Assembly: GCA_024704765.1 (NCBI GenBank) | Contig: JAKMXF010000255.1 | Coordinates: 62,001-126,000 of the forward strand | Direction of reading: 5' to 3' | From: Oopsacas minuta | Lineage: Eukaryota; Animalia; Porifera | DNA length: 64,000 nucleotides | Shown here: one piece after another, positions 1-64,000 of the stretch | Position numbering within the stretch: position 1 is the stretch's first letter | How the letters are laid out: every line of letters begins with the position of its first letter | Notes under the pieces: generated by a model | What the model was told of the DNA's origin: nothing | Databases searched by the model: none | The model's input: the letters and a program-made list of their open reading frames with translations, nothing else | Translations under genes and position numbers: made by a program

Positions 1-1632
1 TGGCAGACATAGCATCCTCCCTTCTATCGTTAGTCAGCTCAGCAGTCGTAGCCTCTGCTAGGGTAGAGGTAGGTCCTGTGGGTGTTGGAGGAGACTCGGG
101 AGTCTCCATGGCTTGTAGATGTGAATTCACAAGATTTCTAGTAGCCTGTATGTGTATATGAATAATCATATGTATAATGTTATATAGCCTAACCTCCACA
201 AACGGGAAACATCTGGAAATGGAGTGAACTTAAATAGAGTGAATTCATGTCTCATACAAATAGACCCTCATAAAAGAGAATTTGGCAGAAAAGGCGAAGC
301 ATTTATCGGCGTCCCTGAGACCAGTTTGTGGAGGATACATTGAACATATATGATACTCACTTCATCATGTTCAGCTGTTCTAGGAACACCACAAGGTGTT
401 GGCACTCTCATGTCACACTCAGCTGCGATATAAAGAACTTGCTCCTTAGGTGTGAAGAGACATTCCAAAAGGGAAGGTGTGTTGTCTTGTGTCAGTGGAT
501 TCTCATACAGAGATTTTATACCAGCTGGTACGCTTATAGGCTCAGGTCGACAGTAGAAAGAATACACATTCTTTCTTGTGAGTATGTTGCTAGGGAGTAA
601 CAAATTGATACAATAGGTATTTACAACTTATTTTATATAATGTATACCTCTGAATAGCATCGCAACAGAATTTCCGTTTGATAGCCTCTTCGTTCACAGG
701 CTGTTTCATCATGTCCATTACTTCCATACGTTTTGTAACACGGGGATGTTGGAAGTTCTCGATATCATGGTGAGGATGACAGGGACACATCCACAGGCGG
801 GTAGGAGCGTTGGTTAGTGGCGGGTCTAAACAGTCCAAGTGGAACATGAGGGGACAGAAATCACAGAGTACGGTTGGACCGGTTTGAGATGTTCTATAAG
901 AATTTCACACAAAATAAGAAATTTTAAAATAATACATTTCAACTCACTTATTGCAGTAGAAACAGAATTCTCTCATTTCGAGATCTCGCTTGTCAAGAGG
1001 AGGCATGGTAGATAGCTGTCTGGAAGTATAACGGATATAAATACAATATGTATTAATTGTGAGTACACTAACTAACCCGTTAGCCATTTTAGCTGTTTCT
1101 CGCTTATCACCTGGAAATATAGTGTTCTTAGCGTAGGAAGGTGGTAGAGAGAATTGAGTGGAGTTAGATTTAGAGAGGGTGTGAGCCATGTCTTTCAGGA
1201 TACCTCTAAATTTGTTAGGTTCCTAGATAAGGGATAACTTCACATAGTATATTCCTAAAACAGTTTCCTTTAACTAACGTTAATGTTCCTGCATTTCCTA
1301 CACTTCCATTCTCCTTCAGGTAGCTCGTCAGGATCGACAGGAGGGTCACTGAGGAAATGAGAATAAATATTAGACAAAAATTTATAAGTACTGACAACTA
1401 ACTGGCAGTAGAAGTGGAATGCAGACGGACAGCTATCACAACAGAGTAGATCTCCACCTTCTTTACACGAGGAACAGAACTCATGATTAGACATCCTCCC
1501 TCCTTTCTTGCTGCTACTCATATGGGAGTGATAATGATGTCCTCCTCTGTGCTCCTCCTTGTTATCATGTGTTCCTCTCTTCCTGCTAGCAGCACGACTA
1601 GTGGCGGACTGGTGGGGAGCAACAAGTGCCAT
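1..1632 (-). CDS. PHF12: PHD finger protein 12-like (two PHD fingers), multi-exon, 3' end runs off the window
   Basis: Exon 1632-1403 encodes NHEFCSSCKEGGDLLCCDSCPSAFHFYC; a GT-AG intron (1349-1402) joins DPPVDPDELPEGEWKCRKC. Later exons give FCFYCNK and FHLDCLDPPLTNAPTRLWMCPCH, matching the PHF12 PHD1/PHD2 pattern. Confidence 0.85.
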
Positions 1633-2082
1633 TATTTTCTACAAATATATTGAAGTTACACAGACAGTCAATTCTCCTTGTATAGTAGCCATGACCCACA
1701 ATTATTACCTCGGTACATGCAAGTGATTGTTCCCATTTTACCAAATTCGAACATTCGATAAAAACCGGTTCGATATAGTGTAGCCTCCACAAACGAGGTA
1801 ACGGGATATCATTTTTCAGCGGCCCTGGCGGTTATAGTACTTTACTGTACTCTTATTTCTAAGTATTAAACTTACGTCCAGAACATAAATCGGTGCATCT
1901 ATACTCATCTCTCCTCTGATCTTGCTGAGGCTATTTTAATGTGCTTAGGGAATATTTGATGAAAGAATGTAAATTAGAAAATAATACTACAATAATTAGA
2001 CGCTAATCGTATAATGAGTGATTCAATAATTAAAGACAGTACAGAGACCTAACATTAAGTATTGACAGAGAGAGAGAAGAGA

Positions 2083-2292
2083 TTATAAATCTTTCCATTT
2101 ATTCTTGTAGATAGGAACATAATCCAATATAACTCTCCATTCAGTCATAAACACAAACATCACTGTGGCAGCTGTTGTGTATATGAATACTGGCTTTATC
2201 AAGAGGCGAGCTTTCTCTGTTGTGAGCGAGCCAAAGCTAAAAGTGACTCCTCTCGGTACGATCAGTCTCTTCATATAGCTGAAGTTAGGCAT
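2083..2292 (-). CDS. UQCR11: Cytochrome b-c1 complex small subunit (QCR10/UQCR11-like)
   Basis: 69 aa, one TM helix; C-terminal TEWRVILDYVPIYKNKW resembles the UQCR11 motif TDWRLILDWVP. Confidence 0.75.
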   Translation of the reverse strand: MPNFSYMKRLIVPRGVTFSFGSLTTEKARLLIKPVFIYTTAATVMFVFMTEWRVILDYVPIYKNKWKDL

Positions 2293-2736
2293 ATATGCTA
2301 ATGAATTGATCTAAGGCTAAACGAAAGAATTACTATCCAAATATGGTCTTAGTAACTAATGAATATTAATTGTTACGTAGCATAGTATTAGTATGATATG
2401 TTCAATTTTTGTGAAAAATTCAATTCAATTTTACGAGGAGGATCTATGTCCTCGAAATATTATATCTACATGTTTTCTGTTCAAGCGGTCAAGGGAATGA
2501 GGAGGTATGCGAAGTGTGACAGCCTCATTCTTTTGAATTACAAAACGGTGAAAAATCGTGACATGACACGGAGGGGGATATCAAAATTTAGGGAATTTTT
2601 GCCCCCATATAAGAAACACCATTTTAGAATTGTAAATTTTCTGAATTTAGCCCCAGGTAAATTTAATGTTAGCGTCTGTCAGCTGATAATTAAGTTAATC
2701 AAATTTGTGTTTTTATTATTTAATTAAAACTATTTT

Positions 2737-2922
2737 CTATTCTGTTGGCTCATTTTTATTTTCAATCTTTTTTGTAGTAAATGACTTCCACAGTCGTCCA
2801 GCATCCTTGAAAACGCCAGTTCCCTCAATAACCCAAAATCCATATGAAAATGTTATCAGAGTCCATCCTAGTATAAATGTCCTCCAGACCCTCAGGTTGG
2901 GTGTGGGTGGTTTGGTTAACAT
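2737..2922 (-). CDS. Small single-TM protein (61 aa), possibly a mitochondrial COX14-like factor
   Basis: ATG start, basic N-terminus, one hydrophobic helix (RTFILGWTLITFSYGFWVI), charged tail; fits between the actin-like gene and UQCR11. Identity is a weak guess. Confidence 0.45.
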   Translation of the reverse strand: MLTKPPTPNLRVWRTFILGWTLITFSYGFWVIEGTGVFKDAGRLWKSFTTKKIENKNEPTE

Positions 2923-2988
2923 CGATAAAGTATGCTATACTCAAAATGAAATATAATTACAAAGAGTTTGAATCAATAAAATAAATAT

Positions 2989-4134
2989 TCACAAACATTT
3001 TCTATGAATAAGAGAAGATCCATATTCATCATAGTCAAATCTACTGATACACATTCTATCGAAATGGTCTGATCTAGCTAGAAGTGATCCTCCTATCCAA
3101 CTGCTGTATTTCCTATCAGAAGGGGACATTACGTTAATTCTTGTATTATGAGGCGCTAGTTTAGACATCTCTTTATGTACACGTTCTGCCATACCGGGGA
3201 ATAATGTGTTACCACCTGATAATACTATGTTACCATATAAATACTGCTGTATCTCGTTATCACACTTCGTAATTGAGTTGTATGCTAGATCATGAATGCC
3301 TGAATATTCTTGTCCTATGAGTGAAGGGTTGAACAAAGGCTCGACACAGCGAAATCTCTCTCCGGCGATAGTAGCGAGATGAGCACCGTCAGGTAGCGTG
3401 TATGCTCTTTCAAACTCTGCACTGGCGTATGATTTCTCTAAATCGCACCCAAAATCATTTGATACAAACGCTAGACTCTCTTTCATTTTACTTATCGTAT
3501 TGATAAGAGGCTTATTGATTGAATTATGTAAGAAAAATGTAGGATTTTCTTCACAAAATATTTTCATAAGGTAATCAGTTATGTCCCGTCCTGCTATATC
3601 CAGACGTAATATAGAATCAGTTTGTATGTGTCCATTGAATACAGGTACAGAGTATGTTACTCCTTCTCCTGAATCTATTACAATCCCTGTACAACGACCT
3701 GAAGCGTATAAAGCTAATTGGGAAGTGTTGGAGACGTAGAGTTTGGGAGTGTTGAATGTTTCGAACATTATTTGAGTTGTTTTCTCTCTGTTGGTTTTAG
3801 GATTTAATGGCGGTTCAGTTATAAGCAGACTGTGTTCTTCTGGATAAACATGCAATTGATCATAGAACGTGTGATGCCATAGTTCTTCCATGTTATCCCA
3901 GTCAGTAACAACTCCATGCTCAATAGGGTATTTTAGGACTAGCATAGCACGTTTTGAAATAGCTTCATGAGCGCAAAACTTAGAACGAGGGAAATACGCT
4001 CTCATAGCTAATACCTTATGCGTACCTACAACTGATGGAAATACAAAACTTGGAGATTCTTGTAATGACAGTCCTGCCTTGATACAACCTGACCCATTGT
4101 CCAGGACTATGCTAGATAGTTTATCTACTGACAT
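2989..4134 (-). CDS. Divergent actin / actin-related protein, intronless
   Basis: DNGSGCIKAG, KYPIEHGVVTDWDNMEELWHHTF, LITEPPLNPKTNREK, NIVLSGGNTLFPG, KYSSWIGGS and C-terminal IHRKCL are actin motifs, with many substitutions relative to conventional actin. Confidence 0.92.
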   Translation of the reverse strand: MSVDKLSSIVLDNGSGCIKAGLSLQESPSFVFPSVVGTHKVLAMRAYFPRSKFCAHEAISKRAMLVLKYPIEHGVVTDWDNMEELWHHTFYDQLHVYPEEHSLLITEPPLNPKTNREKTTQIMFETFNTPKLYVSNTSQLALYASGRCTGIVIDSGEGVTYSVPVFNGHIQTDSILRLDIAGRDITDYLMKIFCEENPTFFLHNSINKPLINTISKMKESLAFVSNDFGCDLEKSYASAEFERAYTLPDGAHLATIAGERFRCVEPLFNPSLIGQEYSGIHDLAYNSITKCDNEIQQYLYGNIVLSGGNTLFPGMAERVHKEMSKLAPHNTRINVMSPSDRKYSSWIGGSLLARSDHFDRMCISRFDYDEYGSSLIHRKCL

Positions 4135-4202
4135 TCTATAAATAGAATAAACAAATTTGAAAACTATTCTAATAACATTTTGTATTTTATTTACAACATA
4201 AA

Positions 4203-4229
4203 AATAATAATAATAATAATAATAATAAT
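4203..4229. repeat. (AAT)9 microsatellite
   Basis: Direct reading of the sequence. Confidence 0.9.
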
Positions 4230-4290
4230 CTCAATGGAGTACTTTTGATAATTATAGTCGGTCTGATAGAATTGGTCAAATTTCAATTTG

Positions 4291-4655
4291 AGTAGAGTAC
4301 CTAGCATAGCCCTGGACAATGGGTCAGGTTGTATCAAGGCAGAACTGGCAATACAAGAATTCCCGTCAGTTGTAGGTCTATAATGTGTCATTTTCTGAAT
4401 AATAGCATTCGTGGCTCGCATGACGAGGAAGAAATTTCAAAACGTGCATATCTAAAGTGCTAAGATACCCTAGTGTGCATGAGGTTTAACACATTGTTCC
4501 AGGGTATGGCAGAACGTGTACATAAAGCGCAGAGATAACATAATCCCCTCTATTGACAGGAGATACAACAGTTGGATAGAGGATCATTTCTAGCTAGACC
4601 AGACCAACTCGATAGAATGTGTGTAAACAGAGTAACAGACTAGACTATAATTGTA
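4291..4655 (+). pseudogene. Inverted, internally deleted copy of the adjacent actin-like gene
   Basis: Plus strand shows agcatagccctggacaatgggtcaggttgtatcaaggcag (SIALDNGSGCIKA), aaacgtgca...taccct (KRA..KYP), aacacattgttccagggtatggcagaacgtgtacataaag (NTLF.GMAERVHK) and agttggatagaggatcatttctagctagaccagacc...gatagaatgtgt, colinear with 4134-2989 but with frameshifts and a ~700-nt central deletion. Confidence 0.85.
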
Positions 4656-4904
4656 TGTCCCTAATATTATTCATAGAAAGTGTTTTGAATAATTTCTTTG
4701 ATTAAAATTTTCATTCTCTTTTCCCAGTTTGTATGGATTTTGGTTGTAAGTATGAGATAGAGCGAACTTACGTTTTTGTCATAAAAATTATTTCCCAAGC
4801 CAACCACTAAACACTACAGGAACGTACTTGGGATGAATCGATAATATTTGTATCTCATGATTTTCTATATCATTTTATAACTCTAGTTCCTGCTAGCTAT
4901 AATT

Positions 4905-7900
4905 ATGTCGGGATTGGTTTCGTATAGTTATGACCCTAATTCAGAACAAGAAGTATCTGATTCTCCTATAGAATACCACCAGCAAGATGAACAACAGAAT
5001 AAGGTTAATATTAATGAATAAATACTCTTAACCATTCCAAAGTTACTTTTTGTATTTCTCCTATATCAGGAACAAACACAAATCGAGAAGAGACAAGAAT
5101 GTTCTGAACGGTGAGCTCAATTTATATTTCGTGTGTAATAGGGTAGTTACAATAGTTGGTTTATATTATGTATCATATAATAATGTGAGTTGGCTGTCTC
5201 GGAAAATTTAAAGAATCTCCGTTGATTTCCAAATCAGCATCATCGCTAGTTTTTATCTTATGAATCTTCTCTTGCTCTCTTTGTTTCCATCTTTTCTTTA
5301 TCTCATATACATTATTTGTCAAACTGTTTACCTCATCAGTCATTCTGTCTATATGCTCCTGTTGTGTAGATATCTCTTCTCTTAACACTTGATTCTCTTG
5401 TAAGAGGGTAACTACCTAGCGAATAATTATATTTAATTGTATTAATATCTGGTAATTATTGACTACCTTATCTGGTGTGTTCTTGATAGCTATGTCGGTT
5501 ATCTTCTTGAATATTTCGATCTTCTCTTGATTAGCTTTCTCTTTCATTTTTTCCGTCTCCTCTTCCACAAGATTATTCAGATCTCTTACTTCCTCTTCCT
5601 GTATCAATCTTAACCTCACTTGCTGTCCCTTCAGGTCGTAAATAGCCATTGCTTTAAGAGGATATTCTTTCTGTTGATAACTGATTAAGCTAGAGAGATG
5701 GTCTTGCTCTATTTTTACAAACTTATCCTATACACAATTTACTACGTAATATATATATATATTAATATTGCTGATATTTTCGCGAATAGAGACACCACAA
5801 GCATACTTGCCAACTGACCCGGTTTGGTGGGACAGTTTCGGATAAGTGTTGAGGCTAATATCAAACCTTAATTGTCCCGATTTTTCCTTCACTTAGGTTG
5901 ACAAGTATGCACAAAGCTCATAGACCCTGAAATTACAGCAAAATTGTAAAATCCATGTCGTTACCTCGTCTCTTAAAACGTTCTCCATTTTATCCATATC
6001 TCTCTTTAGAACTTGTCTCCTCTCCTCAGCTTTGTTTCTAGCCATCTCAACTTCTGTCTCATAGCCTTGTTTCAGTTTAGCTAGCTTCTCCATGAACTGT
6101 TCGTGCTTTTCTAACAGATTCCTGCTATCTATATCCATCTGTTTGTCTGTATGTTTAATCTCTAGCATTATGCGATGGTTCTCAGACTCCAGAAGCTCAG
6201 CTCTCTTTCTTAACCCTTCTAGCATGGAGTGCTTTTCCTGAATTATAGATTTCATTATCACTTTAGGCTTAGGATAGCTATATGATAGTTCATAAACACG
6301 TTATTTAATTATTTAACGGTTATCCTTACCTCCAAGGGTGCTTCTTCTTCCACTGATAATATCCTAATTTGACTGAGTTAGTTCTTGCTAGTACAGACGG
6401 TAGCTTCCCAAGTATTTCCCCAGCTTCATGAGTCTCTACATGGTGTCTAGCTAGACTCCCTGGTCCATGCACTGCTACATGAGGTCTCTTTCCCTGCTTT
6501 GTAGATAGTTTAGCTTCTCCTTGACTGACTACAGCACTGTCTCTACTATGCGGTTTAGACTGTCCTGAAGAAAGGAAAATTTCAGGGAGAGAGTTAGAGG
6601 GAGTGGTTAGGAGAGAAGCCGTGTTCATTGACATACCAAATAGTTTTGATTTGATTTGAGCTCTATTTCCATGCTAATTATACTTTGAATTGAATTAAGA
6701 TTTGTTGATACTTATCACTCAATTCTAATTGTTAAGGGTTGAAACGAATACCGGAATTATCCAGTTTTATGTTACATAGTTTGAATTAATTTTAGAATTA
6801 TTTTTTAGTGAAATGAGGAGAGTTCAAGAAAGGGACAGTGAGGTTATTCGAGAGAGGGAGTTTACCTCAAGGAGGAGAGATAGAGATTCTTCACCTCACA
6901 GGAGATCTCATAAACATCACAGACATAGGAGAAGCAGGTATGAATATAGTTAATGTTAAGACTTAACTTAATTCCTGTTATATCGAAGCTTAAAGGACTG
7001 CGATAATTATTTGGATATAACCTATCGAATTTATGTTACTTTTTTTTACTGTATGTATATTTGTTGATTAGACACTCAAGTTCTGATTCAGATTCACCTG
7101 ACAGACACAGGAACAGGAGGTATAGGAAGAGTCCCGGTAGACATTCTCGCTCTCCGAGACGTAGATACGATGATAGAGACCCTTCAGATCGCTCCTACAG
7201 ATCCAGGAGGGAGTACACCCCCCCTCGTACTATAACCAGTGCTCGGTCTCCCCCCAGATCCAATTGGCAAGGCTCCAGACGTCAACAGGGAGAAAATTCA
7301 ACCTCAGCACTGAATTCAACTGTCACGAACCCTGGCATACCTATACAACCGGGTAACCCTTATGGTATGTCTCAGGAGAAATTCCGGAATTTACAAAACA
7401 AGAAAAAGTTGTTATGGAGCAAAGATACAGAGGAGGTGAGAACCATGGACACTTAATACAATATTAAATACTTAATTAGTAAATCCGAGCCTCTGTTTTG
7501 ACGGTTTTTCGACTGTCTATTTAGCCAAACCTACTTCATACAACTCAACACTGTAGCAGCACAAGATAAGGTGAGACCTGTCATAATATAGAGTGATGAA
7601 ACAGCACAAGGAAGACAGTATTAATTCTCTTTAAATATTTCGTACTTTTTATTACCTTATCGTTCTTCTATTGCTATTAACTAAAATATAACTTATTTAG
7701 GATACAAGGACAACTCAAGGTAGTGTATACATCGCAGCAACAAGCTCGCTACCAGTCAATCAGGATAAGAAGGAAAAATTCTCTAAAATGATGGGTCTCA
7801 AATCTCCAAACATAGAACGCCTCCAAGCACCCTCCCAACACCCAGAAATGATACAATACGACAAGACACAAGAAGATCTACAGAAGCAATACGATGCTTC

Positions 7901-7964
7901 ACGAGTACATACTCATATGATGAAGGGATCAGGCCTCGGCTATGGGAATATATATCAAGTCTGA
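4905..7964 (+). CDS. RSRC2: Arginine/serine-rich coiled-coil protein 2 (SMAP domain), multi-exon
   Basis: Exons 4905-5003 and 5070-5110 splice in phase to 6809 (cg|t gaa atg), then 7072 onward. RS-rich middle; QEKFRNLQNKKKLLWSK and KEKFSKMMGLKS...DLQKQYDASRVHTHMMKGSGLGYG match the RSRC2 C-terminus; stop 7962-7964. Confidence 0.8.
5173..6634 (-). CDS. C20orf96-like coiled-coil protein, 4 exons, nested in RSRC2 intron 2
   Basis: Four spliceable coiled-coil exons; SLISYQQKEYPLKAMAIYDLKGQQVRLRLIQEEEVRDL resembles C20orf96 (LSTYMDHEYSIKSVQISTL...QQDELDDL). Confidence 0.65.
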
Positions 7965-8119
7965 ATATATTCATATATCAGCTGCGTTTATTAGTTATGA
8001 GTTTGGTAACGATTGGGGATTGTATTATTAATAATATTTACACTCTCTGGTTCAACCTTATTCGTTACAATTATTTCAATAGTTTGAATCAACATGTATT
8101 TAGATTTTAATTGGTAGAG

Positions 8120-9475
8120 ATGGCAGTATCAAATGGACCCAAAACTCCCTCCTCTCTCCCATCTATCCTAGACCCATACAGTATTGACAGTTTCTCATAC
8201 GAACAGGTTCAGGCCTCGCCTAACAAACAATCTATTCTCAGCTCAATAACTAAATGCGTAGAAGAGACAGAACTTAAACTGAGAGAGAACAACCTAGAAG
8301 GACTAACAGCTGAGATATACATTCAGTTAGGTCACTGGAATCTACATTTAAGAGAATTCAAGAAAACTATATCTGCCTACAATAAATACTCAATAATTTC
8401 TGGTACAAGACCAAACGATACTAAAATCCTATATGGATTGGGAGTAGCTAATTTGAACTTGAATAAACTAGATCAAGCTAAGCTTCAATTCAATAGGATA
8501 TTAGAGGTAGATGATCAGTTCCCTAAGAAACATATGATCTTTTATGCACTGGGAAAAATACATAAACTACAACGGAATTTCGATCAGAGCATAGAATTCT
8601 TTTGTCAGATCCTCTGCTTCCCAGAGCTTAGAGAGCGAGGTTTATTCCATCTAGCTCATCTATACATACTGAAAGGATCCTATCAAGAAGCTGTACATAT
8701 CCTACGAGGTCTGTTAACCTCAAATTTGACCTATGAAACACATCTAGCATCAGGACTAATGCTCCAGTGGTTACAGCTGCACTACTTCGCTTCTGTTCCA
8801 GATAACAAGATAATAACTCCAATCAATAGTCTCAATAATCAGCCTGGATTCATGAACTATTTATTCGGTAGAGTATTTGCTCAACTCGGAGACACGGTTA
8901 AAGCTTTTAACTCTTACAAGAAAGCATTTGAAAGCAAGAGCTGCTCTCCATTAATATGGTGCTCTATCGGTATACTATACCATCAACAACAGCAGGCATT
9001 GGACGCGCTGCAAGCCTACATATGTTCCCTACAGCTTGATCCAGGTTGTACACCCTCTTGGATTAATCTAGCTATTTTATATGAAGCATGTGGCCAGAAT
9101 ATAGATGCGCTTCTCTGCTATAAGAATACTATTAAGTATTTTAATGAAACACCATCTCTCCTAAACACATGGACACCTACAGCTCTTCAGAATAAGATAC
9201 AGTTCCTAGAGTCACTAGCTGGAGGGAATGAGAGCAGTCATTTAGCCCTGACTACAATGAGTAAGAATCTACCTACACTCAAATTGGCATGGTCTCTACC
9301 TGTGCCTATAGAACATATTCATAAGGTCAGATCTAATTCAGAGGCCCCTCTGCTTAATCCAGACCAGCTGTCTTTCTCTACTCACACCCCTCTACCCCCT
9401 CATGACCCCATTCACATCCCAACGAGCTCAGAAGTGAATGCTAACAATACACAAACTCCACCTCCTTCCTCTTAA
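8120..9475 (+). CDS. UTX/KDM6A-type TPR protein lacking the JmjC domain, intronless
   Basis: IQLGHWNLHL, WCSIGILYHQQQQALDALQAYICSLQLD and LPTLKLAWSLPVP match the UTX N-terminal TPR block; stop at 9473-9475; the next gene starts at 9603. Confidence 0.85.
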   Translation: MAVSNGPKTPSSLPSILDPYSIDSFSYEQVQASPNKQSILSSITKCVEETELKLRENNLEGLTAEIYIQLGHWNLHLREFKKTISAYNKYSIISGTRPNDTKILYGLGVANLNLNKLDQAKLQFNRILEVDDQFPKKHMIFYALGKIHKLQRNFDQSIEFFCQILCFPELRERGLFHLAHLYILKGSYQEAVHILRGLLTSNLTYETHLASGLMLQWLQLHYFASVPDNKIITPINSLNNQPGFMNYLFGRVFAQLGDTVKAFNSYKKAFESKSCSPLIWCSIGILYHQQQQALDALQAYICSLQLDPGCTPSWINLAILYEACGQNIDALLCYKNTIKYFNETPSLLNTWTPTALQNKIQFLESLAGGNESSHLALTTMSKNLPTLKLAWSLPVPIEHIHKVRSNSEAPLLNPDQLSFSTHTPLPPHDPIHIPTSSEVNANNTQTPPPSS

Positions 9476-9602
9476 TTAATGCGATTATACTAATGAGTTT
9501 ATTGGTGATAAATATTCTAATTTGCTTAATGCTACGTATAATCAATTCTATAAATTTGAAGTTATTTTGATATTTTAACAATCTCATCCTCTTTCTGTAG
9601 TA

Positions 9603-12230
9603 ATGAGTATTAGACCAGCAGACCTGAATAATTTCCTATCCAGTAGAAGCTACATAGAGGGGTATGTACCTTCTCAAGCTGATATAGCAGTAATAGAACA
9701 TATAGGCAGCGATTGTTCGGATCCGTCTCTCATACACCTAATACGATGGCAACGTCATATCGGATCTTATTCCAAGAATGATCAGTTAGCTTTCCCTGGT
9801 ATTAAGAAGGTAATGTTTTAAATTTAATGTAATTTATTCACTTGAAATAATTATAATTCTCACATTGAAACTTTGGTAGAGTACAATTAGCTAAACAAAT
9901 ACTGAAATACATACACTAATTACTGATATATGAAAAGTATATATTTACGAGTTGTTTGTCAGAAAGCTAGGAGGTTACATTCCTGGTTCTCATGAGCTAC
10001 GATAATTCTATTCTTCTTGTCAATAGCTATTCCATAGAGATGATAGAACTTCTGATCTCCTGGTAGCATATCACTACTGATAGTGTGTAGGACTTCTCCT
10101 TTATTGGAGAATATCTTGATTTGATTTCCTCCGCTACCCCAATCGGCTACGATAATATTCCCCAGTTGATCAATTGAGAAGAAATAACTGTAACCTATCT
10201 CACTTTTTTCTATCAAACACCTCACTAGCTTTCCTTCTAGAGAGAATATTTGTAGATGGAAATGAGGATAGCAACCAAACATGACATACATGTTATCCTC
10301 GTACAGTTTTATGCTCTCTGTTTCTGTATCGGATTTAACTTGAGTAGTTTTGAGTTTGATTCTTTTCAGGAATTTGAGATTTTTATCAAACACAATTACT
10401 GATTTGTTATAAAGCTCACATCCATAAACATTCATGTTTCTATCAATATCAATTCCACAGACTCTTCTCTCTGTTTTAACCGATTTGATAGAATCATTGC
10501 TTGACTTTTCTATCTTTACTAGCTCGCCTATAGTAGATACGAAAATGAATTCATTCATTAGAGCTATTCCAACAGGCAATTGAGGTGTTGGTATTTTGTA
10601 GAGATGGTTACCTTCTCTATCGAATACTTGTATTATGTTAGCGCTATAATCAGCAACAAATATATTCTGTGTTTCGTTGTCAATTGCTATTTGCATTGGA
10701 TTAGCAATCTCACCAGAACCTGTTCCTTCTCGGGACCAGACAGGACACAATTTAACAGAATAATCAACTGGGATTATAGGTCTCTCCTTCAGTGCCACAA
10801 CCTTACACAAATCAATCACTGATTGTTCCAGCTGTTCCATCTTCCAGTCCAACTCGACCCACCCCACATTCACACTCCTTGCTACCTCCTCTCTGATCTC
10901 ATCTTCTATCGTTCGTAGATTCTTCTCGAGTACTTTCCTCAATTTGTTCCTTGTCAAGTCTCTTTCTAGTCCTTCTCTAGCTGTGTACAGTTCCTGGAGG
11001 AGCTCTCTCTTCTCATTGAACTCTTGTCTCGCTCTCATAACAACCTCATCCATCTCTTGTAACAGACTGTGCTCCCTCACTACCAACAGAGAGTGTAACT
11101 GCTGGAAGTTACTACTCACTTTCTCTTTCTCTATCTGCACGTGGTTAGTCAGATCTGTTAGATTCCTCTCTAACTCATTTACACACATCAGTTCTCCTAC
11201 AGCTGCTACTCGTGTCGCCATAACTCTTAACTCAAACGTATATTTTACTGATATTTTAGATTAGAAATTACTATATTTACGTTAAAACTATATTCATATT
11301 ATATAAAATCTAACTAGATTATTATATCAAATTACCACTATCAATATCCTACATAACACTACGTAAATCACATAATTATATCCTATGCTAACACTGTATC
11401 CCCTCGCTAATCCGAACAGCACTGTTCCGATTGCAGAATAATTCGTTCGATTAGTGAGCATTAGAATTATAAGAATACTATAGAATCTATGAGTAAATTT
11501 TCAAAAGTTGTACATATGATCAAAAGGTTGCCAAAACGTGTATTATGTTATTATGTATTTGTCCGCAGTAGAATTGTATCCAATAAGTTACTGTACATTT
11601 GTACTTCAGTATGGTGCTATTATTTAATTAGATTTATCTGTTTACTGTAGGATGTGAGTAAGTATGGTATCAGTCCCGTAGGTGGTAAGGATGTTGCAGA
11701 AGGAGGAGATGTTGACGATGACTTCGATCTGTTTGGAGATGATGATCCAGAGGAAGTTAAGAAGCAACAAGACGAATTGAAACAGAAACTGTAAATTTAA
11801 TTTTATTATTACAATCAACTCCCGTGATAATTACTTTGATATAAGCGGGTATTTCGCTATATCTGCGTTCGATATAACAGGAGTTGACTGTATGTAAAAT
11901 ATTTAACAACTATTCTTTAGGATAAGAGAGGCAGAAGAGAGACAAAAGAAGAAATTAGCAGAAGCTAGATCTACAATAGTTATGGAAGTTAAGCCTTATG
12001 ATGACGATACAGATATGGGAGAAATCGAAAAGCTTGTGAGAGTTGTACAGATGGATGGATTAAAATGGGGGAAATCTCAACTCATACCTGTTGCATATGG
12101 TCTCAATAGTCTACAGATAACAGCTGTTATTTACGATGAAAAGGTGTCAACTGAAGATCTATGTGAAGATATTGAGAAGAATGAGATCATACAGAGTGCT
12201 GATGTTGTATCGTTCCAGAAGTTTAGCTAA
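9603..12230 (+). CDS. EEF1B2: Elongation factor 1-beta
   Basis: Exons 9603-9809, 11651-11790 and 11921-12230 splice in phase: N-terminal LNNFLSSRSYIEGYVPSQAD, acidic DDDFDLFGDDD, GEF domain EVKPYDDDTDM...GLKWGKSQLIPVAYG. Confidence 0.93.
9959..11221 (-). CDS. Coiled-coil + NHL-repeat beta-propeller protein (TRIM-like, no RING/B-box), intronless, nested in EEF1B intron 1
   Basis: N-terminal coiled coil followed by NHL-type repeats (GEIANPMQIAIDNETQNIFVAD, FFSIDQLGNIIVADW, GIAIDKKNRIIVA). Confidence 0.85.
   Translation of the reverse strand: MATRVAAVGELMCVNELERNLTDLTNHVQIEKEKVSSNFQQLHSLLVVREHSLLQEMDEVVMRARQEFNEKRELLQELYTAREGLERDLTRNKLRKVLEKNLRTIEDEIREEVARSVNVGWVELDWKMEQLEQSVIDLCKVVALKERPIIPVDYSVKLCPVWSREGTGSGEIANPMQIAIDNETQNIFVADYSANIIQVFDREGNHLYKIPTPQLPVGIALMNEFIFVSTIGELVKIEKSSNDSIKSVKTERRVCGIDIDRNMNVYGCELYNKSVIVFDKNLKFLKRIKLKTTQVKSDTETESIKLYEDNMYVMFGCYPHFHLQIFSLEGKLVRCLIEKSEIGYSYFFSIDQLGNIIVADWGSGGNQIKIFSNKGEVLHTISSDMLPGDQKFYHLYGIAIDKKNRIIVAHENQECNLLAF
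11812..11890. mobile_element. MITE family A (Tc1/mariner-pogo type), short copy
   Basis: TA|caatcaactcccgt...cgatataacaggagttgactg|TA; terminal inverted repeats with TA target duplication, inside EEF1B intron 2. Confidence 0.75.
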
Positions 12231-12311
12231 TAACCTTAGAATAGTATTAGAGTTAAGTAGAATAGAGATTTTAGTGATATTAGTCAATAGTCAATTATAT
12301 ATCTTTCTATA

Positions 12312-12413
12312 CAGTTAACTCCCGTTATATCTAAGCTCAAGGGACCGGAATAATTACTTCGATATACGCGGGTTATTTCGCTATATCCACGTTTTATATA
12401 ATGGGAGTTAATC
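12312..12413. mobile_element. MITE family A copy
   Basis: TA|cagttaactcccgttatatctaagctcaagggaccg...tatataatgggagttaatc. Confidence 0.7.
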
Positions 12414-12467
12414 AATATCCCATCAAACAAATTCTCAATAATTCACGTAATACATTAGCATAATGCA

Positions 12468-15400
12468 ATGATAAGTACAAACACTGTTACTTCAAGTTCA
12501 ATCAGTCTCACAGAGGATATATCCTCTAACCCTCCTCCTCACATACAGAATTGCATTGAAGAGCTCCGATCGTTAGGAGTAACTATATCTAGACACAGAC
12601 TATATAAGGAAGTTATTAAATCTCATTCGCCGAAGGTAAATATTATGAATTATCTTATTGAAATATTTTCCAATTTGTTGTAATTATTAGTTACGAAAGA
12701 AGAGACGTATAGGATTAGCATTGGATCAGTATGAAGAGATTGTGACTTACAAAGCGCAGCTAGGTGGCGTTACTCTTAATCTGCGTCTACCAAGGTTAGT
12801 AATAGCTAATTACGTAGTATACAATTAGATTCCACTGTATTTTTAGTGATTTCTAAGACAGTTTTGTTATTGTAAAATTGTGTGTAGCTTACTAGCAGAG
12901 AGCTTCTGTTACTTAGAAGATTATCTTCATGTAAAGGGAATATTCAGAAAGAGTCCAGCTGTGAGTAGATTGAGAGAACTAGAGATATCACTCGCGTCTG
13001 GAAAAAATTTATCAGAGTTACGTCCTCCTCCTCATGACGTAGCTGGTCTCGTTAAATCGTTTCTACGTTCCCTTCCTGATCCTCTCTTCTCCGAGCAGAT
13101 CGTATCCATTCTAATACAATGTCCATCTCTCATGGCTAATGAGCTCAGTGGTATACTACTAGCCTGTACACTATTGAGTCCAGCTAGTCTACACTGTCTA
13201 CAAGCTCTGTTAGCTATGCTAGCTCTTGTAGCAGAGCATCATAGTGATAACAAGATGAATGAGAATAGCTTAGCTGTAGTTATTGCTCCTACCTTGTTCT
13301 ATAATAGAAACTCACTTAAAAAGCCTTCAAAGGAGAGAGCGACAACTCAGAATATAATCCATGTAAGTAGAGTTATATACATTAATATATTGCATGTAGT
13401 TCTATGTATTATCTGTATTAGGTCATTGAAACAATGTTAAATCATCTACAAGATATGGCTATGGTGGGAATACAAGGGACAGCTGATTCAGAGAAAACGT
13501 GGAAAGAGAGGAAGAGAACTGGATCTCTATCTGGTGAGTACCCCCCTATATTATCGGTCGGTATAGTATAAATCGACTCCGCTAATATAGGATCACATTG
13601 GGACCATACCATTTTGACCTGAATAAGCGGAATAAAGGTGTTGGCTCGATTAACACTATTTGTATTGTTCTGTTTCTGGACAAGTGACTGACCGATGGCC
13701 CCGTTAAGCAGAGTCTACTTTATTTTGTTAGATTTGTTCAAAGTATTTCCAAGGAAGAATTTTAAAGTACGTATAGCTTCACAACCTTATCCAATCAGAT
13801 CCAGAGATATATACGATATACGTGAGTTATAATTGTATATTAACTGTATGGGAGATTTCTTGCTGTTATTATTAATCCATTTGGTATTAGAGAACCCTCA
13901 GATCTTGTCGGGGGAAGTATCAGAAGCCCTCCCGATTATCAAGAAGAGTGTGAGAGGGAAACGTCCCCTTGAGAAGTACAAACCTCTTCTCACAGAAGCG
14001 AAGAGGGCTAGACTTCTGGAACAGAGTGGTAACATGAAAGAGGTCATGATACGTAGACAGATTCAAATCAAAGACAGAAAACTGGTCAGAAGGAATGCTT
14101 TTCTACAGAGAAGAGGCATGCAAACAACAGGTATATCCCTCACTCATTTTAATAAATACTCATTCAAACCCACAACAATACATTTCCTCATCAAACAATA
14201 GAATAGCGTTACTATTAGATTATACATAAGTCACACTAATTGTTGTTTAATTGTTAGGCATATTTCTATTCATATATTAATAGGATCAGATGTGTATATA
14301 ACTCCTGCATCTGGTTCAACACAAGTATTACAATCAACAACAAATAACTCTCCTAAGATACCTTTTCCTTTCGAGAATATTCGTGAAAATCTAGAATTCA
14401 AATTTATATCAGAAGATAAAATATCTGAAACCGTTTTCCCATCTCCTCAGAAATTGAATTCTCAAGACTCTGTTGCTACACATCTGGACACGAGTGGCGA
14501 TATGATACGCTCAAGGACTGAAGAGAGTTTGGAATTATTCGCCTCCTCTCTGCTAGACCCTGACTCCCAAACACAAACATCTGTATTTGACTCAACTCCT
14601 AACTTACCTAAGAAGACAATGAATAAGTCTAGCTACACTCTACCTAGGCCATCCATGGCTAGAAGGATGAACCAACAACTAGGCTATTTCCAGTGTCCAG
14701 AGAATAGAGTACATATAAATGATAAAGATGTACTCCTTCCTACTTCTATCCATGAGATATATATCTCTGCTAACGGATGTTCCTCCACACCTATTGCAAT
14801 GTTAGATAGTCCCATAAGAGTTATGAGTTCTGTCCAGCAATCAGCTGATATAAATACCCTCCCTACTCAGTTTGGTACTGTACCGTTACAAAGGGTGAGT
14901 TTTTGAGTACAATAAACAGCTGATATTCTAATTTTGCCAACACTTTGCACTCTCGAAAACTATAGTTCGGTTTTATATGCTCAAAATTCAAAAATGTAGG
15001 TCAGAGTGCCTTCTTCCCAAAAATTATGTCTATGGACAATTCATCCTAGAGTTAATACACTACACTATATGACTGGTTCTTAATTAATATATTTATAGAA
15101 TATACGATTGAAAGATAACCCAGAAGCTACTCTACTTCAACTTACAACTCCTCACTACACAGAACGTCACATACAGACAGATCTACCTCCTAGAACAAGG
15201 ATCCCTTATCAACATACTCCTATTACCCCGAATGCTTCACAAGATAAATCAAATAATACTTTCTCAAATTCTGAGATTTCGGTTGATACTACAGGACTGA
15301 CTGACTCAGAGACTCCTGCTTCATTTCATAGACAAAATCCTGTAAGGAAGAGTTTTAGGAAACTTTTGAGTCCTGTCCTGCCCATGAAGAGGGAAGGAGA

Positions 15401-16551
15401 GAGAGATTCATTTGGTAAGTTTAGTTCAACGACTGAACTGGGTCCACGGACGACAGCAGGGAGTACACAGGATCGCAAATAAGTATAAGGGTACACAGGC
15501 GACCGCTGGCTAGTTTATATCGAATATTTATTATTTGTATTTAGATAAGAGTAATGAGAGGTCTAAATCCAATTCAAATCCGTCCAGTTTGAAGAGGAAC
15601 AAACCTCAGAGACGATGGAGTCTGAGAGCTATGTTTAAGTCACCTACTCCTCCCCGACCTGTCATCAACACGACCGTCATTTCTTCTCCTGTTCCAATCA
15701 AAATCCCTTTCCATCCAGTATTCACAGATAGGAACACATGCTATAGAGCAACTCCTCCCATCGTGAAGAGGCCATGTAGCAAATGCACGCCCCCTCTAGA
15801 CCGAGTAGACTATTCACCAGCTGATGCGATTGGTACAGAGGTAACTCCAAAGTTCACTGAATGGGCCGGTTCCCCGCCCTCCATAATCTCATCTGAAAAT
15901 TCAGATGGGACTTCGTACGTTGAGCATAATCCTCAGAAACAGTCTTTGTCTAAAGAGGACCCTCTCTCTGATCCCTTGCCTCCCCCTCTCCTACACAATA
16001 CTACAGCTACACCCTCTGATAATACGTCAGAGGATTTTCTAAGAGACGATTCGTTTTCTGACACTTCATTCGATACGTCACCATATTTACTAGATGAAGA
16101 ATCTCCAGTTATTCATTACCCATTTGTAGAAGCGTCAGTTTTCGCGAAACCTCACATGGGAGCGATCAAAGTCCTCCCTGACCTCCCGCCCGTCGCTCCA
16201 CTCAAACGGACCAAGTCCCCTTTTAAACCTGCTACCATGCCAAGAGGGAGTCATACCTTCCAAAGAGAATCTTCCCTCAAAGAAGTCAATCCAGAAATCG
16301 AAGTAGATTATAGACCTGTGCCTGAAATCGAGAAACATAACGTCATTATAGACAGAGAAGGTTGCTGTGTGGAGACGAAACCTCTTCCAGATGTATCAGA
16401 CTGTGTAAAGCTATTCGAAGCCATGGCTAGGCCTACTGGTGGTGTTAGACGGAACACAAAGATACGAGCGTCCTTCACATCATTTGACAATGCACGAAAT
16501 CACTCACGACTGATTAAGCGGACGAGTATGAGGGAACCTGATCGCTTTTAA
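12468..16551 (+). CDS. ARHGAP11A: Rho GTPase-activating protein 11-like, multi-exon
   Basis: GAP domain LEDYLHVKGIFRKSPAVSRL (Arg finger), HDVAGLVKSFLRSLPDPL, NKMNENSLAVVIAPTL; long low-complexity S/P/T-rich downstream exons ending at 16551. Confidence 0.75.
13566..13718. mobile_element. Degenerate pogo/Tigger-like MITE in an ARHGAP11 intron
   Basis: Left end atcgactccgctaata versus reverse complement of right end agtagactctgcttaa. Confidence 0.4.
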
Positions 16552-16567
16552 ATGTAAGAATATAATA

Positions 16568-16685
16568 CAGTAAACTCGTGTTGTAACGAAGTACTCGGCT
16601 TATTTTGTTATAAGCGGAGTAATACCGATTATTTTCAAGCTATAGGAGTAATAATCACTTCGTTATAATGGAAGTTATTCATTCT
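16568..16685. mobile_element. Degenerate pogo/Tigger-like MITE
   Basis: TA|cagtaaactcgtgttgtaacgaagt...acttcgttataatggaagtt inverted ends. Confidence 0.5.
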
Positions 16686-17622
16686 ATTCTTTTTTAGTGT
16701 TTTAATTACAAAACCTATCTCACTTTCACGGCTTATGACGAATAGACTTATCTTTACATTTGAGGAACACAGACAGAAATCGAACTTCTATCCTCTCAGC
16801 AACAGAAATAATTACAGAGCGAAAAATATTCTTTACATATTTCATAAATTGCTCTTCTTACTAATTAGTTATTTTTTGAATAATATTCGCTGTTCCTTTA
16901 TACTTATTGTATTTTATTGTCAATTGACCAATACTCATACAAGATATACTTCAGGTTAATAATCGTACTGCAGGCTAGGTAGACAGTTTACTTATTATAG
17001 AGTCATATTAAATACATGTACAGTTGGATTGTTAGATAAAATATTGGTTTACAAATTCAACAAAACTGCTTAGAGTCAATGGCGAGCAGACCTATCTCAA
17101 AACATTCAAACAATGAGTATTATCTCTGTCCACCAACTACAGGTAATATTATTGTATTCATTTATATTTATAGTGTAACCTCCAGTAAACGGTGTGCCAG
17201 GGTCGCCAAAAATGCAACCCAGTTTCTCCCGTATGTGATGGTTCTTTTTTATGGCAGTAGGAATTCTCTTTTTTACTTCATTTCCATTAGTTCCCCATTT
17301 ATAGAGATTACACTGTACTTTGATATTTCAGTGCAACTCCTTTAGGTACATGGCCTAATGGTATGGACGTTGTGTGATGTCCGTCCGTCCCCCAGTATTT
17401 AAAGAGTCATTGGTAAATAAAATACATAGACAAACAATGAACTCTTCACGAGGATACAAACAAATATTATACAATAAGACTAGCTAGTAGATTCGAAATC
17501 AGGAATATTTAATAATGTTAGGTTTAACAATATATCGCAAATAAGTCCATACATAGATCAATTATTAAAGCTGGTAAAATAATTTGAACAAAGGGATTTA
17601 CGGGTAGGTACACACAAACAGT

Positions 17623-20600
17623 TTATATCTTATCACTGCTCTTCTTAGCTCCGTTCTGTAACAACATATCCAATTCATTGGATTTACTCGTCAAACTGAG
17701 AATACTCTCACAATCTCCTTCAGAAATATCTTGCGTATCTTCTGGTGAATTCCCAGCCTGATAGCTGAGCTGTTTGATGATAACAACTCCATGATTATCG
17801 TGTCCTGTCTTCTTCAAAATATCTTTACCGTCCTCTCGGATATAAGATCCACCCCCTCCGCCACTGAATCCTCCTCCTCCTCCTATATTAAATCAAATTT
17901 CACTTTCTATGTAAATTAATTAATTAGACTATCACAGGAATGTATGGTTAAAATACCATACATTCTTAAATTATCTATATATTATCACCTGAGTATCCTC
18001 CACCCCCTCCTCCCCCTAGCGACCCGATAGCTCCTCCCCCTCCGAAGCCCCCACACTCCCCTGCATCTCCTCCATTCATGAAACATTTCCCAGTTGATGA
18101 GTTATTGAAATAACCAGCACCTCCGTATCCGTGTGAGAGATCTCTTATTACAGCGTCTTTACCATTACCTCCTTTCTTCCCTCCTATACCAATTAGAAAT
18201 ATATATCTACGTATGCTATTTGTCTATTAAACGTTTACATACCTTCAGCATAGTAACGGCCCACTCCATTCCTACCCCACTCTTCAACGCTCCCATCTTG
18301 TCCATCAGGATCATCCTCATCGTATCCTCGGGTACCACCACCCCCTCCTGCTACGATGAGGGGATTATTCCTTCCATTGACAGACACGAATGTACCTCCA
18401 CCGCCTCCACTACTAGAAGCATGTCTCTGAGACATTCCCCCACACAGAATCTCTAGTCTATCTCCTCCCTAAACATGACAGTTAAAAACTACTCCAATTC
18501 AATACATATTTCGACATAACGGGAGTTGATTGTACTTATTCTAACTCACAGACAGATAGAAGATAGCAGTTATATCAGCTCCACATCCTCCCTTAGACAT
18601 CAGTCCATCAGCTGCCTTAGCACCTCTGGTCTGTATAGCATATGTACCGTCTATTGGTATAGAAATATCCACAATCTCACCTACATAATGTATATCATGG
18701 ATACAGTTAAGGAGATAGGAATGCATAGAAATATACCTGTATAACCTATTTCTAGAGGAAAGTCGTGGAAAGATCCATCAATATACTCTGACCATACTCC
18801 CCAGCCAGCAGCATTCTCTGATCGTGCTCTGAACTTGTATCTAGCTCCAGGACAGAGTCCATCAATACGTGCCTGACCCCCTCTAGCCGCATCCATAGAG
18901 AAAGAACAGGTCTGAGACTCTGCGAGCAAAACTTCTACTGACCCCCTATTGATCGAAGGAACGAATTCTCTCTCAATCTCATATCTTGTCACCTTACAGT
19001 CTGGAGGATCCCACTCCAAATAGAATAATCCCTTCTTGTGTACGCATACTATATTGGTTGGGACAGGTCCACCACCTACAGCTCCTATTTACAAGACAAA
19101 TAATATAAACTTAACATGTAACACTATCTCCTTATCCAGTGGAAACACACCTAAATCATCTAACTGCTTCAGGAAGGCTTCATCCATCATGACAGGTATA
19201 CCAGGTTGTACTAGTGTTCTGAGATGACTAGAGTTCTCCTCGCTAAGCACACGCTCTATAGCTTGAATAGCACTATCACTGTTTGGTAGGAATTCTGGTG
19301 GTTTCTTTTGTAGTAGTATATTAGCCATGTCGTTACTACTAGCTATGCTAGATGCTGAGATAGCTAGTTGCTGTTGTTGGTTCTGTAGACGTTCTAACCG
19401 GATACTGTACTCTTGTTCCACGGCATTCATCAACACTGCTCGGCGCCGTTGTAATGCTGACTATAGATAGAATTACATAAACATCAGCTGTGACCAAGTT
19501 CGTATGCGAATTTATACTTATTTTTATAAAATTTAAAATAATTAACTCACTTCATATTTCGCGATATCATCTCGTATCGTTTTCAGTGCAGCGTCCGCAG
19601 AAGGTCTCAGATCAGCTAAAATATCCTGCATCTCGTGTCTAGCTCTCTGTACACGAGATGTGTATATCCCTAGCCTCTGTAGTAAGAAGTGTAGCTTTGC
19701 TCTTCGTCGCTAAACAATAAGTATCAAATTAACTAACATAACTGTCAATTTATTATTTAATTACCTTTACTGCATCTGACAAAGGCTCTGGCGTAATATT
19801 AAGTAGGGAGTCTTCTTGTGAATTCATACAATGCTGACATAGAAACAGATTAGTATTAGAATCAAAGAAATCTGCTTTAAACCCGTGTATAGAACAAGTT
19901 ATATCCGAAGGAGAATTGCTACTCATATCTGTGATTAGTATAGGGTTGTGTGTTCTAGCTATTGCACTAGGTCTATCATGTTCATCTACAGAGCATTCTT
20001 CACATAGTTTAAAACCTGTAATTAAAAATAAACCTCGGTATATATGAATGACATCACATACCATTAGGGCCACATAGACTGCAAAACATGATAGCCTCTC
20101 TTTGGCTGCAGGACTGACAGATAAGTAGAGTCTGTACAGGGAGGTTATCTGAGGCGTCTACTAGTGCATAGTTTATAGGAAGTCCAGACAACAGGTTGTT
20201 AGGGAGAGCTGTTATTTTCCGACAAGCTGGACACTCTATAGTATTATGTGCGACTAATTGTGTAAGACATTTTGAACAGAAAGTATGTCCACAGCCTAAT
20301 ACACGAGGTTGTTTATCATTCATGCCAGAGAACATCTCTGAACATACATTGCATTCCAAGTTTGGTAGCGAGTTCTTCTCAAGGCCAGCATCTAAAGAAG
20401 TTGATATTAATGAATACACGTAATTATATAGAGTTTAAACTTACATATTTTAAAACTTACCGCCAATAGATCTGTACGATCCAAAGTCATAAGAGTGTTC
20501 TTTACGTAGAGTAGCAGAGGGGTCAGATATATTGATGCTACCATCTGTGTTGATTGAGATAGGAGAACTCTTACTGGGAAAGTTTGATGCTACCATCCTT

Positions 20601-21527
20601 GTTACGTTAGGTTCACAACCCTATAACATAATAATAATAATAATAATAGATTGAGGTATTAATTAGAAATTCAACCCATCTGTGTTATGTCTATACCTCC
20701 TGCTTAATCTAATTATATTCTATTACAATTCATTCTCGGACATTTCCTACACATTCTGCCATAAGGCACAAACTAGAATGACTTTGAAAATATTATTTAG
20801 TAAATAGCAAGGTCAGATTTTGTCCAATTTTTACCAAAAAACAACTTGCTAATATGCGAACTCCACGGCGGTTAGTATATTATAAGAAAAATAAATATAA
20901 CTCACTCTGTATTCACTACCATTGAGAGATCCATCAGTACGAGTTGTCGTGGATACTGTAATTAGTCCGTTAGTGAGTACTAATGGGGGGATGGGGTTGC
21001 TGGTGGGCGGGATAGGGTGTGTGAATTCGAACAGCTGATTAGGAGGGTGAGGTAGCGAGGTGGAGAGTATCGGGGTTGAGTGTACAAGTTGGGGATTGGA
21101 AATTAGATGAGAATGAACCAAATTAGTGGGAGGAAGTTGTACAGGATGTAAGAGGGGGTTAGCCGGGATCTGAGAGACTAAGCTAGGCATAGTAGTCGGT
21201 ATTAACGGATCCACGACCCCGTAATGGTTTAGATTAAGACCTGGTGATAACTGCATCTCTGACTCTGAAATGCTTGTTACCTGTTAGAAGAAATCAATAT
21301 TCTTAGCTTATATAGTCAATCTCTGGGCCTATAGGTGTTCATACATTACAAACTAATGTTAGAATTGTGTTCCGACATTCCTGCGTATATTTCAATCGAT
21401 TTACAAGTCACAAATGAACTCGATGCTATTTACTGTCTATATATACTTATACTGGAGTAGCTCTTATAGTAATGGAAATTGCAGGAATGTAGTTATCTGG
21501 TAATGTGTACAAAGAAATATGACCCAT
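17623..21527 (-). CDS. TRIM protein: Pro-rich N-terminus, RING, two B-boxes, coiled coil, FN3, C-terminal ALK/LTK-like glycine-rich domain
   Basis: RING CNVC...CGHTFCSKC...CPAC; B-box1 CQSC...FCSLC...LCEECSVDEH; B-box2 CSIH...LCQHC; coiled-coil exons; FN3 LEWDPP...GLCPGARYKFRARSENAAGWG; glycine-rich exons. Phase-consistent exons include 21527-21453, 20620-20461 and 20391 onward. The 5'-most exons are less certain. Confidence 0.8.
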
Positions 21528-22157
21528 CAAATTATCTGTAACTGCTAAAGGCTACCACTAAACTTAGCTGAGTTGTACTGCGTATTATTGGTCTGTTATA
21601 AGACAATACATTACAGGTGTAATGATAGAAGTTACGGTTTCAGACAGATTTCAGAGAGGGATTGAGGGTTTTCAGACACTAAACGTCCTCTCAGGCTATT
21701 TATACTTTCATAGTTTTGAAATCATAAATGCAGAGATTGAATATTTAAACCATGTAAAGCTCAACAAAATCTCTCTCGTATATTTCCAATTTACAGCTAT
21801 AAGTTATGTGAATATGCTGTCAGATTCTCAAATGAATCTAACCAGCTGACAAGCATAGGATGATGTATGAACGGATAATGTTGCCATATATTTATGTAAC
21901 TAGTAGAGCTAAGAGAGATACTCCTGACTGATGTGAAGGATAAACTTTTGTGAGTTCGAACCGAACCTTTTAAATAATAGATTCTATGGGTGGGATGGAG
22001 TGATTATGTTAAGAGGCCAAAGGCTTAGCATTCTCTGGCCTCAATGGCCTTGTTTTGCAGAAAGCCTCAGTAAATACCGTCCAGATATAACAGTAATCAG
22101 GTGACTATCATTATAATCGTAAATAGAAAACCAGAAATTAGATTTTTTAGAGGTGTG

Positions 22158-22283
22158 TCACGAAGTAACCTATCTCCTGAAGTAAAGTGTCCCTGAGGGC
22201 AAATTACTTCGAAGTAATTTGTAACCAATGAAGGAATGTGTGTTCCTTTTCTTTAGATTACTTCAGGGATTGGTACTTCGTGA
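22158..22283. repeat. Foldback inverted-repeat element with central perfect 22-bp palindrome
   Basis: tcacgaagtaacctatctcctgaagtaa ... ttacttcagggattggtacttcgtga; the centre caaattacttcgaagtaatttg (22200-22221) is self-complementary. Confidence 0.7.
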
Positions 22284-22925
22284 TGGCAGAAATTATGTAA
22301 ATTAAATCACGAGTAAAAAGCTATTATCTACAATTCAGGGAAACCCTTCTGTCTGCTATGAAATCAAATAACCTAGCTGAACATTTTCGTGCGGCTAAAT
22401 ATCCATCAATAATTGTCAGAAATAAAATAATCTCACCAAATTCGGCTGTGTGGTAGCGTGCTGCTGTTGTGGGATTGAAAGAATCGCTGGGTTTGATATT
22501 CTTCTCTGATTTTGTGCAATAAGATGAGCTTGTGGTAAATTAGTCTCTTCCAAGTGTAGAGCCATCCTATTTCTCTAAATTCTATTATAACCGCTAATAA
22601 TATGTATTTTTCTAAGAAACTCTAGAATTTGAAGGAGCCATATTGCTAAGGCCTAATTAGATTTAGCTATTCACCCTATTATACGTAGCGTTTACATATG
22701 ATACACAATTATGCTGATGTTTGTCACGCAGTAATCATGACCTACTTAACCCACTCAATTATCTATTGAGCGAAGTGATAATTGCCTGCAATAAACAAAC
22801 AAATAAACAAATAGAAATCAAATGTCAGAAGATATTTGAGTTGAATAATGATAAATTCTAAATCAGAATTATTGCTTTTTAACCATGGATTTGTTATAGA
22901 GACTTCTGAGTTTAAGTACTTATGA

Positions 22926-23077
22926 TGGCCCGTTCAAACGTGCGTAACGCAAATTCTCGAATTTTTTTGACTCCCTCCTCTCACTGCTGCGTCACAATAC
23001 GAAAAGAATGAGGTGTCACACTTTGCTATCAACTCCCTCCCCTTGGTAGCCTTACTTAATTTCCGTTTGAATGGCCC
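22926..23077. mobile_element. MITE-like element with ~14-bp terminal inverted repeats
   Basis: ggcccgttcaaacg ... cgtttgaatggccc. Confidence 0.5.
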
Positions 23078-23144
23078 TGTCCAATATGGAGTTCGGCTGC
23101 CTGTAGGCTTTTTACGATATTTATTGATTCTGTCCTGTAATTAG

Positions 23145-24193
23145 GGGTAGATGTAAGTATACCAAAGCCTCCAATAATATCCGCCCGTGACTTGTCTCCC
23201 CCCAGTACTCAGGATAGAGTTATAAGAGAGGGTTTAGGAGGCTATCTACAGAATATTCCAGGTAGTATTGGCCTCCTTAGAATAAATGTAATTGAATAAT
23301 TATTATTTATTTATTGTTGTGTGTCTGATTGTGTAGGCAACTTGAATACACCTGGACCAGAGGAATGGAGGTTATTTGCTATTTAGTTGTACACGATAAT
23401 TATACTGAACAACTTTCTATTTATAGTTTGCAACATCTCATTGCTCATCCACCCAGAGGAGAAATGGAGTTATCTTATTTTTGTGGTGCTCAGTTTATGG
23501 GTTTTATTCTCAAAGAAGGATTGGTATGTATTATATTATTTGCATAATAATTAGAAATTCAGGGAAATATTTAAAGTGTTGTCATATACGTATATATTTG
23601 TATTTCTTATTTTTACTGTTCTTTTAGCCAATACCTGATCATCTAAAGGTAGAACCTTCTACATACGGGACGGGAAGTGAGAAGGTGAAGAAGAAACATA
23701 AGAGTAAGAAACATAAAGCAAATCAACCTACACCGCTCAACCACTTGTTAGACAAAATACCACCTGATGCCTCAACTTCATCTTCACACGGAGAGGCTAA
23801 AATACAATTTGGTAAATATAGAACACGGATATATCTAAATCTGATATTGTACAAATATGACCCAAACCGTCAAAGTAACATAATCTGTCAGTTATATCGA
23901 AGCAATTATCGCGGTCCCTTGAGCTTCGATATAACGGAGGTTAACAGTAATTACATATTGTTGTAATTCTTTAGATTCAGAGACTATTAGAAGGAAAGAT
24001 AAGAAAAACGTAATTAGATTTCAATTTCTATAATTGCTCGGATTTTATTTATTTATCCAAAAATTAGAAAAAAAAGAGTAAAAAGGAGAAAGACGTTAAA
24101 AAGAAAAAGAAAATAAAACACAAAGATGAAGATGACAGACCTGACAAACCCTCTCTCCATTTTAACAATTCCTTTACCACCCACTTGAGCTGA
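23145..24193 (+). CDS. MED19: Mediator subunit 19-like, multi-exon; 5' exon(s) not resolved
   Basis: Spliced segments REGLGGYLQNIP|GNLNTPG|SLQHLIAHPP...FMGFILKEGL|PIPDHLK followed by Lys-rich KKKHKSKKHK and KKKKKIKHKD parallel MED19 (KEKLSNFLPDLPG, SLRSLIEKPP, LAGFRLHTGPLP). Confidence 0.55.
23888..23947. mobile_element. MITE family A copy (reverse orientation, deleted)
   Basis: gttatatcgaagc...cggtcccttgagcttcgatataacggagg is the reverse complement of the family A left end. Confidence 0.6.
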
Positions 24194-24414
24194 CTGTATT
24201 TATTAATTAAAATGCTATTAATTACGCTGCAACAGCTCTTTGCTGCAAATCTCGAATTATCCAAGACACATCACTGCTCGAGTAATTATTCATTCGCATT
24301 TGTTTCCAATCATAAATATGATTTTTAACTGTATAAGGTTTATAGTAAATATAACTGCTACGATTTGCTCATTACCGATCATACCAATTCTCAACTAATC
24401 TCTCAATTAGATCC

Positions 24415-27123
24415 ATGTCTAATATCAAGTATAAAGATTGGGATTTCTACAAAGCTTCACAGGTCATACCATTAGCTCTGAATGATCCTAACTCAATTCG
24501 TCCTCAGGACTTCTTCACCGTAGAATGGGGTGATGCATTTGTTTACAATTCTCCACTACCTGATCCCATAGAACCTGTACATGATATTTCATTAGCAGAA
24601 TTCCAACCTTATCTAGCTTACACTTCAAAATTACAACACAGAATAGCAAATAATACGCGACAAAAACCGCAGAAAGACCTGCAGCTACGTAACGGTTTAA
24701 AGAAAGAATCTACAACAACGAATGAAGCAGAGTTCAGTCGTATCCCAAGATACTTCTTCAGCTCTCAATTCAAACTTTATAACTTGGAAACATTTCAAGA
24801 AGTTATACCCTGGAACATCTTTAATACCTCCTCATCTAATCGTGTATGGTCTCTTATAAAACGCAGTACTAAGAGGAATGAAGGCTGTGCTCACTTATTA
24901 CGTACACAACTTACTCACTACCTTGATGTAATTGAGACTAAACTAGCTTATCACGTTTCTATCAAATCTGATGAATTTTTCAAAATTCTAGACAGTCAGG
25001 AGAAGTTATTGAAAGACATTAGAGATATCTCTTACAGCACACGGTCATTTAGACATGCACTCAATACTACATGCGAGGTTACGATAGCTAACAAATTGCT
25101 TGTTTTTACTCAGTTGAGGAAAAAGAGAAGGTTGGAGGGAATTTGTGAAAAGTTGAAAATAATGTCCCTTGTCCATGAAACCCTTACTACTATCCAAGCT
25201 CAACAGATTACACATGATCATGTAGCTTCTTTAGATCTAATCGGAACGGCTAAAGACTCCCTTAAATCGGATTTATCTGGTCTTCACTGTTTCCGTCATT
25301 TGTCCCTCATCCTCTCTAACATGGGAGGAGTAATAGAAGACAAGCTAGAAGGAGAATTCACAAAACTTTTCTTTGAAACTGTGAGTTTATTTGGTATATC
25401 AGATGACTCTACGATTATTGACACAGATTTCGAGGAGCAAGTAGCCATAATGATAGCTAGACTGTCTAAACAGAATCGGATACACTTTTTAATTCCTCTT
25501 AGAGAAGCTATTCCTGACGTCATGAGGTCTAAATTCCAGCAATGCTTGAAGAAAGAAATGGGGAGTGATGCTGAGCTAGAAGAGGTTAAATTATCAGAAC
25601 TGATACAACTACTTCCTTATGAAGAATGGGTACATCTCCTCTCTCAAATATTCAATCATCTGATTAAACTAACAGAGAAGATATCATATATATTTAAAAT
25701 AATTAGCTCATCCAGTGCTGCATTGAATCCAGCTACAAGAAGAGGATCTGTATCAGGTGAGTATAAACGTACCCAATCACCTACTCACACTAAGACCAAC
25801 TTGGAACTCCAATTGGAGGATACCCAAATAGATTTTATGAATGACTCACAACTTGATTTACGAATTCAGAATCTAGTAGCAGCTTCTAGTGACGTCATAA
25901 ACTCAGATGACTGCAATATCCCTACAGATTTTACTACTGTAGATACAGAATGCTCTCTCACTAAGGAACAAGTACAAGCTATACATATACAATGTATGAG
26001 ACTGCTAGAAACAGCTACAGATGTATTACACTTAAGATGTAGTTATCTTGTAGGTCTCAGGGCTAAGAGCGGTCAGTTTGAGAAGCTAACTAGTCAGGAG
26101 TTCTTTACACTAGCTCAGACATTAGAAAGCTTTATAACACATAGTCAGAATATAACTAAGTGTAATTGTCCGCACCTTCGAAGCGTGTTGTTATCTCACT
26201 CAAAGAAGTTTCTAGAACAATTCCATGAAGAGCGTATGAAGAAACTTTCTATCTTACTAGAACAAGAGCAATGGATACAACAAGAGGTCCCTAGCGCGAT
26301 ACAGCTGAGAATCAATCAATTACAAGAAGGTTTGATAGGTGACAGATCTCCTACTCATGTAGACGCGTCACTTGAACAAACTCATCCAACTCTCACTCTA
26401 AATAACAAATCATATCCTGTGGTATTTACTCTACTAATACTATTGAATATGATAATAGACTACTGTTATTGTCTGCAAGATATTCCATTACTAGTCACTG
26501 ATATTTTAACAAAGCTTGTTAAGCTCATAGAGTCATTCAATACTAAGTCTTGCCATTTAGTCCTGGGAGCAGGAGGACTACATGCTATGGGACTTAAGAA
26601 CATTTCTTCTCGCCATTTGGCGTTAGTACAGAGATGCTTGGAGGCCCTACTGGTCGTGTTACCACTAGCAGAGCAATGCTTTTATAATAAACTAACAGAA
26701 AAACAGAAATTATTACTGAATCAATTCGAGCGTACTCGTATTGCTATACAGAAACATCAAGAACAGATTAATATTAAAATAATTGAGATCATGGATGAAA
26801 CCTTCCGTAAACATTTGAATAATTGGGAAGTTTGTGTAGAGCAACCCTCGTCTGCCATCAAGAGTGTAACAAAACAGATGTCGACTCTATATAAAGTGAT
26901 ATATACTATATTCACACCTGACCAAATAGAGACACTGTTTATTGAAGTTATAATAGCTTTTACGAAGAGATTCTCTAACAGATTGAGTAAACTTTCAAAG
27001 TCTAAAGTGAACTTAGAAGAACACGTCATACAAAATGAATTGACTTATGTGCATGGAGCTATTTCTACTCTGCACCATTTGGGGAATTTAGATTTGGAAT
27101 ATTTTCAAGTCACATTTATATAA
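24415..27123 (+). CDS. VPS54: Vacuolar protein sorting 54 (GARP complex), intronless
   Basis: LTHYLDVIETKLAYHVSIKSDEFF, FLEQFHEERMKKLSILLEQEQW and GLKNISSRHLALVQRCL match VPS54 motifs; 902 aa. Confidence 0.9.
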   Translation: MSNIKYKDWDFYKASQVIPLALNDPNSIRPQDFFTVEWGDAFVYNSPLPDPIEPVHDISLAEFQPYLAYTSKLQHRIANNTRQKPQKDLQLRNGLKKESTTTNEAEFSRIPRYFFSSQFKLYNLETFQEVIPWNIFNTSSSNRVWSLIKRSTKRNEGCAHLLRTQLTHYLDVIETKLAYHVSIKSDEFFKILDSQEKLLKDIRDISYSTRSFRHALNTTCEVTIANKLLVFTQLRKKRRLEGICEKLKIMSLVHETLTTIQAQQITHDHVASLDLIGTAKDSLKSDLSGLHCFRHLSLILSNMGGVIEDKLEGEFTKLFFETVSLFGISDDSTIIDTDFEEQVAIMIARLSKQNRIHFLIPLREAIPDVMRSKFQQCLKKEMGSDAELEEVKLSELIQLLPYEEWVHLLSQIFNHLIKLTEKISYIFKIISSSSAALNPATRRGSVSGEYKRTQSPTHTKTNLELQLEDTQIDFMNDSQLDLRIQNLVAASSDVINSDDCNIPTDFTTVDTECSLTKEQVQAIHIQCMRLLETATDVLHLRCSYLVGLRAKSGQFEKLTSQEFFTLAQTLESFITHSQNITKCNCPHLRSVLLSHSKKFLEQFHEERMKKLSILLEQEQWIQQEVPSAIQLRINQLQEGLIGDRSPTHVDASLEQTHPTLTLNNKSYPVVFTLLILLNMIIDYCYCLQDIPLLVTDILTKLVKLIESFNTKSCHLVLGAGGLHAMGLKNISSRHLALVQRCLEALLVVLPLAEQCFYNKLTEKQKLLLNQFERTRIAIQKHQEQINIKIIEIMDETFRKHLNNWEVCVEQPSSAIKSVTKQMSTLYKVIYTIFTPDQIETLFIEVIIAFTKRFSNRLSKLSKSKVNLEEHVIQNELTYVHGAISTLHHLGNLDLEYFQVTFI

Positions 27124-27461
27124 TCAATTCAACAGGTAACTCTTCTATCTCAGTTTGTAGATATTTTATAGTTTAATGTGTTTACACCAAACATGAAACG
27201 ATGTGCTTAATCAGTTAAACGTTCTGAGACTGTGAAGTATGTCAGTTTTTCTTTAGACTAGTGGTCGCAACCAATTTCACCCATGGACCCTCTATACCAA
27301 TTTTACACATTCTGTTAACCCCAGTTTCGGATCCGTTACTTTAGATAGTTAGCCATAAGGCATATATATTCCAATCAAAATAGCATACAAACAAATAATG
27401 TTACAAATAATACAATCAAATGCAAAAATGGAAATGTTTGTATAGCTTAATTACTAAGTAA

Positions 27462-28664
27462 ATGGATCCAGAAGATCCTATTCAAACAGATGGGGCAGAT
27501 GGATTTGACGGCACTGAAGAATATGAGGTCACCAAAACGATAGAATTAGGAGATTTAGATGAATTAGGACCTGTTTCAAGTGACGAAGAGGTGGTGGACG
27601 GAACAGGACAGGAAATGGAGACAGAAGACATTATCCCTAAACCTAAAGAATTAACTCCATGCACTGTACTTTTTAATCAACACAAAGGTTCTGTGTTTAG
27701 TGTAGGATTACGTGTAGCTGGTGATCTAGCAGTCAGTGGGGGAGAAGATGACAGAGGTGTAGTGTGGAGAACTAGTAACGGAGAGGTTGTTATGGAATGT
27801 GGAGGTCATAAGGATTCTGTAATTAGTTGTGGATTTAGTTATGATGGGAAGTATGTGTATACAGCTGATATGGAGGGGAAAATTATTGTATTGAAAATTA
27901 AGACTGGTGAGGTTGTTTTAGATTTTGAAACAGCTGATATTGAATGGGCACGTTGGCACTCAGGAGCTCATGTACTCCTGGCTGGGTGTGCGGATGGTAT
28001 GACATGGATGTGGAGAATACCTTCTGGACAATACAAGACATTTCCAGGGCACGGTTTTAGCTGTACATGTTCTGCAATAGCTTCAGCTGATAACAAGCTA
28101 TGTACAGGGTATAAAGATGGGATTGTTAAGATATGGGACATGAAGGAGGGAGAACTGCTGCACCAGATTAAGCAAGGGAAGGGTGGACATACAGAAGGTG
28201 TGACTTCATTGGATATAAACCTAGGTGCTAATATATCAGTATCAGGTTCAGAAGATGGTAGTTGTAAGATATACAGCATCTCTACTGGTAAAGTAGTGCA
28301 ATCCATTCAGTTAAGTCCCGAAAATGCCGTAGAGTGTGTATCGATATCTCGTGCTAGTGGCCTACTCGCTTGCGGGACGCTAAACGGCACCATTAGTGTA
28401 TGGGACACTAGAACCCAAAAAATTAGACATACATTTTCCACTACTGCTGGCATAGTTAGTTTACAATGGTGCTTCCCTACAGCACACAATATACTGTGTT
28501 GTACTTTAGATGGTAGTGTTAATCTATGTGATTCAAGATCTGGTGATATTGTACGAACCTGGAGTGCTCATTCTGATGAAGTTCTAGCTATGGATGTATT
28601 GGAGGATAAGGGTATATTCGTAACAGGATCAGCTGATAATACTGCAAGAATATTTTCTATATAA
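27462..28664 (+). CDS. AAMP: Angio-associated migratory cell protein (WD40, Sqt1 orthologue), intronless
   Basis: Acidic N-terminus, then AVSGGEDDRGVVW, GHKDSV, IEWARWHSGAHVLLAGCADG...WMWRIPSG. Confidence 0.88.
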   Translation: MDPEDPIQTDGADGFDGTEEYEVTKTIELGDLDELGPVSSDEEVVDGTGQEMETEDIIPKPKELTPCTVLFNQHKGSVFSVGLRVAGDLAVSGGEDDRGVVWRTSNGEVVMECGGHKDSVISCGFSYDGKYVYTADMEGKIIVLKIKTGEVVLDFETADIEWARWHSGAHVLLAGCADGMTWMWRIPSGQYKTFPGHGFSCTCSAIASADNKLCTGYKDGIVKIWDMKEGELLHQIKQGKGGHTEGVTSLDINLGANISVSGSEDGSCKIYSISTGKVVQSIQLSPENAVECVSISRASGLLACGTLNGTISVWDTRTQKIRHTFSTTAGIVSLQWCFPTAHNILCCTLDGSVNLCDSRSGDIVRTWSAHSDEVLAMDVLEDKGIFVTGSADNTARIFSI

Positions 28665-28754
28665 TAATATTAGATTTCTTTTGTATAATATTATCGAGAC
28701 CAGATTTATAGAATTTATAGCATCTACACTTTTGCTGTACAATTAGTGCTGAAT

Positions 28755-29864
28755 ATGGCAAATACTCGAATAGTATCTCTTAAAGACTTTGAGGACTATG
28801 CTGCTAGAACTCTTCCAGTTAGTGAATGGGGGTATATTAATACAGGAGGTGGTGCTGGAGTTACACAGCTCAGAAATGAGAAATGTTTTAGAGAATACCT
28901 GATAAGACCCAGAGTTATGTATCCAGTAGGTATACCAGATCTTAGTACTAGTTTGCTGGGCCAGCAGGTATCTATGCCTATATGTGTTGGTCCTACTGCG
29001 TCTCACGGAATAGCGCATGAAAGCGGAGAAATAGGTACAGCTGGAGCTGCTTACAAATCTAAGACCGTATACTGTATGTCCAATATGTCAACAACTCCAA
29101 TACAAGATGTCTCTAAAGCTAACGCTTCAGGGATCAGATGGTTTCAATTGTACCAACTAGGTGCTACACAAACTGAACTAATAAAGCGGATTCGCGTGGT
29201 AGAGGATCACGGATACACAGCTATAGCTCTAACGGTAGATGTCCCTGTTTATGGAATTAGGTATGCAGATGAAAGGAATAATTTCTCACTACCTTCTCAC
29301 TTGGAATTAGCGTTCCACGTTGGTGGCAAGACAACTTTCAAGGGTGAGAAGGGGTCGGGACTTAGTGGGTTTACCACTGGAGGCAGTATCGGTTGGGATT
29401 TCCTTGATTGGCTTATTTCCATAACCAGGTTACCAATTGTGGTGAAAGGAATTTGTACACCAGAAGATGCTATACTTGCTGTTAAGCATGGAGCAAGTGC
29501 TGTATGGGTATCTAACCATGGAGGGAGACACTTGGACGCAGTACCAGGTTCTTTAGACCTCCTCTGTGACGTCATGAGGGGGTTGGAGAGGGTAGGCAGT
29601 AGAGTAGAAGTATATATGGACGGAGGAGTAAGGTATGGGACGGATGTCTTGAAGGCTCTTGCTCTTGGAGCGAGAGCTGTATTCATCGGGCAACCTGTGA
29701 TATGGGGACTCTGTTATAAGGGGGAAGAGGGAGTACATATGGTATTAGAATTATTAAGAGAAGAACTGAGATTAGCTATGATTCTAGCTGGCTGTAAGAA
29801 CGTACACGATATAGCTAAAGGACTAGTCGTACATAAATCAGAGTATTTGAACTCTAAACTTTAA
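28755..29864 (+). CDS. FMN-dependent (S)-2-hydroxy-acid oxidase, peroxisomal
   Basis: LPIVVKGI, VSNHGGRHLD (catalytic His), DGGVRYGTDVLKALALGA; C-terminal SKL (PTS1). HAO1 versus HAO2 not resolved. Confidence 0.93.
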   Translation: MANTRIVSLKDFEDYAARTLPVSEWGYINTGGGAGVTQLRNEKCFREYLIRPRVMYPVGIPDLSTSLLGQQVSMPICVGPTASHGIAHESGEIGTAGAAYKSKTVYCMSNMSTTPIQDVSKANASGIRWFQLYQLGATQTELIKRIRVVEDHGYTAIALTVDVPVYGIRYADERNNFSLPSHLELAFHVGGKTTFKGEKGSGLSGFTTGGSIGWDFLDWLISITRLPIVVKGICTPEDAILAVKHGASAVWVSNHGGRHLDAVPGSLDLLCDVMRGLERVGSRVEVYMDGGVRYGTDVLKALALGARAVFIGQPVIWGLCYKGEEGVHMVLELLREELRLAMILAGCKNVHDIAKGLVVHKSEYLNSKL

Positions 29865-29931
29865 GCTAATTTTGATTTACCTTTCATTAGAGTTCGTTTT
29901 GTTTTATTATTTTCTCTAGCAATTATTAGCA

Positions 29932-32900
29932 ATGTCAGATAATTCAGTTTCTGAAACAAAGAAACTTTTACGATCTCTTCTAATATCAGCAGAGCATGGA
30001 ATAGCTCTTAAAGATCTCACAAAAGATTTCTATGATACAGTGGGATACCAACTGCCTTACAAGTGAGTATATTGATACAGCAAACACCCGTTATATCGAA
30101 GCCTAAGGGATCGCAAAATTCTTTCGATATAACCGATTAAAAGTAGTCAATTGAGGGTTTGGGACCATATTTGTTGAGATAAGCAGGTACATTGATATAT
30201 CCGTGTACGATATAACGGTGTTGACAGTATATTATCTTATTGATATTATATACGAAATGATTCTATACATACAGAATGAATACTATACATTGAAAATAGA
30301 AGCATCAACCAGTTTAATAGATTTCACAACTTCACTGAACTGCTGTAATTCCCACTTCTCTGCCTCTTCTTTCTTACTGCTACTTCCCTCGCTTATTTTC
30401 ACAGGATCATTATACGTCACTACCACATCTGTATTATACTCTTGTAGCCTATACAACACTAGCTGTACACGAACGAGATTGCTTTGTTCTACTGTCTCAT
30501 TGAATTTAGCTATCTTCTGTGTACCGGTTAGATAATGACAAGCAATACATTTCTCCATAGTTATATTGCTAGTATCTACCACTTCATGACTTAGTATAGC
30601 TGTTTCTATAGAGTTATTAGCTTGTGATATATCCTGATAGTGTAATCTAGCTGCTTCGTGTCCACTCGCCACGTTCTGGTATTCTAACAGTTCTATAATT
30701 ATACTTTGATCTGTGTAAGGATGTGCAAACACCTCCTGATTATCTGGTACCTGTCTGAGCTCGCTAACGTCTACACGAGGTGTAGGTAAGGAACATATAA
30801 GAGCTCCTCCGTAGAGAGAGGCTGGAGTGGTCTTGATCTCATCTACGATCATATTTTCTGCCATTATAACGATAATCTTAGATAGATACAAAAATATTTA
30901 TATTTAGAATAATATGAGTTAGATAGTATAGATCCAAGGTAACCTGTATTTGACTGGTTTAACCAGTTCAATACTGCTCTAACCAGTTTATCCAACTCTA
31001 ACCGGTTTTGTAGTACTAAAATAGTAATACAATAATACACCGATAATATATTCGATTGAGATAACAGACAGTAATGTTGTTCCCAATTGCTTTGAGCTAA
31101 AATACAATTACAAATAATAGTACCGATTTAACTACAGCTCCTATAAACTATTATTGGTGCGATAATCTCAATTATTTTAGGATTACGACTCACGCATATT
31201 TTCATTTTTAACAAAACTTTCAAATTAATTATTCTAGGAGATTGGGGTATGCTAGTGTGGAGGGTATGCTGTGTGACATTCCAGATACCGTAAGGGTATC
31301 TAGAGACTGTGCAGGGCAGATTCGTCTGTTTGGAGTAGCCAATCAAGACACAGCTCATATAGCTGATATGGTAAAGAAGCAGAAGAAGGGAAGCTTCAAT
31401 CCTTACAAACCTCCACCAAAAGTAAGTGTGGCAATTATTTGATACAGATTAAGTTATCTTATATATTATCCTAACACAGACACAAGGTGTACAACAAACA
31501 CAGAGAGGGAGGAGAGGAGGAATGAAGCCACACTTAAACAGTCGTTACAACAATAATTTTAGTACCCCACGTCCTACTAGATTCTCATCTCAATACACCA
31601 GGTCACAAACTCTCCCTCCCAGCAACAAATTTGAGTTTGACACTTTCTCTACTAGTTCATACTCCAATAACAGATGCCAACAGGTTCCAAATAACAGCAG
31701 GGGTGCTTATCACACTTATCGAACTCCCCCAAATCACTATCACTCTTCACCCCAACATATGCCACACTCTAACCCCCCATTCAATCCATCTTACAATAAC
31801 TATACAGCACAAGGTTATCACAATACACAAGCTTATCACAATACTCAATCATATGACTACCAAGACAGATCTCCGAAATATTCAGCCACCTTCAATAACG
31901 ATTATAGAGAAATTAATAGTTCTTTACTAGGTCCTGATGCGCTATCTCCTAACAGGAATTCTCATAAACTGCACGGCATTAAAGATGCTATATATGATCT
32001 GTTGTATGGTCAACCAGATGGTATCCCTGGTTCCAATTTTGAAAACGAGTATTATAGAGTTTTTAGATCGAAGCTACCTTACTGCTCCCTGGGTTACCCT
32101 AACGCTAAACAGTTTATTGAGTCTATACCAGATGTAGTGAGAATAGAGAATGTTGACGGTAAATCTATATGTTATCTAGCTACTAGAGTTAACAAACAAG
32201 TTGTTAGGAAGGAAAGTGAATCAGAAAGTGAATGGCCTGATACAATAAGCTTTACTACAGAATCACTTCTATCACCAATAGAAAACACAGCCAATAATAA
32301 GTCTATTATTAAGCCGCAAGAAAATAATGGAATAACAGAAGATAAGATAAATAATGAAGTTGAAATATTTCTCAGAGAAGATGAGAAGAAGCGACATATG
32401 AACGAATTAAAGTCAAAAATTTGTGTATTTCTATTGAATAAGGATGCACCAGTACCAGTAGATGAGTTAGAGGATCAGTATAGAGCTCTGAATCGAGAAG
32501 ATCCTGAGATTCCATACCGTATCTTGGGATATTCCTCTATTAAGGAATTCTTACGAGACATAATGGATGTTGTAATACTAGTCACTAATAATAAGGATGG
32601 CAGTATGTCTGTAGTTCTAAAAACACATAATACTAGTCCTCCATCTCCTAAAGTACATCCCCGTCCTCCTATACATATTAATAATCAGCCTTTTCGATCT
32701 CGTATGCCAAATCATCAAATGTTACGACCATTTCCTGCTCCTCCCATTCACCCTAATTTCAGACCTCCGTTTGAACACCATAGATTCATACCTCCAGTCC
32801 CCCCTATGCATCACATACACCCTCAGAGACTTCCCCCTCCTAATCAGCACCCACACTTACGTTACCCTCTCCCTCCTCCTCCTCCTCCTCACATAATCCC

Positions 32901-34454
32901 TGGGTATCACTTCGTGCCCCATATGTCTATGCCACCTAACCATCATGAACCTCCAGGCTTTGAGAGTAGTTTCTCTCCTCCCTTACACCCCGCTATCGGT
33001 AGTGTCATATCTCCAACAGAAGCACTCAATGAATTTCCTGCTATCTCACTTGATGATGCTCCAGTCAATAAGCCATTTCCAGATAAGCCCTTTACTACCA
33101 GGATAAACACGCTCTGTATGGACTTCAGTAAAGCTCAAAAAGAGTTTGTACAAACTCAAATATTGAGTATAACTGATGTTAGAAAAGAGATTAAACTTAG
33201 AGTAACCTGCGAGATAGCTCTGAGGTATTTGGAGGGAAGTAATGTTGCTGTCCTGGCAGGAGAAAATCAAGGGAAATGTGCTTGTATGTCAGTTGCTCTC
33301 ACAAATGGTCTCAACATGTTAACAGATAACGTACAGAGTTTAATTATATGTAATGACGTCAGTGGGGTGGATAAGATATTTGAATGTATGAAGATTATAT
33401 GTGACAATACAGGGCTGAAGGTTACTCCATACCAAACAGCTGATAAGTTAAGATCCTTCCATGCAGGTTCCCAAATTATTGTTCTAGAATATTCTCTATT
33501 GGAAATGTTGCTAAAAAAGTGTGATATTTCGCAGCTGACAAGAATCGGTGTTTACAATGTTGCAACAGAGCCTAACACTTTTAATGAGTTGATTAAAACA
33601 TTGAAACGTATCCAAAGTGTGAAATTACAGGAAGAATTTAAATACTTCATCGCTACAAATCCTCATAATGAAGTAGGTAGCTACATACTAAAGATGGTTA
33701 ATACTCTAATGAATTCGAAATGCTATTTCACATATTACGGTAGAGAGCAGGAGAATTGTCTTATACTTGTACCACACGAAGCTGAGAGTACACAGATACA
33801 TACAGATGCGAGAATGTTACTTCGTCCGTCGTTATTGGCTTGCATAAATAGAAAGAAACAAATCCCAAATCATTTTGATAAATATCTGATACCATTGAGA
33901 GCATCTTGTAATAATTTTACTATACTATCTCAACACATAGAAGAAGGGTTACTACAGCAATCTCTTGCTTTATTAACTATGATTAAAGTAGAGCCGTCTT
34001 CCCACCTTACACAAGTTGTGATCATTGTACCTAATGAACTACAGGCTAAGGATTTCTTGGAGTTATGTGGAGATATGGGACAGGGAGAGGGTATCAAGGT
34101 GTCTATGGTTAATAGCAAAACTACTAAAGAGGATATTCGTTACAGTCACATATGTATAGGATGGTAAGTTATTAATTACAGTCAACTCTTGTTTTTATCA
34201 ATTTTCAATTTCTCCCTAGGCCAAAAGAGATTGCATCATCTTCTAACAATTGTTTCGCAAAGATAACAATGGTAATAATATATCGAATTGACTTAGAACG
34301 AAAGATGAATCATTTGGCTGAACTATTTCAGAATTGTCAATCACCTCAAGTTGTAGTAGTAGGGTCTAGTTATACGCGAAATATCCTCAACTTCGAGTCG
34401 AAATATATGTCAGAACCTAGACATATAACATTTTTAGCAAGAGAGACATATTGA
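29932..34454 (+). CDS. Three LOTUS (OST-HTH) domains + Pro-rich linker + two degenerate DEAD-box (eIF4A-like RecA1) domains, ~1077 aa
   Basis: Exons 29932-30062, 31238-31421, 31480-34163 and 34220-34454 splice in phase. LOTUS1 KKLLRSLLISAEHGIALKDLTKDFYDTVGYQLPYKRLGYASVEGMLCDIPDTV; LOTUS2 ...KLPYCSLGYPNAKQFIESIPDVV; LOTUS3 ...EIPYRILGYSSIKEFLRDIMDVV. Confidence 0.85.
30078..30227. mobile_element. MITE family A copy
   Basis: TA|cagcaaacacccgttatatcgaagcctaagggatcg...cgatataacggtgttgacag|TA, in intron 1 of the LOTUS gene. Confidence 0.75.
30283..30864 (-). CDS. RANGRF: Ran guanine nucleotide release factor (Mog1), nested in intron 1 of the LOTUS gene
   Basis: LYGGALICSLP, DVSELRQVPDNQEVFAHPYTDQSIIIELLEYQ and LYRLQEYNTDVVVTYNDP are Mog1 motifs. 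Confidence 0.92.
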   Translation of the reverse strand: MAENMIVDEIKTTPASLYGGALICSLPTPRVDVSELRQVPDNQEVFAHPYTDQSIIIELLEYQNVASGHEAARLHYQDISQANNSIETAILSHEVVDTSNITMEKCIACHYLTGTQKIAKFNETVEQSNLVRVQLVLYRLQEYNTDVVVTYNDPVKISEGSSSKKEEAEKWELQQFSEVVKSIKLVDASIFNV

Positions 34455-35310
34455 CATAGTATAGAGAGAGCTATTTTGACGCAGAAGAACTGCATAAAGA
34501 TTATATTAAGTCTACATACGGGTTATAAAGAAGAGCTTGGAACGAATTAAGAAAGCAACTCTTTTCGGAATATACATTTTGCCCTTCAATATACGTAGAA
34601 TATTTCTGTGTTCATTTACGTATTCTTCTGATCTTGTCGAATTCTATATTTACTTGATTAATATGTGAATAAATATTCACGATAATAGTCCACAAAATAG
34701 TGGTATTTAGTATAATCTACCTTTTGATTTCATTTGGTCACCTGTCCCAAAGCTGGGATCCAATGTGTTACAATTGGTATAAGGGTCCAAGAGGCAAAAA
34801 GGTTAGGGAACCGCTAGGCCGCTGCATTAGATAGTTAGTAATTATTTTCCTGCTTCCCTTTACACCCTTATAGCTAACATATTCAGCTCTAGAGTGATAC
34901 TTTTTATTAATCAAATCAAATCAAATTGGATATACGGGTAAGTGGAAACTCAACATTACGCACTCGCATTTATTTCTGAAGCAGCTATTATATTTAATAT
35001 TTTTTAAGCTCCTTGATGTATTATTGTTGGCGTATGATTTGGCCCCTACTGTAATTGAAGGTCTACAGTAGAATTCCAATCATTTCACATACCAAATTTG
35101 GTAACTTAGCAACGCTCAACCCCCAAATACCTACACAACATAGAAAACGTCATAATAACAATAATAATAATATATTTAACACAAACAAACTATCAAAAGT
35201 ATTTAGTTAGTTTATCACCTCAACATTTTCAGCTGTAAGGTAATCATATAGGGCAGATGTAAAGTAATACCAAAATTAAGAAAGGAGGAATTGGTAGGGA
35301 ATTATCGTGG

Positions 35311-38300
35311 TTAGTATTCACGATTTGGTTCAGAGATAATTATGTTCTTAGTATTGACTTCAAGTCCCTGATCATAACTAGGATCTGGGAATTGAGCATA
35401 CACTTCTTCTACTTCTGAGCCTATGGTGTTTACGGGAGAGAAGTGATTGTTTGGTTCTATCTCCATTGAAGTGTATTCAGTAGGTTTCTCTTGTGCCGTG
35501 CTGGGTAGTGTAGGTAAGGTAATAGAATCTTGTTCCTGTGCTGTAGTACTCACTGAATTAGGAGGTGATGTAGCAGGTCCTGACCAAGATATCTCAGGTG
35601 TTGATGACGTAGGGAGGGTGTTATAGGGTTCAGGGGTTAACTCTGTAGAGGGCTCGTCCATTTCAGGAGGACGCGTAAGTTTGAAGAGCTCTGAAACAGG
35701 GGGAGGTCTCCTGTGAGATTGGTCTTGTTGCTTAGCAACGCCTTTGGTATGCTCCATCCAACCTGAATCAACTGGTATCAATAGTTCAGTAAGGTTAGAC
35801 TCTGACTCCATTGTCATTTGGTCATCTAGAATCTGTTCTGCAAGGATAGCAAAGTCAGAGCCTGTATGATCATTTCCTCTGCCTGTCCGTCCGTCAGTCA
35901 TACGCTCATTGCTATCATCCTGGAATATATTGTGAGGGAGAGAAGCAGGGGAACCTATGCTATGGTGGAGATTAGAGTCACTATCTTGTTTCGTGGCCTT
36001 TTTAGGACTTCTCTTCCTGGGGGTAGATTGTCGTTTAGGGGTTGGAGTGTTTGCATTTGGCTTTGAACGTGTCCGTTTCTTTGAAGGTGTAGCATCTGGA
36101 TAAACCTCACCTAAAGTAATTTGATGTGTGTTAAAATTGTGGACAGTTGAATAGTATATTTATGATATAACGGGGTGTTAACTGTACTTATTGTTTACCT
36201 CTTCTTCCTGTGTCTTTCCTTCTAAACCTACTCTCAGGGCCACCTTCATTTGAGTCTCCTTCCACAAACATAACATCAACCTCTCTCATCACTCTAGAGG
36301 GTTCAATCTGTCCGATCAGACTGTGAGCCATATCACGGTGCTCTGTAGCTCCCATATCAAAACTGTTACCCTCATCTGGTGTATGGTAAGGTGTCTCATC
36401 CATGTAGGAGGAAGTCCCGGGGACCTCTTCAACCGCCTGGGTGATTACTTGTTCATACGTCACTGGAAAACCCAAAGTATCCTATAAACGATTATCAAGA
36501 TAAAGCACGTACGTATATTATTCGCAGCATAGATTAATTAGAACAGTGCTCACCCCGAATAAATTGTCATCACTATCTCCCCTAGTCAGCTCACTCTTTA
36601 CTCTAGAAGAATTCTTCCTACGATCATGTAGATACTCGTCCATGCTTCCATCTAGCGGCCCCATAACGTCTATCTGCTCACAGAGGCGCCTCAGACATCT
36701 AGGCATGTGTTTGTTGAGGTTAGATCTGTCAGCGAACGGATGGTTACAGACATTACACACGTAAGGCTTCTCTCCTTGAAGAATAAAGATGCAATTAACA
36801 TATTTACTTGAGTCAAAATCACATTACTTAATGTAGTTCATTACTCATTGCAATTGGGATACGGCCCATTTAAGAAGGAGCTACAACCCTGCAATGTATC
36901 ACTACAGTAAAACCTGCTGTCCAATGCGTGTCGGCTTATGCAGTTTCCACTGTACTGTATTTTCACTCAATTATCCCATTCACCCAGTGTATAATTGAGT
37001 TAAGTTTGCCATATTGTAATTGTACAAATACTCTAGATACTTACCTGTATGCTTTCTTCTATGTATCACCAGATTGAAGTTATGAGGGAATCCTTTCTTA
37101 CATATTTCACAGGTAAACGGTTTCTCTCCTGAGTGCACGCGTTTGTGTCGATTCAAATGTGAAGTCTGTTTGAATGCCATGTCGCATTCGTCGCATTTGA
37201 ATGGTTTTTCACCTAAAATAATACATTTCTTATAATAAACTGATTTGGTTTATCTTTTAAATTCTTGCATAAACTATCTTGCCCACGATCCTTAAAAGGA
37301 AATATAATATTTAATTAGCAACTTAATAACAGCTTAGGAATTTGATAAAACTTTTCAACTTATGGTGTAATATGACTCGATTGTGTGAAACCATAACTAG
37401 CCAATATGGAGTTACGTGTTAGTCACGAGGCTAATAATTGTTATATTTTATTATCCAAAAGTGAATGAATTCATTCAGAAGGTTGCATGTTATTGTTACA
37501 CAAAGGTATACGGATTCTTATCGCCGTATTTTGAGGTGTATGCCTTTATATGTGATAATAATATCGAGTATTTCCATACTTACCGGTGTGTACGCGAATA
37601 TGAGCAATAAGAACTGAGTTCGAATTGAAAGATTTCTGACAAATACCGCATGTAAATAATCTCTTTTGGCCTTCCTCTGTGTGTGACTTCATGTGTCTCT
37701 TGAGCTTCCCAACAGAGGAATATGTCTTTGAGCAGATATGACAAGCATGTAACCGTTTCATAATTCCTCCTTGATACGTTCTCATAGAGCGCTTCTTTAC
37801 TGGAGTAGAACCTGTCATTGAAATACCACTTGTGGCATCTATTGACATGTTAGTGTCATTAAAAATATCAGATTTAGCTAGAAAAGATAATGAGGGGTAA
37901 ATACAAATATTTGTAACCGAAATAGTTTATAAGATACTTACTCTCATCCTCTTTCGAAGAGACATCGTCATCAAATTCCTCTGACTTGAAGTCTGGCAGT
38001 TCTCCAATCCCTTCATCATCTGAGACATCATCAAAGTCATAAACGGACTGTGGAAATGAGAAACTATCTAAAGGGGTCTCCACTTCTCTCATGCTCGTCT
38101 CTACCTCCTCTCCTATCTCTGAGTTTAGAAGTAGCGGATCACAATTCACAAGATCAGTAGATTCCTCCAATTCTACTTTCGGTTTGATTCGTGTAACGCC
38201 AGTAACATCAGTACTTGTTTTCCCATCTGTCTTACGTCTATTCCTATACTTGTAGCTACTCGTGGGTCTGGCTCTGCCTTTCGGTCTCAGCTTCTTTCTG

Positions 38301-38668
38301 GGAGCTTTTGTACTGCTACACATGTCGGTAACCTGGGGACTAGGGAGCCAATCTGCATGCTCACCAACTTTGGGATTACATTCATTATTCTTGGTGTTCG
38401 CTTCACTGCTACTTCCAGGACCTAGGATTTCACTAGTGCCTAGTCTACCTTCTTGAGAAGCTGCCCCATCCTCGGTGTTCACTCCATTACTTGGTGCATG
38501 ATTCTTTAGAATATGCCTTGCCAGGTAGGCAGCAGAACTGTATCTCTTATTGCAGAAACATTTATAAGTATCCTTCTTCCTCGCTTTAGGGACCTTCTCG
38601 TCTTCTGATAACCAGTTGGATGCGATTTTAGTTTTGGGAACTAATTTCCCTCGTCTCTTAGCAGACAT
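35311..38668 (-). CDS. C2H2 zinc-finger transcription factor (one N-terminal finger plus about five tandem fingers), multi-exon
   Basis: CHICSKTYSSVGKLKRHMKSH, CGICQKSFNSNSVLIAHIRVHTG|EKPF, CEICKKGFPHNFNLVIHRRKHTG|EKPY; exons join across GT-AG introns to the acidic/Pro-rich last exon ending at 35311. Confidence 0.85.
36905..36952. mobile_element. 48-bp micro-MITE in a zinc-finger gene intron
   Basis: TA|cagtaaaacctgc...gcagtttccactg|TA. Confidence 0.5.
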
Positions 38669-39034
38669 ATGGATCAGTATATAAAAGACAATGAACTCGT
38701 AGAAAATTATAAAAGAGTTGGACTACGAATTATCAAGTAGCATTGCATAACTTATAGTAGTAGTTGCCTAATATGAGCCTATTGTTAGTGATCATACCAA
38801 GGTATAGTAATAATAATAATCATTCTTTGCTATATTCTATGACTTGAGCAGCGAATACAATAATTTTCCTGAGGATTATTCCATTTTTTGCGTGTTTAGT
38901 AATTATTCCAACACCTCCAACTTTTGGTTTAGGAATTCCGATTCATTTTTTGCAATTTTTGGGATATTATTTATTGAAGAATATTTGTGGTATTTCTTAG
39001 TATTTTATGTGCGTTTGTGTGTGTTTTCATTTAC

Positions 39035-39240
39035 AAGTTCTACTAATTACATTGACTATTGAATAGGAAACCTAACTAGCAATCTAATAAGAAATTTGGC
39101 TCCGCTCTTCTATGCATTCTAATTACAGCGATTCGATCCATCTAATTCTCAATTTCTGACACAGCTTCCTAAATCACTACAGGGACAGGGAGTTACACTA
39201 GTGAGATTGGCCAAACATTACGTGAGTGAGATGTTACAAC
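39035..39240 (+). pseudogene. Degenerate duplicate of CEP192 exon 1 and flanks
   Basis: tcttctatgcattc.aattacagcga...ccatctaattctcaatttctgacacagc...tcactacaggg...tagtgagattg...ccaaacattac|gtgagt recurs at about 40660-40875; this copy lacks the ATG and has a ~30-nt deletion. Confidence 0.8.
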
Positions 39241-39306
39241 TACTAGAGGGGTGGGATGATGGTTATATATGGGAGGGGGGAGTGCGCCGTTTGGACTTTG
39301 TCTATA

Positions 39307-39446
39307 CAGTGAACCCTAGTTTATCCGAACATTTCCCTGGTGCCATGTCCTATTCAACTATGTGTAAATAACCTCGATAATCAGGAAGATAGATATTCGA
39401 ACGCTTTTGACCAGTCCGAATGAGTTCGGATAATAGAGGTTGCGCT
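39307..39446. mobile_element. pogo/Tigger-like MITE
   Basis: TA|cagtgaaccctagtttatccgaac ... gttcggataatagaggtt. Confidence 0.55.
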
Positions 39447-40695
39447 TATTCACACCCTCTCGACAGACATTTAATTAAGTCTTGTGTCACTAGCGAGCTT
39501 GATAATCCTAGTCCCCAGATTTTTTGGCTTACGACATTATATCTGCCATCTTGATGACAATGACGAGTACATAGACTGACAAAGGAACTAGTTTGACTCA
39601 AATTTTCGAGTGTTCTCACCTTTAATACTCGTATAAACGTGGAATGCTATATAGTCACCAAAATGATACGTAATCTCATTTCCCATGGCTCATACATACT
39701 AGATAATCTGGCGTTTAAGTCAGACAGAAACACATTTTGACTGAACGCTCATAACCTCAGGAGAGAAATATTCTCATATAAAATACTTTAATCCAAAGAT
39801 TATGCTCCAATTGGATTATCTTGAGAAAGGAAATCAGATTTATTGTCCACGACATTCAAGGTAGGTTCCATTAAATACGAAATCCTACGCGATAATCTCA
39901 TATAAAATATTAGTTAGGAACATATCAAATTATACAGGACAGGCAGTTATTACATAATTCCGGCAAAAGCGCTATTCTCAGGGCTAGTCATAGTATTTGA
40001 CTAAATGCATGTATTCATACATAACTTTAAGTATGGTGGAAGATGGCTTGGTGATATGCCGTAAGGCAAATTGAACGCTGGGAGACCCTCCAAAATGGCC
40101 GGAGGGAGTTCCATTTACAGACCCTAAACCTTAAAGAGGTTAAAAGGAAATTAAATAGCCATCTCCGCTCCAGTGAGTTATAATTTATTTTTATAGACTT
40201 TCTACAACTAAAACTGTGGGCTAACTAAAATGTAGAATGCTGAACATATTCAAGTATTTTACCCCAAGTGGAAGACAGAAAAATACAAATATTTTAGTTA
40301 AGATAAATAGAAAATTTACTTCCAGTGAGTTATATATTCTTCATGGATTCTTGTCAGAAATTCATAATGTATTTACAATAATTCAATCTTACAGGCTGAG
40401 GATAAGAGTACTAGAATGCTGAGCTGAGTGAACTGCGATGTGGAATTTATTATTATTTGTATTTTATTGTAGTTGTAAATTAATGAATTAAATGAAAATA
40501 CGAATTATTTAAGTTTCTTCTATTTGCAGTTTCTGTCTAGTAACTTTGCCTATATGCTTTTTCTGTGTATCACCATGGCTTGGCCTTCCACTAGGCGAAC
40601 TAGTTAGTCTCTTAGGAGGGCATAATCTTTGCATTTAGGGAAATATTTGTATCACAGTTCTCTACTAATTAGTTTTGAATATCGAATAGGTAGCA

Positions 40696-43600
40696 ATGTC
40701 TAATAGAGAAATATGGCTCGAGTCTTCTATGCATTCCAATTACAGCGAAGCTTCCGTTGGAATAATAGATTTGGATAATTTCGACCCATCTAATTCTCAA
40801 TTTCTGACACAGCCCCCTAGGTCACTACAGGGGAGTTACTCTAGTGAGATTGATCCAAACATTACGTGAGTAAGTTACAATTACAAGTATTTATAGCGGA
40901 AATTTTGATTCAATAATTCTCTTTAATTTATGACGATTCAAAGGTCCGACCTATTTAAGGCTACTTATTTAGAATAACAAAATTATTTCATAGCTATTAT
41001 TGTGTAATTACATTAATCGTCTTTTATTCAGTCTAGAAGAGGATACGTCACATGGAGCATTGACAGCTTCTCCAAACTCTACTCTGATGGCACCTTCACA
41101 ACCCATTAATCAACCCTCCTCCTATCCTAAGCTAAACCCATTTGAAGATAATAATAATATGGATCAACCAGTTCCTCAGTCTTTCGACGGACATTTAAGT
41201 CCTATGTTTCCTAACCAAGAGGTTAACTCTTCGTTTCCTAACCAAGAGATTGATCCTTTTACATTTCAGAAGCAGGAATTCGACGCTTCCCTCTTTTCAA
41301 ACGCGGAATTTCATGCGCCTGGTGTTAGCTTCATGGAGCAATTAGAAGGAGATGAGGATGATCTGAAGAGGAAGAACTCTGTCATACCAGAGCAGGAGAT
41401 CGTAGAAATCTCTCCTCCCAGCTCAAATGTACTTGACAAGCCTGGAGATTTTACTACATACTTCGGAGTACGTTCTAACGAACTGGGCAACTTGACTCAG
41501 CAAATTACTCCAACTTCTAGGCCTCGCTTCTCTGCCACAGCAATACGTTCTCCACACAGTTCAGCACAGCTGTTTAAGAACAATACACATTCTCCTGAGC
41601 CTGTGAGACTGAAAAATGAACACACACACCCTGATAGACACATAACTCCATCAACTGACTATATGACCCCCGATTTGTCAGAGAATAATAACGAAGATCA
41701 TTCAGATGACCTTCTTAACAAATCCAATGATCTTCTCAAGAAAGTAACATCTCTCCTAGAGAGCAAGAAGTTTAATGCTGATGAGTTTATTAAGACATTA
41801 GAATCTGAGGCTGAATTACATATACCAATAGCTACTAGCAAAACAGAGCATAATCTCCCATTACAAACCATTCCCTCTATGTCAGAGTACGAGCGTCTCC
41901 CTGAGCACTACCTCACTCCCTTGCCGCAGACCCCTATACATGCTACAGACATATATCCTACTCAGCAGGATAAGGACATCACACTACCAAACGCTTATAT
42001 CGTCCCTAACAACTCACATTCCATTGCTCCAAACCATCACGACTACCTTAAGCCTGTTCTAAGCGGAGATTCACTAGACAGCTGTAACATGGAAAACATA
42101 CCAAATTTCTCTTCTATCTTACGTCAGCATTCCTTATCCAATTCTTTTGATGAGGCAAGAGATAATAACGATCTTACACCATTCAATGACGTCACAATAC
42201 AACACGACTATGCTCAATCAGCTGACGATGTTAATAGCATCCCATTTGATAGTCCATCTCACAAACATTACAATAATGAAGTTACATTACAACACTCCTT
42301 GCTAACTAACTCAGCTGATGACGTTAGAGAAGTACAATACCGTCGTCGTAACTTATCGAGTACATCTGCTTCCTACTCAATGCCAGAAGGTCTTGACGCC
42401 CTGGCTTCCCTTCCTCCTCTCCCCTCTCCCCCTCCAGCTACATATATACATCATACAAGTCGCAGAGCTTCTAGAGAGGAGCTTACTCCTAAAGAGCTAT
42501 CGGTAGACATAGAATTAGAAGACGGGACAGCTCTTAACTGCTGTACTGGGGGTATAAACCACGCATTCCTTAATCTGACTAACCAATCTCCTTGCTGGGT
42601 ACAGACTCAGTTAGAATTCAAGAGTGTTAAATTTGGGTCTAACCTTATTGACACTCAGTCAGAGAGTATGCCATTCTCCATGTACAATAGGTGTATTCTG
42701 GGAACTGCCAAATCCGAACAAGTTAAGATATCATTCGCTCCTGGTAGTCCAGGCATTTATACTATTGAACTTGATGTGTATATATCAAAGATTGTTGATT
42801 CTTCTCTCGCTAAACCCTCCAAAACCTTCTCATTCACTGCCGAAGCAATAAAACCTGAAATATCACTTCTGTATAAACAGGAATCTTCTAAGGTGTTAGA
42901 TTTCGGTTTTGTGACAGAAGGCAAGTCTTATGAACAATGTGTTACAGTTGTCAACAAATCAAACTGTTCTCTCCCAATTAAGATATCTCTACCTACCAAG
43001 AAATTAACATGTAGAGACTTATCTCTATCTCTAACTTCTCATTCTGGTAAGAATCCTGACATACAGAAGGAGAGTCATATTTCAACAGTTCTAGAAGCTA
43101 GAGGAGAGGGAGTTAGAGGTAAAATGGACCTCTGGGTACGATTTAAACCCTCCTATCACCCCCAGATAGGTGTGGGATCAAAATCCCCTGCTCCTCTTGG
43201 GGAAATGAATTCAATTGTGGAAATATTTCTAGACGGCCCCTTCGCTAGCTCAACTTCTAAACTAATAAATTCCATCCCAATAACCGCGAATTTCGCAGAT
43301 TCCGACTTAGTAATTCTCGAATCAATCGACACACTAAGATTCGAGACATCAGTAACTCGTTCTCTCACCAGATCATTCACCCTACACAACCGAGGCAGCA
43401 TTCCTATTAGCCTAACAACGGAATTAGAACCATCTTCTACAGATTTCATGATATCACCATATCACATTAGTTTACAACCAGGTCAACAGTCTCCAGCCTC
43501 CCTTTCATACCGACCTTCCAAACATGAATCTACGTACACAGGGACACTACACATAATCTATAACCCAGGTAATAAGCGATACACCCTGAAGGTATCGGCA

Positions 43601-45877
43601 AGAGAGGAGGCCCCCGAGTCACCTCCGGACACTCAGGATTATAACCTCCCTCCCTCTCCCCCTCAAACAAGCAAACCCTCTCCTTCCAGAGACAACTATC
43701 TCTTAAGTAACATCCTCTCTCTCAATTGGGGGGCTACACAGCTTGACGAGTGCATTGAACGTAAGATTGTATTATTCAATACTAGTGATGATAATCTTAA
43801 CCTCAGTGTTGAGCTAAATTCTCAGTTCTTCTTTGTCAAAGATACAGATGACAAATTTAAATCTAGCTTTCGTATGAGCATACCAGCTCGTGTAAAGCTT
43901 CCTACAGTACTCACGTTTGCTCCAACAGAGCTTGTGGTGTATAATGACAACCTATCTATTACAGACTTATCTCATAACAAAGTGTTCCAGATACCACTGA
44001 CTGGTTACGGAGGTAAGAGCCAAATACTCATAGTTAATGCAGAGAGAACAACAGAAGGATACTGGATGAATATAGGAGAAGTTAAGAAATTGGAGAAGAA
44101 TATTTTCAAAGTATATTTACTCAATAATGGGATTAGAAAGGCTTACATAAAAGCTGTATGCAGAGATAACCAACCTAATAAACCTATATTGTCTCATACA
44201 CAAGTCAGTATAACTCCTTCAGAGTTCATAATATCACCACAAGACTACAAATCTATTCTAATTACCTTCTCACCAGGTGCTGATCATGCTCTGCTCTGTG
44301 AGAACTCTCCACACTGTATAGCTTATGTAAGCTTAACTACATGCGACTGTATGACTGCTAAGATATACTTCTCACAGCTAAGAGCTAAGAACCTACAAAT
44401 ACCTCCTCCATTTGATTATCTACACAAACTGTTCACTTTAGATATTTCAGAAGATGAGGATTACTCTCAATTCCAGCTATCTACACATCCTCCGTCTCCT
44501 CCAGCTGAGACAGAGGTAAGTATCCCTCTGATAGGTTACCCCCCTTCTGCCCCTTCTCTACCAAGACCCCGGCCCTCATCTGTACCTGTAACTCGCCCTC
44601 TCTCCCATGATGATATTATCTGGTCTAACAGGAGTAGTCCAATTGGTACAGCTCCAATACTGCACCAATCCCCTGACCTTATCCCCCCTCTGACCAACAA
44701 GAACAGACGGCGTTTGAGTAGACACTCTACTAACGACAGTCCTTCCCCCAAACCCAGTCACAGAGCTATCCATAGTCCATCCCGATCCGGTCCTAAGCCC
44801 GCATTCACTTTGTACCCCTCCCAATTATCTCTCTGCTCAGACTCAAGAGAACCAGCTAAACTATACATACATAATCTCTCTCATTCAATAGCTAAGTTTG
44901 CTGTAGTATATCCTAAGCAGTTTGTTACTGTATCACCAGCAAGAGGTAGCATAGATCCAGGACGTGAAAAACAGCTGTTAGTCAGTTCTCTATTGATGGA
45001 TATGACTGATCTACCTTGCTCGTTAACTGAATACTTAACAATACACTATGAGGATTCTGTTAAGAGCGTACCATTGAATATCCTAATGGAATCTCCTAGC
45101 CCTACAACACCTGTGAGAGAGAGTTTTGCTTCTGTTACCAAATACCTATCTCCTCCTAATATCCTATTCTCTCCTATTAAGAATAATTCTGTTGCAGACT
45201 TACCTATTACAATATCAAACCCACATAACTTCCCAATACATTGGAGCTTAGCTTCTATGGGGCAAGCTGCATATCAGGAAGGAGAGGAAGGATCCTTAGA
45301 AATACTCAAAACTAGCTATGCTGTATTCTTCTTCCATAGACTATCAGGTGGGATCGCTTCTCATGGTACAAGTAGTATAAGCGTTACATTCCAGCCTAGA
45401 AACCCCGGTACATATACTCAAACCTGGGAAATGCAGCTTACGAAAAGTGTGAAGATGATTGATAGCATAAAACTATCTGTTTCTGGTAAAGCGGAGGATA
45501 CAGAAGTCACTAAACAACCGCCAAATAACTCCCATAAAGAAACACATAAGTCTCACAGTAGAAGAGTATACCTAGATCCTGATATACTGAACTATCCACA
45601 AACCAGGCCTAACACTAGTAGTACACTGAAAGTATCAGTCTACAACAAATCTGACACATCAATTCAGTTTAATGTCAATGAGATATCTATACCATTCTCT
45701 ATCCACAGGCAGCATACAGTATTTACACTAGATCCTCGACATTGTGCTAGATTGCCTATAATCTTTAACCCACAGTCACAGGGTTATTTTGAAGAGGTTC
45801 TAGCATTGAAATCTTCAAACGGTAAGAAGCTACATGCCCTGCTGAAAGCTGAGAGCTGTTTTTATCCCAAATTATGA
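40696..45877 (+). CDS. CEP192: Centrosomal protein 192 / SPD-2 (tandem ASH/PapD-like domains)
   Basis: Exon 1 40696-40865 splices in phase to 41032-45877; the SPD2-domain signature LNWGATQL...FAPTEL...FQIPLTGYGGKSQI...YLLNNGIRKAYIKAV matches CEP192. Confidence 0.85.
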
Positions 45878-46031
45878 ATAATAAAATAATATATCACTCG
45901 TGAGATCAAGCGCACACTTTCTCAACTATACTCTATCAAATTATAGTTTCACACTTTTAATATTAATTATTTAAGCAACTGATTATTAAAATAGACATTC
46001 TATTCGAGTTTCTTATTTCTTTTAATTTATA

Positions 46032-46099
46032 CAGGGGAAGCCGGTTATAAGAACATGTATTGCTACTCCCAAGGGGGTTCTTATAACCGGCATCCACTG
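46032..46099. mobile_element. 68-bp MITE with 23-bp terminal inverted repeats and TA target duplication
   Basis: TA|caggggaagccggttataagaac ... gttcttataaccggcatccactg|TA (2 mismatches). Confidence 0.8.
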
Positions 46100-46132
46100 T
46101 ACAAGTATTAAACTGCCTCACCTGTAGTTACA

Positions 46133-46912
46133 ATGGTGACTAATAGGAAGCTAATTAAAATTGGTATCGTGGTATTTGCACTGAATGGGATAGTCCTTGC
46201 ACAAGTTGCAATCATTGAATTAAGGTCTAGGAAAGCTCAGAAGTACATGAAACAAATGAAACAAGACTCAATCCCAATCCCTGTAGACCTGAAGGATCGA
46301 GTTGGTGAATTGCTTGGTTCTCGTGTTTCCCTCACTGGTTGTTATGACCACGCATCAGAAATGTATTTATGCCCTCGCTACTTTATAACAGAACACATGG
46401 AAGCAACTCCTTATAAGGAAAATCACATCGGTATAAACGTTATAACTCCATTCTATTGTAATGAGCTGAAATCTAGTGTTCTTATAAACAGAGGGTGGAT
46501 ACCTAAACAGCTGAGGGACCCTAGTACACGAGAAGAGGGACAGATTGAAGGAGATATACCATTAATAGGTGTGGTTACACAACCTCCTAAAGTTATAAAA
46601 CAAACTAAACAAAACAAACCTGATCTTAACAAATGGGAATATATTGATGTAGAAAATATGGCAATAATGCATAACACAGAACCTATACTATTAGATTGTA
46701 GTTATGAAGCTTCTACACCCGGGGGACCTATTGGAGGACAACATGATTTTGGGATATCTAAGGACCCGAAAGATTACTTTGGGCATTGGTACGCTTATAT
46801 TTCTACTGGAGGATTAGTCCTGTATCTTTCTTATTGTGTGTTCATGTTTTTTGGCAGACGAGCACGGTTTCATTATAAGAGTAGTACTATAACGGCTAAA
46901 GATTCTAGATAG
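46133..46912 (+). CDS. SURF1-like protein, divergent tandem paralogue
   Basis: SURF1 core VITPFYCNELKSSVLINRGWIP...TPGGPIGGQ is retained; the N-terminal TM segment lacks the GTWQ..R..WK motif. Confidence 0.8.
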   Translation: MVTNRKLIKIGIVVFALNGIVLAQVAIIELRSRKAQKYMKQMKQDSIPIPVDLKDRVGELLGSRVSLTGCYDHASEMYLCPRYFITEHMEATPYKENHIGINVITPFYCNELKSSVLINRGWIPKQLRDPSTREEGQIEGDIPLIGVVTQPPKVIKQTKQNKPDLNKWEYIDVENMAIMHNTEPILLDCSYEASTPGGPIGGQHDFGISKDPKDYFGHWYAYISTGGLVLYLSYCVFMFFGRRARFHYKSSTITAKDSR

Positions 46913-47054
46913 TATATTGTGTGTTTATTGCGATCAAATAAAATAGAAATTTCGTATACCCAGATATTTATTTTGAGCAAATAATTGCAAATTTTTAATC
47001 CGAAGTTCTGTCTGCTTAAAATGCACTATTATTGTTGTGTTTAGTGAAAGTAAG

Positions 47055-47804
47055 ATGAACATTACAGCAAAGTTACGTAGACGTCTGTACATAATCCCAG
47101 TAACTACGTTTATACTGGGTACATGGCAGATATATCGGTTACGATGGAAACTCGATTTAATCTCCAAAATGAAGGATCGAACTACTAGAGAACCTATTCC
47201 CATTCCATCAGACCTCAAGCACCGTTGTCAAGAGCTTCTCTACTCCCATGTATCCCTCAGTGGTAATTACGACCATTCATCTGAGCTATATCTATTCCCT
47301 AGGCCATTCAATGCAGATAGAATAGCATTACCAACATACAGACCCAATCATCCAGGTATTCAGGTGATTACTCCATTCTACTGCAATGAACTTAAAGCTA
47401 GGATTCTAGTTAACAGAGGTTGGATACCTAAACAACAGAAGAACCCAAACACACGTCAAGAAGGACAGCTGCAGGGGGAGGTAACATTAGTAGGGATGGT
47501 AAGGGATAGCTCAAAAAGTTTCGTGTACAGTGGTAAGAATCGTCCTGAGATTAACGAATGGCAGTATGTAGATGTTAACGAGATGTCAGGTATTTGTGGT
47601 ACTGAGCCGATTATACTGGATTGTAGCTATGAGAGCTCAATACAGGGAGGGCCAATAGGAGGACAAACTAATATTAACATCAGGAATAAGCATGTGGAGT
47701 ATATATGTGTATGGTATGGACTCACTGTAGTTATTGGCTATATTTTGTTCAAGTCTAGAGCTAGTCTCCCTAGGAAACAGTTCCCATTGATTAGAAATAA
47801 ATAA
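47055..47804 (+). CDS. SURF1: Surfeit locus protein 1 (cytochrome c oxidase assembly)
   Basis: TFILGTWQIYRLRWKLDLI, ILVNRGWIP, GGPIGGQTNINIRNKHVEYICVWYGL. Confidence 0.92.
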   Translation: MNITAKLRRRLYIIPVTTFILGTWQIYRLRWKLDLISKMKDRTTREPIPIPSDLKHRCQELLYSHVSLSGNYDHSSELYLFPRPFNADRIALPTYRPNHPGIQVITPFYCNELKARILVNRGWIPKQQKNPNTRQEGQLQGEVTLVGMVRDSSKSFVYSGKNRPEINEWQYVDVNEMSGICGTEPIILDCSYESSIQGGPIGGQTNINIRNKHVEYICVWYGLTVVIGYILFKSRASLPRKQFPLIRNK

Positions 47805-47901
47805 TTTTAGGTATTAAAATGTTAAAACAGTTTCAAATGCAATAATAACAGGATAGAGGATAATGTCTTTTAGTGTACAATGGTTGGGTAATTAGGTTTG
47901 T

Positions 47902-50119
47902 ATGGCATCTGCAGACTCAGCTCCTTGCGAGAAGAATGGAGTAAAGAAGTCTCGTGCTCAGAAGAGAAGAGATAAGAAGGCAGCAGAAGAGGGACGTATT
48001 AACGAGTTGATAGCAGAATTGGATATGATACAGTCTGATGGTGATATAGAGATGGAACAGCTGATGCTAGTACTATCTCCACTAAACTTAAAGACTATCG
48101 ATATTAAGCCAGGTGAGTATGAGTGCAATTTATGATTTAATAATTTGCAAATATTTACGTTATACTACTCTAGATGGAGACTGTATGTACTCTGCCCTGT
48201 CTCACCAACTCGTGGTTGTTAGAGGCGATAAAGTGAGTGTACAACAGCTGAGGAGGAAGTGTGCTGAATACATGCGATCAAATAAACCACATTTCATACA
48301 GTTTATGTTGAAAATGACAGAATCATTCGAGGAATATTGCGAAAAGGTAAATTATAATTTCATAATATTTCTAATAATAAAGATTATTATTCATCTTTAA
48401 ATATGACAACACTTGTAATATAATACATTAAAGATAGCTATTATTATAGCATTTAAATACAATCTCACTCCTTATATCATATTCATATAGTAAACTATTG
48501 CATATTACTATTGAGAATATTTATGGCAACACGAGTAGCAGCAGTAGGAGAACTGATGTGTGTGGATGAGTTAGAGAGGAATCTAACAGATCTGACTAAC
48601 CACGTGCAGGGAGAGAAAGAGAAAGTGAGTAGTAACTTCCAGCAGTTACACAGTCTGTTAGTTGTGAGGGAGCACAGTCTGTTACAAGAGATGGATGAGG
48701 TTGTTATGAGAGCGAGACAAGAGTTCAATGAGAAGAGAGAGCTCCTCCAGGAACTGTGCACAGCCAGAGAAGGACTACAGAGAGACTTGAAAAAGAACAA
48801 ATTAAATGAAGTACTCGAGAAGAATCTAAGTACACTAAAAGATAAGATCGGAGAGGAAGTAGAAAGGGGTGTGGATGTGGGGTGGGTAGAGTTGTATTGG
48901 GAGAAGGAAGAGCTAGAACAATTAATTAATATTATTGGTAAGGTTACGATTTTGAAAGAAAAACCATTCAAAACTGAGGATTATACTCTCAAATTATTTC
49001 CTGTCTGGTCCCGTGAAGGAACAGGTCCTGGTGAGATTGAAAATCCTATGCAAGTAGTGATCGACAGTACAACACAAAATTTATATGTAGTTGATGCAAG
49101 TGCTAACATAATCCAAGTATTCGGTAAGATAGGTATCCATCTTCATAAAATACCAACTCCACCATCTCCTGTTGGTATATCAGTAACAGATGATTATATT
49201 TATGTGTCAACTAAAGATCAACTTGAGAAGATAAGTAAAGGTAACAACGAATCGGTTGGATCAGGTAAAACTGAGAATGAAATTTGGGGAATTGATATTG
49301 ACAAGAACACGAATAATATTTATGGATGTGAGCATGAGAAAAAGTCTGTTATAGTGTTTGACGAAAATCTCAAATTTGTTAAGAGAATCGCTCTTAAATC
49401 TCCTCAAATCAAGTCCAATACAAAAACAAACAGTGTCAAACTTTATCAAGATAATTTGTACGTCATGTTTGGAGGATTTCCTCCTTTCCATCTACAAATA
49501 TTCTCTCTAGAAGGAGAGCTAGTGAGGTGTTTGATAGAAGAAAATGAGATTGAGTGGAGCTACTTTTTCTCAATCGATCAATTGGGGAATATTATCGTAG
49601 CAGATTGGTTGAGGGGAGGAAATCAAATCAAAATATTCTCTAACAAAGGAGAAGTAATACATACTATCAGTGACGATATGCTACCAGGTGATCAGAAGTT
49701 CGATTTCCCTCGAGGAGTAGCGGTCGATAAATCCAATAAAATCATTGTAGCTCAGAAAAACAAGAAATGTAGTCTACAAGCTTTCTAAGCTCAAAACTTA
49801 GTTATTTATTTATTAGCAAAATCTAATAGACAATTATTATATTTGTATTAGCTGTTTGAATTGCATTAGTTTATGAGTCTCGTTTTGCAGTTTTCTGGGA
49901 TAATGTTAATGTTTCTAGGTTGAGGATTCTACTGAGTGGGGAGGTCACATCGAGTTAGAAGCTCTCTCTCAAACTCTACAAGCACAAATACACGTCTACC
50001 AAGCTGGAGGAGCTACCCAGATTATCGGAGAATCATTTCCAGCTCCCTTTCTTCTATTATCTTATCACAAACACCAATTCCATCTGGGAGAGCATTACAA
50101 TTCTATTGTTAAGAGTTAA
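47902..50119 (+). CDS. OTUD6B: OTU deubiquitinase 6B-like
   Basis: Exons 47902-48112, 48174-48346 and 49919-50119 splice in phase: IKPDGDCMYSAL (catalytic Cys), WGGHIELEALS, SYHKHQFHLGEHYNSI (catalytic His). Confidence 0.88.
48523..49788 (+). CDS. Coiled-coil + NHL-repeat protein, paralogue of 9959-11221, nested (same strand) in OTUD6B intron 2
   Basis: First 89 aa differ from the other copy at only 4 positions; NHL repeats follow; intronless. Confidence 0.85.
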   Translation: MATRVAAVGELMCVDELERNLTDLTNHVQGEKEKVSSNFQQLHSLLVVREHSLLQEMDEVVMRARQEFNEKRELLQELCTAREGLQRDLKKNKLNEVLEKNLSTLKDKIGEEVERGVDVGWVELYWEKEELEQLINIIGKVTILKEKPFKTEDYTLKLFPVWSREGTGPGEIENPMQVVIDSTTQNLYVVDASANIIQVFGKIGIHLHKIPTPPSPVGISVTDDYIYVSTKDQLEKISKGNNESVGSGKTENEIWGIDIDKNTNNIYGCEHEKKSVIVFDENLKFVKRIALKSPQIKSNTKTNSVKLYQDNLYVMFGGFPPFHLQIFSLEGELVRCLIEENEIEWSYFFSIDQLGNIIVADWLRGGNQIKIFSNKGEVIHTISDDMLPGDQKFDFPRGVAVDKSNKIIVAQKNKKCSLQAF

Positions 50120-50229
50120 CAACAGCCATGCCATTAATAAATATACATATGTATTATTATAGAATTTGATAAATTACACATGTGACAATATGATAAATAG
50201 CATAAGCATATCAGGTTCAATGATAAGCT

Positions 50230-51009
50230 CTAATCAGTAGACAACAGTTTATATTTGTCTCTCAATACAGCTAATGTATTCTCCATAGCACACCCCTGTC
50301 TTATTATCTGATATCTTCCATTAGTAGACAGATCTACTACAGTAGACCCGTCCTTAGAACCAGTTCCCACCCTTCCTGCATCAATAACTAAATCTAGCTT
50401 TTCCCATAACGGTTTAAACTCCTCGACAGTTGTACTGCTTGTCTGTGAGCTGTAATTAGCACTTGTTAGAGCTAGTGGGTAGCTGCAAATAACTGCTAGA
50501 TCCTGTATATATGAGAACTTTGGTATTCTGATCCCTACCTTACTGTGAGTAGGGTTTAGATCTGGGTTAAGCTCTGGGCTACGTTCGAACACTAGAGTAA
50601 CAGGGCCAGGCAGTAGGTCATGCAGTAGGTCATTGTCTACTGATACTTTACAAATATGACTAATACTCTCTACTGTAGGTACACAAATCGCTAGAGGCTT
50701 ACTCTCTGCACGACCTAAATAATAAGTAATATTATAGCTATCAATTTGCATAGCAAATCTGCGAAATATATTACCTTTCAATTCATAAATATTCTTCACT
50801 GCATTACTAATGGATGCGAGACAAGCAATACCATATATGGTATCAGTAGGTACACCGATTAATCCTCCATCCTCCAGTACTTTAGCTGTCTCTTCCAATG
50901 CGTTATTATACTCCTTAGTATCTCTTGATAAACCCGAAACTCTTATAATTTTACTCAAAGGTTTAGCAACAAAATCAGCCATATTTCTTGCGAATATATT
51001 TGTTAGCAT
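50230..51009 (-). CDS. YRDC: Threonylcarbamoyl-AMP synthase (YrdC/Sua5), one 60-nt intron at 50715-50774
   Basis: GVPTDTIYGIAC, KG|RAESKPLAICV, LLPGPVTLVF, PLALTSAN, STVVDLS. Confidence 0.92.
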   Translation of the reverse strand: MLTNIFARNMADFVAKPLSKIIRVSGLSRDTKEYNNALEETAKVLEDGGLIGVPTDTIYGIACLASISNAVKNIYELKGNIFRRFAMQIDSYNITYYLGRAESKPLAICVPTVESISHICKVSVDNDLLHDLLPGPVTLVFERSPELNPDLNPTHSKVGIRIPKFSYIQDLAVICSYPLALTSANYSSQTSSTTVEEFKPLWEKLDLVIDAGRVGTGSKDGSTVVDLSTNGRYQIIRQGCAMENTLAVLRDKYKLLSTD

Positions 51010-51108
51010 AAATCTTGTCTTGTTAGATTCCTAAGTTTCTAACCAACCTTATTAATCAAATAATTAATACTTTCATCATAAAATTCAATTACGTATAATA
51101 CTTAAGTA

Positions 51109-51236
51109 CAGTCATTTACAGTTATACCGAAGCTCAAGGAACCGCGAATATTCCTTCTATATAATCAGTGTAATTATTTTACGGTTTGGGGGCCATATCA
51201 GACGATTTTAGACTTCGATACAGCAGGAGTTGACTG
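51109..51236. mobile_element. MITE family A copy in the YRDC/DGAT1 divergent intergenic region
   Basis: TA|cagtcatttacagttataccgaagctcaaggaaccgcg...cttcgatacagcaggagttgactg|TA. Confidence 0.75.
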
Positions 51237-51274
51237 TACTTGATACTTCCATTTATCAGTTATCTAGCTTCTAA

Positions 51275-53616
51275 ATGAGTAGAGAAATTACACAGACGCT
51301 TACAATGCAAGAACCAAGCCACACGGCCCCTGTCTCCAAAGAGTACACTGTTGGAAATAAGAGGAAAATGTTCACAAGACAAGAATCTCTTGTCAAGCTA
51401 TTAAAACCGTAAGAAACAATAAAATATTATTTAATTACACAATTTATAAATCACTTTATGTAGATGCCACAGTGTAGCAGATTCTCTTCTCTCTGCTCAA
51501 AATAAGTTTGAGATGAACTATAGAGGAATTGTAACCTGGGTCATAATTATTCTGGTATATTCACAGTAAACAAGTAAACAAACAAACAATATGATCATAC
51601 AATCCTTTAGTTCTGTTCAAACGTAAAGAATGCCTTCAGTAACATATCCAAATATGGTATCCGTGTACGACCTCTGGGGGTCTATACTTGGTGTGTGGAG
51701 TTCTTTATGGATCCTTACAATTGGCCGTGTATATGCCTACTGTTAGGTTAGTGTATAGACAATATCTATATCGTGACGTCATGATTATATGTAATATTAT
51801 TAACAGGATATCCCATTGTTGTAACCGTCATTTTACAAGTTGAGAAACTTCTAAGTCAGGTAAATTTCATATACCGGTATATTATTCTGAGAATTGTTCG
51901 GTACACTTAATATAAATTATTCTAGAAACGGATTAGTCCAAATCTCGGAGTTATAATTCATTCAATAACCTTCTCTGCTATACTCGGAGTACCAGCTGGA
52001 GTTCTTTTCAGTGTTCAGCATTCTCCAAGTGAGCTATACATACACATACAAACAGTAAACAAATAATAATAATGTATACAATAAACGTATATTTGTAGTT
52101 GCTGCATTCTTCATCCTACTCGGCTACTCTATCTTATGGCTGAAAATGATCTCGTATGTAGAGGTGAATCACTGGGAGAGAGAGATGATTAAAGGCAATT
52201 ATAACTCTACAAAGACAAGTGAGTATATTATCCGTGATAGCTATACATTAGCTAAATTAATTCAATCCCATAGTGAAGAATGAGAGCACTAAAGAGACGC
52301 TTGTTACATACCCAAACAACCTCAATTACAGAGGTAATAAATATCATTAACGCTATGTGGGTATTAAGCAGTATTCTATTAGATATTATATACTTCGTGT
52401 TTGTACCCACTCTCTGTTACGAGCTTAACTTCCCAAGAACAGAGAAGATACGGATTGGATTTATGTTCAGAAGACTAGCAGAGTTCATTCTTCTTTTCCA
52501 GCTATTAATATTCCTTGTACAACAGGTATACAAGTATTCTAAAATGTGTCATTTGTATATGACATTCAATGTTAATTCATTATTTTAGTGGGTCATACCT
52601 GGAATTGAGAGTTCTATGAAACCGCTTAGAGTGAGTTTAATAAACCATTAAATATACACAAAATAGTCTGAATGTAAATGTATTATACTTTTAGGATATG
52701 GAATTGCATCGATTGGTAGAGAGATTATTCAGTTTAGCGGTTTGTTAACCTTTATTTGATTTTAATAATTATTTATTTGATAATTAAAAGTATCTTCAAC
52801 AGATTCCAAACCATTTTATTTGGCTGATCATGTTCTATGGATATTTCCATTGCTTTTTCAACTTCTTAGGCGAAGCAACTAGGTTTGGAGATCGACGATT
52901 TTACAGAGATTGGTGGTTAGTTCATCAATCTATCTATCTACAGTAGAACTCGGATAGGACATTCCCTCTCGGGAAACAAAATTCAGTATGTACTAACTGA
53001 AGTACATGCACGTCTTATCCGAATATTGTTCCTATACAATTAGACAAAAATTGGTGATCTTCATTGTAGGAATGCACAGACCATCAGGGAGTTCTGGACA
53101 CATTGGAACGTTCCAACACACAGATGGCTAGTTAGGTAATACTCATAACTACTACTGATACTTAATTCTACTGTAATTATTACATGAATTGCTAGACATG
53201 TATACAAACCAATGCTATCACAAGGCTATTCAAAGAGAACTTCATTCTTTTTTGTGTTTCTACTATCAAGCTTTTTCCATGAGGTATTACATATATATTA
53301 AAAACATGCAAATCTATAAATATTTATTATAATATCATATCTACTTTGTCTAGTATCTTGTCAGCATACCTCTGAGAATGCTCAGATTGTGGGCTTTCAT
53401 TGGCATGTTAATTCAAGTGAGTTATGTGACGTAGCTACGTCACTTTGATAAACACAATCATTCTATTTATAACTTATACTTCCTAAGGTTCCGTTTTCTT
53501 TGATAACTGAGATGTTTTTCAAAGGAGATTATGGTAACGGAGCTATGTGGTTCTCCATCATAGTAGGACAGCCTGCTATTATTCTGATGTATGTACACGA
53601 CTATTTCTACTTATAA
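51275..53616 (+). CDS. DGAT1: Diacylglycerol O-acyltransferase 1 (MBOAT), about 16 small exons (not in the ORF track as a whole)
   Basis: Spliced peptides RCHSVADSLLS...NYRGI, YPNNLNYR|DIIYFVFVPTLCYELNFPR, IPNHFIWL, FGDRRFYRDWW|NAQ, WNVPTHRW, SSFFHE|YLVSIPLRM and YVHDYFYL match DGAT1. Confidence 0.93.
52941..53028. mobile_element. Degenerate pogo-like MITE in a DGAT1 intron
   Basis: TA|cagtagaactcggataggac ... gtcttatccgaat. Confidence 0.45.
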
Positions 53617-53863
53617 CACCGCCTCGAATAGAAACTTTAAATAATTAGCAGTGCATAAAGTAGATATACGTGTCTATTGCGATTTTAATTGGAAATTCTA
53701 TTTGTAATTTTGAGTGATTTATCGGATGGAAATTGAGATTTTGTATTGTATTATATTCATTATTGTTTGGAGATTTTAAACATAAAATAAGAAATTTTCT
53801 ATTCTTTAATTAGGTTTATTACTAGAAAGTGAAATCGAGCATGTATAGTATCTAAAAAGTTAT

Positions 53864-55192
53864 TTAAATACTATGTCCCATGATGACGTCACTGCTATCT
53901 TCCACACTAACATCACCGTTCAAGACATGGCTTAGACTAGCCATGTCAGTTGCAATCAGATAACTGAGAGAGATAACTTTCTCAAACCAGAATGCATTGT
54001 TGCCATTCGGAGTTGCAATGTTTGAATTCGGAACGAATTTGTTTTCAACTTTTGTTTCTTTATGCGTGGGTTTATCCTTCAGAAAATAAGGCAAGTTATC
54101 AACCACACACGCACACTTCCAATCAGGTATCATACTAGCCCAGTATACATCTGACTGTAGACTATCTCCAGCATATAACACACTAGGATTATCTTTATTT
54201 GTGAAGCTACGTAGGAACTTACTTAAATGATCAATATTTCCTTGAGTGTATACACCTCCAATCTCAATCACATCGGCTTCCGTCTTACCATCTATCAGGG
54301 AGAGTTTGTACAATAATTGTCCAATGTTCTTAAAATATTTGGGTTTTCTAGCCTGTGAAATAATAACTGTAAACAGTTCTCTCCATTCTTCACCATATAC
54401 TATCTTCATTATATTATTAGCATATTCATAGCCAGAAGATGTGAGTAGGAACACACACTTGCCGTTTGCCTTGAGTGACTTGATTGTGTCGATAGTATTC
54501 TTCTCAACTTTTTTCACGAATTTGTCAGAATTTTGTATACACATATTGTAAAAGGATGATTTCTCCGTTTCTCTATAAAATTGTACATATGCTTTCATCA
54601 AATTCTTGAAAGTATGAACGAACTCTTCTCTCTTATCCTCAACTTTTGTTTTTGAGTTCTTTATTGATTCTATGAGACAGGCAAATATCCCAGCACCTGG
54701 AGTACCAAATTCACTATCAAGTATAAAGTATGTACCGATCTCTAGCTTGTCAGGATTGGGGTAGTTACCCAAGGCGTATGACATAAACACTTTATCCCAC
54801 TCTTTCCAGGTACCAGCTCCGTAAATTTCAGTTCGTTCCTCATCTGTTAAAGCTGTTAGCCCGTAGAATGCCTGTACTATAACTCCATCTTTATCGGCTT
54901 GTAGGACATGCCCAGTGTCTGCCTGCAGAATCACCCCTCTAAAAAACATATGTTTTATTTGCTCATAGGGAAGGAATACATCTTTTGAAATGTTATAAGA
55001 TTCTATCATATACTCCTGTATGTATTTGTATACTTTCTCCATTTTGTAATCTCTGTGGTACTCAAGTAGTGTGTGATCCATGTCGAATCCGTAAGCATCG
55101 AAATCACTGGGACTTTTTGATAGTTTCCTCCTCTTCTCATTAGGTGGATTATCAATTGTATGTGTTAGGGTATCAGGTCTTAGAAGAGACAT
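53864..55192 (-). CDS. NT5DC1: 5'-nucleotidase domain-containing protein 1 (HAD superfamily), intronless
   Basis: HAD motif I YGFDMDHTL, FLLTSS, QARKPKYF, YAGDSLQSDV. The likely start is MSLLRPD at 55192, because most of the longer ORF start lies in a MITE. Confidence 0.85.
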   Translation of the reverse strand: MSLLRPDTLTHTIDNPPNEKRRKLSKSPSDFDAYGFDMDHTLLEYHRDYKMEKVYKYIQEYMIESYNISKDVFLPYEQIKHMFFRGVILQADTGHVLQADKDGVIVQAFYGLTALTDEERTEIYGAGTWKEWDKVFMSYALGNYPNPDKLEIGTYFILDSEFGTPGAGIFACLIESIKNSKTKVEDKREEFVHTFKNLMKAYVQFYRETEKSSFYNMCIQNSDKFVKKVEKNTIDTIKSLKANGKCVFLLTSSGYEYANNIMKIVYGEEWRELFTVIISQARKPKYFKNIGQLLYKLSLIDGKTEADVIEIGGVYTQGNIDHLSKFLRSFTNKDNPSVLYAGDSLQSDVYWASMIPDWKCACVVDNLPYFLKDKPTHKETKVENKFVPNSNIATPNGNNAFWFEKVISLSYLIATDMASLSHVLNGDVSVEDSSDVIMGHSI

Positions 55193-55235
55193 TTTGTTTC
55201 TAACTGAACTAGTATTACAAGCTTGATTGTAGGTA

Positions 55236-55352
55236 CAGTCAACTCCTGTTATATCTATAGCGGAATTAGACAACCAATGAATTGTATGCTACTTTGAGGG
55301 TTCTGGACTATATTTGTATAAGTTCAGACTTTGATATAACGGGAATTGATTG
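55236..55352. mobile_element. MITE family A copy
   Basis: TA|cagtcaactcctgttatatc...gatataacgggaattgattg|TA. Confidence 0.75.
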
Positions 55353-55423
55353 TATAATAATAATAATGGGAAGTAACAATATGCAAAAATGGCGAACCAT
55401 CAAAACTAAATCAAAATAAATTA

Positions 55424-55753
55424 CTAAGAATGTATGTGTCGTATTTTAGATAATTCATCTTTCAGCGTTTCAAAGCATGATCCATAGAATGTGTAAACCT
55501 TCTCTCCTTGGCTCAGTACAATACAAGCAGGTATAACTCCTATTTCATATTTTGCTTTGATGTCTTTCATCAGTTCAACATTCACTTTGACGAATTTCAC
55601 CTCGGAAAAGTCCTCACTCAATTTATCAATGCTAGGTGATAACAAATTACAAGGTGTACACCAATCTGCATAGAAGTACATTAACAGAAGAGGTGTAGAA
55701 CTTATGGTACAGTCTAGTTCTTCTATACTTGAAATTTCCGGAAGTGAAGACAT
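55424..55753 (-). CDS. Thioredoxin (WCTPC)
   Basis: YFYADWCTPC, FVKVNV, cis-Pro loop IPA; 109 aa. Confidence 0.9.
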   Translation of the reverse strand: MSSLPEISSIEELDCTISSTPLLLMYFYADWCTPCNLLSPSIDKLSEDFSEVKFVKVNVELMKDIKAKYEIGVIPACIVLSQGEKVYTFYGSCFETLKDELSKIRHIHS

Positions 55754-56312
55754 GTGCGGAGTTGTTTACCGATTTAGAAGTGAAAAATCAATTTCCTTTG
55801 GTTATTTATACTTACTGGCCCTCAACTTGCTTGCTAAGATTCTATAATTATTTCTAGGTGACTTGCGAGTCAGGTACTTAGCAAAATTCCTAAATAAAAA
55901 CAATGAATCCAGTCAAAGAGTTAAAGATTCCAACACACACATACAGTTACTACACAAATAAGTGTGTGTATAAAATTAGAACTTCGAAATCTATCAGCAT
56001 TCAGCATATTAATGTCTCTATTTTGTTAAATCAAGGGAGCCCTCTATGGGAGGTAGGGAGCATATAGGTAAGGGAACTATTGTGGCTTGTTATTACAACT
56101 TGTCATTTCCTAGTAGCCGCCATGTTACTATGTTAGATAAAGCCCACCATCATTAACGATGCAACTATTATACGAATCAAATTGTTAGTGTATTGTGTGC
56201 TTGATTAAGGTTTGTAAACGAAGACTGTAAGATGAATAAATAAGTAAAAGCAACTTGATTGATATTTAATTCCATTGAAAAACATTACAGCAATTGTATA
56301 CAGGAAATTTAC

Positions 56313-56654
56313 TTATTCATAACAATAGTTGAGTTGTATTTGGGATAATACGTCTTGAAGTGCGTCTTTCCTCGCTCCGTAGAATGTGTATAATTCCTCG
56401 CCTTGATTCAGTATAACGCAAGCGGGTACAATTTCTATTCCGTATCTAGATTTGATATCTTTCCTGAGTTCAACATTTACTTTGACGAATTTCATATCGT
56501 CAAAGTCTTCAGTAAATTCCTCAATACTTGGCGACATTAACTCACAAGGTGTGCACCAGTCTGCGTAGAAGTACATTACCAGAGGAGAGTTTGTGGAAGT
56601 TAGAAGCAGGTCCAGCTCTTCCATGCTCGATATTTCAAAAGTTGATGAAGGCAT
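56313..56654 (-). CDS. Thioredoxin (WCTPC), close tandem paralogue of 55424-55753
   Basis: YFYADWCTPC, FVKVNVEL, VPA; ATG at 56654. Confidence 0.9.
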   Translation of the reverse strand: MPSSTFEISSMEELDLLLTSTNSPLVMYFYADWCTPCELMSPSIEEFTEDFDDMKFVKVNVELRKDIKSRYGIEIVPACVILNQGEELYTFYGARKDALQDVLSQIQLNYCYE

Positions 56655-57566
56655 TATAAGATGATTCTTGAGTGTCAGATATACTTGACACAATTCGTAT
56701 TCTTTCAATATTTATACTCCCTCGTTAGATTCTTGTTTACGTTACATCATAAATAGTCAAGTTGATCATTCAATATCTGGATAGATAGAATAATAGAAAG
56801 TAATTGAATCTAGAATTAGAAATGTAATCATAAGATTGAAATATTCTAAAATGCGGTTGATTGTACTTCATTTCTTAATGAGCTATCCGATTTCTGTAAA
56901 ATAAGAATGTTGTGATATAATGTTTTAAAGATAATACTAATAAACAAACAAATGTATCTGTGACAAACTTGGAAAGTCACGATATATACCAAAAGTGAGT
57001 ATACGTAATTACGTATTCAGGGAGGCCATAACTCACAAAGTTGGTGTATAGATAGATGGCTCAAGGAGAGCCAAATGACCAAATGGCAGATCTTAAAACT
57101 GTTGCTTAATTTACAATTTTACAGAAACAAAGATAATTACAGTAGAAATCAGTTAATACTTAAAATGCGTCCACTCTAATTGTCCACCGGTGGGGAATGG
57201 GGTTCGAAGCGGAGAATTCGAGCATACAGAACCCTGAACAATTACATAATTCGAAGTGAAAGTGAGTATGTACTTCTCTCCAAACCGGATTATCTATCCT
57301 TTTACTAATTGTATAGCAAGTATATTCGGTTAGAACGTATCAATATTGTCTCCTGAGGGTGTGTCTTATCAGAGTTCTACCTTATGTGATAAAAATATTA
57401 CTGCAATAAAATTCCTATTTAATAACAAAAGAGAAAATATACGCAGGATATTATTTACAGCAATAATTATTTAATAGAAATAAAGAAATAGAATTTGTAG
57501 GCTCCAGCGATTGTAAATTATAAATGAAGAGAAAGTGAACAAACTGTATTTGCAAGTTACATCAAA

Positions 57567-60230
57567 ATGCATCGAGATTCCAAAATAAATTTGTTGCAAG
57601 ATCGGAGAGTTTCCAGCATTCAAGGTGAGCTCAAGATGAAATCTCGAGTGAGTTCCTTGAAGAGTGAAACTGGATGTGAAGAAAAGGAGGGACACAGAAA
57701 ATCTTACGTACAAGAGGAAATAACCGCGGGTGATCAAGAGAAAAATTTATTGCTTTTCTCAAAAGAGCTTTCCAAATATCTGAATATTCCACAAGATGCC
57801 AAGAACTCTGATTTGAATTTACGATCCTCGGAAGCGGAGGGTGGCTCAGGATCTTTGGAAAATCGCGAAAAGGAAATATTTATTACACATCTAAGGAAAA
57901 TAAACCCGGGTCTATTCTTTGGGAATATATTCGTAGATGGTCTGTTTCATCTTGTGAATGAGGAAGTAGCATTCAAGTTTATGGGAGTTAAGAAACCCAC
58001 TCTTGACCTGACAAACATTATATCTTGTTGCACGAACAAGTCAGTCCTTGAGTACTTTTGGGCTACACCAGATTACGAGGAGGACTACAACACATACAAA
58101 TTTGTGTCTAGTTCTTTCATGAATTATTTCTACTCAATCAAAGGGAAGACAGGGCTAACTAGGTTCTTTCGGAAGCTAAATTTTAGCCCAGATGGTGTTA
58201 GCAAATTTAGTCACAAAGATAAATCTCTAATCGATCTAGAAATATCTTGGAAGAAGTTTGCACAAGCTGGAATATCTGCTGAATACAACTACAGTTTGTA
58301 CAAATTCATCTGGCGTTTATTTCGTTACAATCTAATACAACATTACTTCATTCTATTCGTTATAATATGTCAAGCATTATTAGAAGTTGTAACCATCAGT
58401 TACACACAACATCTGAAAAGCTTGATCATTGATGGTCTCAAAACTTCATCGTTCTTGGTAAGAGAAATTAACATAACCTTCTTTGGAAACTCAAGTACGT
58501 TTCCAGAGCAACAACTCCTAGTAGACAGCACAATCATAGAAACATTTACCGATGGAGGAATGCTAATTGCTATCAACACCGCACTCGTACTTATCCTCCC
58601 TGTAGCTGGAATATTTGAAGGATTGCTTGGTATGCTAGTCGGTAAGAAACTGAGAATGGCCATACAGAAACGTATCTTAGAATTAACAGTGCCAGAGTAT
58701 AACACAGTGTCTACAACATTTGTAATAGTCGCGTTCAAGCAAGACGTGAACAACATTGAATACGTCGTGGTTAATACTCTCGGAATGTTTGCTCGCTTTT
58801 TGGGATTTCTTTCAATAGCATATATCAACGGATTTATAGTGCATTTCTCATATCCAATATACTTTACAATAAGTGCAATAGTAATGAACTTAATCATGGC
58901 ATACTTCAGTCATCTCAGCAAAAAGGCTCTGTTCAAAAACTCATTAATACAGGGACAGATTAAAGAGCTTTTAGTTGAGAATTACGAAGGTTTGAGCACA
59001 ATACAGTGCTACAACATACAATCGTATTGGATGGAAAGATACGATCGATTGGTAACCATTACCAAACAATTCAAGCATAAATGGCAAGAACTTTTCTTCA
59101 CAAACATGATCCGTTCATTCTACCGATCACTAGCTGGTATAAATACTGTACTCAGCTACTATATGTTTGGTATCCTCACGATATACGTAGACATCGGATT
59201 TGATGAAGTCTACAGAACGTATATACTGTTTATAATGGTAATACTGCGTATCTCACATATCATGAACGATATGCATTCAGTGTATACAGCAGCACTCTCT
59301 CTAGGCAGACTCGACAGTTTGAAACTTGGATTGAACAAGAAAGAAACTGCTAAAGAGAAGGAAGATCAAAATATAACTGTAATTGAAAACACGATAGTAT
59401 TTCCTAGGAGTAAAAGTGGATGTAGCATATGCAGTATGCAATCAACAGGCTCTATCGATGCATCCATGGTCCCTACACCTAACATTGTATTAAAGAATGT
59501 ATCATTAACATTTTCTATGACAGCTGCATACTGGAGTGCTTACAACATTAACATGCTTATCCCATACAGAAGTAGGATAGCATTGGTAGGCCAGAGCGGA
59601 TCAGGCAAGACAACACTATTGAATATAATCACAGGCATGATGTGTCCTACCCAAGGAATCATACTGGTTAATGACAAGCCTCTTGCTGAATACCATTCAC
59701 TACACAAACTGTATGGTGTAGTACATCAATTCAGTCATATATTCAACTTGTCTATTATGGATAACATTAAGCTATCTCGGTCAAGTGCGACTGACATTGA
59801 AGTGATTGAAGTAGCGAAGAAATGTGTTATACACGATTGGGTTATGAAACTACCACGTAAATATGATACAATCATAGAGAAAGGAGCAAAGAATATCAGT
59901 GGCGGACAATTGCAGAGGTTAGCCATTGCAAGAATGTTATTATATAAACCTAAAGTTATCGTCGTAGATGAGTGCACTAGTCATTTAGACCACAACACTG
60001 CTAAACAGATCAATAATACTCTATTCAAGTTCACTCGTGGTAGAACTCTTATATACTCTACGAATATTCTAGAACGAATGGAGGACTTTGATAGAATCTA
60101 TGTGATAGAGCATGGGGCTATCAGAGAGTCAGGTAATCATGGTGAGTTGTTAAGCAAACGTGATAGTGCATACTCCAGACTATACGGGAAATTTGAGATG
60201 GCGAGGATGGAACCAAATTATCTTAGTTAG
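57567..60230 (+). CDS. ABCB-like half transporter (TMD + NBD) with a ~240-aa N-terminal extension, intronless
   Basis: Hydrophobic TMD; Walker A GQSGSGKTT, Q-loop VHQ, signature ISGGQLQRLAIAR, Walker B VIVVDE, D-loop SHLD; no His at the H-switch (YSTNIL). Confidence 0.88.
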   Translation: MHRDSKINLLQDRRVSSIQGELKMKSRVSSLKSETGCEEKEGHRKSYVQEEITAGDQEKNLLLFSKELSKYLNIPQDAKNSDLNLRSSEAEGGSGSLENREKEIFITHLRKINPGLFFGNIFVDGLFHLVNEEVAFKFMGVKKPTLDLTNIISCCTNKSVLEYFWATPDYEEDYNTYKFVSSSFMNYFYSIKGKTGLTRFFRKLNFSPDGVSKFSHKDKSLIDLEISWKKFAQAGISAEYNYSLYKFIWRLFRYNLIQHYFILFVIICQALLEVVTISYTQHLKSLIIDGLKTSSFLVREINITFFGNSSTFPEQQLLVDSTIIETFTDGGMLIAINTALVLILPVAGIFEGLLGMLVGKKLRMAIQKRILELTVPEYNTVSTTFVIVAFKQDVNNIEYVVVNTLGMFARFLGFLSIAYINGFIVHFSYPIYFTISAIVMNLIMAYFSHLSKKALFKNSLIQGQIKELLVENYEGLSTIQCYNIQSYWMERYDRLVTITKQFKHKWQELFFTNMIRSFYRSLAGINTVLSYYMFGILTIYVDIGFDEVYRTYILFIMVILRISHIMNDMHSVYTAALSLGRLDSLKLGLNKKETAKEKEDQNITVIENTIVFPRSKSGCSICSMQSTGSIDASMVPTPNIVLKNVSLTFSMTAAYWSAYNINMLIPYRSRIALVGQSGSGKTTLLNIITGMMCPTQGIILVNDKPLAEYHSLHKLYGVVHQFSHIFNLSIMDNIKLSRSSATDIEVIEVAKKCVIHDWVMKLPRKYDTIIEKGAKNISGGQLQRLAIARMLLYKPKVIVVDECTSHLDHNTAKQINNTLFKFTRGRTLIYSTNILERMEDFDRIYVIEHGAIRESGNHGELLSKRDSAYSRLYGKFEMARMEPNYLS

Positions 60231-60708
60231 TAAATAATGTTTTGTTTGAACGAGTAATGAATCTATTTATGTGAAAGATTGTTGATAACTAAAGTTAATC
60301 TCATTGTTAACTATTCTGTTAATTGCTGGTACATACATGATACATCCGAGCTTATACGCAAGCATTATTGTAGACAATTCTCAGAGTTTAGTGATTGCCC
60401 AGAAATATACGCTAATTCTATGATCCTTGGCTTATTCAAACGGATATACTAATATAATTGGATTATTACAAATGCTTCGTATATTTTAAGGCTAAAATGT
60501 AAACTGCCAATCAACCCTCCTATGTAAACCCTTTCAAATGAAAGTAGAACAAATTTAGTGAAGTGGCTGGTTAGTGATTTTCCCCGACCAGATAGATGCA
60601 CACGTATTATCTTGGATATATTATTGGATATAATTGCGAGAGCAAAAGTAATGAATAAATATATTTAACAATTATACCCATGAATAGTATTAATTATGAA
60701 CATTTGGA

Positions 60709-61047
60709 TTATGATTTGTTCTTTGCAAAGTGATCCCTTAATTTATGTTCATTAGCTCCAATCAATTGGTCTAATTTTGCTCCTTTTACGTAGAAGTAAA
60801 ATGTAGGAATCTGTGACACACCTAGGCTATCAGCAAGCTCTGAGGCTTTGTTAGTATTCAGTCTTAGAAATACACAATCTGTATTTTCATTTGCTAGCTC
60901 CTCGTAGAACGGTGCAATGAAAAGGGATGGCCCACACCAGTGAGCGTAGAACATCAGTACGACCAGTTTATCTCCAGATTCATTTAAATATTTGTCAAGT
61001 TCTTCTTGTGATCCTATATGCTGGATGCCTTCACTCGCTTCACTCAT
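60709..61047 (-). CDS. Thioredoxin-like protein with a CxxS (WCGPS) site
   Basis: FYAHWCGPSLF (codon TCC), cis-Pro IPT; ATG at 61047. Confidence 0.88.
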   Translation of the reverse strand: MSEASEGIQHIGSQEELDKYLNESGDKLVVLMFYAHWCGPSLFIAPFYEELANENTDCVFLRLNTNKASELADSLGVSQIPTFYFYVKGAKLDQLIGANEHKLRDHFAKNKS

Positions 61048-63251
61048 GCTAACAGACAATTCGTGACATAATTATTAGACAATGTAGATTACCTTTCTTC
61101 TGCGAATAACCAGTAGATAATACCGATACAATCACCAAACGAAATTTACCTACAATTTTATCTTAGAATTCCCGAAGAGAGAATGATTCATGTAATAATA
61201 TTAAAATTCAACATATTTACATCAATTACAGATATGCGCGGTTGCATAATCGAAACATTTTACAGTAATATTGTGTAATATCTAATAAATATTATAATTC
61301 GTGTAATGTTCTAATTAAATTACAATAAAGGTAGGTTTATTATTTAAATTTACATATTTGAAGTGGTTCTTGGTTCAAGTTATAATTACCAATCTACTAC
61401 ACAGCCGCACGACATATGCAAATATTATTTATTAAAAGCAAGAGGTTACACTAGCTTAAATTTGAATGAAGATAGGTTAAGACAACCTATCGAGGAGGTC
61501 CTTACAAATCTATGATATGCCTTATTTCTGATCAAAAATTTGTAATTCCAACGAATTGCAGGTTCAAGTGCTTGAATATTAATTAATAAAATGGGAGTTA
61601 CTGCATGTATTAGCTATCTTTTATTATTTCTATCTGGAGTATGTCACAAGAGTGGAGTAACTAAATTTAATAATTAAGTAATTATAAACCAAAAACACAC
61701 GTACGCATCTCGTAAGTAATTGTAAGTTGTAATATTAATTAAATTATAAAAAAGCTCTGGCATACACAATTTGGATAGCACCTGATAATAAAGAAACCAG
61801 AAACGCCCGTGAATTGAAATAAATATATATAATTCTTTACTTCTAACGAACACAATACTGTTCACATAATTATCTGGACAGATATACACTATCAAATAAG
61901 ATTATGTTACAAAATGGGCGGCTATAGGTAAGAGGTATATTAAACAAATATTTGATAATATTGAGATAATGAAAGACAACCCATTTGAATGTATTATAAT
62001 TTCTACAAATAATTCTATGAGGATTAACCTTAGGAATACAATAATATTCAAATTGTACATAAAAATACAAAAGAATCTCTCAATAATGATTTGAATTATC
62101 AGTCATACACTGTAACATAGTTTATTAGTGTAATTATTATTAGTACAGCTTAATACAGTAATTACCTTCGTAACGAACGATAATCCTTGAGCTTCGGAAG
62201 ATTAAATAAGGATTGTTTGTATTCATTTATCAGTTGTTAGTAACTTGGAATTATTACAGAGATTAATTGATGAGGAAGAAACATAGAAATTCCATCGCAA
62301 TAAACATATTGCAGATAACCAATATGAAGCTTTGTATTGTCTTCTAATTCTCAATACCAATGCAATGAAATAAGAGTTAAGCTAGTATCAATGTAGATAG
62401 AAAACTGAAGGAAAATGCCGAGAAATAATGGAATTAGAGAATTGGCTCAGAATATCGCTGTCCATTAACTAAATATTAAAATGCCAGATATTTCCTCAAG
62501 AGATCTTTGTTACTTAATTCCTCTGAGAATATTAGCTTAATGTTTCAGTGGAAAAGGCTTGTCAATAATATTTTATTTGTAATAAGTTAGATTAATATGA
62601 CAAATAGTATTAAAGTTATGAATAATAACATATTGATAGAAATCAACATGTCCTATTACGGTCATAAAATTATAATCAACCAAAAGGTAGAATTGCCCAA
62701 TTTTGAATTAAATTATATCGTGGGTAGCAATAGACAGTAGAGGAATGAGATTTTAGGCGAAAGTAGGCAAATGATAACTCTAATCTAATTATCATGAACA
62801 TTGAAGTTTATGCGAAACGTAATTGAATGTTTAATATCAAATTAATGATGATAAATAATTATTGATAAATACAAGTATGCCAGCAGCTGGGCTGGAGAAA
62901 TCGCCTAAAAATCACTAGTACTGAAATTCAGGCCACTTTAACCGCCGATTTAAATAATGGCTATGGAATTTGAGTATAGGAAGTTAATTAATGGTGCTTA
63001 ATATAACAGATATTATAAGAAATAGATGATACGTCCAGAGTTCAAATTCTGGATTTAGATCCTAGAAGGATTAGCTTTCATTGAATGAGGTTATAACTAG
63101 CTAGACCAAATACACCGTTGCAAATAGTAGGAAATTAGATCCCATCGATAGCATCGTGAATATTGAAATACAAGTTTAATAAAGTGAATATCAAAAAAAA
63201 ATGATACAAAAGATAATAAAATTATAAGATGATGAGAAAAATAATATTGTG

Positions 63252-63572
63252 TTAAAATAAGTACTCTTTGAGCCTTGCCTCTAATATCTCCGTATTACTA
63301 GCCACTAGATGTTCCAACTTTAGGCTGTTACGGATGAACACAAAACTAGGCATGGATTGAATGTTATACGCCTTAACAATATTTGTTGATTTATCCACAT
63401 CAACTCTCAGGAAAATTACGTTCTCATGTTCAGTAGCTAACCTCTCTAACACAGGATTCATCATGCTACAAGGACCACACCAATGTGCGAAAAAGTCAAC
63501 GAGAATTAGATCTTCCGTGCCCTTGATAATCTGTTCAAGTTCTTCAAGAGTTTCTATGTCTGTTATAGGCAT
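63252..63572 (-). CDS. Thioredoxin (canonical WCGPC)
   Basis: VDFFAHWCGPC, FLRVDVD, MPSF. Confidence 0.92.
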   Translation of the reverse strand: MPITDIETLEELEQIIKGTEDLILVDFFAHWCGPCSMMNPVLERLATEHENVIFLRVDVDKSTNIVKAYNIQSMPSFVFIRNSLKLEHLVASNTEILEARLKEYLF

Positions 63573-64000
63573 ACTGAATTATTTCTAAAATATCGTAAAA
63601 GAAATATTCTTATTCGATTAGTGGTAATAGAAAATATACTAAATCACATCAAGAAGTTCAACAATTCATGAGTGTCGTTAAATCATATTACACTTTAATA
63701 TATTAAGTAAAAGCTTAGTAACAATAAGAATTCCACCAAACGTATTTGTTATATTCATCAGCTGAGCTGTCTAGCCATATGGACACTATTTATCGCAATC
63801 TCGAGGGTATACACAAAACCATTAGATTTCTACTATCATCCCAGAGAATATGCAACTTCATAGACAATAGTCCTTTTAAGTGAGAGCCAATCAAATCGCC
63901 CTCTAATCTCCTCCAACCAATTAAATATGCATTAAAATTGAATTGTCGCTATAATTAAATCAGCTTGGATGCCACAATTAATTGAATCGCCACAAGAAGC

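Follow-up and report, generated by a model that had tools for sequence, protein, structure and literature searches.

Two intronless genes in host introns

The window is a stretch of 64,000 nt from the genome of the glass sponge Oopsacas minuta. It contains two intronless paralogous genes, A and B, that each encode a coiled coil followed by an NHL propeller. Gene A lies antisense in an intron of EEF1B, and gene B lies in sense orientation in an intron of an OTU-deubiquitinase gene (OTUD6B-like). The features of the two loci are as follows:

9603..9821 (+): EEF1B exon 1 (ORF bounds), the host exon upstream of gene A, encoding the EF-1-beta N-terminus SYIEGYVPSQAD
9959-11221 (-): gene A, intronless, 420 aa, coiled coil and six-bladed NHL propeller
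11222..11248 (-): conserved leader ATATACGTTTGAGTTAAGAGTT, directly 5' of the gene A ATG
11654..11794 (+): EEF1B acidic central exon (ORF bounds), the first host exon downstream of gene A, translation DDDFDLFGDDDPEEVKKQ
11982..12230 (+): EEF1B guanine-nucleotide-exchange exon (Pfam EF1_GNE, E 4.3e-27)
47902..48135 (+): OTU-deubiquitinase exon 1 (ORF bounds), with a homologous exon in L032 at 4363-4602
48113..48400 (+): OTU exon 2 (ORF bounds), upstream of gene B (Pfam OTU E 2.7e-12, profile 3-62)
48523-49788 (+): gene B, intronless paralogue of A, 421 aa
48529..48773 (+): candidate conversion tract in gene B, ORF nt ~7 to 251-255, codons 3-84, covering most of the first long helix
49934..50113 (+): OTU exon 3, downstream of gene B (Pfam OTU E 1.7e-9, profile 66-128)
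50230..51009 (-): YRDC/Sua5 gene (Pfam Sua5_yciO_yrdC E 1e-38), a synteny anchor beside the OTU host

Gene B is counted from the ATG at 48523; the mechanical ORF begins at a TTG at 48511. Both reading frames are intact, and the proteins are identical at 301 of 421 residues (71%) with a single one-residue gap (BLASTP). An earlier note on this DNA had described two intronless coiled-coil/NHL paralogues at these positions, and they are present as described. Exactly four differences are observed in residues 1-89 (N15D, I30G, Y79C, and E86Q), the number that the note had given. The 94-nt identical run that it reported is found at ORF nt 142-235 (48664-48757 and 10987-11080; alignment columns 551-644).

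Pfam identifies only NHL and six-bladed-propeller families in the two proteins. The NHL model PF01436 scores 29.5 bits in A and 36.5 bits in B, with a cut-off of 20. A RING match is absent from A and B in Pfam, and zf-B_box matches neither protein nor any of 17 N-terminal segments, in agreement with the claim that the genes lack both domains.

Nucleotide homology between A and B begins ~10 nt 5' of the ATG and ends at the stop codon. No poly-A, target-site duplication (TSD), or TIR surrounds it in the A/B alignment, and the first reading of the sequence had likewise seen no clear one. The leader is the only flank sequence that A has in common with other copies. A related motif is also located 5' of B-lineage orthologues in other assemblies, and the leader thus belongs to the family in general and does not mark the edge of a duplication.

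The host exons of both nestings were identified one by one by reference. Gene B splits the OTU domain, and gene A sits between the N-terminal and the acidic/GNE exons of EEF1B, which bears out the claim that both genes lie inside housekeeping-gene introns. EEF1B exon 1 is 76% identical to its L034 counterpart and has a weak Pfam Arc1p_N_like match. The order of elements around the acidic exon is repeated in L035.

Family size and age of the intron locations

The NHL family of O. minuta is large, with at least 100 scored matches among 772 candidates in the genome, and is the multigene family that had been supposed, not merely a few copies. It is not described in the literature searched, including both published glass-sponge genome papers. 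The A-type group is made up of ~10 intact copies that are 83-91% identical in amino acid sequence. The B lineage is single-copy, and its nearest paralogue is 71-74% identical at the nucleotide level in the mid region. Several pseudogenes and fragments also belong to the family.

The ORF of A is 89-95% identical to other A-type copies, and its flanks share nothing with them beyond the leader. Other copies share flanking DNA in groups (L002, L007, and L008; L003, L006, and the pseudogene L011; L004 and L005), which argues for plain segmental duplication and indicates that copies probably spread as DNA. Flank alignment, suggested earlier as a search for shared boundaries and TSDs, yielded shared flanks in groups, but neither TSD nor poly-A.

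The two intron locations are conserved. An NHL gene is located in the EEF1B intron in two other ENA assemblies and in the OTU intron in one, with unchanged neighbors. At the A locus, L034 and L035 contain a TPR gene, EEF1B exon 1, the antisense NHL gene, and the EF1_GNE exon. At the B locus, the OTU exons, the NHL gene, and YRDC occur in the same order in L032, with YRDC in the same position and on the same strand. P0122, from another assembly, is the positional orthologue of B in the same OTU intron. The assemblies with nested NHL genes apparently belong to other glass sponges, judging from housekeeping exons that are 70-77% identical and from shared synteny. By this positional evidence, A and B appear to have been nested in their host introns since before the sampled sponge lineages separated. 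Recent insertion of A and B was considered and rejected, since both loci are positionally conserved in other assemblies.

The propeller of B is 75% and 73% identical to its ENA homologues, versus 61-66% to genes of its own genome. Because it is nearer to the former, the difference between the A and B propellers is best read as old paralogy. The divergence that the earlier note saw is real, but it does not represent diversification of A from B. The near-identical late blocks are also present; homologues in other assemblies conserve them just as well, and they are thus framework rather than a product of homogenization.

Probable gene conversion in gene B

The first 270 nt of B are 90-97% identical to every A-type copy, the best being a copy on contig C10 (97%). 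In the rest of the gene, identity to A-type copies is 71-74% over the mid 659 nt and 78-83% over the last 337 nt. Residues 1-82 of B are 96% identical to A and 59% to P0122, whereas residues 83-421 are 65% identical to A and 74% to P0122. In a six-way alignment, B tracks the A-type copies to nt 251 and its own orthologues from nt 256, a switch of nearest relative within a few nucleotides when set against the orthologous outgroup. A and B differ at 12 of 245 positions inside the tract versus 35 of 165 just after it (hand counts from one alignment). The flanks and host gene of B are orthologous to L032 despite the tract. Together, these comparisons point to gene conversion, in which the 5' tract of B would have been copied from an A-type paralogue. 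The 94-nt identical run has no meaning by itself; 12 differences are scattered over the 245-nt tract, and the run is simply the widest interval between two of them.

Conversion of the 5' end, as the earlier note proposed, therefore stands as a single tract in B alone. A family-wide constant coiled-coil module does not, as A-type copies are evenly similar throughout (90-96% identical to A over the 5' 270 nt, 89-95% over the remaining 993 nt). A constant module maintained by conversion was rejected: identity at the 5' end drops to 67-71% in second-tier paralogues, and between species the coiled coil is free to diverge. No part of the protein varies more from species to species than the first ~80 residues, which have ~59-66% amino acid identity in other-assembly orthologues.

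Three other accounts of the loci were weighed. The model of the earlier note, in which retroposition or transposon-assisted copying disperses the family into introns and recurrent conversion keeps the coiled coil constant, is very unlikely. It would explain genes that are intronless, many, and dispersed, and the confinement of homology between A and its closest relative (95% nt) to the ORF and ~27 nt upstream. However, that ~27-nt leader is a family motif found also in B-lineage genes elsewhere, homology that ends at the stop codon means that no 3' UTR was copied, and the poly-A, TSD, and TIR of such events are missing. Other copies have common genomic flanks and occur in local clusters or inverted pairs, unlike processed retrogenes, and neither A-type copies nor different species show special conservation of the 5' end. 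For A and B, the conserved positions already contradict the model, as nested loci with the same neighbors exist elsewhere (EEF1B locus in two other assemblies, OTU locus in one). Since these intron locations are ancient and conserved, nothing about them points to a copying mechanism that is mobile or targets introns. Selection acting directly on the nucleotides, through an RNA structure, a regulatory element, or an overlapping antisense ORF, could account for conserved synonymous sites in the tract and for the long antisense ORFs over the 5' part of every copy. It is still less probable, given the abrupt boundary at nt 251-256, the low identity of the same region in second-tier paralogues and other-assembly orthologues, and tract nucleotides that are not conserved in B-lineage orthologues of other species (six-way alignment); antisense ORFs are expected from GAG/AAG-rich codons. 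The slightest chance is given to an assembly artefact that joined A-type reads to the B locus. A repetitive family and a tract no longer than a read would favor such an error, but the tract matches no copy exactly (best 6 differences in 245, a private GG at nt 88-89 among them), the OTU exon and leader on its upstream side join it without a break and have positional orthologues, and the frame is intact through the junction. Conversion of B from an A-type copy is preferred to all three.

Propeller variation and known systems

The AF2 model of A (pLDDT 87.8) contains three helices in a TRIM-like layout (14-91, 95-114, and 128-137), followed by a propeller at 160-420 with 24 strands in six blades and pLDDT above 90. 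The top Foldseek matches (E 1e-16 to 1e-14; TM-score 0.73-0.79 relative to target; 6d69, 7b2r, 7qrw, 4zlr, and 8j72 at E 1e-16 to 1e-15) are NHL domains of Thin, TRIM2, TRIM3, Brat, and TRIM71. Profile searches match NHL domains of TRIM-NHL proteins, including Thin/TRIM32, with E 1e-38 to 1e-23 (PDB best 1e-38). By model, Foldseek, and profile, the predicted fold is a six-bladed NHL propeller superposable on solved NHL domains.

In a propeller, the top face made up of the D-to-A and B-to-C loops is the canonical site of ligand binding. The face was assigned by topology, combining the strand order of the predicted model with the general rule for propellers. These loops contain 12 of the 13 variable clusters of the A-type group, and hypervariable columns occur in them in all six blades (alignment and AF2 model); mapping variable sites on a model had been suggested earlier, and this is where they fall. 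Between A and L002, hand counts for this one gene pair give 26 non-synonymous to 1 synonymous change in the top-face loops, 7:7 in the coiled coil, and 6:5 in the rest of the propeller (one-sided Fisher about 0.005 for the loop excess, hand-computed). The loop changes are radical, and many are multi-nucleotide codon changes. The family has many paralogues, and in the A-type group variation is concentrated on a binding face assigned by topology. Diversification of the binding face, a claim of the earlier note, is observed when A-type paralogues are compared with one another but not when A is compared with B; the top face of B appears largely conserved between species.

The hypervariable columns of the A-type proteins read mostly as aromatic or aliphatic residues.

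At a probability of about 0.8, the favored reading is that A and B are old nested family members, that the 5' end of B was recently converted from an A-type copy, and that A-type loops are diversifying. Both genes would be positionally conserved members of a glass-sponge cytosolic family with a helical N-terminus and a TRIM-NHL-type propeller. A-type copies would multiply through small DNA duplications, and they vary mainly in the D-to-A and B-to-C loops, where replacements far exceed silent changes. A recent, non-reciprocal ectopic conversion would have moved ~245 nt (codons 3-84) from an A-type copy into B, leaving the flanks, host gene, and propeller as before and producing the "homogenised 5' end" described earlier. 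The proteins may dimerize by way of the helical part, in the manner of TRIM proteins, and the top face may bind a putative partner. The A-type group would then be a diversifying binding repertoire and B a protein with a fixed partner.

It is possible, though unlikely, that the family has no recognition role and that A-type genes are young duplicates, partly redundant and under relaxed constraint, whose loop variation is tolerated drift. The whole-gene ratio between A and L002 is about 3:1 (hand count), near neutral, and the pseudogenes and fragments are consistent with such decay. Yet ten copies keep their frames, purifying selection acts on the framework (6:5) and on the coiled coil (7:7), and the excess of replacements is limited to homologous loop positions in all six blades. 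A diversifying A-type group remains the favored reading. Large, RING-less, and hypervariable on the top face, the family as a whole is a candidate for a novel kind of diversified binding repertoire in an animal of an early-branching lineage.

The EEF1B- and OTU-intron loci stay in place as landmarks while the rest of the family turns over rapidly. Recognizable by position in other glass sponges, they provide orthologous outgroups for dating the expansion and detecting conversion and selection. The tract in B suggests that a module can pass from one family member to a distant one; the tract took the place of most of the first long helix, which is likely to be the pairing surface. More tentatively, glass sponges might run an inherited intracellular NHL-propeller recognition repertoire seeded from ancient intron-trapped "anchor" genes, in which helix conversion keeps the old, fixed-specificity B able to pair with young, diversifying members. 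The NHL propeller fold is not known to serve as a recognition repertoire.

TRIM-NHL proteins (Brat, LIN-41/TRIM71, TRIM2, TRIM3, TRIM32/Thin, Mei-P26, and NHL-2) share the six-bladed NHL propeller and have a TRIM coiled coil where the sponge proteins have a long helical segment. Unlike them, the sponge proteins lack RING and B-box, and the ORF opens at the helical part, with just 13 residues ahead of the first helix. Neither a PDB profile search nor Pfam TRIM_CC significantly matches the helical part to TRIM coiled coils; TRIM_CC hits only 2 of 17 members, with E of at least 0.24. The sponge genes also differ in lacking introns, in existing as many copies, and in encoding a hypervariable top face. 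Brat and LIN-41 possess basic RNA-binding faces in place of the mostly aromatic and aliphatic variable residues of the sponge family.

Molluscan expansions of short (~440 aa) NHL and B-box-NHL proteins are similar in length, NHL content, and formation of large lineage-specific families, but some clusters retain a B-box. Molluscan NHL "hypothetical proteins" are the nearest ESM Atlas clusters (0.92-0.93; 179-183 shared features), an alignment-free comparison that serves as a lead only.

TRIM5alpha and the fish finTRIMs are multicopy intracellular proteins in which a helical dimerization part precedes a C-terminal binding domain with positively selected loops. The sponge family resembles them in concept only, from established knowledge; their variable domain is B30.2/SPRY instead of NHL, and they keep RING and B-box E3 ligase modules. 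Conserved nested genes with interlocus conversion are also comparable, as a whole gene lies in a host intron across species and a discrete, non-reciprocal tract passes between dispersed paralogues. The mechanism there is ordinary; the interest of gene B lies in the module replaced, most of the first long helix.

Positions of genes A and B and spread of the family

Gene A is antisense in an intron of EEF1B, and gene B is in the sense orientation in an intron of an OTU-deubiquitinase (OTUD6B-like) gene. Both encode NHL proteins, named for the propeller repeat of TRIM-NHL proteins. Exons of the hosts, searched one by one, flank both genes, which confirms the intronic placement given in the earlier note.

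Genes A and B and the exons of their hosts (window coordinates)
9603-9821 (+), N-terminal exon of EEF1B, upstream of A, which is on the opposite strand
9959-11221 (-), gene A, intact single-exon ORF of 420 aa
11654-11794 (+), acidic exon of EEF1B, downstream of A
11982-12230 (+), EF1_GNE exon of EEF1B (Pfam E 4e-27), downstream of A
48113-48400 (+), OTU exon, profile positions 3-62, before B and on the same strand
48523-49788 (+), gene B, intact single-exon ORF of 421 aa counted from ATG
49934-50113 (+), OTU exon, profile positions 66-128, after B and followed by YRDC on the - strand

Directly upstream of the OTU host are tandem single-exon SURF1-family genes at 46133-46912 (+) and 47037-47804 (+) (Pfam E 2e-18 and 4e-43), the first of which is more diverged. 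An uninterrupted 1625-aa ORF at 41000-45877 (+) contains Cep192 domains 1-8 along with Ig domains of the ASH/HYDIN type and is apparently a single-exon Cep192-like gene.

In a word-index protein search, the nearest relatives of the B propeller were P0121 (75%) and P0122 (73%), proteins from ENA assemblies; genes of its own genome reached only 61-66%. P0122 is encoded on contig ctg28048 of ERZ25069837 in a B-like arrangement: OTU exon 1, OTU exon 2, NHL gene (+), a second OTU-domain exon ('EWGGHLELEAL...'), and YRDC (-). A search with the EF1_GNE exon located EEF1B both on this same contig and in another assembly, ERZ25072730. The order in both is TPR gene, EEF1B exon 1, an antisense NHL gene of 418-420 aa, and the GNE exon; RhoGAP is next in ERZ25069837, matching the window. 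These NHL counterparts are 68-69% identical to A. The other assemblies are taken to be glass sponges because their housekeeping exons are 70-77% identical and the gene order is common.

The earlier note had proposed a family dispersing by retroposition or transposon-assisted copying. For these two loci, recent dispersal into introns is contradicted by the conserved positions (EEF1B in two assemblies, OTU in one). Because the same introns and gene order are occupied in other assemblies, the comparison indicates that an NHL gene has been in each intron since before these lineages split and that neither A nor B is a recent insertion.

The multigene family proposed in the earlier note is supported, and it is large: a search of the 61.46-Mb, 365-contig O. 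minuta assembly returned at least 100 scored matches among 772 first-look candidates. Its tiers comprise approximately 10 intact copies at 83-91% to A (the A-type copies), along with pseudogenes and fragments; next B, at 72%; then a tier at ~54%, frequently as inverted pairs; and last a large group at 25-31%. A and B are homologous from ~10 nt 5' of the ATG to the stop codon. Their alignment contains no poly-A, TSD, or TIR at either gene, which also agrees with the earlier reading.

When the flanks of the 11 closest copies were aligned, upstream and downstream DNA was shared within three groups of loci (L002, L007, and L008; L003, L006, and the pseudogene L011; L004 and L005), and A, B, and L009 had private flanks. 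Since copies within groups have flanking DNA in common, the family is indicated to spread by ordinary segmental DNA duplication. The ORF of A is 95% identical to L002, with homology limits at ~27 nt 5' of the ATG and at the stop codon. Conversion may have overwritten the ORF of A in full, or A may have been the source from which pieces no longer than the ORF were copied. L002 (contig C255:24327-25586; 91% identical to A), a third family member on the same contig, is 47 kb upstream of A, outside the window. By ORF inspection, its neighbours seem to be an unknown ORF of 307 aa on one side and the beginning of an ABC-transporter-like gene on the other, and L002 is probably intergenic, not intronic.

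At locus L033 (ENA ERZ26869290 ctg304972), 416-aa NHL genes at 1284-2534 (+) and 3956-5206 (-) are inverted about a YRDC fragment, and one of the two encodes the B-lineage protein P0121. This suggests that local inverted duplication occurs also in the otherwise conserved B lineage.

A short conserved leader, ATAT(A/T)CGTT(T/C)GA(G/A), precedes the ATG by 10-25 nt both in A-type copies and in the B-lineage orthologues from other assemblies. The 27-nt leader of A is the family motif, and the version in B is degraded. The leader could belong to a core promoter or to the 5' UTR, or it could be the splice acceptor of a non-coding first exon as yet unseen.

Positions of the leader
Window 11222-11248 (-), leader of A
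Window 48496-48522 (+), leader of B
L032, ~4975-5000, locus of P0122
L033, ~1258-1283, locus of P0121

The conversion tract of gene B

Residues 1-89 of A and B have four differences, and a 94-nt identical run occupies columns 551-644 of the A-vs-B alignment (10987-11080 in A, 48664-48757 in B); both observations were first made in the earlier note and are reproduced here. Segments of both genes were compared by BLAST with the ~10 A-type copies of the genome.

Nucleotide identity of segments of A and B to A-type copies
B, 5' 270 nt: 90-97% (highest, 97%, to the contig C10 copy)
B, middle 659 nt: 71-74%
B, 3' 337 nt: 78-83%
A, 5' 270 nt: 90-96%
A, other 993 nt: 89-95%

At the 5' end, identity to second-tier paralogues is 67-71%. 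Both parts of A match the other copies equally, so B alone is mosaic. Compared with its orthologue P0122, B is 59% identical at residues 1-82 and 74% at residues 83-421; the corresponding values against A are 96% and 65%. In a six-sequence DNA alignment, B carries the A-type states rather than those of the two orthologues as far as ORF nt 251, and the states of its orthologues from nt 256; nt 6 is still the orthologues' base. Hand-counted differences between A and B number 12/245 sites inside the tract vs 35/165 just after it; between B and its nearest A-type copy there are 6/245 inside the tract.

The pattern identifies a ~245-nt ectopic gene conversion into B (window 48529-48773). The event was non-reciprocal, since the upstream OTU exon, leader, and downstream flank of B are kept in the orthologous arrangement. 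The tract covers codons 3-84. Nucleotide- or protein-level constraint as the cause of the 5' identity is ruled out, since between species these proteins are least conserved over the first ~80 residues. Nor is the 94-nt run a special element; it is merely the longest difference-free stretch of the tract. Conversion of a constant coiled-coil module, as originally proposed, thus stands for the 5' end of B, but the module is not constant family-wide or between species. The late blocks, which were also thought to be homogenised, are indeed near-identical, but they are blade-5/6 framework that is conserved in homologues of other assemblies, and their DNA is only 78-83% identical. Conversion was therefore rejected for them.

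ORFs of 101-158 aa lie antisense to the helical 5' part in all four copies inspected: window 10944-11264 (+) and 48495-48971 (-), L002, and L006. They were rejected as genes and are best explained as a by-product of codon composition, because GAG/AAG-rich codons leave the opposite strand without stops.

Protein architecture and diversification of the propeller

The A and B proteins are 71% identical with one 1-residue gap. Pfam matched only NHL and six-bladed-propeller families in both, with no RING or B-box; with the single-exon ORFs, this bears out the claim that both genes are intronless and without these domains. The AlphaFold2 model of A (45-sequence alignment, mean pLDDT 87.8) has helices at 14-91, 95-114, and 128-137; after them, residues 160-420 form a six-bladed propeller of 24 strands. 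The conversion tract in B corresponds to most of the first long helix. The NCBI record of P0001, one A-type copy, is named 'PEP-CTERM domain protein'. The name seems to be a mis-annotation, as Pfam gives only NHL/propeller families in these proteins.

Variation among the nine A-type genes, in a protein alignment of ten copies, is concentrated in 13 short clusters. On the model of A, 12 are in the D-to-A loop/first strand-A residues or the B-to-C loop, across all six blades, and the remaining cluster is in a C-D loop. The general convention for propellers places the top face at the D-A and B-C loops, and Brat and LIN-41 bind RNA on this face. Twelve of the 13 A-type variable clusters are thus assigned by convention to the putative top face. 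Selection was checked by hand counts on the alignment of one pair, A vs L002.

Codon differences, A vs L002 (non-synonymous : synonymous)
Entire gene, 39 : 13
Helical N-terminal part, 7 : 7
Loops of the top face, 26 : 1
Rest of propeller, 6 : 5

Loops vs rest gave a one-sided Fisher value of ~0.005 (hand-computed), and many loop codons have two- or three-base differences. B and P0122 keep most residues at these loop positions, which indicates that the A-type group diversifies its putative binding face whereas B holds its own unchanged. The propeller diversification proposed in the earlier note is supported among A-type paralogues, but the large A-vs-B propeller difference is attributed to old paralogy.

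A/B-type protein sequences have no signal peptide or transmembrane segment, so the proteins would be cytosolic. The long helices probably pair the proteins as in TRIM proteins. Such a pair would display two propellers, each binding a partner through its top face. The variable propeller residues are mostly aromatic/aliphatic, not basic, which favours protein or peptide ligands over RNA. Since RING and B-box are missing, the predicted proteins cannot have E3 ligase activity of their own; possible roles are those of binder, adaptor, or pairing partner of other members of the family. A-type sequence in the first helix of B would, as a putative consequence, give B an A-like pairing surface.

Comparison with known NHL proteins

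'NHL' has zero occurrences in the Oopsacas and Aphrocallistes genome papers, and no description of the family was found in the glass-sponge and sponge-immunity literature searched for NHL. New from the window are two positionally conserved nested members of a hypervariable NHL family, a conversion tract backed by an outgroup, and the contrast between a conserved lineage (B) and a diversifying one (A-type).

The best structural matches of the A model are the NHL domains of Thin/TRIM32, TRIM2, TRIM3, Brat, and TRIM71, and a sequence profile recovers the same set (E 1e-38 to 1e-23). For the helical N-terminal part, profile searches of PDB and Pfam gave no significant relative. TRIM-NHL proteins thus provide the fold and the nearest sequence relatives of A and B, but A and B are missing two defining TRIM features, RING and B-box. 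By language-model features, the nearest look-alikes, as a lead only, are NHL proteins of ~440 aa that form large clusters in molluscs; some of them have B-boxes. These clusters imply that lineage-specific expansions of short NHL proteins are not unique to sponges.

What the first reader, a model, noticed from the sequence alone, without database searches (positions are those of the whole stretch)
17623..20391. TRIM E3 ligase ending in an ALK/LTK-type glycine-rich domain
Seen: RING-Bbox1-Bbox2-coiled coil-FN3, followed by exons encoding DISIPIDGTYAIQTRGAKAADG...GGCGADITAIFYLSGGDRLEILCGG...SSGGGGGTFVSVNGRNNPLIVAGGGGG...GKCFMNGGDAGECGGFGGGG...GGGGGGGYSG...GHDNHGVVIIKQL. Established: this parallels the extracellular glycine-rich/TNF-like domain of ALK/LTK (WKVPATDTYSISGYGAAGG, GGGGGATYV...PLIIAAGGGG, GGFGGGGG, GHGEVNIK), while FN3-bearing TRIMs such as MID1 and TRIM9 normally end in SPRY. 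Inference: a receptor-ectodomain-type fold is used as the substrate-binding module of a cytosolic ubiquitin ligase, with no signal peptide or TM seen. It may be a novel TRIM class and informative about the origin of the ALK glycine-rich domain.
Basis: partly seen in the sequence, partly recalled or inferred. Interest (0 to 1): 0.8.

Follow-up and report, generated by a model that had tools for sequence, protein, structure and literature searches.

The report
Sponge TRIM ligase with ALK-type domain
A glass-sponge gene encodes a cytosolic RING/B-box (TRIM-type) ubiquitin ligase whose last domain has the TNF-like/glycine-rich fold otherwise known from the outside of the ALK and LTK receptors; this pairing has not been described in the papers searched, although the scan had already met a paralogue in the same genome.

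Summary
The exons form one minus-strand gene. All ten exons I read match GenBank KAI6653699.1 ("hypothetical protein LOD99_3203", Oopsacas minuta, 957 aa) at 100%.

- **Gene extent:** Position 20391 is a splice acceptor, not the start.
- **Transcript support:** spliced contigs of run X4 confirm seven of the nine introns between E1 and E10. Vazella pourtalesii transcripts (86-100% identical per exon) and a relative with FN3 and the glycine-rich domain (GRD) in one exon cover the rest.
- **Architecture:** Pro-rich N-terminus, RING, B-box1, degenerate B-box2, coiled coil, FN3, GRD, acidic tail. No signal peptide or membrane segment.
- **GRD identity:** Pfam ALK_LTK_GRD misses the whole domain. 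A profile of 56 family GRD rows hits LTK/ALK structures (E 1e-17). The window protein's FN3-GRD model (pLDDT 92) matches ALK/LTK first (Foldseek E 4e-11). A relative's GRD model superposes on LTK/ALK at Z 26-27, rmsd 1.8-2.3 Å.
- **Family:** expanded in sponges (glass sponges and demosponges), labelled "hypothetical" or "Midline-1-like". Green algae attach a similar GRD to BTB-BACK, another E3 scaffold.

Substrate binding by the GRD is inferred, not shown. Earlier scan note s1-293502 found a paralogue on other DNA of this genome and read it the same way. Verdict: a new variant of a known kind; interest moderate to high.

The parts
22437..22565 (-). 5' coding exon of the GenBank model only (aa 1-43, starting MALHLEET). 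Membership in this gene is uncertain.
   Evidence: tblastn of P0211 residues 1-44 gives 100%. ATG at 22565 and donor GT at 22436-35. It is joined over a 1156-nt intron, far longer than the others. Vazella transcript P0215 starts at the Met equivalent to 21256. No reads were laid here.
20906..21280 (-). Pro-rich, low-complexity N-terminal exon (aa 44-168 of P0211). The in-frame Met at 21256 is the start used by Vazella transcript P0215.
   Evidence: tblastn 100%. Acceptor and donor read. Conserved in Vazella P0215 and P0161.
20461..20620 (-). Exon E1, a linker (GCEPNVTRMVASN...YRSIG) that ends in phase 1.
   Evidence: RNA joint 20461|20391 in run X4. 100% to P0211 177-221.
20062..20391 (-). Exon E2: C3HC4 RING finger and the first half of B-box1.
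   Evidence: Pfam zf-RING_5 2e-10 and zf-C3HC4 6e-9; zf-B_box profile positions 4-22. All eight RING ligands are invariant in A3. The nearest solved RING is TRIM23, E 9e-15.
19765..20015 (-). Exon E3: second half of B-box1 and a degenerate B-box2 (C-x2-H...C-x2-C retained).
   Evidence: zf-B_box profile positions 25-35. Invariant C/H columns. The profile aligns this region with the B-box2 plus coiled coil of TRIM72, TRIM5 and TRIM3. The E2/E3 junction is shown by an X4 loose end.
19551..19709 (-). Exon E4: first part of the coiled coil.
   Evidence: RNA joints 19765|19709 and 19551|19460. Aligned to the coiled coils of TRIM28 and TRIM25.
19151..19460 (-). Exon E5: rest of the coiled coil and the linker to FN3.
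   Evidence: RNA joint 19151|19084. 100% to P0211 469-571.
18737..19084 (-). Exon E6: fibronectin type III domain. The donor is at 18737|18736, not the alternative at 18746.
   Evidence: Pfam fn3 1.1e-7. The spacing FHDFPLEIGYTGEIV matches P0211, Ephydatia P0106 and P0039. The AF2 model shows a beta sandwich.
18550..18680 (-). Exon E7: first TNF-like strands of the TG/GRD domain (EIVDISIPIDGTYAIQTRGAKAADG...).
   Evidence: A1 profile positions 8-67 align with LTK/ALK at low compositional bias, i-Evalue 2e-6. RNA joint 18550|18468.
18243..18468 (-). Exon E8: GRD core (GGGGGTFV...LIVAGGGGGTRG and an acidic loop).
   Evidence: Pfam ALK_LTK_GRD 22.6 bits, E 1.2e-4. 24 of the 30 nearest Atlas feature hits carry PF12810. 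The E8/E9 junction is shown by X4 loose ends.
17989..18183 (-). Exon E9: glycine-rich segments (GYGGAGY...GGFGGGG...GGGGGGGYS).
   Evidence: 100% identical to P0211 808-871 and to the Vazella transcripts. Aligned to the LTK/ALK glycine-rich part.
17623..17882 (-). Exon E10: last glycine runs, the closing beta strands (GHDNHGVVIIKQL), a 45-aa acidic/Ser-rich tail and the TAA stop (17625-17623).
   Evidence: 100% to P0211 873-957. The closing strand aligns with 'hGeVeI' of LTK/ALK. The E9/E10 junction rests on P0211 and the Vazella transcripts; no printed RNA joint covers it.

Best explanation
This is Oopsacas minuta gene LOD99_3203. It is an expressed, multi-exon gene for a cytosolic TRIM-type (RING, B-box, coiled-coil) E3 ubiquitin ligase.

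Where MID1-like TRIMs carry FN3 followed by PRY-SPRY, this protein carries FN3 packed against a compact (about 233 aa) TG domain. The TG domain is a TNF-like beta sandwich with an inserted glycine-rich lattice, homologous to the ligand-binding domain of ALK/LTK.

Likely mechanism (inferred):
- The coiled coil dimerises the protein.
- The RING recruits a ubiquitin-charged E2.
- The FN3-TG module is the target-recognition end.

The TG domain is the best-conserved part of the family. It is 96% identical between two glass sponges, 58-60% to demosponges and about 50% to a green-algal BTB-BACK protein. It therefore probably binds a conserved partner rather than acting as a rapidly diversifying sensor.

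Shown here: the gene structure, its expression, the domain order, fold homology, and the absence of secretion signals. Inferred: E3 activity and the binding role.
For: **Gene and transcript**
- Run X4 gives spliced joints with GT..AG ends at five introns and matching loose ends at two more.
- All ten exons are 100% identical and colinear with GenBank KAI6653699.1.
- Trinity transcripts from Vazella pourtalesii carry the same open reading frame.
- In locus L002, a relative has coiled coil, FN3 and GRD in a single 1.5-kb exon.
- In a relative (run X5), every listed indel (9 of 9's table) falls in an intron or the 3' UTR.

**TRIM half**
- Pfam RING E 2e-10 and fn3 E 1e-7.
- The RING and B-box1 zinc ligands are invariant across the family.
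- The N-terminal profile hits the RBCC structures of TRIM3 (2e-24), TRIM28 (2e-19) and TRIM25 (1e-13).

**GRD**
- The family profile A1 hits LTK 7nx0 at 1.4e-17, ALK at about 3e-16 and SCD-2 at 9e-10. This includes a low-bias stretch.
- AlphaFold2 models score pLDDT 96.4 (a relative's GRD) and 92.4 with pTM 0.90 (the window protein's FN3-GRD).
- Foldseek's top 21 PDB hits for both models are all ALK/LTK/SCD-2.
- VIA-align gives Z 27.1, rmsd 1.8 Å over 202 residues and 35% identity to LTK. ALK residues 682-986 are covered. The next unrelated fold scores Z 8.9.

**Cytosolic location**
- The maximum Kyte-Doolittle score over 19 residues is 1.03, the N-terminus is hydrophilic, and no cysteine column is conserved in the GRD.

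**Recognition role**
- A similar GRD ends BTB-BACK proteins of green algae (Coccomyxa, Bryopsis, Chlorokybus), in the position that Kelch repeats occupy in KLHL adaptors.
- These algal GRDs are the nearest outgroup of the sponge clade in a quick tree.
Against: - No experiment or interaction data exist. E3 activity and the binding role follow only from domain order.
- Pfam ALK_LTK_GRD does not hit the full protein or its isolated GRD at E 0.01. Single exons find nothing in the PDB by phmmer.
- The FN3/GRD (E6/E7) and E9/E10 junctions were not among the printed RNA joints for this species. They rest on the GenBank model and on relatives.
- The high conservation of the GRD would also fit a structural or assembly role.
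- The true start codon is unsettled (21256 or 22565).
Confidence: 0.8

Rival explanations
1. The gene and fold are as described, but the TG/GRD domain is not a substrate receptor. It would instead serve as a rigid assembly, oligomerisation or anchoring module, for example lattice formation or cytoskeleton/membrane docking, as the COS-FN3 region does for MID1. Targets would be chosen elsewhere, for instance by the variable C-terminal tails.
For: The GRD is the most conserved part among paralogues (50-60%, against 25-35% for the N-terminal half). That is unlike diversifying recognition domains. Paralogues differ mainly in long low-complexity tails after the GRD (P0005, P0017, P0022, P0032). Phage fibre and tail-tip proteins share the fold at Z about 9.
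Against: In ALK/LTK the same domain is a ligand-binding module (PDB titles). It occupies the position of SPRY in TRIMs and of Kelch in BTB-BACK proteins. Nothing here points to self-association.
Confidence: 0.15
2. Gene-model artefact: the RING-FN3 exons and the glycine-rich exons belong to two adjacent genes wrongly joined.
For: The E6/E7 joint was not in the printed RNA tables for this species.
Against: The E6/E7 intron is only 56 nt. E7 starts in phase 1 without a start codon. Vazella transcripts and the SRR8466181 contig carry RING through GRD in one ORF. L002 has FN3 and GRD in one exon. RNA depth continues across both halves.
Confidence: 0.02
3. The glycine-rich tail is merely a low-complexity region, like keratin/loricrin or RGG regions, and its resemblance to ALK is compositional.
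For: The domain is 30% glycine. Pfam fails on the whole domain. The glycine-rich stretch has high bias scores in HMMER. Some relatives are auto-named 'keratin-like'.
Against: The non-glycine N-terminal strands align with LTK/ALK at bias 0.1-0.2 and i-Evalue 2e-6. Models reach pLDDT 92-96. Z is 27 at rmsd 1.8 Å over the whole TG domain, with a large gap to the next fold.
Confidence: 0.02

Closest known systems
ALK / LTK / SCD-2 TG supradomain (TNF-like plus glycine-rich domain; PDB 7nx1, 7nx0, 7lrz, 7mzy, 7n00, 7lir; Pfam PF12810 ALK_LTK_GRD)
   Same: Same fold over ALK residues 682-986. Z 25-27, rmsd 1.8-2.4 Å, 32-35% identity over 202-213 aligned residues; measured on the GRD model of relative P0039, which is about 50% identical to the window's GRD. 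Shared motifs: opening strands (...P..G.Y.I...GA.G), GGGGGxTFV, (I/L)(I/V)AAGGGG, GGFGGGG, GGGGGGY, and the closing strand hGxVxI.
   Different: The sponge domain is cytosolic and sits at the C-terminus of a RING E3. It is shorter (about 233 aa against about 305) and lacks the roughly 40-residue insert after the first strands. It has no following EGF-like domain, membrane segment or kinase. No cysteine column is conserved. It has a family-specific acidic loop, TRG-D..D.DG.DASLE.
Class C-I TRIMs (MID1/TRIM18, MID2, TRIM9, TRIM67, TRIM36, TRIM46): RING, B-box1, B-box2, coiled coil, COS, FN3, PRY-SPRY
   Same: RING, two B-box positions, coiled coil and FN3 occur in the same order. NCBI names a Dysidea relative 'Midline-1-like'.
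   Different: PRY-SPRY is replaced by the TG/GRD domain. A COS box could not be shown, and no MID1 hit appeared. B-box2 is degenerate. By sequence the RING and RBCC are nearer TRIM23, TRIM32, TRIM2/3 and TRIM28.
Green-algal BTB-BACK-GRD proteins (Coccomyxa subellipsoidea COCSUDRAFT_60000, Bryopsis BSKO_13501, Chlorokybus ChrspC234757S00921)
   Same: The GRD is of the same subtype: about 50% identity to the window's GRD and nearest outgroup in the tree. It sits at the C-terminal end of an E3-ligase scaffold.
   Different: The scaffold is a presumed CUL3 adaptor (BTB-BACK) rather than RING/B-box/coiled coil. There is no FN3. The organisms belong to a different kingdom.
Paralogue in the same genome (scan note s1-293502) and sponge relatives (Vazella TRINITY_DN5095, Dysidea avara XP_065906780.1/XP_065908500.1, Ephydatia muelleri KAL5457584.1)
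   Same: Same RING, B-box, coiled coil, FN3, GRD architecture. The GRD is 58-96% identical.
   Different: N-terminal halves are only 25-35% identical outside glass sponges. Tails after the GRD differ in length.

Membership tests
TRIM / RBCC ubiquitin ligases | N-terminal C3HC4 RING finger with all eight zinc ligands | tested here: met
   Pfam zf-RING_5 2e-10 and zf-C3HC4 6e-9. C21, C24, C41, H43, C46, C49, C61 and C64 are invariant in A3. The nearest solved RING is TRIM23, E 9e-15.
TRIM / RBCC ubiquitin ligases | At least one B-box zinc finger directly after the RING | tested here: met
   zf-B_box profile positions 4-22 on exon 2 and 25-35 on exon 3 are the two halves of one B-box split by an intron; each is below the cutoff alone. 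Seven Cys/His columns are invariant. The region aligns colinearly with the TRIM28 RBCC, positions 21-298.
TRIM / RBCC ubiquitin ligases | Second B-box (B-box2) with a full set of zinc ligands | tested here: inconclusive
   The region aligns with the B-box2 plus coiled coil of TRIM72, TRIM5 and TRIM3. Only C158, H161, C177 and C180 are invariant, and there is no Pfam hit.
TRIM / RBCC ubiquitin ligases | Coiled coil after the B-boxes | tested here: met
   Profile positions about 160-336 align with the coiled coils of TRIM3, TRIM25, TRIM28, TRIM72 and TRIM5.
Class C-I TRIM (MID1-like) | COS box between the coiled coil and FN3 | tested here: inconclusive
   No MID1 or COS hit appeared in PDB searches with the single protein or the profile. 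No COS model was available in the libraries used.
Class C-I TRIM (MID1-like) | FN3 domain | tested here: met
   Pfam fn3 1.1e-7 on exon 6 and 5e-6 on P0211. FN3 structures follow ALK/LTK in the fold search.
Class C-I TRIM (MID1-like) | C-terminal PRY-SPRY (B30.2) domain | tested here: not met
   No SPRY hit in Pfam. The C-terminal domain has the ALK/LTK TG fold.
ALK_LTK_GRD (Pfam PF12810) / TG supradomain | Score at or above Pfam's gathering cutoff (24.5 bits) | tested here: not met
   Exon 8 alone scores 22.6 bits. P0211 and P0211:680-915 give no hit at E 0.01. Several relatives reach 22-25 bits.
ALK_LTK_GRD (Pfam PF12810) / TG supradomain | Significant sequence-profile similarity to the solved ALK/LTK domains, including the non-glycine strands | tested here: met
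   Profile A1 against the PDB: LTK 1.4e-17, ALK 2.6e-16, SCD-2 8.9e-10. The stretch at positions 8-67 has bias 0.1-0.2 and i-Evalue 2e-6.
ALK_LTK_GRD (Pfam PF12810) / TG supradomain | TNF-like beta sandwich with an inserted glycine-rich lattice (the fold of ALK 682-986) | tested here: met
   Z 27.1, rmsd 1.8 Å over 202 aligned residues (LTK). Z 26, rmsd 1.8-2.3 Å over 205-213 residues (ALK) (on the model of relative P0039's GRD). The window protein's own model also has ALK/LTK as its top 21 hits. TNF-family ligands follow at Z 4-5.
ALK_LTK_GRD (Pfam PF12810) / TG supradomain | Polyglycine-II helices in the glycine-rich part | not testable with these tools
DSSP shows non-helix, non-strand segments at pLDDT above 95 that superpose on the ALK lattice.
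ALK/LTK receptor tyrosine kinases | Signal peptide, membrane segment and tyrosine-kinase domain; EGF-like module after the TG domain | tested here: not met
   No kinase or EGF hit in Pfam. The maximum hydropathy score is 1.03 and the N-terminus is hydrophilic. The protein ends 44 residues after the GRD.

The most novel reading that the evidence does not exclude
The GRDs that end sponge TRIMs and green-algal BTB-BACK adaptors form one old, conserved, cytosolic 'E3-type' branch of the TG fold. This branch would recognise a conserved intracellular ligand, possibly through its invariant acidic TRG-D..D.DG.DASLE loop. That would make the TG domain a third general substrate-receptor fold for ubiquitin ligases, beside SPRY and Kelch. 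The ALK/LTK ectodomain would then be an extracellular offshoot of a fold that already existed inside early animal cells.
Probability: 0.2. Interest if true: 0.8.

Novelty: new variant of a known kind. Interest (0 to 1): 0.58.

Why it matters
When the ALK/LTK TG domain was solved in 2021 it looked like a special receptor ectodomain. Here the same fold is the C-terminal module of a cytosolic TRIM ligase family that is expanded in sponges. A close version ends BTB-BACK proteins of green algae.

- If the domain is the target-binding end, it is a new kind of substrate receptor for two major E3 scaffold families, and its ligand is unknown.
- Standard annotation misses it, because Pfam fails on the whole domain. 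The family is therefore hidden under 'hypothetical' and 'Midline-1-like' labels.
- For the origin of ALK the value is limited. Extracellular proteins with this fold exist in cnidarians and bacteria and are at least as likely to be the sources.

Tried and rejected
- **phmmer of single exons against the PDB:** exons 8 and 9 found nothing. Only a family profile reached ALK/LTK.
- **Pfam on the whole protein and on the isolated GRD:** no ALK_LTK_GRD hit at E 0.01.
- **Possible tandem paralogue in the window:** a second G-rich minus-strand skew at 42-46 kb turned out to be a plus-strand Cep192 gene.
- **My first start codon (ATG 20596):** too far 3'. The GenBank model and the Vazella transcripts extend the ORF upstream.
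- **Alternative E6 donor at 18746:** rejected, because relatives keep the three extra residues.
- **Contamination as the source of the Chlorokybus BTB-BACK-GRD:** made unlikely by homologues on large Coccomyxa and Bryopsis contigs. P0008 itself has no contig on record.
- **Paper searches:** PF12810, ALK_LTK_GRD/IPR055163, polyglycine II with ALK, TRIM with sponge, SRR8466181, and Oopsacas with TRIM. No description of a TRIM or BTB protein with this domain was found.
- **Joined protein:** I did not type or join the spliced exons. Exons were searched one by one by reference. The full-length analyses used the database protein P0211, which equals the joined exons.
- **ALK/LTK in the tree:** they could not be added, because no tool returned their sequences under an id.
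Full report
**1. What is in the sequence**

The region is AT-rich eukaryotic DNA with short introns. I read ten minus-strand exons with GT..AG borders and matching phases:
- E1 20620-20461
- E2 20391-20062
- E3 20015-19765
- E4 19709-19551
- E5 19460-19151
- E6 19084-18737
- E7 18680-18550
- E8 18468-18243
- E9 18183-17989
- E10 17882-17623, ending at a TAA stop

An ATG at that point is out of frame.

Exon-by-exon Pfam gave:
- RING fingers on E2 (zf-RING_5, E 2e-10).
- The two halves of one B-box split between E2 and E3.
- fn3 on E6 (E 1e-7).
- ALK_LTK_GRD on E8 alone (22.6 bits, E 1.2e-4, just under the 24.5-bit cutoff).

**2. Is it one gene, and is it expressed?**

Run X4 comes from the same sample as the genome runs. 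It behaves as RNA: short contigs, Illumina adapters and no depth in introns.
- It shows spliced joints with CT..AC ends (GT..AG on the minus strand) at E1/E2, E3/E4, E4/E5, E5/E6 and E7/E8.
- Loose ends match E2/E3 and E8/E9.
- The E6/E7 and E9/E10 joints were not in the printed tables.

Three other lines close those two gaps.
- *GenBank model.* KAI6653699.1 ("hypothetical protein LOD99_3203 [Oopsacas minuta]", 957 aa; P0211) matches all ten exon translations at 100%. The match is colinear, with exactly one residue between exons at each phase-1 junction. The window is therefore from the glass sponge O. minuta, as earlier scan notes had suggested.
- *Vazella transcripts.* Trinity transcripts of another glass sponge, Vazella pourtalesii (P0161, P0215), carry the same ORF at 86-100% identity per exon.
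- *More distant relatives.* A 2669-nt contig from SRR8466181 has RING through GRD in one uninterrupted ORF. On a 1.29-Mb contig (L002), coiled coil, FN3 and GRD lie in a single exon.

In run X5, a relative 90-95% identical at the DNA level, every listed indel (9 of 9 in the table) lies in an intron or the 3' UTR.

There is a Pro-rich exon at 21280-20906 with a Met at 21256. GenBank alone adds an exon at 22565-22437, joined across a 1156-nt intron.

Full-length analyses used P0211.

**3. The N-terminal half is a genuine TRIM**

In an alignment of seven full-length family members:
- All eight RING ligands and seven B-box1 ligands are invariant.
- The second B-box keeps only four Cys/His positions.

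A profile of this region hits solved RBCC structures colinearly:
- TRIM3, E 2.4e-24
- TRIM28 RBCC, positions 21-298, E 1.6e-19
- TRIM25, positions 18-323, E 1e-13
- B-box2 plus coiled coil of TRIM72 and TRIM5

The nearest RING is TRIM23. No MID1 or COS-box match appeared, so a COS box is not shown.

**4. The C-terminal domain**

The simple tests fail.
- Single exons find nothing in the PDB.
- Pfam ALK_LTK_GRD does not hit P0211 or its isolated GRD at E 0.01. This is probably because composition correction removes the score of the glycine runs.

A search of 1.84 billion representative proteins with exon 8 found 88 relatives, none of them named. From these I built alignment A1, with 52 relatives' GRDs plus the window's four GRD exons as rows.

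The A1 profile hits LTK (7nx0, E 1.4e-17), ALK (about 3e-16) and C. elegans SCD-2 (9e-10). The non-glycine opening strands alone score 30.8 bits at bias 0.2.

Structure predictions and fold searches:
- AlphaFold2 on a relative's GRD gave pLDDT 96.4 and pTM 0.93.
- AlphaFold2 on the window protein's own FN3-GRD (P0211 563-915) gave pLDDT 92.4 and pTM 0.90, which suggests a fixed FN3-GRD arrangement.
- For both models, Foldseek's top 21 PDB hits are all ALK, LTK or SCD-2 (E 1e-11 to 8e-7). FN3 proteins or phage fibres follow.
- For the relative's GRD model, VIA-align gives Z 27.1, rmsd 1.8 Å, 202 residues and 35% identity to the LTK TG domain. ALK 682-986 gives Z about 26. The next fold scores Z 8.9 (phage fibres), then TNF ligands at Z 4-5.

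The domain is therefore the complete TNF-like plus glycine-rich supradomain. It is about 70 residues shorter than ALK's and lacks the EGF-like module.

**5. Cellular location**

There is no hydrophobic segment (maximum Kyte-Doolittle score over 19 residues is 1.03) and the N-termini are hydrophilic. No cysteine column is conserved in the GRD; the best is 23 of 52 rows. Together with the zinc fingers, this points to a cytosolic or nuclear protein.

**6. The family**

A word search with the Ephydatia GRD found at least 172 proteins in the allowed length range. Most have FN3 directly before the GRD, and several lie on the same contigs.

Named members are all sponges:
- Oopsacas and Vazella (Hexactinellida)
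- Dysidea avara XP_065906780.1 "Midline-1-like", XP_065906781.1 "TRIM23-like", and XP_065908500/1 "uncharacterized"
- Ephydatia muelleri KAL5457584.1 "hypothetical"

A similar GRD ends BTB-BACK proteins of green algae: Coccomyxa COCSUDRAFT_60000, Bryopsis BSKO_13501 and Chlorokybus.

In a quick maximum-likelihood tree of 49 GRDs, rooted on a bacterial autotransporter GRD:
- The FN3/TRIM-linked GRDs form one clade (SH-aLRT 99).
- The glass-sponge pair branches first within it.
- The algal BTB-BACK GRDs are the nearest outgroups (support 89).
- ALK/LTK could not be included.

The window's GRD is 96% identical to Vazella, 58-60% to demosponges, about 50% to Chlorokybus and 35-44% to other contexts.

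ESM-Atlas fold neighbours show the fold in bacterial surface proteins, in cnidarian secreted PAN/FN2/EGF proteins and in chordate ALK/LTK. All of these are extracellular contexts.

**7. How it probably works**

By analogy with other TRIMs, the coiled coil dimerises the protein, the RING binds a charged E2, and the C-terminal module selects the target. This is established knowledge of the family and was not tested here.

The GRD stands where SPRY stands in MID1-like TRIMs and where Kelch stands in BTB-BACK adaptors. This is the main argument for a recognition role.

The GRD is the most conserved part of the family. It also has an invariant acidic loop (TRG-D..D.DG.DASLE) that ALK lacks. I therefore favour a conserved ligand over a fast-evolving sensor. 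The main rival is an assembly or anchoring role.

**8. Novelty and score**

No paper in the searched library describes this architecture. The sequences are public but labelled hypothetical or mis-named.

The scan had already noted a paralogue on another piece of this genome, with the same conclusion (s1-293502). This is thus a second member of that family, checked independently here.

I rate it a new variant of a known kind, interest 0.58.

Noticed in passing
window 41000-45877 (+): An intronless 1625-aa ORF is a Cep192/SPD-2 centrosome protein orthologue. Pfam finds Cep192 domains 1-8, with E down to 2e-32. Its minus-strand G-richness had looked like a possible second GRD gene.
   Followed up: partly
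P0232 (Coccomyxa subellipsoidea COCSUDRAFT_60000), P0237 (Bryopsis BSKO_13501), P0008 (Chlorokybus): Green algae have BTB-BACK proteins that end in the same subtype of TG/GRD domain (GRD at about 295-540). These GRDs are about 50% identical to the sponge GRD, which is strikingly high for animals against algae. Ancient conservation or gene transfer was not resolved.
   Followed up: partly
L004 332-2113 (P0079, JGI metagenome 3300028898): A Q-rich protein has two B-boxes, a long coiled coil and a partial GRD, with no RING or FN3 detected. It is probably from a protist, which suggests B-box-linked GRDs outside sponges.
   Followed up: no
P0043 / P0105 (ENA contigs): A GRD is followed by a PA (protease-associated) domain. 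No RING was found, and the organism is unknown.
   Followed up: no
PDB 7ypx, 7yfw (cyanophage Pam3 fibre) and 9d93 (mycobacteriophage Bxb1 tail tip): Phage fibre and tail-tip proteins are the only non-ALK structures sharing the TG-like fold at Z about 9 (129-131 residues aligned).
   Followed up: no
window 18184-18242 (E8/E9 intron); Vazella isoforms P0213 and P0214: Two Vazella transcript isoforms end two residues after the exon-8 equivalent. That is what retention of this intron would give (GT ATG TAA) in the window's sequence (the Vazella intron was not seen), and it would truncate the GRD.
   Followed up: no
window 22437-22565 and 21281-22436: GenBank's first coding exon is joined across a 1156-nt intron, while all other introns are 46-285 nt. 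The Vazella transcript starts at the Met equivalent to 21256, so this exon may not belong to the gene.
   Followed up: partly
L002 and L003 (ENA ERZ25072258 contig; GCA_022076465.1 JAKCWJ010001033.1): In two unnamed assemblies a TRIM-GRD gene lies next to a phosphofructokinase gene, and further FN3-GRD genes lie nearby. This points to conserved synteny and tandem paralogues.
   Followed up: no
A2 columns, P0211 residues about 777-795 (window exon E8, 18243-18468): A nearly invariant acidic loop, TRG-D-x2-D-x-DG-x-DASLE, resembles a calcium-binding loop and has no counterpart in the ALK alignment. Its function is untested.
   Followed up: no

Follow-up and report, generated by a model that had tools for sequence, protein, structure and literature searches.

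The question raised by this locus is what it means for an animal to carry, in what looks like one protein, LOTUS domains and sequences resembling a DEAD-box helicase. Germ granules throughout the animals have LOTUS proteins as their organisers, and the extended form of the domain (eLOTUS) is dedicated to activating Vasa, a DEAD-box helicase. The sequence belongs to the glass sponge Oopsacas minuta (Hexactinellida), and coordinates are those of the window, the 64,000-nt stretch of contig JAKMXF010000255.1 (positions 62,001 to 126,000, forward strand) that was analysed. Whether the parts form a single gene, whether the helicase-like units are helicase domains that could still function as such, and what the protein might do are considered here in turn.

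The gene comprises four exons on the plus strand, with GT..AG at all borders, which sum to 3234 nt and specify 1077 aa with one stop, at the end. Exon 1 (29932-30062; an ATG ORF with a GTGAGT donor in phase 2) contains the start codon and encodes aa 1-44, the first half of LOTUS1, and is 77-84% identical to its equivalents in two other sponge genomes (L001 and L002). Exon 2 (31238-31421; AG acceptor, GTAAGT donor) completes LOTUS1 with its C-terminal half and adds the eLOTUS extension, TAHIADMV, and a basic tail, KKQKK. Exon 3 (31480-34163) is a single open frame of 2684 nt, likewise intact in the orthologous ORFs P0002-P0007, and holds a first disordered region, LOTUS2, LOTUS3, a second, Pro/His-rich region, helicase-like unit 1 and most of unit 2. 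Exon 4 (34220-34454; AG acceptor, 57-69% identity to L001 and L002) completes unit 2 and closes with the TGA stop, with no domain following. Intron 1 (30063-31237) splits LOTUS1 and, as the first-pass annotation had proposed, contains a second gene, MOG1 (Ran guanine nucleotide release factor), which lies at 30283-30864 in the opposite orientation (minus strand) and matches Pfam Mog1 at E 2.8e-42. The same nesting between the equivalents of exons 1 and 2 is kept in L001 and L002.

All three splice joints of this model are present in contigs of run X4, which was taken as RNA from its behaviour: 30062>31238 (one contig, 25 nt on the shorter side), 31421>31480 (45 nt) and 34163>34220 (66 nt, into exon 4). 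The depth of X4 falls across the part of intron 1 outside MOG1, where it is about 20. The gene is expressed, and the four-exon, approximately 1077-aa structure originally read from the sequence is borne out, including the transcript predicted to join 29932-30062 to 31238. The NCBI model, LOD99_3209, differs at the 5' end in having no exon 1, hence no first half of the eLOTUS domain, and is corrected here; beyond that difference, nothing favours the view that the locus is a pseudogene or two genes wrongly fused by the model. Such an artefact is very improbable: LOTUS2, LOTUS3, unit 1 and most of unit 2 share one stop-free exon of 2684 nt, this exon is intact in at least seven orthologous ORFs, the transcript contigs carry the splice joints, and a transcript of the glass sponge Vazella pourtalesii (P0008) both ends at the same point as the O. 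minuta protein and supports the last junction.

Three LOTUS domains had been claimed, the first with a C-terminal extension, and all three could be recovered. LOTUS2 (31978-32169, plus strand; Pfam OST-HTH E 7.6e-11, 42.2 bits) and LOTUS3 (32395-32601, plus strand; E 5.5e-6, 26.6 bits) are minimal LOTUS domains that exceed the Pfam gathering cut-off for OST-HTH (PF12872) of 23.8 bits, and LOTUS2 also matches PDB structures of TDRD5, TDRD7 and Drosophila 8WXS. The two halves of LOTUS1 fall on positions 3-40 (exon 1, E 0.005) and 43-67 (exon 2) of the OST-HTH profile and are colinear on it in three species. Exon 1 matches residues 13-45 of human TDRD5 (3S93) and aa 2-50 of exon 2 match residues 49-97 (E 2.4e-4), the two together giving a contiguous, end-to-end alignment to the TDRD5 eLOTUS, residues 13-97. 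An eLOTUS domain is recognised by an alpha-5 extension, with a small hydrophobic residue, after the winged-helix core and by a basic stretch behind it (PMC5458760; 10.64898/2026.03.28.715021). Binding to the C-terminal domain of Vasa requires the extension, in whose alpha-5 helix TDRD5/7 have Ile at the site equivalent to Oskar L228 (PMC5458760), and the basic stretch after it is needed for Vasa stimulation (preprint 10.64898/2026.03.28.715021). In the alignment to 3S93, HIADMVKKQKK of the sponge protein lies opposite GIASLVAKQRS, so that the extension Ile is kept and KKQKK comes after it; LOTUS1 has both a C-terminal extension with a hydrophobic residue and a basic stretch behind it and, judged by these sequence features, is a TDRD5-like eLOTUS.

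Between the domains lie regions of predicted disorder. The first, after the basic tail of LOTUS1, is rich in N, S, Y and Q; it also holds an 18-nt tandem duplication, the only repeat found in the repeat search. The second (32611-33075, plus strand) is 28% Pro and 12% His, has a strongly negative GC skew, and shows only 37-45% identity to orthologues. Taken over the whole protein, identity to orthologues is 25-45% in the linkers, 57-65% in the LOTUS domains and 57-76% in the helicase-like units. Since the units are conserved like the LOTUS domains, and well above the linkers, they are under selection as folded domains.

What these folded domains might be was first suggested by their colinearity with the N-terminal RecA domain (RecA1) of DEAD-box helicases, and profile comparisons of both units and fold comparisons of unit 1 agree. 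Unit 1 (33076-33777, plus strand) matches Pfam DEAD in four of six orthologues (E 0.005-0.06, sub-threshold) and the N-terminal domain of DDX6 (E 0.029), and aligns end-to-end with the DEAD units of a nematode protein, P0009. Its AF2 model has a pTM of 0.65, and the top 50 Foldseek matches are mostly DEAD-box N-terminal domains; the alignment behind this model included the canonical DEAD units of P0009, which biases it to a DEAD fold, but a model made from the family only gave the same fold matches. By VIA-align, unit 1 compares with DEAD-box RecA1 domains at Z ~11 and rmsd ~3.5 A. When all 440 aa of the C-terminal half were modelled together by AF2 from only the eight family sequences, pLDDT was 45, and the result served only to match unit 1 at the level of the domain. 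Unit 2 (33778-34451, plus strand), which is split by intron 3 (34164-34219), matches the N-terminal domain of DBP5 (E 5.8e-5) and, at sub-threshold scores, Pfam DEAD over profile positions 32-164 of 167 (O. minuta, E 1.4e-3; Vazella, E 3e-5). It too is colinear with the P0009 units and, from these matches, is assigned as a RecA1-type, DEAD-like domain. A match of exon 4 to ALGX (SGNH-hydrolase-like, E 0.001) was rejected as spurious, since Vazella does not have it and it overlaps the place of motif III in the DEAD alignment, and a joint MAFFT alignment of both units with those of P0009 was discarded, each P0009 unit having been stretched over both sponge units. Profile-profile comparison of units 1 and 2 revealed no similarity (probability 0.3), so a recent internal duplication is unsupported.

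Neither unit retains catalytic motifs II and III. In unit 1, motif I reads AGENQGKC, VYNV stands for DEAD (motif II) and (F/I)AT for SAT (motif III), and the Q-motif glutamine is not recognisable in the alignments; in unit 2 the P-loop is lost, with PNELQAKD for motif Ia, IGWP for Ib, YRID for DEAD and GSS for SAT. The first reading of the sequence, that all catalytic motifs were eroded, holds for DEAD and SAT, which are gone in both units, and fails for the P-loop of unit 1, where an A-x4-G-K-C Walker A frame persists with G66, K67 and C68 invariant in all eight family sequences. Of the marks of a DEAD-box enzyme, RecA1 (PF00270) is found, and RecA2 (PF00271) and catalytic motifs I/II/III are not. 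The possibility that the C-terminal half forms an active, if divergent, core of RecA1+RecA2 gains something from Foldseek, where entire SF2 helicase cores came up as matches of the two-unit model, but with TM of 0.2-0.28 and rmsd of 18-20 A. With PF00270 alone matched, no Helicase_C in either unit at Pfam E values up to 10, motifs IV, V and VI not visible in the alignments, and DEAD and SAT missing from both units, an active core is exceedingly unlikely. Because Walker B (DEAD) and SAT are absent and no RecA2 follows, the units are predicted to be unable to work as a helicase. A complete but inactive two-lobe core, of the Utp25 or MUT-15 type, was not found either, both units mapping to RecA1 only. 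Tudor families gave no Pfam match on exon 3 (E up to 1) or on the C-terminal units (E up to 10). An eLOTUS, two minimal LOTUS domains and two RecA1-type units, with neither RecA2 nor Tudor, is thus the architecture supported by the sequence, profile and fold evidence.

How widespread is it? The first-pass annotation knew of no protein built in this way, and an exhaustive profile search covering 1.84 billion representative proteins recovered the module from this family alone (O. minuta, Vazella pourtalesii and six other members), apart from a single outside protein, the tandem-DEAD nematode protein P0009. The combination of LOTUS with dead RecA1 units was not found outside glass sponges in these searches, and in the ESM Atlas the matches were only look-alikes from the DEAD family, scoring at lead level, with no cluster joining OST-HTH with DEAD. 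A literature search for Oopsacas and LOTUS found no paper, and the available sections of the founding OST-HTH paper mention helicases only with regard to Vasa and list no helicase fusion (PMC2848206).

As to function, the best explanation of the protein as a whole, and one we consider slightly better than even, is that it serves as a non-enzymatic scaffold of ribonucleoprotein granules, of the Oskar/TDRD5/TDRD7 kind. A germline or piRNA setting for it, as the first-pass annotation suggested, would be a candidate. The eLOTUS domain and its basic tail would recruit and activate a Vasa/PL10-type DEAD-box helicase through that helicase's RecA2 domain. Multivalency and contacts with RNA would come from the minimal LOTUS domains and the disordered regions. 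The pair of pseudo-RecA1 domains, placed where TDRD5/7 have Tudor domains or Oskar its dead SGNH-hydrolase-like OSK domain, may act as conserved binding surfaces for protein or RNA.

The invariant residues of unit 1 lie mostly in the P-loop, motif II and motif III regions, so that conservation within the unit is highest at the former nucleotide cleft. Together with the invariant Gly-Lys, this could indicate ligand binding rather than pure scaffolding. One reading of this pattern is that unit 1 is a nucleotide-binding, non-hydrolysing switch, in which a P-loop ligand (ATP/ADP or another phosphate) regulates assembly or interactions. The invariance of G66, K67 and C68 and the clustering around the three motifs are what it would lead one to expect, but the Walker A Thr is replaced by Cys, the acidic residues of DEAD by Tyr-Asn, and there is no recognisable Q-motif glutamine. 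Canonical Mg-ATP binding is therefore doubtful, and we regard a switch as unlikely. The same conserved face would meet RecA2, and eLOTUS domains bind the RecA2 domain only and prefer the open state of the helicase (PMC5458760). It could be speculated from this that the protein acts as a decoy for a helicase or as its trans-complementing partner: once eLOTUS has captured a Vasa-type RecA2, a pseudo-RecA1 would pack on that RecA2 in the position of the enzyme's own RecA1 and lock or re-route the enzyme. In real helicases, however, ATP and RNA bridge the closing RecA1-RecA2 pair by way of motifs missing from the sponge units, and a role of this sort seems quite improbable. The bolder form of the idea, in which eLOTUS grips the RecA2 of Vasa/PL10 and a pseudo-RecA1 replaces or competes with the enzyme's own RecA1 to give a hybrid, non-hydrolysing core, is a long shot; if true, such a core would clamp or release RNA in granules and represent a previously unknown form of DEAD-box regulation. 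The granule scaffold is retained here as the preferred, provisional reading.

The lineage appears to have fused a helicase activator domain to two conserved, dead copies of the helicase's own first lobe, a natural experiment on the co-evolution of helicase regulators and helicase folds. The fusion also suggests that the adaptor end of TDRD5/7-like scaffolds is exchangeable, and with it the few known pseudohelicases gain a RecA1-only type.

Among known proteins, TDRD5 and TDRD7 (Drosophila Tejas and Tapas) are similarly built at the N-terminus, with an eLOTUS followed by two more LOTUS domains, and it is the human TDRD5 eLOTUS (3S93) to which LOTUS1 aligns best, as LOTUS2 does to TDRD5/TDRD7 LOTUS structures. 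They differ in that the sponge protein has no detected Tudor domain and carries two inactive RecA1-type DEAD domains in that space. A word-based search with the LOTUS region returned the family only and no TDRD5/7 protein, and lends no support to a claim of orthology. Since Tdrd5 and Tdrd7 have been reported from all four sponge classes, O. minuta included (PMC5381599), the gene is more likely an additional, lineage-specific paralogue than a TDRD gene with its Tudor domains replaced.

Oskar, the germ-plasm organiser of insects that recruits Vasa (PMC5458760), likewise joins an eLOTUS through a disordered linker to a catalytically dead enzyme-fold domain, and the fusion of its LOTUS to an inactive SGNH hydrolase domain is already described in the founding OST-HTH paper (PMC2848206). 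Its dead domain is SGNH-hydrolase-like rather than RecA-like, it has one LOTUS, and the sequence relationship is limited to the LOTUS domain. C. elegans MIP-1/MIP-2 (EGGD) and LOTR-1 also combine LOTUS domains with long disordered regions and, in the available sections of the reports on them, are germ-granule hubs that recruit Vasa-like helicases (PMC8331183, PMC9200344); as described there, they differ in having no helicase-like domains, and LOTR-1 in having Tudor.

On the helicase side, DBP5/DDX19, DDX6 and eIF4A share with the sponge units the RecA1 fold and colinear motif positions from Q to III, whereas the sponge units lack RecA2, DEAD and SAT, unit 1 having an altered P-loop and unit 2 none. 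Yeast Utp25 and C. elegans MUT-15 retain a two-lobe RecA1+RecA2 core, in contrast to the two RecA1-type units, without RecA2 and fused to LOTUS domains, of the sponge protein. Both are helicase folds without catalysis that act as RNA-processing scaffolds (PMC9539457; 10.64898/2026.09.04.749402). P0009 (KAI6207237.1) of the nematode Aphelenchoides fujianensis is a tandem array of five to six DEAD (RecA1) domains, of which several are degenerate, without Helicase_C; it differs in having no LOTUS, in units that in some cases retain GKT and DE, and in an identity to the sponge units of only ~15%, and it demonstrates that RecA1-only tandem arrays exist elsewhere.

The 881-aa ORF at 31522-34167 and the small ORFs that flank it were assembled as the four exons of one gene on the forward strand (29932-30062, 31238-31421, 31480-34163 and 34220-34454), with GT..AG at every border and a coding length of 3234 nt specifying 1077 aa, the single stop codon being terminal. 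The region is present in four public sequencing runs from one sample, three DNA-like and one RNA-like (X4), and contigs of the latter carry all three splice joints: 31421>31480 (shorter side 45 nt), 34163>34220 (66 nt) and 30062>31238, where the shorter side of 25 nt falls below the 31-nt bridging rule and the position coincides exactly with independently predicted canonical sites. This bears out the first-pass annotation, which had proposed a phase-consistent four-exon gene of about 1077 aa and the joining of exon 1 to 31238 onward in the transcript. Depth in X4 is around 680 across exon 1 versus around 20 in intron 1 outside the nested MOG1 gene; the gene is expressed. A gene-model artefact is effectively excluded. 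The public model LOD99_3209 (1024 aa) of the glass sponge Oopsacas minuta, matched in a protein search, corresponds to residues 54-1077. Its start is a Met codon within exon 2; over 29932-31421 it therefore lacks exon 1 and, with it, the N-terminal half of the extended LOTUS (eLOTUS) domain. Across 29761-32084, eight single-base differences and a 1-nt deletion (31048) separate runs X2 and X3 from the window; two of the substituted bases are in exon 2 (31253 T>C, 31264 G>A), and the differences probably represent allelic or individual variation.

From the N-terminus, the protein consists of an eLOTUS domain, a disordered region, two minimal LOTUS domains, a Pro/His-rich linker and two pseudo-RecA1 domains. 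LOTUS2 (31978-32169, E 7.6e-11) and LOTUS3 (32395-32601, E 5.5e-6) both lie above the Pfam threshold, and LOTUS1 is divided by intron 1 into an exon 1 half, matching OST-HTH profile positions 3-40 (E 0.005, and E 0.001-0.002 in two relatives), and an exon 2 half, matching positions 43-67. In comparisons with solved structures, exon 1 aligned with residues 13-45 of human TDRD5 (3S93) and exon 2 with residues 49-97 (E 2.4e-4), so that one contiguous TDRD5-type domain is rebuilt, and the spliced domain aligned through the exon junction to LOTUS2 of relatives (E ~6e-6). The three LOTUS domains originally described, the first intron-split and with a C-terminal extension, were thus recovered. The extension lies inside the exon 2 alignment (HIADMVKKQKK opposite TDRD5 GIASLVAKQRS). 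In known eLOTUS domains the extension is needed to bind the C-terminal domain of Vasa, and the alpha-5 helix position matching Oskar L228 is Ile in TDRD5/7 (Jeske et al., PMC5458760), as it is in LOTUS1, and stimulation of Vasa needs a basic stretch directly after this position (2026 preprint, 10.64898/2026.03.28.715021); the sponge extension has KKQKK, then RGRRGG. On these residues, we read LOTUS1 as an eLOTUS domain. Between LOTUS1 and LOTUS2, the N/S/Y/Q-rich disordered region includes an 18-nt tandem duplication (31808-31843, QGYHNT/QAYHNT).

The C-terminal units, unit 1 (33076-33777) and unit 2 (33778-34451), resemble the first RecA lobe of DEAD-box helicases. When the family profile was compared with PDB sequences, the matches were to N-terminal domains, that of DBP5 for unit 2 (E 5.8e-5) and that of DDX6/p54 for unit 1 (E 0.029). 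Scanned alone against Pfam DEAD (PF00270), the O. minuta unit 2 gave E 1.4e-3 and its Vazella counterpart 3e-5 (positions 32-164 of 167); of six orthologous unit 1 sequences, four gave hits, at E 0.005-0.06 (positions ~10-119). An AF2 model of both units from the family-only alignment was poor (pLDDT 45), and its residues 20-225 superposed on DEAD-box RecA1 domains with Z ~11 and rmsd ~3.5 Å. Modelling unit 1 separately, on an alignment that also included units of the nematode protein described below, gave pTM 0.65, and the best matches of this model (target-normalised TM 0.6-0.69) were mostly N-terminal DEAD domains (Hera, eIF4A, p54, DDX20, CGH-1, UAP56). The RecA-like fold suggested earlier for this region therefore stands for unit 1 by model and sequence, and for unit 2, where RecA1 remains a predicted assignment, by sequence and the order of secondary-structure elements. 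Similarity between the two units is not detectable; they separated long ago.

Their motifs are largely degenerate. Motif I (AxxGxGKT) is AGENQGKC in unit 1, and unit 2 has no P-loop (ILSQHIEEG); motif Ia (PTRELA) has become ICND and PNELQAKD, respectively; motif Ib (GTPG) is not recognisable in unit 1 and IGWP in unit 2; motif II (DEAD) is VYNV and YRID; and motif III (SAT) is (F/I)AT and GSS. The claim that all catalytic motifs are eroded holds for the loss of DEAD and SAT in both units and goes slightly too far for unit 1: none of the eight sequences varies at the Ala, Gly-Lys or Cys of its motif I. Judged from these motifs, neither unit could perform DEAD-box-type ATP hydrolysis. The residues of unit 1 that do not vary are found mostly around the P-loop and motifs II and III, and on a rival reading the unit could be a nucleotide-binding switch. 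A RecA2 lobe is absent from the protein, separate Pfam scans of both units finding no Helicase_C even at E up to 10; another rival sees in the protein a decoy, or a partner, that would act in trans on the RecA2 domain of a client helicase. That the C-terminal half is an active helicase is effectively excluded. Four Cys (in GKC, ICND, FECL and SKC) and two His of unit 1 are also invariant in 8/8 family sequences.

The gene is conserved across a family of seven further proteins (47-56% identical), one a transcript of another hexactinellid, Vazella pourtalesii, and six being ORFs from long contigs of ENA assemblies. Conservation is highest in exon 1 (77-84% identity); in the other regions, identity to orthologues is 63-76% for unit 2, 57-65% for LOTUS2 and LOTUS3 and 57-59% for unit 1. 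Because the units retain 57-76% identity versus 25-46% in linkers and disordered regions, they are read as being under selection to stay folded and functional.

Two of these orthologous loci, in other sponge assemblies (L001 and L002), share Vps54, a WD40 gene and MOG1 with the window, and L002 additionally an FMN-dependent dehydrogenase; both have the order exon 1 equivalent, opposite-strand MOG1, exon 2 equivalent and long exon, with the last-exon equivalent downstream. The nesting of MOG1 in the LOTUS1-splitting intron (30283-30864, reverse strand; L001 3811-4398; L002 3888-4466) is kept in these assemblies although host-gene protein identity is only ~50%. Spacing is very compact, the FMN-dependent dehydrogenase gene (28746-29864, forward strand; hydroxyacid-oxidase type, Pfam E 5e-107) ending only 68 nt before the LOTUS gene start codon. 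Downstream, a GC-richer stretch holds a Ser/Thr/Pro/Glu-rich 196-aa ORF (35311-35901, reverse strand) with no Pfam match. Short stretches of introns 1 and 3 (30086-30175 and 34174-34193) have matches in DNA-run contigs that derive from other parts of the genome, and intron 1 contains a small palindrome (gttatatcgaa...ttcgatataac); a short dispersed repeat may account for this.

When 1.84 billion representative proteins were searched exhaustively with a profile, a library size at which by our own estimate E 0.001 needs ~45 bits, so that weak paralogues would be missed, the only hits were the family's own members and a single protein from outside it, an Ala-rich hypothetical protein (KAI6207237.1, 1859 aa) of the nematode Aphelenchoides fujianensis. 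Its five to six PF00270 (DEAD, RecA1) domains stand in tandem, the motifs of several are degenerate, and Helicase_C is missing; sponge units 1 and 2 each align end to end with its units. It may be a true gene of the nematode or derive from contamination. Apart from this array, the search detected the module nowhere outside its own family. No paper joining Oopsacas and LOTUS was found in a literature search, the available portion of the founding OST-HTH paper (PMC2848206) lists no helicase fusion, and no cluster among Atlas look-alikes unites OST-HTH with DEAD.

Fierro-Constain et al. 2017 (PMC5381599), whose sampling included O. minuta, report the germline multipotency genes, Tdrd5 and Tdrd7 among them, from each of the four sponge classes; if this holds, the LOTUS gene is an extra, lineage-specific paralogue, and the replacement of a Tudor module proposed at first would be the less likely reading. 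We infer that the protein scaffolds granules in the manner of Oskar and TDRD5/7: LOTUS1 would bring in a Vasa-like helicase and stimulate its activity, and the dead RecA1 pair would fill the adaptor position that is held by Tudor domains in TDRD5/7 and by a dead SGNH-fold domain in Oskar.
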